From contig CP158635.1 in the NCBI GenBank assembly GCA_050273025.1, positions 20,956,001-21,020,000 of the forward strand: 64,000 nt of DNA, read 5' to 3'. Shown here one piece after another: positions 1 through 64,000 of this stretch. The stretch comes from Cenococcum geophilum (taxonomy: Eukaryota). Position 1 is the stretch's first letter. Each line of letters opens with the position of its first letter. A model generated the notes under the pieces. The model was not told where the DNA came from. It saw only the letters and a program-made list of their open reading frames with translations, and ran no database searches. The position numbers and the translations under genes were made by a program.

Positions 1-828
1 CTCCTTCTCCCCCCGAAACAGCGCTATCGCCACCCTCGCATCCTCCACACTCGAATACATCCCACACTAAATCGTTACCCCAAGCACCCTCTCCGCCAGC
101 TCCCGCAACGCGGGCGTCCTCCCCACGCTTAGCGCCCGAAACCCAGGATACCGCGCCGTATCCCGGACATACCATTTCGGATGCACGAGCAGCAGCGCCG
201 CGAGATCGTGCCGCAGCGCGTGCCCCACCAGGACCCTGTCCTGCAACAGCGCGGCGACCTCTTGCTAGATAACGGCGAACGGCCGCGCGCCGCTACCGGC
301 GCGCAGGTGGTGCGGTATGATGCCAGAGATGGGCGTGCGGTAGTCGGTCACGCGGAGGACCGGCTGCACGTAGCTGTCGTAAAGCTGGTGGCCATAGTAG
401 TTCACCAGCGAGACGCGCGCGAGTTACGAGGAGAAGGAGGGCGCCAGGCCGACACCGACCATTTCGCAGTTAAGCGCGATGTATTTGCTTACTATAGTAG
501 TAGGGGAGAGGCCCACATTTGGGATGTCGGGGTAGTGGGGGGAGGGGGTTAGGAGAGTAAGCGGGTTAGTGGTAGTATCGTCGTCATTAGTGAGTGCAGA
601 TGGTGAGATTGGGGTTATAGAGGGTTCCATTTTGCGTTTCTTGGAGGGTGGGAGGGTGGTAGAGGCAGGTTTGGCCAGCTTCACGTCGTTCTGGGGTACT
701 ACAGTGTGATGCTTAGTCGAGCGCTTTAGCGGGTTCGGGGTTGGTTTTAGAGCATGTGGTTTGGGGGAGTCTTTTTAGAGCGTCCTCTGCAGCTTCTTCC
801 AGTTGCTAGAGAGGTCCTTAAGGTCCAT
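1..828 (-). pseudogene. REX4: RNA exonuclease 4 (DEDDh) pseudogene, RIP-mutated; 3' end runs off the window
   Basis: Minus strand from ATG at 828: MDLKDLSSNWKKLQRTL*...SKYIALNCEMVGVG...[11 protein letters not shown]...VLVGHALRHDL...RDTARY...TPALRELA...SSVEDARVA. In-frame stops at 775-777, 424-426, 265-267, 67-69 (explicable by C>T or G>A); catalytic DCEMVG reads NCEMVG. Confidence 0.9.
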
Positions 829-1064
829 AGTGGCATTGCTATGGAGACATTTTTGGTGTTGTTTCTCTAGAGAACGTTTCTTAAAGGTTTAGTAGAAATA
901 TTTGGAGTCCATACACAGATTGGCAATGTCCTCAGTGTGGCTAACGATATAAACAGCGATCAGAAAACCATAATATGGCGTCGCGAGGCTGTCTTTCAGC
1001 CTTCTCCACTTGGATTTCGTCAGCTGCTGTGAACTCTCTTCCCTCACAATCACCTCCTCTCAAA

Positions 1065-2429
1065 ATGGCTTCCACTTCTGTCTGGAACCCTAGTCCTCGA
1101 CTGGCAAACAACACTGTCCATCTTGATGATCTACAGATATCGTTCCAGCGCACAGTTCGAGTCCCGGATAACAAGGATACTTCAGCCTTGCCGCCTTCTC
1201 TGGGAGAGTTTCCTCTTTACGAGGTCAAGAACTATGTCAACAAGTTACCAGAGAACATGAGTGCGAAAGGAGGATTATTCATGCCACTCTATCGTAAGTC
1301 TTCTCCTACACTCTACATTACTTAGGCAGCATAGTTGTAGTTCCTGGAGTGGCATCAGTCGAGTTCTGCCCCCTTAGCATATGTCGTAGGCTAGGTTCTT
1401 GAAAGAATGCCCCTCTACCAGTTAGACCATTCTAGACGAGAGACCTTAAAAATCGGTTACGATAGTGATCCTGATATATATCATTTCCCTTTTCTTCCAA
1501 GCCATGACATATACTTCCCTAGTATCATTCTTACCACTGTCCTTACCGATTGAATAGAAAGAGAAGCTATGTGGATACGCTTTCACTCTACACGTACATA
1601 TACCATCAAGATATATGTTGGTGGAGTCAATGCCATTTCTGGAGAACCTGCAGTAGAGACCGCAGCAACAAAATTGCGACGGCAAAATTTACTCCGCCAG
1701 TCTAAGTCCATCCAAGACTACGTTGTCGTTCCAGATCAGCTTTGGCTTGATGGAATTGCCACTAGAGATGGAAATGTTCGACAGTTCGTTGCTATGGCGG
1801 CTGGAACTGGATATTCAGTGGAAGGGCAAGTCACCGGAGAGGAAGCCACCGGTGGACTGCAGTTCGAGATCACTCCTGTTGATGACATGATTGTGATCAA
1901 AATTGAAACAAACGCTTCCCCTCCCCAAACTTTGGCATGTCAAACAAGTAAAAGCGCTTCCCTTTCCACTCTAATGGATAAGCTCCAGGAAGATTTCGAG
2001 CTATCCTTCAGACCAAATGAGCATCTCGCCACTTACCGACGAAGAGCCTCGCCTTTCCAAGACTCCAAAGGGTCCGTATTCTCGGAGGCCAAAGCAACCC
2101 TCCTTGGAAGTAAGCTAGTACAGCATGCTATTTTTGTCGCTATTTGCCTATTCCTAACGACTTAGTAGGCGGTACATCGACTTTGGAAAGTAACCGAGTT
2201 GAGAATGTGAGTTTTTCTATAAATATGATCTCCAACACCTACAATGCCTAATCCAACAAAGGGTGATACATTGAAAATCGTAGAATACTCTTATTGGGTC
2301 GGGCAGCTATCTGTCGTGGATCTCATGGGTAAAACTATCATCCTAAATGTGAAGTCATCGGATTCTATCAACGACATCAAAGGCAAAATCCTGGATATAA
2401 GGGGTATACCCCCAGATCAGCAAAGATAA
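1065..2429 (+). CDS. Fungal hypothetical protein with ubiquitin-like domain, 3'-truncated; predicted introns 1294-1557, ~2110-2168, 2207-2261
   Basis: Splicing GTAAGT(1294)..TAG(1557) joins [31 protein letters not shown] to [60 protein letters not shown]; last exon [33 protein letters not shown] is ubiquitin-like and stops at the TE junction. Confidence 0.8.
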
Positions 2430-2975
2430 GCCTTATAAATGGTTTAATATTCTTTAACTACTCTACTATAAAACTTTTATAGTAGTTATAAAACCCTAGA
2501 AATAACCTTAACTATATTATATTCTTTAGTTCCTACCAACTTACTATAGCTTTTATTTTCTTTAGGTTTATACTAATATAACCTAGTTCAATAATAAATC
2601 CTATAAAATTAGTCTTTTTTATAAAGAACTTATATTTCTTAATTGCTACTAGTATCTATTCTTCTTATAGTCTCTTTAAGACCTATTTAACGTGCTCTCT
2701 ATACTCTTCCTTATTTATTAAGTAGATAATATCACTAAAGTATACTATAATAAATTTATTAAGGTGTTCTCCTAATACGCTATTAATTCGCTTCTGGAAT
2801 ATTACTAGTATATTTATAATTTCGAATTATATAACTAATAGTTTATATAGTCCTTCCTTTAACCTAAAGGCTGCCTTTTATTTAGTACCTTCCTTAATTC
2901 TAATCTAATAGTATACCTATCTTAGATCTATCTTTATAAAGATTTACGCATTATCTATTCTATCCTAGACTTTAC
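2430..2975 (-). mobile_element. Ty3/Gypsy reverse transcriptase fragment (RIP-degraded)
   Basis: Reverse complement matches ~9750-10280 of the full-length Gypsy copy in this window. Confidence 0.85.
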
Positions 2976-3807
2976 TAGCCACTTCTAATATATAAGACCC
3001 TATAATAAATTAGATAAGGAACTGGACGGTTATAAAGAATAATAAGATGTGTATACTTAGTATTAAAAACGGATCGAATATTATAGGATAATCGTATATT
3101 CGCTCGCGTATACTTAGTGTATAAAAAAGGTTAGCAACTAAATGGAGCCGCGATTATAATATATACTAACTTCTTTTCCGCATAATAAGAATAGAATAGT
3201 ATAAATTTACTAAGTAAAAGAATTATAGTTACTAGCTAATTATAATAGTTAGATATAAAAGATCTAATAGGAGGTATTAGGAATAATAAAGGTTATTAAA
3301 TTAAAAATAGGAATGTTATACCTTTAATAAATAACTTAAAGATAGAAGATATCTTTAAGGATAAAAATAAAAAGGAAAGGGATAGTGTTACAGACCTTAT
3401 ATTAGCAGTAGTAGAACTACTAAGAAGAGATATAAACGGATTAATTAAGATAGTATGGGAGGCGCTAAAACTAATTAAGCTATAGGATAAGGGGTAGCTA
3501 AGTTACGTAGCTAGTTATATTATAAGTTTAGAACGTAAAAATATAGGAACGTAGGAACGTAACGTACTAACGTACTAATATACTAATATACTTAGTACAT
3601 TTCTTAGGCGCGGTATTATATATTTAAAGGACTATAGTTTCTACCTAGATAGTTCTCTTCTTTATAGTAAATCTTAGAATATAATTAAAGTTAATCTATT
3701 AGGTAACCTACTCTACTAGTTATATTTACATTATTAACTATTCCTTAACCTATATACCTAGCCCATTAATAAGTCTACTATAGTATTTTCTGTAAGGCTT
3801 TGTTATA
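2976..3807 (+). mobile_element. Gypsy 3' region, polypurine tract and LTR (LTR 3386-3807)
   Basis: PPT aaaaggaaagggatag followed by TGTTACAGACC; aligns by eye with ~12620-13412. Confidence 0.88.
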
Positions 3808-4213
3808 ATATTTAAATAAGTAATATTAGCTATATAGAGTATAAATTTAGCCTTCCTCTAGTAGATATAGATGTCCTATTTAAAGGCTTATTCTAAATTA
3901 GGCTTAAGTTTTTTAATATTTATAGATATAGATATTTTATAATAATCTTATACTTTAAAGCTTATCGCGATTTTATTAATATAGAAGTCCTAGCTAAGCT
4001 AAAGCTTCCTATTATTTCTATTACGGATAATTTAAAAATTTAAGAACTAGGTAAAGTTACCTAAGTCCTTAATTTTATACCTTTTTATAAGGTGCTCCTT
4101 AAAGATTTAAAGCCTAAGTAGGTCTTTCTTCCTATAAGTAGCTGTAATATCGTTAATATAAAAAAAGACTATTAGCTAATTGTTATAATACCGGCAAGGC
4201 TCTCCGCTACTAG

Positions 4214-4461
4214 TGTGGGAGGGTACGACCTCTCTAAGATAGGAAAGTCACGATGCTGTCAGTCAGTCAGTCTGTCGGTCGGTCGGTCGGTTAGTCGGTC
4301 AGTCAGTAGAACAGTCAGTAAGAAAGAAAGAAAAGAGTGTATTTCCGGTAACTGGTAAGGTCGTGATATATATAATAGAGGGAAGAAGGAAGGAAGCCGA
4401 AGGCTCTATAAATATAGGAAAATGCCAAGACAGTAGGCGACGTCCAATCTACACCACCACA
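4214..4461. mobile_element. Solo LTR (248 bp), little RIP
   Basis: TGTGG...CCACA termini, CTAG duplicated on both sides (4210-4213, 4462-4465), internal (gtca/gtcg)n repeat, higher GC than flanks. Confidence 0.8.
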
Positions 4462-5628
4462 CTAGTTTTAAGCCTTCCTTTTTTAATTTTATAGTTAAGT
4501 TATTATACTATAGTAGAGGTAATCATTACAATCCATAGAACGCTTGTTAAAGTAGTAAGTACTTACTTTTAATTATAAATCTATTTAGATAGTTAATATA
4601 AACAACCTTATTAATAACGCTGTTTATAAATACGTTAGTAGCGTCGCTCTACTAGCAGTCTAGGTTAAATATTATAATAATAGCCATTAAGGCTCTAAAT
4701 AATCTTACTACTAGAGTTATAGTGTAGATATTCTTATAAACTAACTTTTATAGATTACCTTATGTGTAAAGATAAGCCTTAATCCTCGTTAGATATCCAT
4801 TAGTATTAGGTTTATAGGTAAATACTTAGATAATAGGCACGGTTTTAATTTAAATCGTCTTATTAACGACTTAAAACGTTCCTTAATTTCAAAGGTATAT
4901 ATATTTATTCTTAGCAATAGCTATAAACTCTTCCTCATATTAATGTCCTTAAAGCTCCTTTTAATATCTAGGTAGCTATAAGAGCTAATTACGGTATAGC
5001 TTTTTATAATATATAGGCCCTATATTAAAGGCTAATCTTTAAGCTAAAAGGCTCTAGTTAGTAACGTTAGCAAGGAAACCTCTATAGGCCTTTAATTGCC
5101 CTTTAAGTCTCTTTCCTTTAACTACGTTTTGCTCTCCTATATTACTATTAATCTTCTTCTTTAGCTCGGCTTTATTAGTTGAAACTATAATATAGTACGG
5201 CTTTTTTATTAAGGTTTTTAAAGACAGTAGTAGAGGCTCTAGTACGTTAGGTTTTAGTATTTTATCTAGGATAGAAAGCTCTATAGCTAAGTTATCTTTA
5301 GAGCTTAAATTTTATTACTTACTACTTTTAATATTAGGCTCTTTCTAATTTTTACAAGAATCTACCTATTCTTATCTTTTAATATTAACTCAAATCTTAA
5401 TTTAAGTCTTATCGCTTTTATTAAATAATAATTCTAATTTATTTTAAAGATCCTATATTTAACGGACATTAGTAATTTCTAATATTTAGTTAGTTCTTAC
5501 TTAGAGTATATTTATAAGATTTAGCCATAAGTTATTATAGAGTAACCGCTTATTAAATATTATATCTCTTATTCTAATAACCTTCTTTTAACTTAGAATA
5601 TATATTTAGAAGATATTTGTTAAATTAT

Positions 5629-6047
5629 TATTACGGACCTTATATCGGCAGTAGTGCGACTACTAAGGATAGATATAAACGGGTTGGTTAAGATAGTACG
5701 GGAGGCGCTAGAACCGATCGAGCTATGGGATAAGGGGTAGCTAAGTTATATAGCGAGTTATGTTACAAGTTCGGAATATGGAAACATAGGAATATAGAAA
5801 CGCGATATACCGACGTACTAATGTACTAACGTACTAAACCCTTTACTATAAGGAGGAGTTATATATTTAAGGAGGTACGGTCTCTATAGATAGTTTCTCT
5901 TTTTTATAGTAAATCTTAGAATATAATTAGAGTTAATCTATTAGGTAACCACTCTACTAGTTATATTTATGTTGTTAACTATTTTATACCTATATACCTA
6001 GCCTATTAATAAGTCTACTATAGTGTTTCCTACAAGGCTTCGTTATA
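5629..6047 (+). repeat. 5' LTR of Gypsy element
   Basis: Direct repeat of 12994-13412; differences are mostly transitions. Confidence 0.95.
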
Positions 6048-9000
6048 TATTTACTACTAAGGTTATAGTAAAAGAAGTTAAATAATATACTACTAAAAGC
6101 AGTAGCTATAACGCCGTTAACGGCAGCAACTACTTTAGGATTAGGTAATAACACTAATATAGCAAACACTAACTCTTAACTAGTTACCGCTAGACAGTTA
6201 TAGGAAATAGTTAATTAATTAATAGATAATAATGGGATACTTAAAAAAAGGTTTAGTAGAATTAGAGTAGCTAAGGTTAAGTTACCCTTAATTAAGCGAT
6301 TCTTAGGGGAGAAGTTAAAGCTTAAGGGATTCCTTATATAAATGCACTTTAAGGTTATATAAAAAGGAGTAAAGCTAAGAACGCCTATAGATTAAGTTAC
6401 TTACGCAGAATTATTCTTAATAGGAAGGGCACTTAAGTAGTTTAAACCTTACCTTATAGAGGTATAGAAGTATAGCATAACGACTACTAACTAGGAGGTG
6501 CGGTATATATTCTTAAGTTAGAGCGGGTTTGCGGAACGCTTAATATAGATATTTAGAGACCTAGAGGTAACCACTATAGTAGAAAGAAAGCTTTAAAACC
6601 TAGTATAGAGAACTTTAGTAATTGAGTATACGATATAGTTTTAGATATTAGTAATATAGGTTAAATAGAACAATAAGGCGCTTATGGTATAATATAAATA
6701 GGGACTTAAAGCGAAAGTCTAGGATATAATTATTCTAATAAAAGATGCGGATACTCTTAGGGAATTAGTTAATTAAGTAATTAAGATTAATAATAGGATC
6801 TACTAAAGAGAGCAGACTAAGAAGGGTTAGGATAGAGTTCTATAGTTATATAAGGCATAAGGCATACAATAATAAAGTTAAAACTAGAAACTATAGTATA
6901 GCGCAGAGCTAATAAACCTAAGTAGTACTAAAGAAAGTAAGAAATAGAATAAATAACTATAGAAACCTAAAGAATAAGGATTAAGTAATTAAAGGTCTAA
7001 GGAGCAGAGGCCAAACTAAGGATCTTAGTAGCAGAAGACGTTTAGGTAGACTCTATAATAAGAAAAATGGGTTAAAAAAGGAGCTTATATAAATTGTGGA
7101 AAATAAAGTTATTTTATTAGAGACTATAAGAGCGGTTAAAGTTATTACGTAGTAAGAGAAATAAGACTAGTAGACAATATATACGTATAAAGGGATAATA
7201 AAATACTACGAGGAATAAAAGAATATTTAATTAAAAGTTTTACGTTTTATTATAATAACATATACTAAATTTATAAGGACGCTAAGTACGGCGCAAGCTA
7301 TTAGCTATAAAAGCTAAAATTATTAAAGTTTAGAGGAACTAATAAACTATCTTATAGATCGGATATTAAGGACGATAAATTTAATATAGGCGAAATATTT
7401 AGTAACAATAAGGTAATAAGGGCAGCTTACTAGGAGTATATAGACCTTAAAGATGTTATAAAAGAGGTAGAGGATAATTCCACTATAGAATAAGGAACAT
7501 TAGTATAGATTAAGACCCCACTAGATATAATATCTATTACTTTATAAGACGTAAGAGAAGTAAGATAGTAAACTACTTTGGCACTTAATAAAGGTAAAAG
7601 GCTAAAGGCTTAAGATTCTTAAAACGAGATAAAAGATAATTAAGATTCCTAAGACGGGATAAGATAAGCTTAAAGACCTATAATAGACGATAACCAATAA
7701 AGCAGAGTAACGGCTTAGTTTAGTAATATATAAATAAGCTTAGGACAAAGTTTCCTAAAAGCATAAGACTCTTAAGATGAGATAAGCAAGATTTAAGATT
7801 CTTAAGATAAGATAAGAACACTGTAAAAGCCTAGTTGGACTAAGGCTAGAGCTAAGCTTAAGATAAAAGTAAGCTTAGGATTAAGAATCCTATAGGACTA
7901 AGATTTTTAGACATAAATAAGGACTATTAAATAAACTAAAATTAAGAAGTAGGAAGACTTTAAGAATTTACTTATAAGGCGAAAACCAAAAGAAACTATA
8001 ACGGAATTTAGATAGAGAATCCTCGTATAGTAAGAACAGAAACTAAACTAAAGAACTAGTATACTAAGTTGTATAAGGGATAGAGCACCCCTATAAAGAA
8101 TTACTAATAAGCCTAAGATAGGCACACTAAGAGTAAAATGGCTTATTAAATTAAAAAACAAAGAGGATCTAGGGATCCCTACTAGGTTTAAAGAACGACA
8201 TATAAAAGGCTGTTATAATATAGTAATAAGAAGATACTTCCTTACGGATAAGCCGTATACACTTTGATAGCTATACTAAAAGTAGTATAGACAGCGATAT
8301 AATAATAAGTAGGAAGATTTCTATATATAGTTAGATAAGCGAGTTATCTAAGACCACCCTATTATAGAAAAGGCTATAAGTTATATTAAAGGAGCCTTAA
8401 TTATAACGTTAAAGGATCTAGAGGAATAATTAGAGGACTAGAGAAGTAAAAGGTAAATCTTAGTACCTATAAATAAGGTCGCAACGTTTAAATTAACGCA
8501 GTAAAGGTTTAAACTTAAAGATAAAGATAAGTTAAGAGTTAACCTAAAGCACCTAGCATACTATACGCTATTATGGATTATATATATAGATAATATATAT
8601 AAAATATATAAAAATCTAAAGGAAAAGAATCGGAAGTACCTAGTAAGGATATATTAGGCGCCAAATAAGCAATAGTATAGAAATGCTAAGTATATATATA
8701 GATGGCATCTAATAGAAGTTTAGGAGTTAGGAGACTTAATACTTTAACTAGGAAGATTCCTTATAGAAGAATGCTTAAACAGATAATAGTAGTAGAAATG
8801 CCTAGAGAATATATATCTATAGCATATAGAGGATAAGAAATAAACTAGGCATTAGCTAAAGAATAAGCTAAGTATATAAGGATTAAGTAGCTAATAGTTA
8901 GGAAAAGTAGAGGCCTATAGAACCAAAGGGAGCTAGTAGTAAAGCCTTAAACCCTTAAAGGAATTTAAGGATAATACCTAAATTTATAAATTAATTAGTA

Positions 9001-12000
9001 AGATTAATAGTTTAAAGCATTAATAGATAGTAAAGTAATAAGGAACTATATCTTACTAGTAGTAGTTAAATAAATGGGATTACCTTATAGACAGAAGGAG
9101 TAACCTTACTTATTAGTTATAATTTTAGGAGATCTAATAACCTACGGAGGAGGAATTATTAATCTTAAAATAGGACCTATTTAGATAACTATTAAAGGGA
9201 GATAAATTAAGATATCTTTTAATATCCTACTATTAGGACAGGATAAGGCAGTATTAGGTATGCCTTAGTTATAAGAATATAATCTAAAGATTAATTAGAT
9301 TACAGGATAAGTTAATATTAAGGATACTTAACGCCGTAGAATGTAATAATAGACTAAGTTAGTATAGTACTAAGTTAGAGTAATATATAAAGAGACTAAG
9401 TGAGGCTTAATTTATATACTAAAGAGATACTATAAGTATGGCAAGAAACTATAGAGCCTAAAAAGTAAAAAGCTAGTAGATTATATAGCATAGAACTATA
9501 AAATAGAGTTAAAACTAGGAATAAGTTTAAGGTTCTTTTTAATATATAAACTTACTTAAGAGGAGTTAAGAGCGCTTAAAGAGTTTATTTAAGAGAACTT
9601 ACAAAAGGGATATATTAGACTATTGCAGTTATTAGTAGGATATCTAGTACTATTCGTACCAAAGAAGAACGGAAAACTTAGGCTATATATTAACTATAAA
9701 TATTTAAATAGTATCACTCGGAAGAATAGGTATCCTTTGCCCTTAATTAGCGAAATCTAGGATTAAATAGGCAATGTATAAATCTTTATAAAGATAGATT
9801 TAAGATAGGCATACCATTAGATTAGAATTAAGGAAGGCGATAAATAAAAAGTAGCTTTTAGGTTAAAGGAAGGACTATATAAACTATTAGTTATATAATT
9901 TAGGTTAATAAATACACTAGTAATATTTTAAAAACGAATTAATAGTATATTAGGAGAACACCTTAATAATATTATTATCTACTTAATAACTAAAGAAGAA
10001 TATAAAGAATATGTTAAATAGGTTTTAAGGAGACTATAGGAAGAATAGATGCTAGTCGCAATTAAGAAATACAAGTTCTTTATAAGGAAGACTAATTTTA
10101 TTAAATTTATTATTAAACTAAGTTATATTAGTATAGACCTAAAGAAGATTAAAGCTATAGTAAGTTAGCAAGAACCAGAAAACGTAACGCAGTTAAGGTT
10201 ATTCCTAGGGTTTTATAACTACTATAAAAGGTTTATAGCATAATAGTTAAAGAATATTAAATCGTTTACTAGGCTTATAAAGAAAAAGGAACTATAGGCA
10301 TAGGGAAATAAGTAAAGAAAGCTGTTTAAAGAACTTAAGGAGTTATTTACCTAGGAGCTAATCCTTAAAATTTATTAACTAGGACTAGACACGGTTATAA
10401 AAACGGATATATTAGACTTTATACTAAGAGTATACTTACTATAAAAGTATAGGAATATATAGCACCTAATAGCATACTATAGTTAAAAGATAATACTACT
10501 AGAGTTAAACTATAACATCTATAATAAGGAATTATTAGGTATAGTTATAGTATTTAAAAAATAGAGAGCATTCTTATAAGGCGTAGAGAAACTATTTATA
10601 GTTAAAATAGATTATAAGAACCTAATAGGGTTCCTAATAATAAAAGAACTTAATTATAGATAAGTTAAATAGGTAGAAATACTTATAGAATACTATTTTA
10701 AAATTTAGTATACTAAAGGAACTAAAAATGCAAGAGCGGATGCGCTAAGTAAAAAGGCTAAACTATAGAATAATAAGAAACTATTAGGACTAATACTACA
10801 TAGAGATAAAAACAGATTAATTAGATATAATTACCCTAAACTAGTAGTAACTTAAGAGGATAATAAACTAAAAAGAGTTTACGAAACACTAGAAAGCTTT
10901 TAGGTATAAAAAATTCTAGAAGTATAGCTAAAAGATCTATAGATAGATATATACAAAAATTAAAAAGTAAAGTATATCCTAAAGAGCATAGCAGAGCATT
11001 TTATAGAAAATTTCTATAAGGAAATAACTTAAGGGCATAATAGAGCAATAGGCTTAGTATTAAGACTTTAAGAAGAATACATTATTAACGGAATCTGGGG
11101 TATAGCTAAAAAAGTAATAAAAGAGTGTTTAGATTATTAAAGGAATAAACTAATAAGGTATAAGCTATACAGAGGGCTATAACCTATTAAAATACTAGAG
11201 AGACTATAGGAGGTTATATTATAGGACTTTATTATAAAATTACTAAAGTTAAGAGATCCTATTACTAGATAAAAATATAACGTAATTTTAGTAATAGTAG
11301 ATAAGTTAACTAAATAGGGCTATTTTATAGCATGTATAGAAGAAATCTTAGTAGAAGATGTCGCTAGAATCTATATTAAAGAAGTATTCGCAAGATATAG
11401 AGTACTAAGTAAGATTATATTAGATAAAGATCTAAGATCTATAATAGCATTTTAGGAGGTATTCTTAGCAAAATAAGGAGTTCGCGCAGCAATATTAATA
11501 GTATATTATCTGCAAATAGACGGTTAAACGGAAAGATTAAATTAGACACTAGAATAGTATCTAAAATATTATATTAATTATATATAGAATAATTGGGTAT
11601 TGTTATTACTAGTTATATAGTTTATATATAACACAACACTATAAGAAGGAATAGGTATATTACTATTTAAGGCAAACTATAGATACGAGCTAAGAATATT
11701 ATTATTACTATAATAAGTAAAGAAAATAAGTAGCATAGCTAAAGAAAGAATAAAGACGTTAATAAATCTTTATATAGACCTTATAGAATTAGTAAAAAAG
11801 GTATAAAAGAGAATAAAAAGGTACTATAATACTAAGAGATCTAAGGGACTAGATCTTAAGGAGGGAGATAAAGTGTGGCCACTATATAAATTTTTTAAAA
11901 GTTAACAACTAAGTAAGAAGCTAGACTACGTTAGACTAGGACTATTTAAAATTATATAAAAAATTTTACTAGTTACGTTTAAGTTAAACCTACTAGCTAA

Positions 12001-12993
12001 AATAAAAAGCTACCCTATATAGCATATTATAATGCTAGAGCTAGTATATAGGAATATTAAGCTATTAATCTATAAAGAAAACACGTATAGAGGATAAGAA
12101 GAGGACAAATAATAAGTTTTAAAGATCGTTAGTTATAAGGACATTAACAACAAAATATAGTATAAGGCAAAGTGGATAGTCTATAATAAAACTACCTAGG
12201 AGCTACTATAGAACCTAAAGAATACTCTAGAAAAGGTATAAAAGTATTAAAAGAAAATAGGTTAGGTAATATTAAGAAGAAGCTAATAATAAAAGGATTA
12301 GTTAAAGGTAATAGACGAGCCAGATTATCTAAGGGATCTACTACCAGCGTATTAGTTATTTCCACCTCTACTTAACCAGAATCCTTTTTAGCCTCCTTAG
12401 CCTTAAGCTTAGATAGACCTTACTTTACTAAACGCAACTTCTTTAAGCGCACCTTTTCGCGAACCTTTACTAGACGGCTTAGGCGAGTATAAGTATCTAG
12501 TTAAGCTTTTAGAGCCTAAAACGCCTTATTAAAACGCCGCTAAACCTTAGCAAGGGCCTTAGCCAGCTTACTCTTTAGTTTTTCGGCTGCTACTAATACG
12601 CGTAACCCTAGAGCAGATTAAATAAGGAACTAAACGGTTATAAAAAATAATAAGATATATATACTTAGCGTTAGAAACGGATTAAATATTGCAGGACGAT
12701 TATATGTTTACTCACGTACACTTAGTATAAAAGGAAGGTTGGCAACTAAATGGAGCTGTAATTGCGATATATACTAACTTCTTCTCTATATAATAAGAAT
12801 AGGATAGTATAACTTTACTAAGTAAAAGAATAAACGTTACTAGCTAGTTATAATAATTAGACGTAGAAGATCTAATAGGAGGTATTAAAAATAATAAAGG
12901 TTACTAATTTAAAGACGGGAATGCTATACCTCTAATAGACGACTTAGAGATAGGAGATATCTTTAAGAACAAAGATAAAGAGGAGGGGGATAG

Positions 12994-13412
12994 TATTATG
13001 GACCTTATATTGGTAGTAGTGCGACTACTAAGGATAAATATAAACGGGTTAGTTAAGATAGTATAGGAGGCGCTAAAACTAATTAAGCTATAGGATAAGG
13101 GGTAGCTAAGTTACGTAGCGAGTTACGTTATAAGTTTAGAATGTAGGAACGTGAGAATATAGGAATATAACGTACTAACGTACTAACGTACTGACGTACT
13201 AAACCCTTTACTATAAGGAGAAGTTATATATTTAAGGAGGTACGGTCTCTATAGATAGTTTCTCTTCTTTATAGTAAATCTTAGAATATAATTAGAGTTA
13301 ATCTATTAGGTAACCACTTTACTAGTTATATTTATGTTGTTAACTATTTTATACCTATATACCTAGCCCATTAACAAGTCTACCGTAGTATTTCCTACAA
13401 GGCTTTATTACA
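12994..13412 (+). repeat. 3' LTR of Gypsy element
   Basis: Follows PPT gaggagggggatag; ends ...ttattaCA. Confidence 0.95.
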
Positions 13413-13599
13413 ATTATACCCTACTAGATTTTTTATATATGTCCTTAACGCGAGCTTATTTAGGCGTAGAATATTATACTTAAGAGGATAGGCCCTATAG
13501 CTAACTAGAATTTCTTAAAAGGTGTCGGCTACCTAAGTCTTTTACTAGGCGTCTAATTAAGTAAATAGGTAGCTACTTTATAGGTCTTAATTAATAGCC

Positions 13600-14626
13600 A
13601 GGTAGCTATTAAAAGAATATAGCTTAATTCTCTTATAGGAGGGCGGGAACTAGTCTTTAAAATTACGCAAAGCTGTATCTACCTGGCTAGTAGAAATATC
13701 TCTATTAACTTCTATTGGGTTCCTAGCCATCTAGAAATTTATAGAAATAAAATAGCAGATAAACTAGCAAAAAGGGACCTTTCTAAAAGAAAAATGCGGT
13801 CTTCTTATACCTCTTTAACCTACTTAGGGAGACAAGCAAGAGAAAATATACTAGAATAATGGAAAAACAATTAGCAACAGAATAAAAGCAAAGGAAAACA
13901 CTATACTAGAATCTGTAAGGGAAACTACCCCTTTTCTTTTAAAGCTCCTAAGGATAAATATTCTAAAAAGCTATAGTCAGCTTTCCTTCAACTAAAACTA
14001 GGAAAAGGGTTTTTTTAATCCTTCTCTAAAATAATAGGAAGGGATAAAGAAGGTAGATGCTTTAGGGACTGTAACGCTATATAAACCCCTACGTATCTTT
14101 TACTAGAATGTAGACTATATTGGGAAGATAGAAAGGAAATGCAAAAACAAATAGGCTCTTCTCTCTCCTTAAAGAAGCTTTTTTGCACAAAGAAAGGAAG
14201 AAGGGCACTTTTTCTATTTCTAAGTAGGACCAAAATAGTTACTAAAAAGTGGCTAACAGCAAAAGGATCTCTAGAAGAAGGTAACTCCTATAAGATTCCT
14301 AATAAATAGACTATAGAAAGCAAAAGGATAGAAATAAACTATAAATAGGACAGGGACAGGCGTTAGGGTTACTTGATTTTTCAATTTTTCTACTATTTTT
14401 CTACCGTTTTTTCACTATATAATAGTTGTTACCAACCTAGTATTTTACCAGGAAGTGGTAAACCCCCAGTTTAGAGACTTATAAACTATTAGGATATAGC
14501 TACTAGTATATATTAAGCTACCTAGAAAGGATTTATATATATAAGACTATAGCACTATAGCCTAGAGGCTGCATGCGTAGTATTGTACGTAGTATAATAC
14601 AATAGATATAAAATAAAATAAAAAAT
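13600..14626 (+). mobile_element. 5'-truncated Tad1-like LINE (RNase H, C-terminal Cys motif, A-rich tail)
   Basis: AIKRI..FYWVPSHLEIYRNKIADKLAK (RNase H), QLKLGKGFF..RCFRDC..TPTYLLLEC, tail ataaaataaaataaaaaaata. Confidence 0.82.
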
Positions 14627-17600
14627 AGGCCTTAATTCTTATATACCGAGCCTTCTATATAATTACCCCCCTAAAACTCCGCTGGACCGTTCTGCGATTA
14701 AGTATTAGGTGCTAATTTTTTAAGAATAATTCCTTATTTAGCTACCTATTCTTTAGATTCGGCTATAAAAAACGTCTCTTTATTTATATAGATTATAGCT
14801 ACCTTAAAGCCGTATTATCGTTTAATAACTGCTTAGGTAAGGGATAACTTTTTAGCCATTATATCTACTTTATTTATTCGCGTCGCGTCGTTAAAGAAGC
14901 ATACCGCGTACTTATTGCTATTATATACAGCTATTCCTAGTATTAAATCAAGGTAGATTCTATAGAAAGGAACTATTAAATATTACGTTATAAGCTTTAC
15001 TTACTCTATATAATTTATATTCTACTATTATTAGGCCTTTTAGAATCGCGCCCATTACTAACTAAAATAGTTACTTAATTACTTCTTTTCATATATAGTC
15101 TTCTACTCAATTTAGTAGAGGCTTTAATAAATACTTTATTAGCTTAAAGGATTAAGTCGTATATAAGGTCTCTAGTAAGCCTCTCTTTAGCTAATTATTA
15201 TATTTAATAGTAATCTAATTATAGTGGTATTTATAGCGGGTATACGTATTATTATTGCCATAGAAGAGAGTATTCTCTTTATTATTTTAATAGACGTCTT
15301 TATTACTAAGCTTTTAGATATATACTAGGTTAGTATAAAAGCTAAGTATAAAGGATACTCCTATAAGCAGTATCTGCCTCTTACCCTTAAGGTAGTTAAT
15401 TATAACTATAGCTATACTAAATCTTATAATTTTTTTTAAATATATAAGCCCGTATAGAGTTGGTCTAAAAAGGGCTTAATCTCGCTAATAAATCTAGCCT
15501 AATTGTTAAAGATGTATATATTAGTTCCTAAGTTCAGAAAAATATTATCGCGAAGCTTATAGTCTAAAGCTATATTATAGATTCCTTTTTAATAAACCGT
15601 AAAGACTCTAATAGGCTCTTATAAGCTCTAATTACTACCATCCTTTAACTTTTTATTAGCTTAATTGTCCTTCTTAATTTGCTTAATTTAGGCTTTAATT
15701 TTAGGTATTATATTAGTAACCTTCTTATCTACCTTCTTCTAAATTTTGTTACTTAGTTTAAACTAAAATAGGCGAGGAATTAACTCTACTATATACTAGC
15801 ATTTATTATAGTAATAACGCTTTCCGTACAGGCACTCTAGTAGCGGTTATGTTTTTTTCTTCTACTTATCTACTAACAATTTAGACTTTACCTTAGGCTT
15901 TAAATTTAGTAACTTGCTTAACTTGTCCTTAAAGGTAACTATATAAAGGATCCTTATAGGGGTTTGCCCTTCTAGGCAAGCTCTATACAACGGTAATTTT
16001 AGTATATTTTAACTAGTTTAGAGAAGCTAAGAAGCGTCTTCTTCTCCTACTTAGGCCTTTTAAGCTAGTTCTTCCAATATTCTAACTAGCTTAGTATAGT
16101 TAAATTAACTATATACACGAAGTCTTTTACTAAATAATTACTATCTACCTTAGGTAGATTTTGCTCCTTATACTTAGTATATATCTTCTCCTACTCTTAT
16201 AACTAGACCTTAAAGTTCTAGTTCTAAGGTGCTTTCTTAAGCTTTATATACTAGATAGCTACTTAAAGCTTTTAGGCGCTATTAGTTAAAGTAATTCTCT
16301 ACTTAAGAGACACCAAGACGTTATAGGTAGGTACGTGAAATGGAGCTTTAGATGTGGCTGCGTAACGTATTAAGAGCTAATAGCTATTTTCTATATAGCT
16401 TTACGTTATTCCTATAGTTAGATTAAAGTATTTAAAGCTCTTCCATTTTATCTTTATCTAGCTCTAAAAGCTTTATCTTCTGGCTATTAATATCCGTCGG
16501 TAAGGCTTAAATAGGTTCTTTAAGTATTGGCAGATCGGTCTTAGGTATTAATAGGACGACATATTTCTAGAGACTATTATTATTAGCTTTTAACCTAATA
16601 ACCTTAATCTATTTATCCTAATTATTTAGGCTTACTAGGATAACGGATAATATAATAACGAGAGTGGTTTCTTGTTAAGAGATTATTATAGATATCTATA
16701 ATTAAGATAATAATGGAAATTAATAGGAATAAAGGCTTTTAAATTAAAGATAATATAGTAAATAACCCAGGCTTATAACTATTAAACGGACGATTTGGAA
16801 TAAGAACTCTGTCTTATTACAGAAGGCTTTAGAGCCTTACTATATACACTAGATAGGTAGTAAATAGAATGACAACAACGTCGTTATTTAGTTGGTAATA
16901 TTCAATGGAAACAGGTATCCGCCCTACGGACTATTCGCTTACGCTTATAGTCCTACGCAGCTTAATGGAATACTAGGTTTAACGGAACGTATACGCGAGA
17001 TTAAGCCTTACCTGTTTCCTTATATAATTTAATTACTATAACTATGCCTATGGAATCTAAAATTATTAAGATATGCGTATAAGATGCACTTTGTGAGTTA
17101 TTACGCATAAAAACACCTAATATTTAACTGGCAGCCCGCCTATATAACGTGCTATTTAAACGTATCTATAACCGCGTTAATGGCATTAAGAGTAAAATAT
17201 AGAGACCTGGCAGTAATAAGAGGCCATGCTTCTATCCTATATTAATTAAATAGACTATCTTAGAGTTGGCGCGTTATTCTACTAAGTCTATAATTATATA
17301 TAGCATATTCTTAAGCTCCACGCACCTAACGGCACTAAACTACCTATTCTTAGACGCAACTAGACTAAGAAATTCCTTAAATAAAACCTAATAGTATATA
17401 AGGTTAAGTAGAAGCCTATAGAGATTAAATAAGCTGCTATAAATAATCCTACCATAATATAAAAATAGTATACTTTATATAAAGATATAAAGGAGTAATA
17501 GGGTATTCTGCTATACGATAAATATAATTTTAATAAGTCTAGATTTTATATTAGAATTAGTAGCAGCTAGTAGATAATTATGCGTGTATTAGATACTAAG

Positions 17601-17755
17601 AGGATACACTTAGCTAGTAAGATAAATTGCAATTTCGTGTTAGTATTAGAGGCTATATTTAGTAATAGAGTTATACTTACTCTAGCAGTTATTATTAAGG
17701 GCTAATAGATTATGCATTAATACCTTAATAATTTAAGTATACCTAGTAACTACGA

Positions 17756-17853
17756 GAATTCCGTTAAATTTTCCAAGGAAAATTTCCAAATTGCTGACTT
17801 ATAGCCAGCAATTTGGTTCCTTGGGTAAATTTAACGGAATTTTTAACGGAATT
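17756..17853. repeat. Long imperfect palindrome at Helitron 3' end
   Basis: gaattccgttaaattt..ccaagga..ccaaattgctg / cagcaatttgg..ttccttgg..aaatttaacggaatt. Confidence 0.85.
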
Positions 17854-17904
17854 CTCGCGCCTGCGGCGGGCTTTTGGCCTTCTAAACTCAGTCCGCCCTA
17901 CAGC

Positions 17905-18060
17905 TACCCTACTACTGCCCTACTACTCTACTACTGCCCTACTACTGCCCTACTACTCTACTACTGCCCTACTACTGCCCTACTACTACCCTACTGCTGC
18001 CCTGCTGCTGCCCTGCTGCTGCCCTACTGCTACCCTACTGCCACCACTACTGCCATACTG
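17905..18060. repeat. Low-complexity (ctactgcc/ctacta)n tandem repeat in Helitron 3' region
   Basis: Visible tandem repeats with a 30-bp period in part. Confidence 0.9.
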
Positions 18061-21000
18061 TCCCCCCGCGTCTTAGCCCGTAATGGCCAGTAACACCTCT
18101 AGATATATAATATTAGCAGTTATACTATCCCTGTTCTGCGGCAGTAATAGTAAAAGCCTACGTATATCCGTTACTCTTAATAATGTAATATATAGCTGCC
18201 TATGCGTAAAGACTGGTATACGTAAATTAACCCTAATAAAGTTAAAAGATTGCCCTTATAACTTATTTACGGTCATAGCAAAGTATAGCCGAATTAGAAA
18301 CTACCTTCTACTAATAATAAACGGCAGTTCTCCCTCTATAAAGGTAAGCTTAATATAAGGGATTAGCCGTAGCTGCCTGTAAAAGCTGCTGCTAAGCATT
18401 TAAGCTTTAATATAGCGCCGGCCTACGCGCGTGATAACTATACAGGTGCTGTTACACAGCCCTTCCTTAAGGTAGAGGTTCCGTAAAAGGATTACGGGCG
18501 CCCCTACCTTTAGGGAAAGCTTTAATAGAGGTAGGCTACTAGGGTTAAATGTCTGTAGGAGCTCTGCTGGCAGCAGTTCTATATAATCTTCTTCTCTATT
18601 TTGCTCTACAGAGTCTATAAAATAAAAGGTGCTTAGGGAGCTATAGAGCCGCGTAAGGATAGCCTTATTAATCTTAGCTATAGTATCGTTGTAAATAGTT
18701 AGGATAGCGCAATTGCGGAAGGTATCTAGGTTATAGTATACCTATATAAGTAGATACGAAGGGTATATATACCCATAAAAGGATTCCTAGGACTAGAACT
18801 GGGCTATACTAGGTAGAATACTAACCCTACTAGCTAGGGATATATTGTAGGATAAGCTTCGCACCTAAGCGGCAAATTACTAGTTTATCTCGCCCTAGCG
18901 GACACGCATATTTAACCGTAGGGAGAGGATATGGAAGGTAGGCTAGAGGAATAACCGCTATAGGCAAGTACCTATAATAGCTGCGCGGTTCCCCTATAGG
19001 ACAACAGGTAGTATCTAAGTAAAGTTACCGCCTAAGATAGTAGGGAGTCCGCTAAAGGTAGAGTCGTTAGAACGGACGTCCGTAAGCATATAATATACGG
19101 CTTTAAAGCAGTAGCAGTGCTGCATTAGCACCTTATCCTAGATAAGTAAAGAGGTACGGCGTAGAAACTTAACTAAATTTAGGTTTTTAGAGACATTATA
19201 AGTAGACTCTTTGTATAGATTGATAGGTATTTAAAAACGGGAGTAGGCAGTACGGCCGCTGGGTAGTAGGAGGGCCGTAATACTAGAAGAAGCTACGTAA
19301 AGAACAATCTTACCACGCGAGTAGTAGTAGTAGCAGAGGTAGTAATAGAGAAACGTTTTACCGGTGCCTATAGGGCCCTAAAGGAAGAAGCAGGCCGTCT
19401 ACGGATCGGTATCTATAGCGGCAACAATAGTATTAAAGCACGCTGCTTAGTCCGTATTTAGCTACTAGCGTAGCTTAATAAACTAGCGTTCTTCCTCTAT
19501 AGGGTTATATTACTATAGCTTAGCTATAAGAAGCGGGTTACTTCTCTCCGTAATAATACCCCACTAGTGCTAAAACTGGGGCAGGCTATAGTCTATAAGC
19601 GTCTTCTAGTAATCCGTAAGTATCTATTAGATAAGGTATAGGCCGTAATTAAGATAGGCGTTATTGTCCTCGCCGACTATAGGAGGAACATTAGGTTGGC
19701 GGGCTAGAAAGCAAGGTAAGTTATCGCAGGTTAACTATTTAAAGCGGTCCTATAAGGCAACTAGCTCCGCAATAGGGCTATAAAGTAAAGCGGTTATAAA
19801 TAAGGAGCGTAGCTAGGCGCTAATAGTAAAAACAGCGGCCTCCGTAAAGCAATTAATCCATTTATAATTATCCTCTAGCAGCCCTAGGGCTATATAGGCA
19901 GTCTAGAAGGTTAAATATATTATACTAGCAATAGTACAGAGGTCCTTAAAGGAGGTAGGGCTAGAAACGGACGTTAGTAGCAGCCGTAAGTAGAACCTCT
20001 CCCCTATAATAGGGCTGCAGTAATATATAGCCTATTATAGTACTTCGCTAGCGAGGACGCCATTCCCGCTGCTTTATATAAAAGACGTACCGCTTAGGGA
20101 AGTCTTAATATAGGCAGTTACGGCTATCCTTATACTCCGTATTTTACTTAAAGAAGCCGTTAAGGTAAAGTAGGAGAGTTTAAGGCGCTGCTAGATCTCC
20201 TATATAGACTAGTCTAGCTAAAAGTATATGGGCTACTTGCCTAGAAGGTGTACCGCAAGCTAGATTATAGGGGGGAACTCCTTATAAACGGGAAACTTAA
20301 ACAGCCGCTAGATAGCCTCGGAGGGGCCAATATAATAGCCCTGTAAATACTAGCTTACCTTATTACCGTCCATAAGCCGTAAAGTAGTATAGTCGCTCCC
20401 CTTATATATATACTTGTAGATATACTTAACGGACCGTATAGAGGCGCAAATCTTAACATTTATATACGTATAATACTTTATAGTTAGATATAGGGAGTAC
20501 GGAATAATTTAGCGATTATCTATTTTAAATATAGCCCCCTTAGGTAAGCGGACAGACTATAACCGCAAATTATTACAACGGCGGTATTCTGGATAGCCAT
20601 CCTTATATATAACAGTAGTAGGGTTAAAAGGCTTAGGGTACCGCTTTAAGTAGGTTAGTAAAAGGCCTAGCCCTAGCGCAACTATATAGGGAGCTCGTGG
20701 ATTCTAGGAGCCGCAAGGGCCGTAAACCATTATTAACTTTATAATCTTAGTAAGACGGCTAGTAGGATCGTCTTCTGGCTGCGGAAGCTTAGCGGATATA
20801 AAACGGTTAATAACAGCTAGGTTTAGCAGCCTATTACGGTTATACGGATATAGGAAGAGTAGTAGATATAGATAGGGCAGGCCCTATTTCTAGTACTTAA
20901 TAGTCTAAATAGAGCCGCGGTACCGGCTAAAGATCTACTTCCATTTTAGGTCGTATAGAAGGTAAGTAACTTTTATATAGAAGACGCGTATAACTAGATT

Positions 21001-22069
21001 GGGCCTATCTATAGCGGTTTAGCTAGGTAGTAGCTTATAAGTAATCTTGTTCTACCTAGGGTTAGTAATAAACGTAATAAATATATTAGGACGGCCGTAT
21101 TTGCGGATAATAGCTATTAAATTCTAATAGCACTGGCCGATAAAGCGAGCCCCGCTAAGGAAGCTTAATAGAAGGACTACGCGGCGGCCTAATAATTTAG
21201 GGTCTAGATTAGCGCGGGTAAGAGCGTTTATAACGCCGTTATATAGCTCTGTACAAAGGGTAGGTTGGTGGAAGCAGATCTAGTTAAGCTTATTCTAATT
21301 ATATAGTGCCCATATATCTACGACATACTGCTAAAATAGCCGGCAGTAGGCAAAAGGGACTAACTTAGAGTGCCTACGGACGTGTAGGTAGAACTAAAAG
21401 TAGGCCTACTAGGTTAAACGGTCTCGCTAGTAGGCTTAATTAGAGTCGCGTAGCTAGAGACCCTAGTGCTAGCCAGTATCACCGCGGGGGAAGAGTAGCA
21501 CGTAGTGGAGCGGCATATATACGGCATGCGTTAAGTTAATACGGCAGTATTACGGCTACTTATTAGGCGCATAATGCTCCGCAAGCACAATGTCGCGAAA
21601 GCTGGCATTACTATACTCGCCTGGTATAATAACGGCCACCTTATTACTTATTAGGAGGTTCTTATAACGCCGATTAGCACTAGCCTCTAAGATAAGCTAT
21701 ATCTGTGGGTTTAAGATAATCCGTAATAGGGTTATTATGGGCTAAGCCTAAAGCCGTTCCCTTATAGTTTAATAGAGGGCGATAAAAGGGTTCCGTATCT
21801 TAGATTGTTGACCTAAAAATAAGGTCCGAAAATGAGGACTCGTGTGTAGTATTGAATGTGGCTCTAAGACCTCTATATATACACCAAATAGGTAATAAAT
21901 AGAATGACGACGTAGTCGTCATTCGGTAGTGGAAACAGGTAATTAGACATTCGATGAGACATATGATGGTAAATAGCGAGGTAATGAGACGTAGGGTACT
22001 AGGTATCAAAAACAGTGATAAGTACGTCATTCTCAGTTCGACATAGATAGTATAGTAGTAAGGCACTAT

Positions 22070-25000
22070 CCCTTGACACGGCAAAATTGGGCCTTACGGT
22101 ATCGATAAGAGCCCACCAATCAAACTAGCTAAATCGAGCAGCCGTTTTCAGAAATACGAAGCTTTTGATTTCATAGCTAATGTATCCAAACTCTTCCAGT
22201 AGTCCTCAATGCACGATTCTATAGTAATACCCATATGAATTAGCACTGCAAAGTACGCCCAGAGTTCTTGCTTGCATGTTAGCTACTATGTATATAGGTG
22301 TTCCTTTTCCTTATCTGGCGGGTACAACTCCTCATGCTTATTTATCCACTCTACAAGCTTATCCATAATCTTATCTATAAAGAACAGACTAAATAACTTA
22401 AAAGGATCGTGTGTATTAACGTTAGAGGGTAGGTTTGGTGAGCCATGGTCGTCCCAATCGTCAATATAAAGAGGTTCGAATTTGGGCAACGGCCAGGGCT
22501 TAGGGCAAGGTTTTTTTATAATTCGATTTAGAGGAACGTTATATTAAGTCTTCTAAACAAGGTCCGCATCAATTCTAGTAAGATTGGAAGGCATGGTGGT
22601 GGTGTAATTCATGATTGAATTCTATATAGATACGCGTTGTTTTGATCAGGCTTGCGGGTAATAAGGCCGATAAGCTTGTCTAACAAACAAGTTGTCGGGC
22701 CAACAATATCGGTCGATAAGCAACAACAATAGAATAAGTTTTCTAAAAATATCTTTAAAATAAAAAATATATCAATACTAAGGACTATAAGATATTTATT
22801 TTAAGGAATAAAAGAGTAGATTTTCTATATTATATAATAAAGAAGCTATAATAGAATACTTAGAATTCTTTGATCTGCCCAATCCTTTATATATTTAGTC
22901 TCTTTAAGTATTTTTATACTTGTTATTGTATAATCCCATAGAATTCGACGTTAAGAGCCTAAAAATACTCTCTCTGGCTTATCGCTTATTCTAGGAATTA
23001 AGAGAATCTTAATTGTAAGGAGCGAGAGCCGCGGAAACCTAAGACGCTAAGATAATTAACTCCACCAATTAATAGCTCTTGTACGAGGCTCTAGTATTAC
23101 CGGATTCTTGCTAATATAACTCTTAAACTTATCCTTACTTTGTGGACGAGTAGCCTATAAGCCTTACTTATAAATAGCTCTTTAAAAGACAGAGAGCTCT
23201 TCTTTATTGACCTCCGGCCTACCCCTTTGGGCATTATACGACGGAGTAGTATCTAGAGATAGCGCTTTATCGCGAAATCTCTTTTAGAGCTTTTGTACGA
23301 TATAGAGCTGCTTCTCTCTAGTAGTACCTATCCTGTTATTCTAATCCTTTAAGAAAGCCGTATAACGTTTAGGATTTAAAATCCGAGCAGCTAGATAGTA
23401 TGGAGATTTTAAGAGCTTTTTTGTATACTTTTTAAGCTTTTCCTTAGCTTGTATAAGGCAAGGAAGTATAAAGTTGTCCTTGCTTAAAGAAGCTAATTCC
23501 TAAAAAGAAAGAATTAGTAAAAGAAACGTAATAAGAAGTTATACGATAAACCCTTATTGTTTAAATAATCTCTTAGAGAGTATTAATTAATTTTAGAACT
23601 CTTTCTAATGTTATATAATCTCCCTAAAGAAAAAGAGTTGCGTTATAGAAAGCTTTAAGAAAGTTATAAATCGTACGAAGCTAAATCTAGTTATCTATTA
23701 TAAGAACATCCGCTTTTAGAATATCTCTCTTATAGTACTTAACATAGAGTTAAAGCCTAGCCTTTACCTAATCCTCTAGAGCCACTAATAATATATTAAA
23801 CCAGCTATTCCATCTTATACAATTATTAAGAGGAATAACTTTCTTAGCTTTGCTCTTAAACTATGTTGTATAATTTGCTAAAGAATAGATATAAATAACG
23901 TTGTTATAAAGCTTTCCCATTGGTCCTATAATTTCTTAAATATTTTTACCCCTTTTATCTAACTTGTCTTTTCGAGATAAGGGTTTTATCTTTACTTCTC
24001 CCTTTACTAGCTTTTTTGCTTATTATATAACTTCTTCTTCTAGTTCTACGGCATTCTTTTTCCCCTTTCCCCTCTTTCTAATTGGTGTCTTTATTGGTAC
24101 CGGCTGTTATATAACTTCGTCCTTACTTTTATCCTCTTCCTCCTCCGCCTCCTCCTCCTCCTCCTTCTCCTCTTCTTCTTCTTCTTCTTTCTTATCCTCT
24201 TTATTGTATAACGCCATAAGCTTTTTATGCTTCTTTAAGGTAAAAAGGAAGGCCTAAATAATAAGATTAATAACATGCCCCTAACAGCGAATTCTTTAAT
24301 ACTCCGCGTTTTAGGAAATCTTATATCTTAGCAAGAGCCATATAGCAATCATACGACATAGAACATCGTTTAAGCCCGCATTGTCGCTAACAAGAGCTCT
24401 AATCTTTGTTTTAATTCCGTACGACTTAAGAACGGGTTAAAGTGCCTCCTATTAATCCTTACTACTTTAACTGTGCACCGTATAAAGGCCAATTAAGATG
24501 TTTTGATATTAATCCTGGATATTAAGGAAGCTTACGCAGATTCCAAGTATAAGAAAATAATTAGGAGAGGTCCAGATATTAACCACAAGGTAAATATTTG
24601 TCTTTACAGACTAAAGAACTCGTTATATAATATCCTGGCTTTTAGTAAAGTGGCTGTAAATCTAATCCGTAATTATTAAGTGGTATATTGGAACGATATT
24701 AAGATTCGTTACTTCTTGGTTTAATGCTTTAACAAAAGCATAAAACTCTAGCCACTTAATACATAAGAATGGAAGCCGTCGTACGATAATAAGATCCAGA
24801 AGTGTTTGTTTAATGGTACCCTTCTCCACTATACGACGTAGAACCTCGCCTTTAAGCCCCTAAACCTCTCCCTTTACTAGAAGCTTTTTATAGAGTACTT
24901 AAATTAATTCCTTTTCTTTGTCTCGTACTGTTATACAAGACTCGTTCTCTTCCCAGCTCTATATTATATTATGTATTCTTTTAAGATAGCCACAAAGCCC

Positions 25001-25459
25001 TATTGTTGAGGTATGCCATCCTTCTGGATTATCTAGAGAATAGTATTTATAGAGGTATCTCTTCTTTGTACGAAGCTTATCTTCTTTAATAACCTCACGA
25101 GTATATTAGTGAATTAAGGAGAATTTTATAGAACCTTCTTTCGTACGACTTATTAAGGTTAAACCTATATTAGTATCAGCGCTTAAAAGACCAGAATAAG
25201 TATTACTATCGAATTTATCAGATAGAATATCACTCTAATTAGCCATTTTATCCTTTGTATAATAAAGAAAGAAGAAAAAGATTAAAAAAGTGGGAATACT
25301 AAGCCTTTATCGGAACAATTATTCCGACAAAGGCTTGTCGGGCCAACAGCTTGTTTGTCGAACAATTGTCAGACAAGAACCTTGTCGACCGCAGGCCTGG
25401 TTTTGATTCCGGTGTTCGCGCACAGACCACTTCCTCTAAGGACCCTGCCGTTTCAAGGG
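22070..25459 (-). mobile_element. Internally deleted piggyBac-like element (contains hAT insertion)
   Basis: TIR cccttga(c/a)acggca; ORF DPFKLFSLFFIDKIMDKLVEWINK..LWAYFAVLIHMGI..IEDYW is a piggyBac transposase N-terminus; flanked by AT on both sides. Confidence 0.85.
22647..25399 (-). mobile_element. hAT transposon
   Basis: 8-bp TSD GTTTTGAT (22639-22646, 25400-25407); TIR cagg(c/t)..gcgg; transposase motifs NIWTSPN..LGIC (~24570), LVSDNAGLND (~24380), RWNSW (~23810), C-terminal LLIPRIS. Confidence 0.92.
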
Positions 25460-27586
25460 ATAGAATAGTTATATCTAGCTAGGTATTAGGATGGGCCCGT
25501 AACCGAACATTTGTAACATAACTAGGGTTATAAAAGTATAGTTAGGCATACCGCGGAGCAATATCAGTAGAAGGCTCTAGCGGGCCCTATAGATAGTAAA
25601 GCTCACCATATATCTAGAAGCAATTTAGGCCGCTGTAGGCTACACTACGGTTAGTAACGGTATAGTTTATAAACGTAAAAGCCAATGCTGCATTATATGC
25701 GCGGAGCCGCTCCCTAAACTACCTAGTAGAAGTACTACGGGACTCTAAAAGATCGTGTAGATATTCTGGCGGAGGCTGGAATAGAGGGAGGTTTATATCA
25801 CCGTGCTTATAGTAGGCTTTAAAGCGTGGATTGCTAGGCTGTAATATACTAATACGTTTATTAATCTAATATAGGGCGGCGTAGAAGTTATAGGCGACGT
25901 CTATAGGGCCAAGATCTAGCTGCTCCATAATAGGGCGGATGGTAGTAATAGGACCATAATCTAGCTGCTTCGCGATAGGGTGGACCGTGATAGGTTATAG
26001 CTAAATTAATACAGGCGGTTAAAGCTAGATTGATACGGGCGGTATAAGGAGGCAGGAAGTAGAGGGAGAAGTAGCAGCGGAGGCAGTGGCGGAAGCAGCG
26101 GAGGTAGTAGCGGTTGTAGTTTGGTTTATAGGCTGCGGAAGGTCCACTAAAGGTCGTTATTAAGACCGTCCCTTTCTTTTCTCCTATATATAGAGTTAGA
26201 AGGGTAGTAAGTAAAGAGAGAATAAAAAGTATTAACCCTATAAGAGTTATAGGTCTTATACGGAGCTCCAAGACGGTTTATTGTAAAGTTAGTAGAAGAA
26301 CGATACTGCCTATAGGCGGTGCAAAATATACGATCGGGAGGCATTTAGGTAGTAATAGGGAGTAGCAACTGGGGTAGAAGGTAGAGGGTAGTAAGGGGTA
26401 GATTTAAGATTTAAGGTCGTAAGGTCGAGGTTGTAAGTTTGATAGGGTAGCACGTAAGAGAGCACGTCCCTTTATTAGGTGACTAGCACCAAATCAAACC
26501 AATTAAAGTCTTAGATTCAACCTAATTCCAGTATATGTTAGATGCCAGGCGCTTAAACTAAAGACTATTTAAATAACAATCTCACGTTTAATTAGATTTA
26601 GTACTTTTATAGGCAAAGTACTGCTTAATAGATAGGTGCGTATTAGCTACTATTACTAAATAGCTACGGTTTATACCTTATAAAGGAATTTATAAAATAT
26701 TATAAGGAGAAGAATATCTATTTATTAGCTCTTCCGCCCTATGTAAGCCACTTTCTATAACCGCTTAATATTGTTCTCTTTTAGCCGTATAAGCACTACC
26801 ATAAATAGGCTATTAAGATAGCTGTACAAATAAGCTGTATAAACTTTAATATTATTAAATTCCTCTACGCTCTGCACTAAATTTACACAGCTATATTTAA
26901 GTTCTTATCTATCCTATTAGGATGAGCAAAGATTAGCCTTATTCTATATAATCCTAAGGTTATATTAACTAGATTACAACGTTAAACTACTATAGTACGT
27001 CTATCTACGCCACTACCTACAATACTATAACTACTGCGGCCACAACCTATAGCGCTATAAATACTAGATACGCCGCGTAGCTTATAGATAACAATAAACT
27101 GGGTTCGCAGCTTTATTATTAAGCAGCCTAATAGGGAGAAAAATCCTTTATTAATACTTTATAAGAGCACTAGAAAGAATACCATGCTTTACTTATTAGC
27201 AGAGGAGGACCTATATTTAATATAGGTAGTAATATACGCCCGTATAAAGCGTTAAAGGACTAACTAACAGGTTGTTTAAAAGGGAGGCTTAATATCTACA
27301 GTAGATGGACGGCTTAAAGTATTATAACGAGTTTAAAAGGAAGCAGAGAAGGTAGGTAGGGCGGCTATACATACAGTAAAGAAGTGGGTAAAGAAGGACG
27401 CTACACAAAGCGCAGAGGTCTCAGACTCGTGATATTTGGCAGGATTATAGCTAGGCTATTGCTTAAGGTGCTCTACTAAGGATTTCTATATATACGTAGC
27501 CTACGTAGATATCTACGGCTTTAAATTCACGTGGTAGGGCTCGTGTTCCGTTAAGCTCGGTATTCCGTTAAGCTGCGTAGGACTAT

Positions 27587-30500
27587 CCCTTTATGTGGCA
27601 AAATGCAATTTTTAATTGGGGCGTATTTAGCGTCCTACTTCATCTAGCACACCTCGGTTAGGCCAGTTAGTGGCGTTTTAGTAGACCCCACCACTAAAAA
27701 CACGAAAATTAACCTAATGGAAGGATGCTTTAAAAGGCCACCATAAAAAGATCATTAAATTTTTTTTTAAAGAAGTTAGGCAGAAAGTTGTAATATATAA
27801 TGTTATAGTTATACGTTCCTACCCTTCCTCTATTAACCAGCTGCTAATTATATAGGAAAATCCTCTATTAGAGTCCCCTAAATCTTTACTACCTATACCC
27901 TTTATACGCGTTCCTAACGTTAATAAGGATAAGCTAGTAGAGGACCAGCTTAAAGTTATAAGGGAGGACGTATTGTATACATTAAATGAGGTGTATTAGG
28001 TGCTGTAGGTAATTAAACGGTTTAGTTAGCGATTATTTAGTGTAGAGGCTTAGTTAAAGGCAGTAGAGGAGGGCTTAAAGAAGACTAAGATAGACGCTGC
28101 GGTAAAAGCTTAATTAGCTTTAGAGCTTTAATATTAGAGGCCTAAGGAAGTAGAGGATTAAAAGTAGTTACCTAATTATTGCCTACTAAATAAAAGTTGG
28201 CAAAGCACTATAGGCATAAAGGAAGCCTACAACCCTCGCATTTATATACTGTTTATTTTACCTTTAATATAAGCTTCCTTGCCTACTTCCATCTACACAT
28301 TTAGTAAGTTAGTAAGCCCTTATAGCCCTATGTCTTTAAAAAGCCTTTAACATAGCGGTAAGTTCGCGTTTTACACCATTAAATTATAGGTAGTGGGGTT
28401 TTAGCAGTAATATAAGTTTTTTAATTCGTTCTAATATTTCTATAACTAGGCCCAACACCAGGTTAATATTACCTATATTTTAGTAAGCCTAAATAAAGAA
28501 GACGCTTAGTATCTTACTTATTTATACCTATTTACTAACTGCCTATAATAACAAGATTCCATACTAATTATATATAGAAGCGGCAATGGGTTTAAAGAAA
28601 GGGCTTGCTTAATATTTAGAAGATCTTCTTACTAATAATATAGGCGTTAATTATAGACGTATTAAGCGCCTAAAAGAATAAGGGCATCTAGGTATAAATA
28701 GTAGTAATCTAGGTAGTATAGTAGCTTTAAAGTTAATTATAGATATTAACGCCGCCTATTTAATTATTGTAGTCGATAGAGAGCCTAGGAAGTGTTAACT
28801 TCTTAACTAAATTATTACCCTAAATATTATCTACTAGCTTCTTAAGGAAGGAATTATATACTCGCGGCTAACGCCAATTAACTTTATTAATATCCTTATT
28901 ACTATATAAGTAAGCCGTTATTAAAAATTGTACTAAATTTTTATCCTACTACACGATTAAAAGCACTAAATTAACTATGCTAATAACTATTCCTATAATA
29001 AAGTTAAACGGCAGCCTTACCTTCCTTTTATCAGCCATTTTATATACCTCTAAATAGGCTTTTAAGTTTAATCGGGCCGTACCAGCTATAGTAATTCTAA
29101 GTTATTAAAGCACCTAGAGCAATAGAATATTTGTAAAGTACTTATCTAAAAATAAGCAAAATTAATAAGCCTAAAGAGGAAGCTATTAAGTAAGGTAGAG
29201 GACGCATTTAAAGGTATTTAAGAGAACAATACCTTAATAATCTGTTTGAGAAGAAAGCCTAAACAAGTAGCCAGGTAAGGTAAATATAAAGCTATAGTAA
29301 TATCTATATTAATAAAGGCTCATTATCTTAAAGCCCTTAAGTATTAGCTTACTAGGCAATTTAATTATAGTTATAGATCGTCTAGTAAACCTTACTATTA
29401 TCTTATTAAAGCTAACTATAGATCTAAGTATAATGTACTTTCTAAACGCCTCGCCTAAAGGAGATATTAACGGCTTAATCTTCTTAAAAACCTAATATTT
29501 AATGCCTTTTAGTAGAGGTAGTAATACGTAAAAAAAGCGCTTAAGTTACTCCTATTTTTTTAGCCTATAAATAAGCTAATTAAGTATTTAGGATACTTAG
29601 GATTTACGGCCCAAAGATCTTACACTTAAGGAGCTTTAAAGACGCCTATATAGATAATAAGTCCTACTTAAATCATTAACTTACTAGCAGAGGTCTCCTT
29701 CCACACCCGTAATTATTTACCAGCGTATTATCCTAATTAGTAATATCCACTAGTATTCTAAGAGGCTATATAAAGGTTTGTGTTAATTATAAGATTCTTA
29801 AATATACTAATACTAAAGAATAGTAGAAATACTTAAATCGGTAGGTCTTATCTAAATCTATACCTACTAGTATACAGTAAGCAGAGCGCTTAGTATCCTT
29901 ATTTTAAGTAAAAGGATTAGATTTAACGTCCGCGCTAAAGCCGCTAATAAGCTTATTAGTACGCTAAGCGGCGAATATTAAGTTATCTAGAAGGCTAATA
30001 ACTTTAAGATCTAGCTCAGGAACAACGGCTATAGGCTCCTATATAGTAGGAACGGTAGGAAGGCCTATTTTTATAACTTCTTCAGCTAATAGTTTTGGTA
30101 ATTTAGTCTTATCCACCTTATCTACCTTATCCTTAGCTGTCTTACTATAGGCCTCAAAAACGGCTCCAAATTTGTCCTCCTTAATATCCTTACTTAGCGT
30201 TACCACTGAAGCCTCTGGAGGCTGTATAACTTCTACCGCTAAGCTATTATGTGTATACTATATCGCTTAAAACGATTATAAATAAGACTTCTAGGCTTAA
30301 GGTGCTTTTGGAGGCATCAGAGCCCTTAGGGGTTTTAAAGCTTTTAGGGCCTTTAAAGGCTTTGCAGCTAAAGACGCATAACGTTTTTTTAGGCGGCATA
30401 AAGACGATATTTTGCTAAGAACTTAATAATTAAATAGACGGCAATAATATTGAAGCTTTTTAATCGATTACACTACTATATATTCTATATACAGGCTTCC

Positions 30501-30682
30501 TAGCCACGTCGCTACTGCTCACTGCAATATTTAAGCGTCAGATAAGGCGCCTACACCCCTACCACCGAGCAATCGCATTAACTAGAGGCTTTAACATTAA
30601 GCTATTTATGGTATAGAGCCTCTAGATTGGCTTAAAAGGCATATATATACGAAAAGTGTATGAATTCTTGCTATATAAAGGC
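27587..30682 (-). mobile_element. piggyBac-like transposon, RIP-degraded
   Basis: Ends ccctttatgtggca / tgctatataaaggc; transposase relics VRFTRRS..KLPSKLILKGFK (~29380), LFLDKYFTN (~29150), IGGVNI (~28750); AT duplicated at 27585-86 and 30683-84. Confidence 0.82.
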
Positions 30683-30719
30683 ATGAGCGTAAGCCAATAG
30701 TCCGTAGGGCGGATAATAA

Positions 30720-33074
30720 GGACCTGTTTAGTTCCACTGGAGGTATTAGTTTCTAAATTGAGGTGGTCATAGCTTTTGGCGCATTTTAGTGTAATTCTTC
30801 TGCCGCGTCTAAGACGCTATGTTAATGGTGTAAAATTAAAGACCTGTTTAGTTTAACTACCATCTAGAAGTTAACGGAAGGACTACCTCCCTTACCTCTA
30901 CCTTCTATACCTACTACCTATATAATGTTAACGCGCACGCCTATACTAAGAGGCCCTATATTCTAAATACAAGACGAATCCACCTTATACTTACCCTTAC
31001 CCTTACCCTTACCCTCTAACTATAAGCGTTTAATTATACCTGGAGAAGGATAGAGGGGGCTGTTAGTATAGACTTTTAATATAAAGGAGGCTCTGCTTTT
31101 AGGCTTAATATTAAAGGCGATTAATAAGGGAATACGGGCCGATTCTAGCTATAAGAAGTAGGCGTGGGAGTATACCATGCAGGCTGTTTATAAAAAGGCT
31201 AAAAGGCCTAATATAGAGCTTAAGCAAATAAAATTAAAGCACGACTTATATAAGAAGGACTATAAGGCTTAGGTTAAGCTTAAGAGTTAATTAGGATTTA
31301 GGTGGGATAAGAGAGGCTATCCTACTATATTAAAAAAGGTCCTTAATAATTACTTTAAGGCTAATTTAGATGTAAGGAAGTTCCGATATAAGCCTCTAAA
31401 GCTTAAGAATCTGTACTACTAGTTATTTGCTAATATAATCGCCACTAGTAAGTAAGCTATAACCCTTAGTAAGCTTATAGAGGGCGATAAGGCTACCAAT
31501 GATAATTATATAGAGGATAGTACTGTTATTAGTTTAACTAAGCGCTTAACTATACCTAGTTAGTAAAGCTCTACTTCTAATTTAAATAAGGATAATAGTA
31601 CTGTTAGCAACTTAGGAAATAAGCAGCTACTAACGCTGCTTTTACCGCTAATACTTAAGCTAGGAAGAAGAAGAAGGACGGAATAATATTAACTAATTGT
31701 TTAGGTTAGAATCTTACCCAAATAATAAAGCAGCTTACTATAATAGTAGACTTAATAATAGATAAATAGGCTTAGGCGATTAAGCTATTTATAAATTAGT
31801 TTAAGGACCTAGAGTTTAATTAGTAGCTTATAGTCGTTACTAAATTTAAGAAGAAGTTTAGTATAAAGCCATTTGTAAACTTAGGCTAACGGAAGTATAT
31901 TTAGTAGGTTTATAAGCTATTAAGAGAAGCTAGTAAGGATATTAAGTAGATATATTAGATCCTAGCGTCTTTTAATAAGGACGAATGTATACAGCTTAAT
32001 CTTAATATTAAGGAATTTAAAGAGGTTAAGGAAGTTAAGGAGTAGAATCTTAATAGAGTTTTTAACGCTGTATATAATTAGCTTATTACTACTCTCTTTT
32101 TCCTAATATCTTTATAAATATTTGCCTATAAAAATAGGGATAGGGAGTTTTATTAGGCCACTCGCTTATAGAATTAAAAATATATAGCAGTAGTAATATA
32201 TTCTAAGATTTTTAAATAAAAGCTTTATATATTACTACTAGGACGTGTAGATATACGCCTATATTATATATCCAATTGCCTAGTAGTAGTCTTTCTACAT
32301 CTTATTCGCGATTTCCTCCCGCCGCTCCTATATAGGCCTTATATTAATTAAATCCTTATTATCTACCTCCAATAAACGGTTAACTATAGAACCCTTCCTT
32401 TATTGCTCTAATTCCTTATTACTAAACGGCTTAAAATCCTCCTAATTATCTATTATATTATAATGCGGATTGATGAGGTTATATATAGCAGTAAGTGCAT
32501 AAATTAGCTTTAATTAAGTGCGTAGGTTAAATTAATAAGGCCTATTAAATATCCTCTAACGGCGCTTAAAAATACTAAAGGTACGCTCTATTATATTCCT
32601 AATACTTAAATAACAATAGTTAAATAGTTTAAACTTATTATTAGGCGCTCTCTCTACCTTTTTAATCTCCTTTAGATAATACCTTACGCTTTAATATAGC
32701 GATAATATTATATTTAAATTGGTGTACCTAGTATTGGCAAGATAATATTAACCTAGAGGAGCTTTAAATCCCTTGCTTATAGCGTCTTTAAGAACTCTAC
32801 CGTTATAAGTAGAGCCTTCCTATCTAGGTAGAATATAGGTAAAGCTTATTCTAAAATTAACCACCGCTAGAACGTTTTATATAATATTGCCGTATTAATT
32901 TTAGTATAGAATCTGCTTATCTATAGGTATATAGGTAAAGATATATAAGCTATTAAGGGCGCTAATATAATTAGTAAAGTATAGCTAACACTTAGTAGAT
33001 TTAAGAATCTCCTTTAGCATCTCTATAGGTGGGGGTTTAATAATTTAATAGTAAAGGTATAATAGAGCGTCTAG
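30720..33074. mobile_element. PIF/Harbinger transposon (Myb/SANT-like ORF on +, ~30900-31950; DDE transposase on -, ~33074-32250), truncated by Gypsy LTR
   Basis: TAA followed by GGACCTGTTTAGTT terminus; plus-strand AWEYTMQAV..KHDLYKKDYKA..LGFRWD; minus-strand NVLAVVNF..EGSTYNGRVL..YYLANTRY..RYYLKE..NIIERTFSIFKRR. Confidence 0.85.
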
Positions 33075-36000
33075 TATAACGAAGCCTTATAGCAGGAACT
33101 ACGGTAAACTTATTAATAGGCTAGGTATATAGGTAAACAAGAAGTTAACAACGTAATAATAACTAGTGGAGTGGTTACCTAATAGATTAACTCTAATTAT
33201 ATTCTAAGATTCACTATAAAGAGAAGAACTATTTGGGTAGGGACTATAGTCCTTTAAATACATAACCGTACTCCTAAGAAATCCTCCTTATATATAAGGT
33301 ATGTCTTATATATAAGGTATATAAGTTCCTCTTATTCCTCTTATTTAATATATAGTACGTTATATAACCTTAGTTACTATTTCTCATTATATAGTTCTAT
33401 CGGCTCTATCCTAAACTATGCCTTAATTAACTAACTAGCTACTTTTAACTCCTTTCCTAGTAGTTATAATATTATACTTAAAGCGTCTATAACACTATCT
33501 CCCTCCTTTCTATCTTTATCCTTAAAGACGCTTAATATCTCTAAGTTGTTTATTAGAGGTGTAATATATATCTAATTAATTTAGTTAATATTATTACTTA
33601 TTATACCTAAAGCTTCTTTTTCTTTATACGCCTAACGTTATACCCGCACTATTACTGCAATATTATTGCTTAGTAAAATTATACTATCTCCGTGTTCTTA
33701 TTATGTAAAAGAGGAATTAGTTTATATTATATTAGCGAGCCTATCCTCTTAATAACCGTTTTCTTATTTAGAGTACACTAAAGCAAATATTTATTTATCC
33801 TATAACGTTTACTCTACTTCTAATACTAAATATACATGTCCTATTATTCTTAATAATTATTTAGTTCCTTAGTTAATTTATCTTAGGGTTTTATATTTAA
33901 TCTGCTGCTACTTATCTTAATAGTAAGTTATTTTAAGCTCTTATTGGGTTAAAATGTTCTTATAATACGGAATAGAAGGCCCTAAATACTTATATTACGG
34001 CATCTGCTTAATTACTTTGTCTTAAAAAGGGTTATAAGAAGGTTTATTTTAAGGAGTAGAAACTTATAGAATAAGGTTTATAGGAACTTAATAATAAAAA
34101 AATAGATTCTCTTTTAACCGGGAAGGAAATAGATCTAAGTAGTTTAGCAACTACTCTTCTTAGGTCCCCCTTAGGTGACTTATTTTTTTATAATCCTTTT
34201 TTATTAATGCTACTTAACCTAATCTCTTTTAATACTCCTATACCTTTCTTATAGCGTTTTTTAGATTCTTTAGTAGTTCCTAGGTAGTCTTATTATAGCC
34301 TATCTACTTAACCTTGTACTATATTTTATTATTAATATCCTTATAACTAAGAATTCTTAAAACTTACTATTTATCTTCCTTTTATTCTTTATACATGTCT
34401 ACCTTATAGACTAGTAGCTTAATATCCCTATATATTAGCTCTAGTATTATAATATACTATATAGGGTAGATCTTTATCTTAGCTAGTAGGTTTAACTTAA
34501 ACGTAACTGGTGAAATTCTTTATATAATTTTAAAAGGTCCTAGTCTAATATAGTCTAACTTCTTACTTAGTTATTAACTTTTGAAATTCTTATATAGTAG
34601 CTATACTTTATCCCCTTCCTTAAGATCTAGTCCCTTAGATCTCTTAGCGTTATAGTACCGTTTCATCCTTTCTTATACCTTTTTTGCTAATTCTATAAGG
34701 TCTATATAAAGATTTATTAGTATCTTTATTCTTTCTTTAGCTATACTACTTATTTTCTTTACTTATTATGGTAATAATGATATTCTTAGCTTATATCCAT
34801 AATTTACCTTAAATAGTAATATGCCTATTCCTTCCTATAGTGTTATATTATATATAAACTATACTATTAGTAATAATAATGCCTAATTATTCTATATATA
34901 ATTAATATAATATCTTAGATACTATTCTAGTGTCTAATTTAATTTTTCTATCTATCTGTTCATCTGCGGATAATATATAGTAAAAGTTGCTGCTCTAACT
35001 CCTTATTCTACTAAGAATACTTTTTAAAATACTACTATAAATCTTAAATCCCTATTTAATATAATTTTGCTTAGTGCTTTATATTTTATAAATACTTCTT
35101 TAATATAGATTCTAGCAATATCCTCTACTGAGATTTCTTCTATATATACTATAAAGTAGCCCTATTTAGTTAACTTATCTACTATTACTAAGATTATATT
35201 ATATTCTTATCTGGTAATAGGATCTTTTAACTTTAGTAGCTTAATAATAAAATTCTATAATATAACCTCCTATAGTCTTTTTAGTATTTTAATAGGTTAT
35301 AGCCCTCTGTATAGCCTATACCTTATTAATTTATTCCTTTAGTAATCTAGACACTCCTTTATTACTTTTTTAGCTATACTTTAGATTCTGTTAATAATAT
35401 ATTCTTCCTAAAGTCTTAATACTAAGCCTATTGCTCTATTGTGTCCTTAAGTTATTCCCTTATAGAAATCTTTTATAAAATGCTCTGCTATGCTTTTTAG
35501 GATATACTTTGCTTCTTAATTTATATATATATCTATCTATAGATCTTCTAGTTATACTTTTAGAATTCTTTATATTTAAAAGTTCTCTAGTATTTTATAA
35601 ACTTTTTTTAGTTTATTATCCTTTTAAGTTACTACTAGCTTAGGGTAATTATATTTAATTAATCTATCCTTATCTCTACGTAGTATTGCTTTTAATAGTT
35701 TCTTATTATTTTATAGTTTAACTTTTCTGCTAAGTATATCTGCCCTTATATTCTTAGTTCCTTTAGTATACTAAATCTTAAAATAGTATTCTATAAGCAT
35801 CTCTACCTATCTAATCTATTTTTAATTAAGTTCTTTTATTATTAGGAACCCTATTAGGTTTTTATAATCTATTTTAACTATAAATAGTTTCTCTACGCCT
35901 TATAAGAATACTCTTTATTTTTTTTAGTACTATAACTATACCTAATAACTCCTTATTATAGACGTTATAGTTTAACTCTAGTAGTGTTATCTTTTAAATA

Positions 36001-39000
36001 TAGTATACTACTAAATGCTATATATTCCTATACTTTTATAGTAAATATACTTTTAGTATAAAGTCTAATACATCCGTTTCTATAACCGTATCTAGTCCTA
36101 GTTAGTAGATTTTAAGGATTAGCTCCTAAGTAAATAACTCCTTAAGTTTCTTAAATAGCTTCCTTTACTCTTTTTTCTATACCTATAGTTCCTCCTTCTT
36201 TATAAGCCTAGTAAACGGTTTAATATTCTTTAACTATTATACTATAAACCTTCTATAGTAGTTACAAACCCCTAAAAATAACCTTAACTATATTATATTC
36301 TCTAGTTTTTACTAACTTAGTATAGCTTTAATATTTTTTAGGTCTATACTAATATAACCTAGTTTAATAATAAATCTAATAAAATTAGTCTTCCTTATAA
36401 AGAACTCATATTTCTTAATTACTACTAGCATTTATTCTTCTTATAGTTTTTTTAAGACCTATTTAACATATTCCCTATATTTTTCCTTAGTTATTAAGTA
36501 GATAATATTATTATTAAGGTATGCTATAATAAACTTATTAAGGTATTCTTTTAATATACTATTAATTCGTTTCTAAAATATTGCTAGTATATTTATTAAT
36601 CCGAATTATATAACTAATAGTTTATATAATCCTTCTCTTAATTTAAAGGCTACCTTTTATTTATTGCCTGCTTTAATTCTAATCTAATAGTATGCCTATT
36701 TTAGATCTATCTTTATAAAGATTTACGTATTACCTATTTAATCCTAAATTTTGCTAATTAAGGGTAAAGAATACCTATCCTTTTAAGTAATGCTGTTTAA
36801 CTATTTATAGTTAATATATAGCCTAAGTTTTCCGTTCTTCTTTAGTATAAATAGTACTAGATAACCTGCTAATAACTATAATAGTCTAATATATCCCTTT
36901 TATAAGTTCTTTTAGATAAACTCTTTAAGTGCTTTTAACTCCTTTTAAGTAAGCTTATAGGTTAGAAAGAACCTTAGACTTATTTCTAGTTCTAACTCTA
37001 TTTTATAGTCCTATACTATATAATTTACTAACTTTTTACTTTTTGGGCTCTATAGTTTCTTACTATATTTATAGTATCTTTTTAGTATATAACTTAAGCC
37101 TCGCTTAGTCTCTTTATATATCGCCCTAACTTAGTACTATACTAACTTAGTTTGCTATTATATTTTATAGCGTTAAGTATTTTTAATATTAACTTAACCT
37201 GTTATTTAATTAATCTTTAGATTATATTTCTGTAACTAAGGCATTCCTAATACTGCCTTATTCTATCCTAATAGTAGAATATTAAAAGATATCTTAATTT
37301 ATCTTCCTTTAATAGTTATTTAAATAGGTTTTATTTTAAGGTTAATAATACCTTTTTTATAGGCTATCGGATCTCCTAAAATTATAACTAATAGGTAAGA
37401 TTGTTCCTTCTACCTATAAGGTAATCGTATCCTTTTAACTACTACTAGTAAGATATAGTTCCACGTTACTTTACTATCTATTAATACTTTAAACTGTTAA
37501 TCCTACTATTTAATCCTTAAATTTAGGTATTATTCTTAAATTCCTTTAAGGGTCTAAGGCTTTATTACTAGCTCCCTTTAGTTTTATAGGCCTCTACTTT
37601 TCCTAACTATTAGCTACTTAATTCTTATATACTTAGCTTACCCTTTAGCTAATACTTAGTTCGCTTTTTATCTTCTATATACTATAGACATATATTCTTT
37701 AAACATTTCTACTACTATTATTTATCTAAGTATTCTTCTATAAGGAATCTTCCTAGTTAAAGTATTAGGTCCCCTAACTCTTAAACTTCTATTAGATACT
37801 ATCTATATATATATTTAGCATTTCTATACTATTACTTATCTAGCGCCTAATATATCCTTATAGGGTACTTCTAATTCTTTTCTTTTAGATTCTTATGCAT
37901 TTTATATATATTATCCACGCATATAATCTATAATAGCGTATAGTATACTAGGTGCTTTAGGTTAACTCTTAACTCGTCTTTATTTTTAAGTTTAAACCTT
38001 TACCATATTAATCTAAACGTTACGACTTTATTTATAAATACTAAGATATATTTCTTATTTCTCTAGATCCTTTAATGTTATAATTAAGGCTCCTTTAATA
38101 TAAGTTATGGCCTTTTTTATAATCAGGTGGTCCTAAATAACTCGCTTATCCATCTATATATAGAAATCTTCCTACTTATTATTATATTGCTATTTATACT
38201 ACTTTTAGTATAGCTATTAGAGTATATACGGCTTATTTATAAGGAAGTATCTTCTTATTACTGTATTATAACAGCCCTTTATATATTATTCCTTAAACCT
38301 AATAGGGATCCCTAAATCCTCTTCGTTTTCTAGTTTAGTAAGCTACTTAGCCCTTAGTATGCCTACCCTAGGCCTATTAGTAATTCTTTATATAGGTGCT
38401 CTGTCCCTTATACGACCTAGTATACTAGATCTTTTATCTAGTTTCTATTCTTACTATATAATAATTCTTTACCTAAATTCTTCTATAGTTTCTTTTGGTT
38501 TGCGTCTTATAAGTAAATCTTTAAAGTTCTCTTACTTCTTAATTATAGTATTAATATTTTAATCCTATTACTAAGCCTTACTTATAATTTCTTTAATAGT
38601 CCTTATTCTATTGCTAAAATCTTAGTCCTATAAAATTCTTAATCCTAAGCTTACTTCTATCTTAAGCTTAGCTCTAGCCTTAGTTTAATTAGGCTTCTCT
38701 AGTATTCTTATTTCGTCTTAAGAGTCTTAAATCTTACTTATCTTATCTTAAGAGTCTTATATTTTTAGGAAACTTTATTCTAAGCTTATTTATATATTAC
38801 TAAACTAAGCTATTACTCTACTCTATTAATTATTATCCGTTATAAGTTCTTAAGTTAATTTTATCCTATCTTAGGATTCTTAAACGTTTTATATCTCTTC
38901 CTAAGAATCTTAAGCTTGTGGCCTTTTACCTTTATTAAATACCGAAGTAGTTTACTATTTTACTTCTTTTGCGTTTTATAAAGTAATAGATATTATATCT

Positions 39001-39723
39001 AGTAGGGTCTTAATCCCTACTAATAATCCCTATTCTATAGTGGAATTATTCTTTACCTTTTTTTATAATATCTCTAAGGTCTATATACTCCTAATAAGCT
39101 GCCTTTATTACCCCATTATTATAGAATACTTTGCCTATATTAAATTTATTATCCTTAATATCTAATTTATAAGATAGTTTGTTGGTTTCTCTAAACTCTA
39201 ATAATTTTAGCTCTTATAGCTAATAGCTTACGCCATACTTAGCATTTTCATAAATTTAGTATGCGTTATTATAATAAAACATAAAACTTTTAATTAAATA
39301 TTCTTTTATTCCTTATAGTATATTATTATCCCTTTATATATATATATCGTCTACTAGTCTCGTTCCTTTTACTATATAGTAACTCTAACTACTTCTATAG
39401 TCTTTAATATAGTAACCCTATTTTCCGCAATTTATATAAGCTCCTTTTTTAAACCATTTTTCTTACTATAAAGTCCGCCTAAATATCTTCTGCTATTAAG
39501 ACCCCTAGTTTAGCCTCTACTTCTTAAACCTTTAATTACTTAATCCTTATTCTTTAGGTTTCTATAGTTATTTATTTTATTTCTTATTTTTTTTTGTACT
39601 ATTTAGGTCTATTAACTTTACGCTATACTATAGTTTTTAACTTTAGCTTTATTATTGCGTGCTCTGCGCCTTATATAACTATAGAACTTTATCCTAACCC
39701 TTTTTAGTCTGCTCTCTTTAGTA
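33075..39723 (-). mobile_element. Second long Gypsy chromovirus copy, 5'-truncated within gag; 3' LTR 33075-33494
   Basis: Reverse complement collinear with ~6800-12300; PPT aggagggagatag then TGTTATAG; LTR 3' half matches the family, U3 part diverged. Confidence 0.92.
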
Positions 39724-40399
39724 TATTGGCAAAATATGGTACCCTTCCAATGGCCTTAATGTTAGTGGTTAACGCAATTGGCGCGCAGTTAAGGGCATTT
39801 AGCAACCCGACCAACTAGCCTATGTTATGTTTTTTTAACACGCAGCCTGCGCGCAGCCTGCACGCAACCTGCAACTATAATTGTATTTGGAGCTATCTAC
39901 CTCTTTTGTACCAATAGTATATTTTAGATAATAAATAAAGGCTACTTTAAAGCTATTTATAAGGCTAATAAGGCAAATTATATATACTTCCTTATACAAT
40001 CTAATATATTATTTTAGACAATTTAATATAATATTCCAACTATTTTATAATATATTCTAAAAGCATAAGACCTTTCCTGCTCTCCCTGCGACAATAATAT
40101 AATATAAGTATTTAGCTTTACTAGCATAGCATATATATATAGCCAAAAAGTAGCTACTAAGAGTAGCAGATATAGGCCGAAAGAAAGGTAGATTAAGAGC
40201 TAGTATATATAATAAAAAAGCCGTAATTATCCTATAGAAGAGTATAGAAAGTCCTATACCTAATCTCCTACTAAAAACTCTACTAGCTTCTCTATACTAG
40301 AGTCCAGAGTATATATTATAAACTTTATATACTACTCCTTATTCTTAATTAAATTTAATATTACTTTCCCGTTATTATACTAGCCATAGCTATCCTCTG

Positions 40400-42400
40400 C
40401 AAGGCTATAGTATTACTTAAATTATATAAATAACTTCTTAGATTTAAACCTTTCTGGCCTAGGCTTGCCGGTTCTTATATTTAGGATAAAGTGATACACT
40501 AAGGCGAAGGATATATATTTTGCTAAATCTAACAAACTTAGCTAGTTCTAAAAGTTGAATTAGCAAATATTGTAGTAGTAGTAGTAGGGCCCTAGATTTT
40601 CTAGCTTACTCTAAAGCTCTCCCTTTAAGACGGACTTAGTGGACTAGTTTGGCCTTACTCTAGAGCTCTCTATTTAGGATAGACTTAGTAAACTAATCTA
40701 GCCTACTCTAGAGCTCTCCCTTTAAGACAGACTTAGTAGATTAAATAGTATAGCCCAGCTCACCAATAAATAGCCTAAGTTAATAATCGCGTTAGTTTTA
40801 TTGTTATTAAGGCTTACGAGGAACCTCTCTCTTATATTATCGCTTAAATCCGCTATAAGGTTGTTAAGGTTATCTTTATACAGGTCCTTAATAATTTCTA
40901 TAGTTAATTAATCCGGCATTAGGCCTGTAGTATATTTAATAACTATAGGCTAAAGCCGCAGCTAGATTCTAGATTGCTGTTTTCTAGACATCTGGTTCTA
41001 GCCGCCTAAAAGGTTAGCGTAGGCTTCTATAACGGGTTAGAGAATAATAATAGGTAGTAAAACACTGGATATGCACTAACTACTAATAACAGTGCTATAA
41101 AAGTTGTCCGTTTCCTTAGACCTAGTTCTATACTCCCTAATTATATAATATATTGCTATTAAAATAAAAGCAATAGTGTTGCTAGTAAGCTTTTTGAACA
41201 TATTATAAGAATAGGGTAATTAGGCAAGGCTATTCCTTCCTTTACCGTAAAATATACTAGCTATACTAGCAACTATCGCGTTAGAACAGAAGCGGTTATT
41301 ACTTAGCTATTAACTCTTATTAGTATTTTACTAAATAGTATAGGTAAAATACCTTTGTATAATCTAGCGCAATAAAATTATAATTAGTTAGTAGTTCCAT
41401 AATTAGCTTAGGCGCGTTGTTAAACCCTAGCCTATATACTTCCCTTATAACTATATAAGCCTTTATAATTACGTAGTTCCTAAAGTTCCCTATTGCGTTA
41501 AATAGCTATATATAATATTAAGATTGTTAGTAAATAATTTAATATAATATTTCCAGTATATAGATACCTTATAAGCGGACACCAGGTTAGGAATATAATT
41601 AGCTTTTTTTATACTACTTTTAGCTACTTTAAAATGGCTTCTAACTATGCCTTTTTTATTATATCTTTAATAAGGCCTGGAAAGCGGTTAAACTATAGGT
41701 TAATAAGATGCCCGTTATAAGTCCTAGAGTTAGTTACTAGCCTTACTAGTAAAATAGACCTATAAAGCGTAAATATAGGCTTATGTCTCTTAGGTGGGTT
41801 TTCTTTTATACGTCGCCGTTATAATGTCTAGAAGTACTCTTCTCTTACCTATAGCGCGGCAGTTAGGTTAAAATCGTCTTTATAGTCTAACTTGCCCTCA
41901 CTTTCCCTAGTACTATTTAGGTCCCCTTTAGATTAAATACTAGGTTAGTGTACTCTATATTAAAGGGAGGTTACTTATTTTATGGACGAAGCTATATTAG
42001 GGTTTAGGCGGATACGGCTTACTAAAGAGAATGTAAAGCTAAATATTAGTTGTTTACGCGATAAGGTATAAATTAGGCGCATAGGAGAGTATTTTAAACT
42101 AGCACGCAATTGTTTACGCGGTAAGGTACGGATTAGACATATAGGAGAGTATTTTAAACTAATACGCAATTGTTAAGAGCCGGAGGTATATTATAAAGAT
42201 GCTGCTTTTTATAGCGGTTGGCGGTTAGATAGTAAAGAGAGTATTTTATTTACTAGGGCCTACCGAGTGCTAAATAGTAGAGGAGACTATTAAGTATTGC
42301 AGTTAGACTCCGGTTATGTATAAAGGTATAACCTACTTTAACTAAAAGATTAGGACTTCGCGTCTTTAACTAAGCTAGTTTTACTACCAGATCATTAATA
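40400..42400 (-). pseudogene. RIP-degraded hypothetical gene, possible DUF6532-like domain
   Basis: Relic NNRFCSNAIVASIASIFYGKGRNSLA..KLTSNTIAFILIAILYIIREYRTRSKETDNF; family assignment from recalled motif resemblance only. Confidence 0.4.
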
Positions 42401-43249
42401 AATTTAGTAGATTTATTAATATTTAGTTACTATTGTTTTGTAAAAAAAGCAGGTATAGACTCGCAGTTACTATTCTTATTATTAGAGATTACCCTTTTTA
42501 GCCAGAGGTGGCCATATACATTCTATATATTGTTAGCCAGCTTAATATATTATATACGACGTTAATAAGATCTATTATATACCTACTCCTCTTTATACCC
42601 AGATATAACTAGACCAGAGTCGCTATTCTTATTATTAGATATTACCCTTTTTAGCCAGAGGCGGCTATATATATTCTATATATTATTAGCCAGCTTAATA
42701 TATTATATATAACGTTAATAGGGTCTATTACGTGCCTACTCCTCTCCGCGCCCAAATATAACTAGACTAGAGTTGTAATATTACTTATTCTAACTGGGTT
42801 CCACATGCTCGTTCTAGCTAGGTTTTATATACTCGTTCTCTATTAGCGCGTTCTTTCTTCTATTAGCTAGGATATAGGCAACTCTTAGTAGTAGGCTAGG
42901 TAGAAACGTTAGGTTAATTATACTAGTTATCCTCGTTTCCTTATATACGTTAACTTAAAGTAGGGTTCTTACTACTAGTTTAAGTGTTTAATAATACGTT
43001 TTTACGTTTACCTACTATAGTAACACTCCTGTATTTGCCTAGTTAGTAAAAGGTATAGCTTATAGCTAAAATAGGTTACCTTATAGCTGTTTTTGTAATA
43101 TCTAGGGCGTATATAGATTAATAACTTAAAAGAATATATACTGGTATAGTATATATTAGACTAATAGCAGTATTAGTAGGAGTATTATTACTATAGTGCT
43201 TATAAATAACTTAAATAGGGGTGTATTTATTATAACTAGCTACTAGTTC

Positions 43250-44900
43250 TAACCGGTTACGGTTAAGCTATAACCGTACCCTATTAACTCGCGTTAAGTT
43301 AGTAGTTAAGAAAATATTATTATATAGTTAAAGATTATCTAATACTATTTACTATTATACGCGAAACTATTTTATTTTATTAGCATATCCCTTAGTAGAT
43401 ACGGTATAGGTATATAAAAGGTTAAACGTTAATCCCAGCAACAAAAGTAGTAGGCTGGTAAGGCTTATATCTAAATTTAATAGAGAGGTACCTTATTAAA
43501 CCACCTTACCTACCTAGGGTGCCGGCTTTTAGATCCTATACCTTATTCCAGTCTACTTATACTAGATTTAACACCCGTCTCGCGCTTAAAGCGAAGCTTA
43601 TCCACCTTATCTATACAGCTTACTAGTGTAGATAATGCTAGGGTAGGTATAGGCAGTATATAGGATAGTAATAACACTTCTATATAGTTATATCGCTATA
43701 TTCTACACCCTTATATAATACCTAGTATTTCTACCATAAATATCTAACGTTATTCTTCCGTATTATTAACCCTACTAGCCTATAATAAGCCTAACCTATC
43801 CCCTATATATGTATCGCAATAGTAATTAAATTTAGCAGAATAGTAAGGAAATCGTAAGCATAGATATAAGGATTAGGTATTAGATACTAAGAGCGAGCTA
43901 AGGATAGTGTTAACATATATTACCCTAACAAGTTTACTAAAAAGAATAGGTATAAACCTTAGGCTTTGTTATCCAATCCCCTTAGGCGTTTTAAGAATGC
44001 TAGATAAGTTATAAGAATATCCTAGGATATATTATTCTAAAACTCCCTCGCCTAATAGCACACCGAAGGACTCTAATATTAAGCCGTCTACCTTTATATA
44101 TAGTAGTTTATTAAACCAGTAAGTATTCTAAATAAAGTAGTGGCTTTAAGGCGCATAATCTATGCTGCGGTTATAGTTGCCTTCGCCTTTTCTATTGCGG
44201 GTTAAGGCGTAGAGTAAGGGCTCTTTTTTAACTAGGAGAGGTTTTTTAGGACAGCTATAGGTTAAGTATCGCCTTAGTATTAACCTATTTACCTATTCTA
44301 CCTATTCTTATATATATAGAGTGCGAGTTATCTAGTAAAGGCAAGGGTGCGGAAATAGAGGGTAAGTAATTATATCGTTCTTAGCTGGTAGCGCAGACTG
44401 TAAATACGAGTTAGTAATACTAAATTAACTTTAAGCAGTAACCTACTTATTCTTCTTTATTCTATTATAAATAAAAATCTATCCATTTTTTTATAGAAAT
44501 ATATCCTTAACCGCACTACGTTATTTCTCTTTATTTATAAGCTGAATTTGTCCTCTAGCTATCTTATTACTAATATAGTAGTAAAGCGTTTCGATTTTAG
44601 GATTAAAGTTAATATTCTAGCCTAGTATGTCTATAAATGTATTAAAGCTTAGATTATTAACGTATATATCTAGGGCGTTATTCTTACTAATTACTAGCTT
44701 TTAGGTTAAGATAATTATTAGCTCTTTATTAGCTGCCCATCGGATTAGTATTATTATTATCCTATATAACCTTAGTATTCCCTCTTACCTTATTGCCTTT
44801 AGTATACTAGCTGGTAGATAATATACAATAGCGGAGTGTAGGAGTACTAGGTTACCTATTATAATTTACCTAATAAAAGCTGTTTTGTTTATTTAACGCG
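43250..44900 (-). pseudogene. One or two RIP-degraded hypothetical genes
   Basis: Long single frame broken mainly by TAA/TAG attributable to RIP (DIYVNNLSFNTFIDILG..; NTYWFNKLLYIKVDGL..; VRWFNKVPLY..PAYYFCCWD); no recognised TE motif. Confidence 0.45.
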
Positions 44901-45369
44901 TTGCGTTATAGCTACAGCGCTAGGCAAGTTATTTAATATATTTAGTATATAGGTTTTTAGGTAAACCTAGAAATATAGATAGGAATTCGTTAAAGATTTC
45001 GTTTAATATTTACTATATTTATGCCTTACTTATAAGGGAGCGTAGTAGCTATCTAAGGAGCCCACGCGTCGACATTTTAATTTTAACATCATAGTAGATC
45101 GTATTGTATTGTTTATTCATAACCCTAAGATCTCGCTTAAGAGTGTCTTTAGTGTTATAGCTTAGGTCTATTATTAGTGCTATAATTCTAAAAGCGTTAG
45201 GGGAGGTGTAATAGGAAAAACGTCTTAATTATACGCTAAGACCGATGTACAGGATTGTGTAGATAGGTAACTATATTATTTGGTTATATATAAAACAATC
45301 GGTTAAATATCTTATAAGAAATAAATAAGTATATTAGCGAACGCTTCTCTACCCACTACACTACTTAGA

Positions 45370-46710
45370 CTTATAAGCCTCCTCCTATCTATTTTATATC
45401 TCCTCCGTCTTAACAAGCTTAATTTAACATCTAGATTTGTTAATACTTTATATATATATAAATTTAATCTCCATTATATTATACTACGTATAATACTGCA
45501 TATATAGCCTCTAAGCTATGGCGCTATAGTTCTATATATATAAATCCCTTCTAGGCAGCTTAATATATACTAGTAACTATATTTGTTAATACTTTAAGAC
45601 GCCTAGTTAGCCCTTAACTGGTAGAGCCTAGTTAGCACAATTAGAGGTCCTAACCTCCGCTAAAATACTTAATATCCCTAATAAGGGCCAGAATATTATT
45701 AGCAAAAATAGAGATATTCTACTATAAGTTAATAAGATCTTAGGTCCGTTTAGCTTAACGGAGAAGTATCTAAGCTTTTAGTACAATCTTCTAAGAGAAG
45801 ACACGATTAAACCGTTAAGAGAGGTAGTGGTTTAAATTAAAGTAAACCCTTTTAGTTTGCTAGAATCTGGATATAGTAATAGAATCGGTATATATAAATA
45901 GGTAAGCATGCTACAATTCTAAAGTAGTTATCCCCTAACATCTGCAAGGCCTATATTAGTTTAGTAATATTTTTACCTTAAGGGCTAGTAATCCGCGTGG
46001 CGTTCTTACTTAGGAGAGTAGGGAAGATAATCCGTTAGGATTAGTTAAAAAGACTAGTTACCAAGTCTCTAGTTGCTTTAACTCCTAAGACTAACATTTT
46101 TCAAATAAAATATATACTCGCAATAGCGGCGGTAAGACTATTAGCCGTATTAGAACAGAATCCTCTAAAGGTTAACTTATTCTTTAAGACCTAAAGAGAT
46201 TAAGATTAACTTATCCGTATTATAGATAATAGTTAAGGAACAAACTAGATTTTACGAAGTTAGTCGCTATACTATATTAGCATTATAAAAGCTAATAAGA
46301 AAGCTGTAAGTGTGCAATATTTTCTAAATAAGAAGATATTTAACCATTAATAGATTCCCGTTATTAGAACACCTTATTTAAGTTTAATAAAATATTAAAG
46401 CACTATAATACGTTATAAATAAGCCTTATACGGATCTTAGCTTAATTATAGCTATTAAGGATGCTTCCTTATTTAAGAATATTTATATTCTTAAAGACTA
46501 GCCAGATATAACTACTATAGGGCTTAAAGCTACTGCGCTAAAACGAGTTCTTATAAAGCGTCTTATAATAATCTAAGGACCTTTAGGCACTAAAAAAACG
46601 TAGCTTTAAAGGCGTTACTCAGCAATATAACAATAGGAGATTCCCCCATTATTATTATATATTATATAAACTATACGCTAGACCAGTTATCTAGGTATAT
46701 TGCTTAAAGT
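45370..46710 (+). pseudogene. 5' half of Hrr1/SAD-3 (ZNFX1-like SF1) RNA-silencing helicase gene, RIP-degraded, introns retained
   Basis: A*LAQLEVLTSAKIL..VNKILGP..YNLLREDTIKPLRE..[intron ~45902-45948]..IRVAFLLRRVGKIIR*D*LKRL..LVALTP..AVRLL..LEQNPLKVNLFF..FYEVSRYTILAL..[intron ~46306-46353]..LKRVLIKRLIII*GPLGTKKT (Walker A relic)..PIIII..NYTLDQL. Confidence 0.82.
45451..45580 (-). mobile_element. 130-bp LINE 3' tail insertion
   Basis: 16-bp TSD atttgttaatacttta (45435-45450, 45581-45596); reverse complement matches ~14495-14600. Confidence 0.88.
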
Positions 46711-46829
46711 AACCGTTTTAATACTATCGCTTATACGGATAGACGATATTACACTATATTGGGCGCTAGGGCCGTAGGGGTAAAAAGAAGAGGAAGCGTT
46801 AGGGCTCCCTCTTTTTATATCTTATATTT

Positions 46830-47010
46830 TATATTATCCTGCCATTGTCCTACTATTATATTATATTGTCCCATATTATTCTACCATTATCCTACTATTA
46901 TATTATAGTATCCTGCCATTATCCTATTATTATGCTATATTGTCCTATTATTATCCTACTATTATATTATATTGTCCTATTATTGTCCTGCCATTATATT
47001 ATATTATCCA
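46830..47010. repeat. Minisatellite (attatcctgcc/attgtcctat units)
   Basis: Visible degenerate tandem repeats. Confidence 0.85.
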
Positions 47011-47605
47011 ATCCCCATACCTAAAAGAACTGGAGCTCTTGCTGTACCTGGCCCAAAAAGACTAAAACCAACTAAAAGAACCCTGCAAAATACCTAGAGA
47101 AACCCCCTAAAATGCATGCATCGCAGGGGAGGTATACGTTAAACGACGGTGGTTCGCACTCGCGCGTGACCGCCAGAACTACGCCTAGCAATGGCCCTCC
47201 ACAATAAAGACGGGCGAATACCATACTATAAAGCGGAAATACCCTTATTAAGAAGGCATCGGATAAAATATAAAGCCTATTAGACGCGTCTAGTACCTAA
47301 AACTATAGGGGAGTAACCGTCGGCTATAACAATTTAACGCAGCTAGTAGAATAGCTCCGCCAGTCTAGCGAACCTTAGGCGCCCCTTTAGTAAACCCTTA
47401 ACTAAATCCCCTAATAGCTAAGTAAAATTAAAAATAAATAAAAACCCCCCTTACCGGTAAACCGCACCTGGGCCGCTATAGCTACGCTACTATAATATAG
47501 GGATCTTACCCCCCTTAAGACAATAACTGGGTATATAATTATAATATAACTAAATATAGAAAAAGCAGAGGGGCTTAGGGGATAATTAAAAATAAAAGTC
47601 CTTAT

Positions 47606-47724
47606 CCCATGCGCCGTCGATATAGGCGCTATGGTAAGCGAACCAACCAAATCGTCTAGATTTTTGATGTTCTGGTGTTTGCGCACGGGCCACAAATCAT
47701 GGTAGCGCCTCGACGGCGCATGGG
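47606..47724. mobile_element. 119-bp MITE with piggyBac-like CCC...GGG ends
   Basis: Perfect 15-bp TIR cccatgcgccgtcga / tcgacggcgcatggg; AT on both flanks; not RIP-mutated. Confidence 0.88.
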
Positions 47725-50700
47725 ATAGAGATCTGTAAAGAGGTTTACGACGCTATTATAATCCAATACCTTAGAAGCGGAGATATTAGAATTACCCTAA
47801 AGGACTAATAGGCAAAGGAATAAGCTATAAGGGTAGGGGATAGGCTAGGAGAATATATTGGCTTAAAAGTACTCCGTAAAGACTACCTAGTTAAAGTCCT
47901 AGCGGTTCCTATAAGCCTTAGGGTAGAAAAGGAACGCTAGGCGGATAATATAGCAATTATATAGGAGATAGTAAGATAAACGAAACGCCTTATACTAGGA
48001 CTTAAGATCACCTAAATCTAATAGCTTTAATAGAAAAATGTAAACTAAGCAAATAATAAAAATAATAAGAGGATATAAGGGTTACTAAAGACTTACCAGG
48101 GAGACGCTGGACGAACGTATAGCTCCCTTATTATTAGTATATATACACTAGGAATATAAAAACTCCTTATTTAAAAAGGAATAATTATAAACGGCCTTAT
48201 ATATAATATAAGGCTCTATAACTATAGACTACGCCTAAAACAATGCTATCGCTATATATAATAGGGATATACCTAATCCACATATATAGTATAGGTGTGC
48301 TATAGCCACTATATAGGTCCCTATAATATAAGATACTGCTTAAATTAAGACTAAATAAAATGTGTAAACTGCTACTAAAGTATATATAAGGCATAGGAGA
48401 GAGAAGACTGTATTAAATACAGGAGATAAAAGGTAAGGGCTTAACAGCTACGGGAATAACTACACGCTAGGTTATATAAATAGAAATAACGGGCGATAAG
48501 CTAGGGGGGCGTAAGTACCTTCCTAGTATTTCCTACCTTTAATACTAGGGGGCTAGGCTAGCCATCTTAAGCCTTAATGGGCTAGAAGTAACGCTGTGCG
48601 ATATTACTAGACTATATAGGAATATAAGGGTTATAGGGGATATAAGGGAGAGGACGCCCTATAGGAAGACCCTTATAGACAGCTATAGCAAGCTTAAGAC
48701 CAGGATAATTAAGAATTAGACTTAACGCGGCAAATATAATATTTATAGCCAACTCTTAAAGGGTATATAGCTAACTAGTAAGAATAGGGGAGGAACTGGA
48801 GATAATAATAGATTTAGATATAGAAGCGCTAGTAGGAATATAAGATATAGGAATAAAAAGCTTTATATAAAATAAGTAGTAACTAGGGTTTAGATATAAG
48901 AGATAGAAGTTCTAAATATCCTGGAGAAAGTAGAAATAGAAGAAGTAAGGAATAATAAAAAGGTAAAAGACCCTTGCTAGGGGTCCATCACCTATCTATT
49001 ATATAGTATAACTATAGCAATACAAACCACCGTCTTGTAAGGCCCTTACTAGACAGTTTAGACCTAGAGAAATACTATATCCTTACTATATAAGAGCCGT
49101 ACTATAATACCTACATATAATCGATATACTGCCCCTAAGGATTTTAGCTCCTATATAAACCAAAAGTAGTTACATGCGTATACTTTATAATTAGTAAGGC
49201 TATTAGCCTATCCTTATAGTTATAGCAGGCAGTTAATCTAGATATTATAGTTATAACAATCCAGATATATAGGGGTCCGGTATAAATTATTAATGTATAT
49301 AACCCTAGGGTTAAAAGTATCCCACAAATGGAGAATATTATATTAGTAATAAGCTTACTTAAAACCAAAGGCATAGAGTCTATTCTATTAGGAGATATAA
49401 ACCTCTACCACCCGCGGTAGGGGGGTATCTATATCATTACTAAACGGTAGGTAGAGTGCCTACTAAAAGCTATAAACACCTAGGGCCTTAAGCTGGCTAC
49501 CCCTCCTAGAGTAATTATATGGTAATAAGGATCCGCCAGAAGTATAATTAACCTTAGATTTATAGACGAAGGCCTATACTAGAGACTTAAAAGGTATAAC
49601 CCTAAAGAAGAATAGGCACTTATTTTAGACTATATCCCTATCTAAATACAGCTAGATTTAGACATTAAGGCGTAACTAAATAGTAAAAGATATATAATAA
49701 GGATGCTTAAGGCAAACAGTTTCCTTAATATAGTTAAATAATAACTCTAAGACCTAGAAGAAATCCACCTAATACCAAACAAGTAAGGCTTATTAGCTAC
49801 CCCTAAGGAAATTAACCGAAGACTAGAAAGAATCTAGGCAGCAATTAAAAATAGGCTAAAAGAGTACAGCCCGGTCTTAAGACCGGGCCCCTATACGTAA
49901 TATATATAGTCCACATAATGCGCGGTTTTTATAGCTAGCTAATAATAAGTAAAAAGGAAATATATAAGCAGCCATAACCTTAAAGATAAGAGACGATATA
50001 AAGACATAAGAAACTAGTTAAAGAATATCCTAAAAAAAAAAGTAAGGAATAACTAGAGACAGTTTATTAAATATTACGTGTCTATACATTGCTTGGCCGA
50101 AAACCCTACAACTTAGGTATTTAACTAGATGTTTAACACGGTTAATAGCATTATCGCTTGCAACTGCACTTAATAGGTTGTTCTTTTTATCATAGATTAC
50201 TTGCGATTAGTGTTCTGAGTGGCCTATATAATTTATTAAGGCCTATAACCGACTTTTCAGCCAATAGTACCCGCTCGAAAACTCCTCGCTTAACTGCCCT
50301 ATTATCTACCTCCTTATCTACTATCCTATTTACCAAACATACTATAGTTTTATCTTTAGAAGAAGAAAGAGCTAGGAAATAAAATAAGAGGGCCTAATAA
50401 CTCTATAACCTAGAGATCTAAAAGAAAGAGTAGGAGGAATAGGCATAGATCCAAAAGACGGAATAAGAGGAATAGGCACGGATCCGAAAGACGGAATAGG
50501 AAGATGAGTTTTACTAGGCAAGGCTAGCCGCTCTAAAGCAGCCTACTCCACTAGAGCACCCCTCTACCGCTAAGGCGGACGAACTAGGTAAGTCCTATAA
50601 CCTACCGGAAGGCTTGGGCACGCTTAAGCTTAACCTCCCTAGCCTAGCTAGAAGAGACCTCTACGATATATAGAAAGGATCCTTCCGCTTAGAGAATCTA

Positions 50701-52775
50701 GCACGTCTATAGGTATACTTTAGCCGCCTAGACCTCTCTAATATAGCTATTATTAAAAACGGAAAACTTGTTTTAAAGAGACCTACTACTAGCCGCAAGG
50801 TCTACAAGAATAAGGAGGTCTGGTTTACTAGGTTTATAAACTATATAGTAATTATAAGCACTCTCTATATATGCCTAACCAACCTCTATATAAGGATATT
50901 GCTCTAGATAAATAAGATCCGTAACTACTCTATAACCTATAACTAGACCTCTATTCTGGACCTCGCACTTAACTATTATAGGTACATTATAGATCGCAAT
51001 TAGCTTAAGCCTAGTAACTGGGACATGCCTACCCAGTTTAAGGCCCTATACTGCCGGGCGGCTAATATAAAGGCATAGAGCCAGGGGCTTAAAGTCCGTA
51101 GTATAGCATTAAAGAGATCGCGAAAGAATACCTCCCCTCCCCCTACCTCTAATAAGCCCTATTACAGCTAGAACAACTAGTAGGCTTATAGAGATAATAT
51201 ATATCGTTACCGCTATATATACTCTAAATGCGATAAAGACCACCCATTAAAGTTATGCCCTAGGTAGCTTACCGCCGTAAGTAGTTAGACCTAGGATTTA
51301 ATGGTGGATAAAGATATATTCCTAGGTTTAACTATCTAAATAGACCTACTACAGGCGCTAAGGCTTTAAGGCAGGCCTAATTTAGTACCTCTTTTTAAAA
51401 CTTACTTATAAACGACTTTTCTGGCCGACTTACTATTACCCCTAAGGCCTCTTACTTAGAGTACGCTTCTTTATAAGTACCCTAGAAATCTCCTAGCAAT
51501 TTTATAAGGCATCCTTACCTATGGGGCAGAGATAGGTACCTCATCACCTATTCTATCTAGTGTCTGCAAAAACTACCTCTCCTTATACAATAACGAAGAC
51601 CTTATCTTTAAAAAAAATCGTTACCAACCTGGCCCTAGGCCGTATACAGGCCACCAACTCTATAGTTACCTTATCCCTAGGCCTAGTGCCTAAGGCAGAT
51701 AGCGGCTTCCGCCGTATTTACAACCTTTCCTTACCTAAGGGATCCTTAGTTAATGACTCTATTGACCTAGCCTGGGCAACACTACACTATACCCAGGTAG
51801 AGACTATACTAGTATACGTAATTACAGCTAGTAGGGGCTGCTACCTGGTTAAACGAGATATTAAAGATGCCTTCCGGATTATGCCCATCTTAGTGCGGTC
51901 GCGTTACTTACTCAGCTTTATCTGGAAGGGAGTCACATACGTTAAATACTATCTGCTATTTAGCTTACAAACAGCCCTATTTCTCTTTAACTTATTCGCT
52001 AAAGGTCTTTACTAGATCCTAGCACAATAGATTAACTTTACTATTAAGCACTACCTTAATGATTTTATATTTGTGGTTAAGTATCCAACTATACTGCTAT
52101 TACTAAGGGAGGTATACCTCTCGGTTACTAACTAGCTAGGGGTACCCCGAAATAATATTAAAAATATTAAAGGTATAGAGGCTAAAGTACTGGGTTATAC
52201 GATTAATACCGCGGCAATAGAGATAAAACTCTTACTAGTTAAGCAATAGAAAGCTATTAATTAGGTGACCAAAGCTCTTTAGATAGGCTGGCTATTATTA
52301 CAGCAAGCCTAATAACTGGCGGGCCGCCTAGTATAGTGTACAAAAGTTATCCGCCTTAGGCGCTCGTACTCTCGCTCCTTATAGGACTTTATAATAAAAT
52401 GGCCTATTAGGCTATTAAGATATACGCACCAGCGCCTCCTCCTAGAGCTTAAGGAAGACCTTAACCTCTAGCTTAAGGTTCTTATATTAAGTAATGGTGT
52501 ACTATTCTTTAATAATAAGGAGAGGCTATAGTTTTACTTATTTACTAACGCCTTATCACTTAAAGGCTATAGAGGCTTCTACTTTAGCGGAGAGAATGGC
52601 TATTAGCCTAATTACGTGGCTTCCCTGCCCCAGGCCCAGGCTTTTAGCTATTACCCCCTGCTAGACTAGGCGGATAACTATATTAACCTAAAAGAAATAT
52701 ATGCTATCGTAAAGGTATTTAAAAGGTGGTTATCGGTATAGCGGTATGGGTCTCTCTATATTTATATAGATAATA

Positions 52776-54626
52776 ATAATAATTCATTGCTTAACGTCCG
52801 ATTCGGATCCCTATTGGGCCCACGCGGACTACTCCTTATATACATGTGGGGAGAAAACTCTATTTGAGAAAACCCCGTGATCCATCTCCCCGCCTTATGG
52901 GACTCGCCTGCGAGGCGCCTGCGAGGCGCCTGCGAGTCACCTGTGGTGCTCCTGCTACCTTACTTTTTGACCTCCTTGGGAACCACTGCTGCCGTAACAA
53001 GCCTACGGACGCGCTAGTATCGTAAACTTTGCTCTACTGCTATAGAGTCATCAGGGGGCACCCGTTGCTCGCCCCCCTGCCTTTTATTGCCATTTCCTTT
53101 GCAACCCGGCAGGTAGTTATATATTAGCTATAATACAGTAGAGTTCAACATACCTGCTTATCCAGGCCTCTACCCCAGTTTTCCAGTGGCTTATTCCTAC
53201 CCTTAGGCGTTACCACCTTCTACGGTTAAGGCCGGGCCAAAACCTCTCCCGCCTGAGTAACTCCTGTTTGCTCCTTAAGCATATCTCACCAGCATACTGC
53301 CCTAGAGGCGAACGGTCCCGTCTGTTAATATACCGACACGCGCATCCGTTCTCTTAAGCCACGTAGCAGTCTCTTTAGCCAGGATGTAATCCTGCCTGCC
53401 TACTAGGTGCACTAAGGGTTAGAGCCTAGCTAAGGGGTAAGGTCCTTAGAGCCAGCAGTAGCTGCTACGTACTACGCCCCGCAGGAGACTAGTAGTAGTA
53501 TAGGGGCGTAACACCCTATACTACTGCTAGTTCCCGTTTTGTGTTGCCTGTAGGAGTCTCCTTATAATAGGCCGACCGTGTCTTGTAGGAGGGGGCCGTA
53601 GAGACGCTAGGTCCCGTGCCAGGCAACCTACTTCCCCCTCTCCTACTAACCAAGCTTGTGTCCCCCCTTCCTATAAGCTGGCCTATGTCTCTAACTATCG
53701 AGTCCTCATCCAACTGGCCTGTGTTTCCCCTACAGCCTCCCCTATATATATGCATTAGGTTACGTGCACCACGCCTATTAAGACCCTCCTGTGAGTCGCC
53801 TTATACATATGCATCAGGTTGCGTGCACCACGCCTATTAAGACCCTCCTATAAGTCACCTTTTAACGCCATAGGGCCGTCGAAGCTGGCCTGTGTTTCTG
53901 CTGCCTAGAGCTTTACCCGTGTTTCCACCTCGTTAAGCCGTCTAGTCGCCGTCGCGTCGCCGTCGCGTTGCTGTCGCGTCGCTGTCGCTGTCAACCAGGT
54001 CACGCGCACTACGCCTATTAAGACCCTCTTCTAAGTCACCTAGGTGTACCGGATACTAGATAGGCCCTTAGAGGGGCCTTAACGAGTTCTCTAGGTAGGG
54101 CCTTAATAAGTTCTTCGCGGTGGCCTTAGGGCCTTAACAAGTTTCGTATAAAGTATCTACGACGCGTTAACCTTAACAAGTTCTTATAAGAAGAGGTTCC
54201 CTATACCCTCGCCGTATCCTCTCGGTCTTAGAGCTAGTGCAAGCCCAAGGGTGTCCTGTCGTACGCCTAGGACGCGTCCGCATCCGCTGGCTTAATAAGG
54301 CCAGTTTCGGCCCTAGCTACGAGCTAGGTAGTCGTACGTCGGGTGGTTTTCGTATCCCAGTTTCCCTTAATTGATTGCCTCCCTAGATAGTAGAGCGGGA
54401 GCCTCAAGCGGAGGCAGTGAGGCTCCTGGTGGTGTTGGGGGCGATGCTTTGTACGATGCTTCGTACGCGTCGCGAGCTCAACACCACAGAACCGCGACGA
54501 CAGCGCGCTGCACGCGCTGCGACGGCTCTCTACCATCGCCTCTGCACTTGGCCATCGTAAGGAAGGTTTTCCTGATGATGTTTCCACCCGCGGCGACGTG
54601 GACGCGTGCAGTAGGGCTTCGCGGGC
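52776..54626 (-). mobile_element. 1.85-kb GC-rich non-LTR (TPRT-type) insertion in the Ngaro RNase H
   Basis: 14-bp TSD ttatatagataata (52762-52775, 54627-54640); (TTA)n-like tail; 3' ~290 bp homologous to ~59255-59538. Confidence 0.8.
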
Positions 54627-56054
54627 TTATATAGATAATATAGTTGCTTACAGCGGTATCTAGAATAATATTATAAAAGGTTCTAGAAACCGATTACTCT
54701 AAGAGATACTTATATCCTTAATAACAAATAATATTACTATAACAACCACATAGGTCTCTAGCGCCAATAATGGGCTTACTAATGCTCTCTCGCGATTTAA
54801 CCGCGAGAAATTATTATTAATGTGCCCCGAGTAGTAAATAAATAACGGCTTTTTACCGGATAAATAACGACTATATAGGTCTCTAGCGCTAAATGGGCTT
54901 ACTAATATTCTCTTGCGATTTAACCGCGAGAAATTATTATTAATATGCCCTAAATGGCAAATAAATAACAGCTTCTTGCTAGAAAAATAATACCTCTTTA
55001 GGTAGCTACTAACTCTTATAGTTAACCTAGAGTTATTTAATTAACTTCCCCTGACCTTCTAAAGCGAAATTAGTGGGTTTTACTACTTTTCGCTACTTAT
55101 ATAGCATAGCTTGGCAGCCAATATAAGGAAGGGCTACTCCTCCGCTATTAAGAGCTGGGAGGCCTTCTTAGCCCTAAACGGTTTATTACTATATCCGGCT
55201 AAGAAGATGGACTTAGGGGAATAGATTACTTAACAAGCGTTTAGTATAGCCGCCCCTCTAATAGGTAGGGTTAAGCCAGAAACCCTCTCTAATTATATCT
55301 CTGTAATCCGATCTTATTATATAGATTTAAGTTACTTAATTACTACCTTTAAAGACTATATTATTAAAAGGGCCCTAGCGGGGGCTATATTACTATTCCT
55401 ATCTACTAAGAAGACTAAATTACTAATTACAAAGGATATCCTAAATAAGATTATTACGCTTAGGCCCTATAAGGCGGATACAAATATAGATACGGCATTC
55501 ACGATAGCGTTTATAGGTTTCCTATGTATAGGAGAAATTACGTACCTAAATAGGAAAGCTAAGGACTTTAGCACTACAAAGGCCCTCCGCAGCAACGTTA
55601 GGATCACCCCTAATAGCTATTTAATGGTCTTCTACTTAAAATAGAGCAAGACAGATAAAACCCATAGTGGCGTTAATATTTAAATCGCCGCTATACCGGG
55701 AGATTGTTTATGCCCTATAGCCGCAATAATACGGTTATTTAACCGTAACCCCCGGCCTCTATTAGATCTATTATTTAGCATTAATAATAGAGCTTTTTCG
55801 GCGCTAGTAGTGCGTAAGATTCTATTAACCTACCTAGCCACTAGTAGTATTCTGCCCGACAGCTACTCTAACTACTCCTTCCATAGGGGTATAGTATAGT
55901 ATACGTATAATTGTGGCTTCGCAGAGTTACAAACGGCGCAGTTAGGTCGATGGACATTAGATGCGGTTAAACTTTACTATAATACCTTAGAAACTAAACG
56001 ACTTTAATTAAACTCGAATTTCTAGCGGAGTGTGCCTATACTGGCTATGTAACG

Positions 56055-56240
56055 GTGCTGGAGGCGCGTTACCTAGTACGTCCTACTATATCTATAGAAT
56101 ATGGCAGAAGGCAATAGGCAGAAGATGGTAGAATATGGCAGAATGCGACTGGCAGAATATGGCAGAATATGGCAGAATATAGTAGAACATGATAGAATGC
56201 GACTGGCAGAATATGGCAGAATATAGCAGAATGCGACACT
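56055..56240. repeat. (ggcagaatat)n minisatellite in Ngaro 3' region
   Basis: Visible 10-bp tandem units. Confidence 0.9.
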
Positions 56241-59200
56241 GCACGTATACTATGTCTATTGCACTATGTTAAAGCATACCAACATTAGCATATTGCCGCG
56301 ATATTGCCGCAATATGCCGTATATTGCCATCTACCGTTCTACTATACTGCTAAGCCTAAGGTGGAATTAAGACTTTATACTTTTCAGACTATGGAAATTA
56401 CCCCTATTTTAACTTAATTCTTTATAGGTGGTAGGCGCTTCGCTAGTGGGCACCGGGTAGGATTTAGGCTAGATCTCCGAAGTTTAGGCCTAAAAAGCCT
56501 TATAAACGCTACGATATTGCCTAGATCCCGCCCTATAAGCCTACACCCCCTATAATTAATATATTTAAAATGGACTATGACCTATTTATGCCGTGCGAGA
56601 GATAGATATTATGTGTCTATACATTGCTTGGCCGAAAACCCTGCAACTCAGGTATTTAACTAGATGTTTAACACAGTTAACAGCATTATCGCTTACAACT
56701 GCACTTAATAGGTCGTTCTTTTACCTACCTACCCCCCTTCCAATATATATTAGATTAGATACTTACAGTCCTGTTTAGGTTTAGCGGTAGGCTACCCTAT
56801 TAGGGGCACCGGGTAGGATTTAGGCCAGATCTCCGAAGTTTAGGCCTAAAAAGCCTTATAAACGCTACGATATTGCCTAGATCCCGCCCTATGAGCCTGC
56901 ACCCCCCACAATCGATATATTTGAAATGGACTATGACCTATTCGTGCCGTGCGAGAGATAGATAAGCACACTTTTAACCTAAGCCTCCCCTATAATAAAG
57001 GCCTATGGGCTATAGCAAAATAGGTAAAGAAAAAGGTAGGGCGACTAGTAGAAGACTTATACCTACTACCCCTATAAAGAGCAGGGGAATTATAGGCCAC
57101 TAATAACAATAATAAGAAGGCAAAGATCCTTATAGAAAGGTTCTTCCCCTAACTAGCTCTAGTAGACCTTAGTGACATTACGGGTAAAATACCCGTAACT
57201 TACCTGTAGGTTAACAGCGATATAATAATAGAGGAAATAGCTAGAACTATTAGCCGCCTTTTAAATAATATAGTACTAGGACTAGATAGGATTTTAAATA
57301 AGGCCTTAAAGACCTATGGACTACTTATAGCACCTTAGCTTGCAGATATAGCTAGAGCATACTTTGCTATAGGCTACTACCTATAACTTAGAAGATCTAT
57401 AATAACGGTTATCCTATAAAAAGAAGGTAAAGTAGATTACTTAATCCTAGGAAGCTACCGCCCTATTACCCTAGAAAACACCCTTAGCAAGATTTTAGAA
57501 AAGGTAATAGCGGACCATATAGTAGACACGGCTAAGGAATACGCCCTACTACTATAGAGCTAAATAGGGGCAAGAAAGAACCGCTTAATACTATTAGCAC
57601 TTACGCTACTCGCTGCTACTATTAAATCTGTATAGGCGATGCGAAGGGACTTTGTAGTATTAATGCTTAGCCTAGATATTAGTGGCGCCTATAATAACGT
57701 ACCCCATAAGCGTCTCCTATATATTCTTAGGGTAAAAGGCTTCCTAGAATAGATTATATAATTTATTTAAGGGTTTATAGGTTAGAAAGAAATATTACTA
57801 GTCTTTAGCGGATACTAGAGCCCCCCTATTATAGTTACAATAGGAATACCATAAGGATTACCCCTCTCGCCTATACTCTTCCTTTTCTTTATAAGCAACC
57901 TACTTAACTTCTTTAAGAAAGGGGCGACCTAGGGGATAGGCTTTATTAATAATATAAACTTAATTATATACGGGCTAACAGCCGTAGAGAATTATAGAAT
58001 ACTAGAGAAAGCTTATAATACCTATATAGAATAGGCAAGACAATATAGAGTCTAATTCTTACTGGAGAAATACTAGCTAATCTATTTTATAAGAAAACGT
58101 AACCAATCTACAGATCTTTAGTATATAATTCGCATCTAAGGCTTTAGGAGTTAACTAGTTTAGGGCCTAAGGGTATTAGGAGTATAGGTAGATAGTAAGC
58201 TCTAGTAGAGCGTATATATAGCGCAAGCGGCCTATAAGAGCTAAGTATAGTATATTATATTATCTAGGATTGTTAATTCTATATAGGGTCCATACTTTTA
58301 GAGGTTACGCCTACTATATATAGTAGTTGTCCGGCCAACCATAACATATAGGTCCAGTATTTAGGCCATTAGAGAATCTAAGAAAGGCCCCCCTAAGTCG
58401 CTCCTTAAACCGCTCCAAAAGGTCTAAACAGCCTGCCTTTAAAGTATAATAGGTGGATATAAGCGAACGGCCACAGTACTGCTTAAGAAGGAAGCTAATA
58501 TTCCCCCCTATAACTATATATTAAAGCCGCTGTAATATAAAGGGCGCAAAATAAACGCAACTCTAATATTATAAAGTATATTAAGACACGCCTAAATAAA
58601 CTATAGAGGGATTTTAGGGCGCCCTATAGGAGAACAAACCAACAACCCTAAAGTAGGAAGGATATATTAAAGAAATAGGTAAAGAAAGTAGAAGAAGAAT
58701 GGTACTGTTTTAGGGCCCAGGCCCATATAGAGGAGGAAGAAAAACGCGTAAGAGGCTAGCAAAGATAATAGTAAGAGAGAGAAAGGAGCCAAAGTAGAGC
58801 ATAAAAAAACGCTAGGAAACTATCTACCGTAATATAATACTGGTTAGACTAACGCTAGAGAGGTATATAGAAGTTAAAGGTACAAAGGCTAACTAAGGCA
58901 AAAGGAACCTAAGCCGTAGTATAATTAATGCTATAGGGGGTAAATACTCTAGGGTTCTAAGAAGGCCTAATAAAGGCAGAAAATATAATAGCAATACTCT
59001 TAAAAATAGGAATAATAGGACTAAAAGACTAGCTCTACTAGGTGGGTATCCTAGTAAGTAGCCCGAGATATAAATATAGCTAGCTAAAACAGACACTAAA
59101 ACACGTAATACTATTATACCCCTTACACACTAACTAAGAAGTAATGCTCTTAGTAGCTAGCATAGAGAACTATAATACACTGCTCTTAATATAAAAAGGC

Positions 59201-60349
59201 CTTAAGGCAGTTACCTAGTAGCTTATTAGCTAAAATATACTAAACTAGTTTTAGGTTATAAAGGAAATAGTAATAGAGGGCGGGGGGGCGAGTAACGGGC
59301 GCCCCCTAATAACTCTATAGTAGTAGAGTAAAGTTTACGATACTAGCGCGTCCGTAGGCTTATTACGGCAGCAGTAGTTCCTAAGAAGGTTAAAAAGTAA
59401 GGTAGTAGAAGCACTATAGGTAACTTATAGGCGCCTTATAGGCGCCTTATAGGCGAGTCCTAAAAGGCAGGGAAATAGATTACGGGGTTTTCTCAAATAG
59501 AGTTTTCTCCTCACATGTATATAAGGAGTAGTCCACGTCTATAGGAAAGTCGTAATACTTAGCGTGGTGTTAAACTTAAGGTACCTCTGCCACTACGGTA
59601 GTAGAGACACCCCAAATTTCTAATAATTAAGATTTTGGACTATAGCAGATTAACTACTTACTAAAATCTAAAATCTAAAATTAAGTTAATCCTTTTATAA
59701 GGCTTTAGATAAGCTTTGAGCTCCTAATTTAAACTAACGCTAAAACCTTAGTTTAAATTCTATATATAGTATAGCTTGCGAATTTAACGCGCTTGCTAAT
59801 CTAGAGAAGCTTTTAAATTAGAAAGTCACCAGATTAACTAAACAATTATCTTAGAATTAGATTTAAGCTTTAGATTAGATATATTTTAGGGCCTTTAGAT
59901 TTAATCTAAAGTCGCTACTAAACGTTCCCTAAGATTTAATATAGGGATCTCTCCCTAAGGATCTGGTTTGATCGTAAGGTTTAAAAAGGGGTTATAATTT
60001 AGTTAAATTTATAAGATTACATTCTAAAGTCCTTATAGCGTAGTGGTATAGTACATTCTACCTCTTGCTTTAATTTAGAGCTAGCCCAACGTAATTAAAA
60101 CTTGGCATAAAAGAGCTAATATGCTTAGTATATAATACTAAGATTTTGTTAAATGTATAACTTTGGGCGTTATAAGATATATATAAAAATATAAGCTTAA
60201 TTTAGAGCCTTACTAACGCCTAATTTAATAGGAAATAACCTTCTTTTTTAATATTTTTAATATATAATAAGTGGGAATTAAACCTACTACGCCTAGAAGT
60301 TAAACTCGCGACGTTTAATTGCCTAATCTGGCTAGGAGGCTTGGCGGCG

Positions 60350-60680
60350 ATATAATAGGCTTAATAACGTGATAAGGCTTAATGGCGATGCAATAAGACT
60401 CGGCAATATAATGAGACTTAATAATGCAATAAGGCTTGGTGATATAATAAGGCTTAACGGCAATATAATAAGACTTAGTAGTGTAATAAGACTTAATAAT
60501 GCAATAAGGCTCGGCGATATAATAAGGCTTAATGGCGATGTAATAAGACTTAGTAACGTAATAAGACTTAATAATACAATAAGGCTCGGCAACGTAATAA
60601 GGCTCAGCGGTAATATAATAATACTCGGTAATATAATAAAACTTAATAATATAAAAGTCTTAGTGATATAATAAGGCTTA
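60350..60680. repeat. 18/21-bp tandem repeat with 75-bp higher-order period
   Basis: Units ataag(g/a)ct(t/c).. in a 21+18+18+18 pattern, visible as 7-6-6-6 residue periodicity in the ORF track. Confidence 0.85.
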
Positions 60681-61547
60681 GAGTTAGGTAATAAGGGGAA
60701 AACTTAAGGTTACTTAGTTACTCTAATACCTAATAGCAAAATCTAACGATATAGTACTGCTATTAAGGTGTTTTAATGCGGGTAGGCTATATAAAGGTTT
60801 CGTCTATAATATATCTAATATATCCCAAAAGTCTACCTTTTACTTATCTTTAAGGCTAAGTTTCTAGCCTATAATGAATTAATTATTGTAGTTGATAAGA
60901 GCATAATAAATAACAGCATGTTTTGCCCTATTATTCTTAAAACCGTTAAACACAAAGTAGTAGGTAGCCTATTAACCTATATCTATTAGTGCCGGCTAAT
61001 AAAGTGCGTTTAAAACATACCAATATTAATAATAGCCTTTTTATTTTGCAGTATAATAGGCTTAATAGCAATAGGGTTTTAGTCCTTATTATTAAGCATA
61101 TTTATCTAACGGAGCTAGGTTTGCTAATTATTCTAGTTAGCATTATATTATGGGTTGATTTAATATCTTACACCTATAGAAAAAGGTAAAAGGCAGATTT
61201 AATAGAATAATTAGGGTACGCTTTTCTTCGCCGTTAGGGATTTTATATAGATATTATATAGCATACGGGTAGGAGCTAGTGGTTATTAGTAGTGAAAAGT
61301 TTTTATATAGGATAGTAAAATCTTAAAAACCACTACTAATGGGAGGATCCTCTTACGTATTAATTAGACTTTTAAAATAATAAAGATAGCAAATATATAT
61401 AATCTATTAGTAAAGAGGATATACCTTAATAGGAATTATTTATGTATATAAAAACAAGAGTTAGTAGGCTAGATTACTTAATAAGTGTTAAAGTAGTTAG
61501 TAGCCGGAGTAATATTAATCTAGACTAAATTTAAACTTTCTAGAATA

Positions 61548-62204
61548 GGCTACCTTGTATACGGTCCCACCTTATATTACACTACCAAAATACTTATACT
61601 TAAGAACTACTATAGTTATTTATATAAAATTTTTAATATAGCTTATTAAATAGTAATTTAAGCTTTTTATAAAATAAAAATTCTTTATTTTAAAGTAATT
61701 TTATATATAGTTTTATTTTATATTTTATATTAAAATATAGTTTTAAAATACTTATAGTGTTATAGCGCTAGTGGAAACTAGTAGATATTGGTAAATTATA
61801 GCAGATAATTGTAAATATTTTTAGACAGTTTTAAACAGTTTTAGATAATTGCTGTTATATAACCAGAGGATTATATATAATATTAAGTGGCGCCGCCCTC
61901 TCCTTTCCTTTCTCTAGCTTTAGATCCTTATTTATAGACTACTAATTATATAGGCTTGCGCGTCCCTCTTTCTATACTCGTGCCTTAATTAACTAAGTCG
62001 GTAATATATAGCTTAATAATTATTAAGCTATAAGTATTTTAAAACTATATATAAAGTAGCTTTAAAATTTTTTAAATTTATTTTATAAAAAGCTTAAATT
62101 ACTATTTGATAAGCCATATTAAAATTTTTATATAAATAACTATAGTAGTTCTTAAGTTATAAGTATTTTAGTAGGGTAATATTAGTACCGTGCACGAGGT
62201 GGCC
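61548..62204. mobile_element. Non-autonomous foldback element/MITE with ~200-bp TIRs
   Basis: 61548-~61750 is the reverse complement of ~62030-62204; TA on both flanks; no ORF. Confidence 0.82.
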
Positions 62205-62249
62205 TATACTTCTATATAGTGGTTAACACTAAAATAATATATTATAAAA

Positions 62250-63400
62250 TATTAAACAGTTATATATTGTCTATATATGTGTACATTATACTAAGACATA
62301 CTCTTATTATAGGGGATCGCTGCTTTAACTACAGCTACGCTATTGCTATTATATTATTATTAGCTTACTAAGTAGGTTGGGTTTTAAACACCTTATAGAA
62401 CTTATTAATTATTATCCTTTTAGTTATTATACGCCTCGCTAATATAACTATATTAATTAGGTTCCACCTATCTACACTATATGTTATTAATATAGTAACT
62501 ACCGGCGCTAACTGTCTAGATCTAGTAGCCTAGCCAAATACTTACACCTTTATATCTACCGTTATCGCTAGTTTAAGCAAATAAACTCTATACGTAGAGA
62601 CTAAATTTAAACCCTCTCCTCTAACCCTTTAGTTAATAATAAAAAACTAGACTACGTTATTCTAGTAAGGACCGCCTATTAGAATATAAAACGCTTTATA
62701 AATATCCTCCTAGTCTTTTAGGGATGTCCTAAACTCTATCTAGTAAATAGTTAAATATTTAAACTGGCTAAGCCTTTTATAAAAATACTATATTATATTA
62801 TTAGTAATAGTTTACTACTAGTCTAATAGCTAACTTATAAGGCATAATAGCGTATATACTGCTGGTTCGTAACTACTAAATAGTAGTCTCTTATTAGGAT
62901 TCCTTTTAAGTACTTTATTAACGTATTTTATAATTAGCTTTAGTTTTTTAGACTTAGTAATTATACTCTAATTCCTCTAAAGCGGATTCTTATCTAAAGG
63001 TTTATCCTATTTTTCGCTATAAAACTTATTAACTATCCACCTTAGCTTTGTTCTAACTTTTACCTTATCCTTCTACTATATATCCTACCACTTATCTCCT
63101 ACCTTAGCTAGGCCTAAAAAGATAGCAAAATTTTTTAATAAGCGACCGGCTGCTTCTAAAAATTAATCTATATTAAAGATGGGTTTTTTTCCTTTTCTTC
63201 CTTTAGCTTTCTAGTGTTTAAAAGCTTTATTTAGCTATTTAAAAGCATCTAAGGATGCTCTACGCAAGAGCTTATTAATATACGGTTTAAATATTAAATC
63301 GTTTATTATATAGCAGTCTTAGTAAACAACTAGTAGTAGCTTATTAATCACCCTCCTATTAAACTATTGGTCTTCCCCCATTCTACATATAATTAAGATC
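62250..63400 (-). pseudogene. RIP-degraded unidentified coding sequence
   Basis: Frame RLLYNKRFNIKPYINKLLRRASLDAFK*..FLEAAGR..TKLRWIVNKFY broken mainly by RIP-type stops; product not recognised. Confidence 0.35.
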
Positions 63401-64000
63401 TTTATAATTAAAAAGGTGTGTTTTTTAAAGCCTATAATAACCTTGTTCGAAAAAAAAAGTAATTAGCTGCTCTTAGCTTTTTATATTTAATTAATATTTT
63501 AATATTATAATTATTAATTAATTTTGTATTTATGCAATCCGCCCAATTAGGGGCCCTAAAAATTTCTAAGGCGGGAATTAGACTTATAAAACCTTCGCTA
63601 GTTAGCGTACCGTAAGTAAATACTACTAAAGGTTAAGAGGTGTAGTAGGCTATTTTACTATTGCTATCCTTATAAAATAGGCCTAGGCGTTAGAAGTAAG
63701 GAAATACTGCTTAATTATTATATACTTATTTAGCCATTTTTATTAAATAACCTATCTCTAACCTATCTATATAAAACTTGTTAGTAAGAATCTCACTAAT
63801 AATATAATAAGGACCACCGTCTTTATAGAGATTAAAAATAGTCTTATACTATTCCTAAGCGGTCCAGGTTATTACTTAAGTTTATAACGTCGTAATTATA
63901 AGATACGAAGCCGATCTTAGGTCCATTTTCCACTAGACCTTCTCGCCTTCTCTTTCGCATTTTATAGGTTTAAGAATATCTTTATCTTTATCTATAAAAT

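Follow-up and report, generated by a model that had tools for sequence, protein, structure and literature searches.

Evidence for a fungal branch of the piggyBac superfamily inserted at TATA with a probable duplication of AT

Three piggyBac-like insertions in a Cenococcum geophilum contig

The window, a stretch of 64,000 nucleotides of Cenococcum geophilum DNA (contig CP158635.1, positions 20,956,001 to 21,020,000), contains three insertions, here termed E1, E2 and the MITE. A sequence-only reading had described them as starting with CCC, ending with GGG (GGC in one) and bearing AT on both sides, and the sequence agrees in each case. Their parts are as follows, with the strand given where one is assigned:

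22068..22069: AT copy left of E1, within the invariant TAT flank 22067-22069
22070..22646, minus strand: E1 3' part, belonging to a non-autonomous piggyBac-like deletion derivative (629 bp)
22070-22083, minus strand: E1 3' TIR
22148-22543, minus strand: ORF pieces of the N-terminal relic of the E1 transposase, with Pfam DDE_Tnp_1_7 profile 1-69 at 22175-22408
22639-22646 and 25400-25407: 8-bp hAT TSD, GTTTTGAT, the first copy within the E1 3' part
22647..25399, minus strand: nested hAT element in E1, 2,753 bp, TIRs CAGGCTTGCGG / CCGCAGGCCTG
25408..25459, minus strand: E1 5' terminal part, the 5' TIR ending at 25459
25460..25461: AT copy right of E1, within the ATA flank 25460-25462
27585..27586: AT copy left of E2
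27587..30682, minus strand: E2, 3,096 bp, a second piggyBac-like lineage in the right TIR of a Pogo-like element; termini decayed, GGC on one side
28550..29841, minus strand: decayed E2 transposase with numerous stop codons, DDE_Tnp_1_7 profile 2-69 (29590-29841) and 103-349 (28640-29491)
30683..30684: AT copy right of E2, the next letter being G, not A
47604..47605: AT copy left of the MITE
47606..47724: MITE, 119 bp, perfect 15-bp TIR (CCC...GGG)
47725..47726: AT copy right of the MITE

E1 (22070-25459) opens with CCCTTGACACGGCA and closes with TGCCGTTTCAAGGG between the flanks ctAT and ATag; E2 (27587-30682) opens with CCCTTTATGTGGCA and closes with TATAAAGGC between ctAT and ATga; the MITE (47606-47724), whose TIR begins CCCATGCGCCGTCGA, lies between ttAT and ATag. 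Direct BLASTN between the three finds no similarity, and their relationship is visible only via relatives. E1 stands as a piggyBac-like insertion and falls as the 3.4-kb element first proposed: 2,753 of its 3,390 bp are the nested hAT, which has a decayed minus-strand transposase (Dimer_Tnp_hAT match, E = 2e-4). The remaining 629-bp core is 93% identical to the element at locus L052 (587/629) and 96% identical to that at L051 (602/629). The interior of the MITE has a 24-nt subterminal motif (47670-47693) common to the 5' ends of E1-type elements. All the window copies are dead: E2 has transition-derived stops, E1 is a hAT-split deletion derivative and the MITE is non-autonomous. The copies are nested among other transposons, as is ordinary for annotation of this genome; decay of the window DNA is mostly by transitions.

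The transposases belong to the piggyBac superfamily

The piggyBac-type identity suggested from the sequence is borne out by transposase homology, with DDE_Tnp_1_7 recognised on E1, E2 and intact relatives alike. The earlier statement that two of the three elements encode transposase relics survives for E2, which retains a near-complete one, and has to be reduced for E1, where the N-terminal part alone is left. The latter (132 aa, 73% identical to protein P0001) matches Pfam DDE_Tnp_1_7 (PF13843) at profile positions 1-69 with E = 1.7e-5, and E2 matches it in two frame pieces, each at E of about 1e-7; a DDE_1 match at 26608-26808 is part of the Pogo-like host, and within E1 and E2 only DDE_Tnp_1_7 is seen. 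Intact relatives match far more strongly: exon 1 of the E1-type relative L007 at 3.3e-40, P0011 at 2.1e-51 and P0015 at 2.7e-60. With phmmer, P0011 retrieves piggyBat (9c0f; E = 4.5e-17, P0011 residues 125-515) and Trichoplusia ni piggyBac (6x67; E = 2.7e-16, residues 120-388), and these two are its only solved PDB relatives.

The intact relatives keep the DDD triad (invariant D245, D342 and D473 in alignment A2; VDET, LDNLF and GVDIADQ in L007), and the fungal proteins likewise keep the Y-N motif that precedes the third catalytic D. A C-terminal Cys-rich domain, with C605, C608, C632, C635, C642, C645 and H650 invariant in A2, recurs in exon 2 of L007, L038 and L004 and aligns with the piggyBat C-terminus; it is unreadable in the window copies. 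L007, which has about 643 codons and a single 57-nt intron, appears to be intact, and in the P0015 cluster of 18 members, 12 of 15 listed proteins reach the full length of 653 aa. E2 has N in place of the first and third catalytic D (SFNKII, GGVNIYN), and this copy is therefore inactive.

The E2-type protein is only about 25% identical to the E1-type. A word-based protein search with the E2 core as query returned no match; an exhaustive protein search with the same core returned 628 relatives at E <= 1e-3. A quick tree places both types on the same side of a branch with 99% SH-aLRT support, opposite two relatives with TTAA flanks (L058 and L059). A scan of viral contigs found no relative of these elements.

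Element ends share TAT and ATA flanks

The flanks were compared across the window elements and 55 related metagenome loci, most of them from three related assemblies, so that the set represents many insertions but few host lineages. The arrangement TAT-CCC...GGG-ATA is present at 74 of the 75 element ends across many TIR subfamilies: TAT precedes 39 of 40 5' ends, the exception being E2 (CAT on that strand), and ATA follows all 35 of the 3' ends. In the same DNA, TAT/ATA has a background frequency of 4.1%, and the flanking is beyond chance. At flank position -4, 57 of 73 symmetrised flanks have C or T. The ends themselves are nearly as uniform, CCC standing at 39 of 40 listed 5' ends (one reads CTC) and GGG at two of the three window element ends, with GGC in E2. 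The YTATRR target proposed from the window can be refined to a preferred YTATAR with an invariant TATA. TTAA flanks none of the 75 ends. The same TIR finder returned canonical TTAA-C..G-TTAA for the distant relatives L058 and L059, the only two with interpretable TIRs among six genome-contig loci; in L053, a relative with 31% identity, no TIRs can be recognised.

Empty sites read TATA and reveal a net gain of 2 bp

Uninterrupted paralogous copies of the host sequence were found for 15 of 26 complete elements, including E2 and the MITE. Unoccupied sites in the window are:

9451-9452 and 37052-37053: unoccupied sites matching the L019 insertion
14481..14482: central AT of an unoccupied TATA homologous to the site filled in L004
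16946..16949: TATA without insertion that mirrors the E2 site, in the intact left TIR of the Pogo-like element; empty-site control for E2

In 13 of the 15 tests no other length fits as well as taking out the element and exactly 2 bp; all the tests were made against paralogous copies of repeats that are 64-94% identical over the flanks. The two remaining events are L038, which fits a removal of 0 bp in a diverged paralog, and L009, where 0 and 2 bp tie beside a poly-C length difference. The empty sites typically read TATA. Comparison of filled with empty sites thus gives a net gain of the element plus 2 bp, not 4, and the 4-bp duplications that would have spoken against the original proposal are not what the best fits show. 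Since a single AT is already present in the empty sites, the target supplies one member of each AT pair, and AT is not a part of the TIR that arrives without duplication.

The Pogo-like host provides an internal control, already pointed out in the sequence-only reading, which withstands realignment: its left TIR (about 16916-16990) aligns gap-free with the reverse complement of 27440-27586 joined to 30685-30800 only when E2 and exactly 2 bp are taken out. Models that remove 0 or 4 bp each cost a 2-bp gap, and one transition difference adjoins the E2 site. The proposal that excising the MITE and one AT restores a LINE frame is confirmed by a paralogous LINE copy (L041, near 3098), which lacks the interruption: it has tttttatagagat in place of the ccttat, MITE and atagagat of the window. 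With the MITE out, the host LINE has the open reading frame KVLIEICKEVYDA, and 1.7 kb downstream on the same strand lies an endonuclease-RT domain (49283-49583).

Contigs of sequencing runs X6 and X7 connect 22067 to 25460 across E1, skipping 3,392 bp (3,390 + 2), through joints with short sides (19-24 letters) at 90% likeness that may stem from repeats. No such joint spans E2 among the 15 listed (90 more exist), which says nothing on E2 either way.

Which letters belong to the element

Filled and empty sequences can be divided in more than one way. Insertion might be blunt, with true ends T-CCC...GGG-A, a 0-bp stagger into TA^TA and no duplication, each flanking TA then being one half of the target; this yields exactly the filled (TAT CCC...GGG ATA) and the empty (TATA) sequences, which are the same as those of an AT duplication when sequence alone is considered. 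The T and A beside CCC and GGG are as invariant as CCC and GGG themselves, the 2013 report on a truffle element put 'TA' outside the TIRs (PMC3864998), and eukaryotic elements that lack a TSD, such as Spy, exist (PMC4122938). Against this, TIRs of the piggyBac superfamily begin with C, the motif C[C/A/T][C/A/T]... being given for 157 elements (PMC5381638). The TTAA-flanked controls L058 and L059 also begin directly with C. A 0-bp stagger is unusual among DDE transposases. Taken together, the C-starting TIRs of the superfamily and of the controls and the rarity of a 0-bp stagger mean that parsimony favours CCC and GGG as the reactive ends, and we regard blunt insertion as unlikely.

Far less probable is a duplication of TA in the manner of Tc1/mariner around an element ending T-CCC...GGG-A. 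TA indeed adjoins an element so delimited at 74 of 75 ends, and this is the reading given in the 2013 Tuber indicum paper for the element Ti_tr1 (PMC3864998). However, under this reading the empty sites should carry only one TA and fall 2 bp short of the TATA observed; the Pogo TIR alignment would then need a 2-bp gap; 13 of the 15 events are fitted better by another length than by the removal of 4 bp (T..A plus TA); and the transposase is DDE_Tnp_1_7, not the DDE enzyme of Tc1/mariner/pogo. On the evidence of the TATA empty sites and the Pogo gap we reject it.

Hardly any credence attaches to a TTAA target with mutated flanks, or to AT or TAT as the outermost TIR without duplication: although the window DNA decays mainly by transitions and a 2017 superfamily survey ascribes non-TTAA flanks to mutation (PMC5381638), TTAA cannot be changed by C-to-T or G-to-A transitions, the subfamilies agree in 74 of 75 flanks, the left NTAT differs from the right ATAN and so forms no 4-bp direct repeat with it, and both versions are rejected as contradicted by the empty sites, which hold one AT.

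A probable fungal branch with a TATA target

We consider it probable, with good confidence, that these insertions represent a fungal branch of the piggyBac superfamily: cut-and-paste elements that target YTATAR and duplicate its central AT. The branch comprises a DDE_Tnp_1_7 transposase with an RNase-H-like DDD core and a C-terminal Cys-rich domain, TIRs of the form CCCTT...AAGGG, deletion derivatives and MITEs. Transposase homology, termini, TATA target and the net 2-bp gain are directly supported. The 2-nt stagger, the hairpin and seamless excision are inferred by analogy with piggyBac: the element would insert into the palindrome YTATAR, such that the AT at the centre of TATA would end up on both sides; on excision, attack 2 nt (not 4) into the flank would form the end hairpins and leave self-complementary 5'-AT overhangs, which could religate seamlessly to TATA.

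Canonical piggyBac targets TTAA with a 4-bp duplication, a property treated as defining and universal. TTAA is absent from all 75 ends and the gain is 2 bp in 13 of 15 tests, and the elements are therefore a variant lineage related by transposase and not canonical piggyBac. With piggyBac and piggyBat (6x67/6x68; 9c0f) they share a homologous DDE_Tnp_1_7 DDD transposase with a C-terminal Cys-rich domain, short CCC...GGG TIRs and a palindromic target of A and T only. TTAA-CCC and YTAT-CCC do not differ at flank positions -2 (A) and -3 (T), and the fungal proteins keep the Y-N motif, which in the T. ni piggyBac structure contacts flank A-2 (PMC7351741). The differences lie in the target, TATA (YTATAR) versus TTAA, in the net gain, 2 bp (AT) versus 4, and in low protein identity. 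As the cryo-EM paper states that piggyBac dimer geometry mandates a 4-bp offset (PMC7351741), a 2-nt offset would need an altered geometry.

The caution on novelty in the sequence-only reading was justified. Ti_tr1 of Tuber indicum was reported in 2013 as piggyBac-like, without TTAA and with a 2-bp 'TA' TSD (Belfiori et al. 2013; PMC3864998), so the novelty of the present elements is partly pre-empted. As described there, Ti_tr1 comes from an ascomycete, measures about 2.3 kb and has a DDE_Tnp_1_7 transposase with an intron and a 2-bp T/A flank; two T. indicum strains differ in whether they carry it (PMC3864998). It differs in having been reported from a single copy, with 52-bp TIRs, a 'TA' TSD and an 'unclear' classification (PMC3864998); the family described here has TATA empty sites, AT gained, many copies, MITEs and two transposase lineages. 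Going by the published description (PMC3864998), Ti_tr1 is most likely the same kind of element, in which case the AT gain would correct its 'TA TSD' reading. Our literature search for a piggyBac lineage with non-TTAA or TATA targets or a 2-bp TSD, which did not extend to Repbase, found the 2013 truffle paper alone. The 2017 survey noted rare ATAG, TTAT, ATAT and ATAA flanks and dismissed them as mutations (PMC5381638), and a 2025 mining study retained only TTAA-flanked elements. A TATA/AT lineage accounts for such 'odd' fungal flanks, and pipelines that require TTAA miss this fungal branch.

Two further systems invite comparison. The Paramecium PiggyMac, which excises IESs, is also a piggyBac-family enzyme, and at its sites conservation is limited to a central 2-bp A/T dinucleotide that is kept once after excision; it is, however, a domesticated excisase and not a transposon, its dinucleotide is TA, and its cuts leave 4-base 5' overhangs centred on TA that undergo NHEJ processing (PMC3464196). 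Tc1/mariner/pogo elements share a 2-bp duplication of A and T only, and TA would stand beside the ends here if T...A were counted as element; their transposase is unrelated, and they duplicate TA at a TA target, whereas the present elements gain AT at TATA.

At a broader level, the balance tips slightly towards a large fungal clade, with at least two lineages about 25% identical and possibly extending to the whole 29-row side of the tree, in which the spacing of strand transfer changed from 4 to 2 nt and the target from TTAA to TATA while hairpin-based seamless excision was kept. If true, this clade-wide respacing would provide a naturally occurring piggyBac with another target, open to testing and suited to the question of how the offset depends on dimer geometry. 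A natural lineage with TATA and a 2-bp duplication would mean that both the offset and the target of piggyBac can evolve, and would make the fungal elements candidates for seamless transposon tools with another target site. Apparently intact copies within this clade are L007, L038 and the P0015 cluster.

Three window insertions

The three piggyBac-like insertions of the window (E1, E2 and a MITE) lie at the coordinates proposed by a sequence-only reading, and all three (3/3) are bordered by AT on either side. They and the features around them are:

16916-30717: Pogo/Fot1-like host of E2, terminal inverted repeats (TIRs) of ~75 bp, DDE_1 at 26608-26808
22070-25459: E1, first letters CCCTTGACACGGCA, last TGCCGTTTCAAGGG, flanks cTAT...ATAg
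22647-25399: hAT element (2,753 bp) in the 5' region of E1, TIRs CAGGCTTGCGG / CCGCAGGCCTG
27587-30682: E2, first letters CCCTTTATGTGGCA, last TATAAAGGC, flanks cTAT...ATGa
31087-31314, plus strand: Myb/SANT-like DNA-binding domain (Myb_DNA-bind_3, E = 3e-6), a short distance to the right of the Pogo-like element
45967-46200, plus strand: ZNFX1-domain match (E = 7e-7), upstream of the MITE
47606-47724: MITE, perfect 15-bp TIR, flanks tTAT...ATAg
49283-49583, plus strand: LINE endonuclease-reverse-transcriptase domain, downstream of the MITE

Coding relics were sought in six-frame translations with stops read as X. Transposase relics had been proposed for two of the three elements: E2 indeed carries, on the minus strand, a piggyBac-type transposase that is decayed yet almost complete (DDE_Tnp_1_7 profile positions 2-69 and 103-349, E ~1e-7 each), but E1 retains, apart from a hAT transposase, only profile positions 1-69, adjoining its left end. 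Aligned to the short elements of the related loci L051 and L052 (96% and 93% identity), the E1 core is a 629-bp internal-deletion derivative, with full-length positions 1 to ~520 joined to ~2120-2220. The hAT insertion within it is bounded by the 8-bp duplication GTTTTGAT (whole span 22639-25407), and its transposase, on the minus strand, is decayed, with Dimer_Tnp_hAT at ~22926-23121. The Pogo-like host of E2 also holds a nested block of ~8.8 kb (~17751-26548), of which E1 is a part; in other sequencing runs, contigs join 17750/17752 to 26549/26547, with this block absent.

Flanks across the family

The N-terminal relic of E1 (132 aa, 22148-22543) has seven relatives with identity of up to 73%, and their joint alignment, used as query, gave 55 metagenome loci. 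When the two termini of the L012 element served as BLAST queries, the loci yielded 36 5' ends and 31 3' ends, and E1 was matched at either end; with E2 and the MITE added, the totals were 40 and 35. TAT directly precedes 39 of the 40 5' ends, E2 being the sole exception, and ATA directly follows all 35 3' ends, at a background frequency of 4.1% for these trinucleotides; a TTAA flank was found at none of these 40 5' and 35 3' ends. The next outward position is C or T in 57/73 symmetrised flanks. The pattern holds over many TIR subfamilies, such as CCCTTAACCCGCCGGC, CCCTTGCAACGTCAGG and CCCTTGACACGGCAGG.

Empty sites and the reading of the duplication

An invariant, self-complementary AT could belong to the target or to the TIR, and so the empty sites decide. 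For 15 of the 26 complete elements (23 in the loci, three in the window) the fetched DNA contains paralogous host copies free of the insertion, and for these 15 the joined flanks were scored against the empty copy after deletion of 0 to 6 bp. Removal of 2 bp was the sole best fit, with every paralog, in 13/15 events, bearing out a gain of 2 bp and not 4. In the L009 event 0 and 2 bp tied next to a poly-C length difference (2 bp by eye), and in L038, where the paralog has diverged at the junction, 0 bp fits. Filled sites read TAT-element-ATA and empty ones typically TATA, with transition variants such as TGCA and TGTA in some diverged paralogs. The 15 include two tests on window elements: for E2 the reference is the intact left TIR of its Pogo-like host (TATA, 16946-16949), and for the MITE a copy of its host LINE, in locus L041, that lacks the insertion. 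E1 itself is bypassed in contigs of two other runs (two of X6, one of X7), which join 22067 to 25460, skipping 3,392 = 3,390 + 2 bp; in other contigs three letters stand between 22066 and 25462. These joints, with short sides and 90% likeness, probably come from paralogous repeats, and lend weaker support to the 2 bp.

These observations support the earlier AT-duplication interpretation, with refinements. We favour a description in which the element is CCC...GGG and AT is duplicated from T-AT-A. The same sequences would equally arise if the element were T-CCC...GGG-A, inserted bluntly into TA^TA; against this stand C as the first TIR letter across the piggyBac superfamily, as given in a 2017 survey (PMC5381638), and the distant relatives in L058 and L059, in which the same TIR finder returned TTAA, then C...G, then TTAA. 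AT duplication is favoured on both counts. AT as mere TIR sequence is rejected, as one AT was already there before insertion; a Tc1-like TA duplication would give empty sites 2 bp shorter than those seen; and TTAA with mutated flanks is dismissed, there being no 4-bp direct repeat and C-to-T/G-to-A transitions being unable to alter TTAA.

Transposases and the two lineages

Their transposases place the TATA/AT elements in the piggyBac superfamily: Pfam DDE_Tnp_1_7 matches back the assignment, both a DDD triad and a Cys-rich domain are present, and the only relatives of solved structure are piggyBat (9c0f, E = 4.5e-17) and T. ni piggyBac (6x67, E = 2.7e-16). The defining TTAA target with its 4-bp duplication was tested for and does not hold; hence they form a variant lineage and not canonical piggyBac.

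E2 belongs to a second lineage apart from the E1-type, its relatives, for example P0011 (672 aa), showing only ~25% identity to E1-type proteins. A 24-nt subterminal motif is common to the MITE and the 5' ends of E1-type elements. A quick maximum-likelihood tree of 35 rows, picked by length among the 150 matches listed, comprised three E1-type, eight E2-type, two TTAA controls, three other loci and 19 unlabelled representatives without assigned target-site duplications (TSDs). A branch with 99% SH-aLRT places E1-type and E2-type on one side and the two TTAA controls opposite; the tree being unrooted, this is no more than compatible with a single origin of the two types.

Among the related loci, L013 has at 9730 a second E1-type 5' end inside another family copy, the homologous position being uninterrupted in the other copies matched; L037 has a nested or adjacent insertion of the same AT-flanked family (10124-10739), and L043 a 148-bp MITE-like copy (6987-7134) beside a full element of its family.

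A possible mechanism

The TTAA hairpin of T. ni piggyBac arises by attack of the freed 3'-OH on the flank, 4 nt beyond the end, and target TTAA is recognised in the same conformation. Here the sequences establish the termini, the target and a net gain of 2 bp; for the steps between, we infer that the same hairpin pathway may operate with an offset of 2 nt, which would leave self-complementary AT overhangs that could be repaired seamlessly to TATA. TTAA|CCC and YTAT|CCC have A at flank position -2 and T at -3 in common, and the Y-N motif described as contacting A-2 (PMC7351741) is kept in the fungal proteins.

Activity

E1, E2 and the MITE are dead. Candidates for intact copies are of the L007 and P0015 types: the L007 element (7895-10114), which that of L038 resembles, has perfect TIRs, a 57-nt GTAAGT...CAG intron and an uninterrupted frame of ~643 codons, and the protein cluster P0015 has 18 members, 12 of the 15 listed being full-length at 653 aa, each on its own contig(s). 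Catalytic D to N changes in E2 fit the transition-type decay pattern of the window. Between window 16500-32000 and paralogous run contigs the differences are nearly all transitions (X5 versus window: A>G 273, C>T 234, G>A 257, T>C 256, each transversion 5-12), an excess that fits RIP-like or deamination-driven decay.

Relation to described elements

The novelty of the family, flagged for checking, is moderate, since absence of TTAA with a 2-bp A/T flank has been published for one truffle element: Ti_tr1 of the Tuber indicum mating-type locus (2,351 bp, three-exon DDE_Tnp_1_7 transposase) is reported with 52-bp TIRs, no TTAA and 'TA' TSDs, its classification left 'unclear' (Belfiori et al. 2013, PMC3864998). 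The 2017 superfamily survey, whose sampling took in an ascomycete element, records rare ATAG, TTAT, ATAT and ATAA flanks and ascribes them to mutation (PMC5381638); by their letters these are exactly the 4-nt flanks that a TATA/AT family produces. A 2025 mining study has TTAA as a requirement. PiggyMac of Paramecium, a piggyBac-type enzyme acting at a conserved central dinucleotide, is a related precedent that differs by its 4-base overhangs (PMC3464196). Full-text searches of the literature, without Repbase, turned up no piggyBac lineage described as duplicating AT at TATA. Within the literature searched, the TATA target, the duplication of AT and not TA, the generality over two lineages of transposase as well as over deletion derivatives and MITEs, and the existence of putatively intact copies appear to be new.

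The canonical TTAA-flanked piggyBac-like elements of L059 and L061 lie on contigs of up to 2.77 Mb in an assembly that carries a bacterial MAG label, which suggests eukaryotic DNA that was mislabelled or came in as a contaminant, or else an unusual host. Elsewhere in the window, the long AT-rich stretches at 6000-12000 and 34000-40000, with opposite GC and AT skew (+0.26, -0.27), belong to a single retroelement family as copies in opposite orientation (homologous points 9451/37053 and 7224/39300, among others).

Follow-up and report, generated by a model that had tools for sequence, protein, structure and literature searches.

A 64,000-nucleotide stretch of Cenococcum geophilum DNA (hereafter the window) carries a mutated piece of a helicase gene among repeats, and the question raised by this locus is where the piece came from and whether it has acted on its host. 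The original prediction, made from the letters of the window, described a RIP-killed, intron-retaining fragment of a genome-defence helicase and proposed that a silencing gene had been captured or duplicated at the DNA level, with an extra copy that could suppress silencing or draw RIP onto the native locus. With a probability of about 90%, the fragment is a dead transduplicate of the host's own helicase gene, captured once by a DNA-transposon-like element, amplified and RIPped.

Identity and parts of the helicase fragment

From its similarity to known proteins, the DNA at 45317–46707 on the + strand is classified as the first third of a ZNFX1/Hrr1-type SF1 helicase gene, reaching through Walker A and motif Ia. 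It comprises 1,269 nt of the gene, from the start codon to codon ~388 of ~1160, with both introns retained. A Pfam scan of 44001–48001 in six frames, with stops read as X, returned ZNFX1 as the sole family above cut-off (PF25396 at 45967–46200, E=3.2e-07, 30.7 bits, cut-off 27). By far the best protein match to the window was P0087, a Glonium stellatum protein of 1162 aa (tblastn E=2e-78), which aligned on the + strand in five collinear pieces: aa 1–27 at 45321–45401, aa 41–143 at 45590–45898, aa 144–223 at 45946–46185, aa 225–349 at 46187–46600 with a 16-codon gap, and aa 350–388 at 46588–46704. These two matches place the predicted helicase homology far beyond chance. A helicase piece is present as predicted, but its limits were corrected from 45370–46710 to 45317–46707, with the start codon at 45321; likewise the piece is N-terminal and extends through Walker A, but what had been called a half covers 388 of ~1160 codons, a third of the gene.

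Among 391 tblastn HSPs from 120 helicase-family proteins, 383 fell within 45300–46800 on the + strand. A profile built from 79 family members matched at 45572–46707 and was confined there to profile positions 32–378; positions beyond 378 had no match anywhere in the 64-kb window. The 8 HSPs elsewhere in the window (E 0.085–0.63 where listed) were not confirmed by the profile and were rejected as noise. When the RIPped exon was used as query in a word-index protein search, one protein was returned, the lichen-fungus helicase P0001, which as a query itself led to 1,153 helicase relatives. The nearest solved structure to P0087 was ZNFX1 (9q9z, E=1.8e-122), with UPF1 at only 1e-34.

Walker A survives as the remnant GPLGTKKT at 46577–46600, where the native gene has GPPGTGKT, and motif Ia as INYTLDQL, aligned to TNHALDQL. 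The AAA_11/AAA_12 helicase core is incomplete in the fragment, which ends at codon ~388. The core is present in the parent gene, as PF13086/PF13087 precomputed in relatives and as full-length matches in L066 and L045, two native loci described below. Since the fragment ends before a complete core, it is a piece of a family member and not itself a member. Naming was kept at the level of the ZNFX1/Hrr1/SAD-3 family, following sequence-based membership and the names given by the sources, in which Hrr1 acts in RNAi heterochromatin assembly and SAD-3 in meiotic silencing by unpaired DNA, and Neurospora crassa has at least three paralogues in the SAD-3/Hrr1 helicase family (PMC5384783).

The captured gene start (native nt -3 to 129) lies at 45317–45449 (+) with 79.7% identity to L066; its start codon at 45321 is mutated to ATA, and 15 of 27 residues are identical to P0087 aa 1–27. 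The remainder of exon 1 (P0087 aa 41–143), delimited by DNA alignment to the native gene, occupies 45581–45901 (+), with 56 of 103 residues identical to P0087. Next comes a retained intron of 47 nt, GTAAGC..AAG, at 45902–45948 (+), which is also found in L066, where its counterpart GTAAGCATGC...TGCAAG lies between two tblastn pieces. Exon 2, with the ZNFX1 domain PF25396 (47/80 residues identical to P0087), extends over 45949–46306 (+) and is followed by a second retained intron of 48 nt, GTAAGT..TAG, at 46307–46354 (+). This intron appears as a 16-codon insertion with in-frame stops after aa 264, matched at the same place in both L066 and L045. The truncated exon 3, containing the Walker A remnant and the motif Ia region, covers 46355–46707 (+) and ends at native nt 1265. 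Both predicted GT..AG introns were therefore found, the second, with its in-frame stops, also in the intact gene, and their retention means that the capture was made at the DNA level.

The gene start is separated from the rest of exon 1 by a LINE-like 3' tail of 130 bp at 45451–45580 (-), absent from the native gene and flanked by a 16-bp target-site duplication, ATTTGTTAATACTTTA, at 45435–45450 and 45581–45596. The insertion, also recognised in the original prediction, is 85% identical over 121 bp to window 14494–14614. That second copy comes after an ORF end reading YWVPSH..N.IADKLAK (~13713), a type of ending which we take to be a fungal LINE motif, and which gave an RNase H match below cut-off (E=0.023). 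The label "LINE" was drawn from this weak match together with the motif. The surrounding interval, 13401–14625 (+), has the appearance of the 3' end of a LINE-like element with an RNase H-like ORF end.

Native gene, RIP and the other copies

Metagenome contigs were scanned with a RIP-tolerant pattern, coded as purines and pyrimidines with 16 bases fixed by codon constraints. At least 100 loci were recovered, all matching P0087: at least 2 intact full-length genes and at least 98 RIPped fragments. Copy number and the intact gene thus refer to metagenome contigs and related sequencing runs rather than to the window's own assembly, and one metagenome may contain more than one strain. By contig names, for 80 loci listed, one assembly held at least 52 fragments and 1 intact gene, and another at least 21 and 1. 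All 98 fragment loci consist of the N-terminal part alone, at GC 0.27–0.43. Self-comparison of the window revealed no second copy of the fragment within it.

L066 and L045 contain the full helicase gene (aa 1–1162) at GC 0.48, un-RIPped. Their captured interval resembles the rest of the gene (GC 0.473, TpA/ApT 0.61 and 0.60, CpA index 1.25 and 1.30), and differences between the two native alleles number 24 in its 1269 positions, against 55 in 2435 elsewhere (1.9–2.3%). Seven stop codons in each locus lie within intron-like insertions, and one or two stand opposite residues; the latter were taken as probable alignment artefacts beside 3' introns. The suggestion that the extra copies had drawn RIP onto the native gene was not borne out, since both loci are un-RIPped and allele divergence is no higher in the captured interval.

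The window fragment was aligned to L066 over 45317–45449 and 45571–46707, with 1019 of 1270 positions identical. C>T (117) and G>A (99) changes account for 216 of the 251 differences, the remainder being reverse transitions (21; T>C 14, A>G 7) and transversions (14). By context, 128 of 176 CpA sites were changed (73%), 60 of 122 CpG (49%), 13 of 167 CpT (8%) and 15 of 135 CpC (11%). The fragment has GC 0.31, TpA/ApT 1.58 and (CpA+TpG)/(ApC+GpT) 0.44, read against the usual thresholds for RIP indices. The target of RIP is duplicated, with 98 other copies and dozens of contigs per site in single-strain runs. The fragment is wrecked by RIP, and the heavy C>T/G>A damage noticed at the outset is confirmed by the counts and both indices. 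It further carries many stops and, relative to the native gene, deletions of 2 nt (46186), 9 nt (46526–46532) and 13 nt (46599); the 2-nt and 13-nt losses are frameshifts. None of the three deletions was mentioned in the original prediction.

The window as a whole, its first 2 kb excepted, is AT-rich and RIP-affected; the signature was present in 31 of 31 two-kb bins from 2001 on (TpA/ApT >=1.34, (CpA+TpG)/(ApC+GpT) <=0.74). Such a setting, and the absence of the gene's 3' part from the window, would also suit an original single-copy locus that transposons had overrun and that RIP, spilling over from nearby repeats, had destroyed. This reading of the fragment as the native gene in decay, the sole copy at its syntenic position, is hardly credible. 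At least 98 other copies share the same limits, lesions and carrier, the intact full-length genes are on separate contigs, in DNA of normal GC, and single-strain runs have dozens of contigs per site. It was rejected as already contradicted by the copies, the intact genes and the contig depth.

Counting the window copy among 99, 60 copies begin their homology to the native gene at nt -3 and another 3 at -1; the homology ends at native nt 1265 in 71, the others being short or truncated loci. Deletions are likewise shared: the 2-nt deletion by 87 of the 99 copies, the 13-nt by 71, and a 3-nt and a 6-nt deletion by 51 each. An insertion at the LINE-tail site is present in all 57 copies that span that site, so the LINE tail is older than the amplification. 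In alignments of 900 nt or more with 67 copies, the window fragment is 86.4–93.3% identical (median 90.7%), compared with 78.8–79.0% to the native genes.

Contigs from public sequencing runs were aligned to 38001–54000 at >=80% likeness, and within single-organism runs 18–54 contigs lay over each listed variant site between 40137 and 47078, also across 45777–46908. Long run contigs (19.5, 8.4 and 5.8 kb) match 45581–46440 only, at ~82%. Among the matches listed for run X1, from the likely source strain, there was no native-like long contig. A phmmer search returned two 60-aa ORFs from ENA metagenomes, P0124 and P0188 (on contigs of 639 and 941 nt), which are 74% identical and have RIP-type replacements in common with the window. 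In both, the reading frame continues across the position of the 2-nt deletion, so that the founder lesions are not all common to every copy, and some copies may descend from a stage preceding that deletion. Taken together, the common limits, deletions, LINE insertion and position in the carrier argue for one DNA-level capture, followed by amplification and RIP.

The source of the captured DNA was considered in the same comparison. An element could have brought the helicase fragment from another species, and according to PMC13004909 large fungal elements can pass between species. Once RIP-type changes are excluded, however, 35 of 1270 positions separate the fragment from the native gene found alongside it, the native alleles are themselves 1.9–2.3% apart, and the closest named homologue is only ~78% identical to the native protein. 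We consider horizontal transfer very unlikely. A search with P0087 residues 1–400 listed no protein closer than 63% identity, and the parent gene of the lineage was thus not seen among database proteins.

Further comparisons bear on whether the fragment could still act on its parent. It was captured without a promoter, as homology begins 3 nt before the ATG. The window copy has no 21-mer in common with either native allele (longest exact match 17 nt); of the 98 remaining copies, 60 have at least one and 38 none, with a median of 1.5. At about 79% identity, the window copy has drifted too far for a homology-based interaction with the native gene. The evidence points to the window copy as inert debris, and the proposal that the fragment suppresses silencing is not supported, in view of the un-RIPped native gene, the lack of a common 21-mer, the 79% identity and the uncaptured promoter.

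The carrier element and its inverted-arm variant

The fragment had been placed inside a block of transposable elements, and it does lie within repeated DNA: its flanks are common to the copies, which have the same left terminus and unrelated outer flanks. By these features the carrier is best described as a large (>16 kb) DNA-transposon-like element. Its left part, at 39724–47005 (+), is collinear with 32–98 metagenome copies over 39.75–47.0 kb, and collinearity falls to 0–5 loci on either side. The captured fragments sit 5.6–7.0 kb from the left end in all copies. The left terminus reads TATTGGCAAAATATGG... at 39724 in the window (CATCGGC... when de-RIPped); in other copies the de-RIPped terminus, CATCGGCAAAATATGG..., is preceded by unrelated sequence. 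Of the 17 alignment rows shown, 16 have a common first base of left-end homology; L068 departs from it. With individual copies used as the reference, nothing was shared further left (0 of 37–47 possible loci), and sharing to the right extended over >10 kb. Just inside the terminus, at ~39830–39880, a subterminal array rich in GC was observed, built of CGCAGCCTGCG-like units, the number of which varies between copies.

A coding remnant similar to DUF6532 lies in the carrier at 41088–41348 (-) (PF20149, E=4.2e-07, 30.5 bits, cut-off 24, stops read as X), and no Pfam family besides this one and ZNFX1 was detected in window 40001–48001. In the RIPped copy L020, Pfam gave nothing from +2000 to +6000 (six frames) or from +6000 to +10060 (minus frames only), positions being counted from the pattern match. 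The carrier's transposase may be further than +10 kb away, or its sequence too decayed. When the left terminus was sought in inverted orientation within +10 kb, the matches were confined to the left ends themselves. That the element was mobile is concluded from the common left end with unrelated flanks, in a carrier for which a transposase and right terminus were not found.

A minisatellite with periods of 11, 21 and 32 was located by TRF at 46825–47009. The fragment had been described as truncated before a minisatellite; one is indeed there, but it belongs to the carrier, being present also in L020 at +901 to +1076, and helicase homology stops 118 nt before it. The carrier breaks at ~47005 and resumes at 59539, from where it runs off the window at 64000 (+), with L020 +1486 to +5819 aligning at 73–88%. 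About 12.5 kb of other repeats were thus inserted into the window copy; 13 loci bridge 59539–60400 unbroken.

Several other elements were recorded around the carrier. The block that interrupts it begins with the repeat at 47079–50282, which reached 10–25 times the carrier's summed contig depth in all four runs. The adjoining 50283–52418 was well covered by contigs in runs X1 and X5, with little or no contig cover in X6 and X9, and may vary between strains. Reading of the translations by eye picked out a tyrosine-recombinase-like stretch, KTDKTHSGVNI..., at ~55648 (+) and a LINE-type reverse-transcriptase-like stretch, ITLENTLSKILEKV..., at ~57465 (+). To the left, a retroelement interior of 5.5 kb is present in two inverted copies, 86% identical, at 6798–12294 and 34183–39726, with LTR-like flanks at 2990–3810, 12605–13414 and 33072–33896; its copy at 34183–39726 adjoins the left end of the helicase-bearing carrier.

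Loci with at least 2.6 kb of downstream sequence numbered 69, two of which are native loci. In 36 of these 69, an inverted copy of native nt 790–996 follows the sense arm at a distance of ~1.3 kb; in L020 this ~200-bp arm is at +1772 to +1965 from the pattern match (locus 11772–11965), and the same arrangement is found in the 35 other loci. Over 194–199 positions the arms form 168–183 Watson-Crick and 7–13 G:U pairs, with a duplex energy of -247 to -258 kcal/mol, where shuffled sequences gave -39 to -44. On this modelling, the arms of one carrier sub-family could form a long hairpin, and a sense-plus-inverted layout is one from which hairpin-RNA genes arise. The window copy is without the inverted arm, and 13 loci, all from one assembly by their contig names, bridge the corresponding site exactly in the same way.

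The inverted arm is the sole evidence that keeps alive a reading in which the transposon silenced its silencer. In one form, the founder would have been a "silence-the-silencer" device, in which small RNAs from the hairpin knocked down the Hrr1/SAD-3-type helicase and aided copy number before RIP acted, the arm being lost later from the window's sub-family; this is highly unlikely. The broader proposal, that read-through antisense or hairpin RNA knocked down the host helicase, or that an unpaired copy made the gene silence itself in meiosis, until RIP destroyed the device, we regard as distinctly unlikely. In its favour are the 36 arm-bearing loci and their persisting ability to pair, the naming of the helicase family by the sources after an RNAi helicase, and a precedent in rice CACTA elements with miR820 (PMC3459959). 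It is opposed by the arm-less window copy and its 13 bridging counterparts, by the uncaptured promoter, by the intact, un-RIPped native gene, and by the scarcity of common 21-mers. Moreover, transposons often capture gene fragments without function. With this cargo and layout, whether a transposon can silence its silencer becomes testable in fungi through small-RNA data.

Under the preferred reading of a dead transduplicate, a single DNA-level event would have copied 1,269 nt from the start of the host helicase gene into an element of >16 kb, and the founder copy would then have gained the LINE-tail insertion and small deletions. The element would have amplified to at least dozens of copies before RIP mutated every copy, and the window's copy would later have been split by nested insertions. 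The limits of the capture, its many copies, the marks of RIP and an intact native gene in related strains are observed directly, whereas the sequence in which these events took place, and that the fragment no longer functions, is what we infer. The predicted DNA-level capture or duplication of a ZNFX1/Hrr1-type gene agrees with the retained introns and with the occurrence of copies inside a repeat.

Comparison with known systems

A limited keyword-based search of the literature returned no report of this helicase capture. As regards the carrier, its left end resembles the 5'-CATCA of PlavakaB DNA transposons, for which Kojima 2025 (PMC12730594) gives the termini 5'-CATCA..TGATG-3'. The fifth base of the carrier, however, is G (A in RIPped copies), a Plavaka transposase was not seen within the searched spans, and the right terminus and its 2–3 bp duplication would lie outside the 10-kb flanks.

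Silencing genes have been drawn into comparable histories elsewhere. In rice, CACTA transposons carry pre-miR820, which targets the de novo methyltransferase gene OsDRM2 (PMC3459959). There, as here, a DNA transposon carries sequence of a host silencing gene, and the layout of the arm-bearing variant could yield double-stranded RNA. The present case differs in that all copies are RIPped, that the window variant is without the inverted arm, and that it is known from DNA alone. In Zymoseptoria tritici, a DNA methyltransferase gene was amplified and RIPped, the original was inactivated and cytosine methylation was lost (PMC6710886). That gene is the known example of RIP drawn onto a native silencing gene, whereas the native helicase gene described here has no RIP signature.

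The closest precedent is the capture of histone H3 by a hAT transposon in Pseudocercospora fijiensis and its relatives, in which RIP struck hundreds of copies and left the original intact (Dhillon et al. 2019, PMC6710886). By analogy, the helicase capture would be an event of a known kind: in both cases a DNA transposon, or an element resembling one, took up a duplicate of host gene sequence, which was amplified to many copies in AT-rich blocks and RIPped, while the original was kept. The cargo differs, being one third of an RNA-silencing-type helicase gene with introns instead of a housekeeping histone, as does the carrier, a far larger, DNA-transposon-like element of which one sub-family adds an inverted partial copy. 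The locus can be read as a clear further case in which a fungal DNA-transposon-like element copies and spreads a fragment of a host gene and RIP kills the copies while the parent survives, with a cargo that goes beyond the routine, since it comes from a helicase family linked to RNA silencing.
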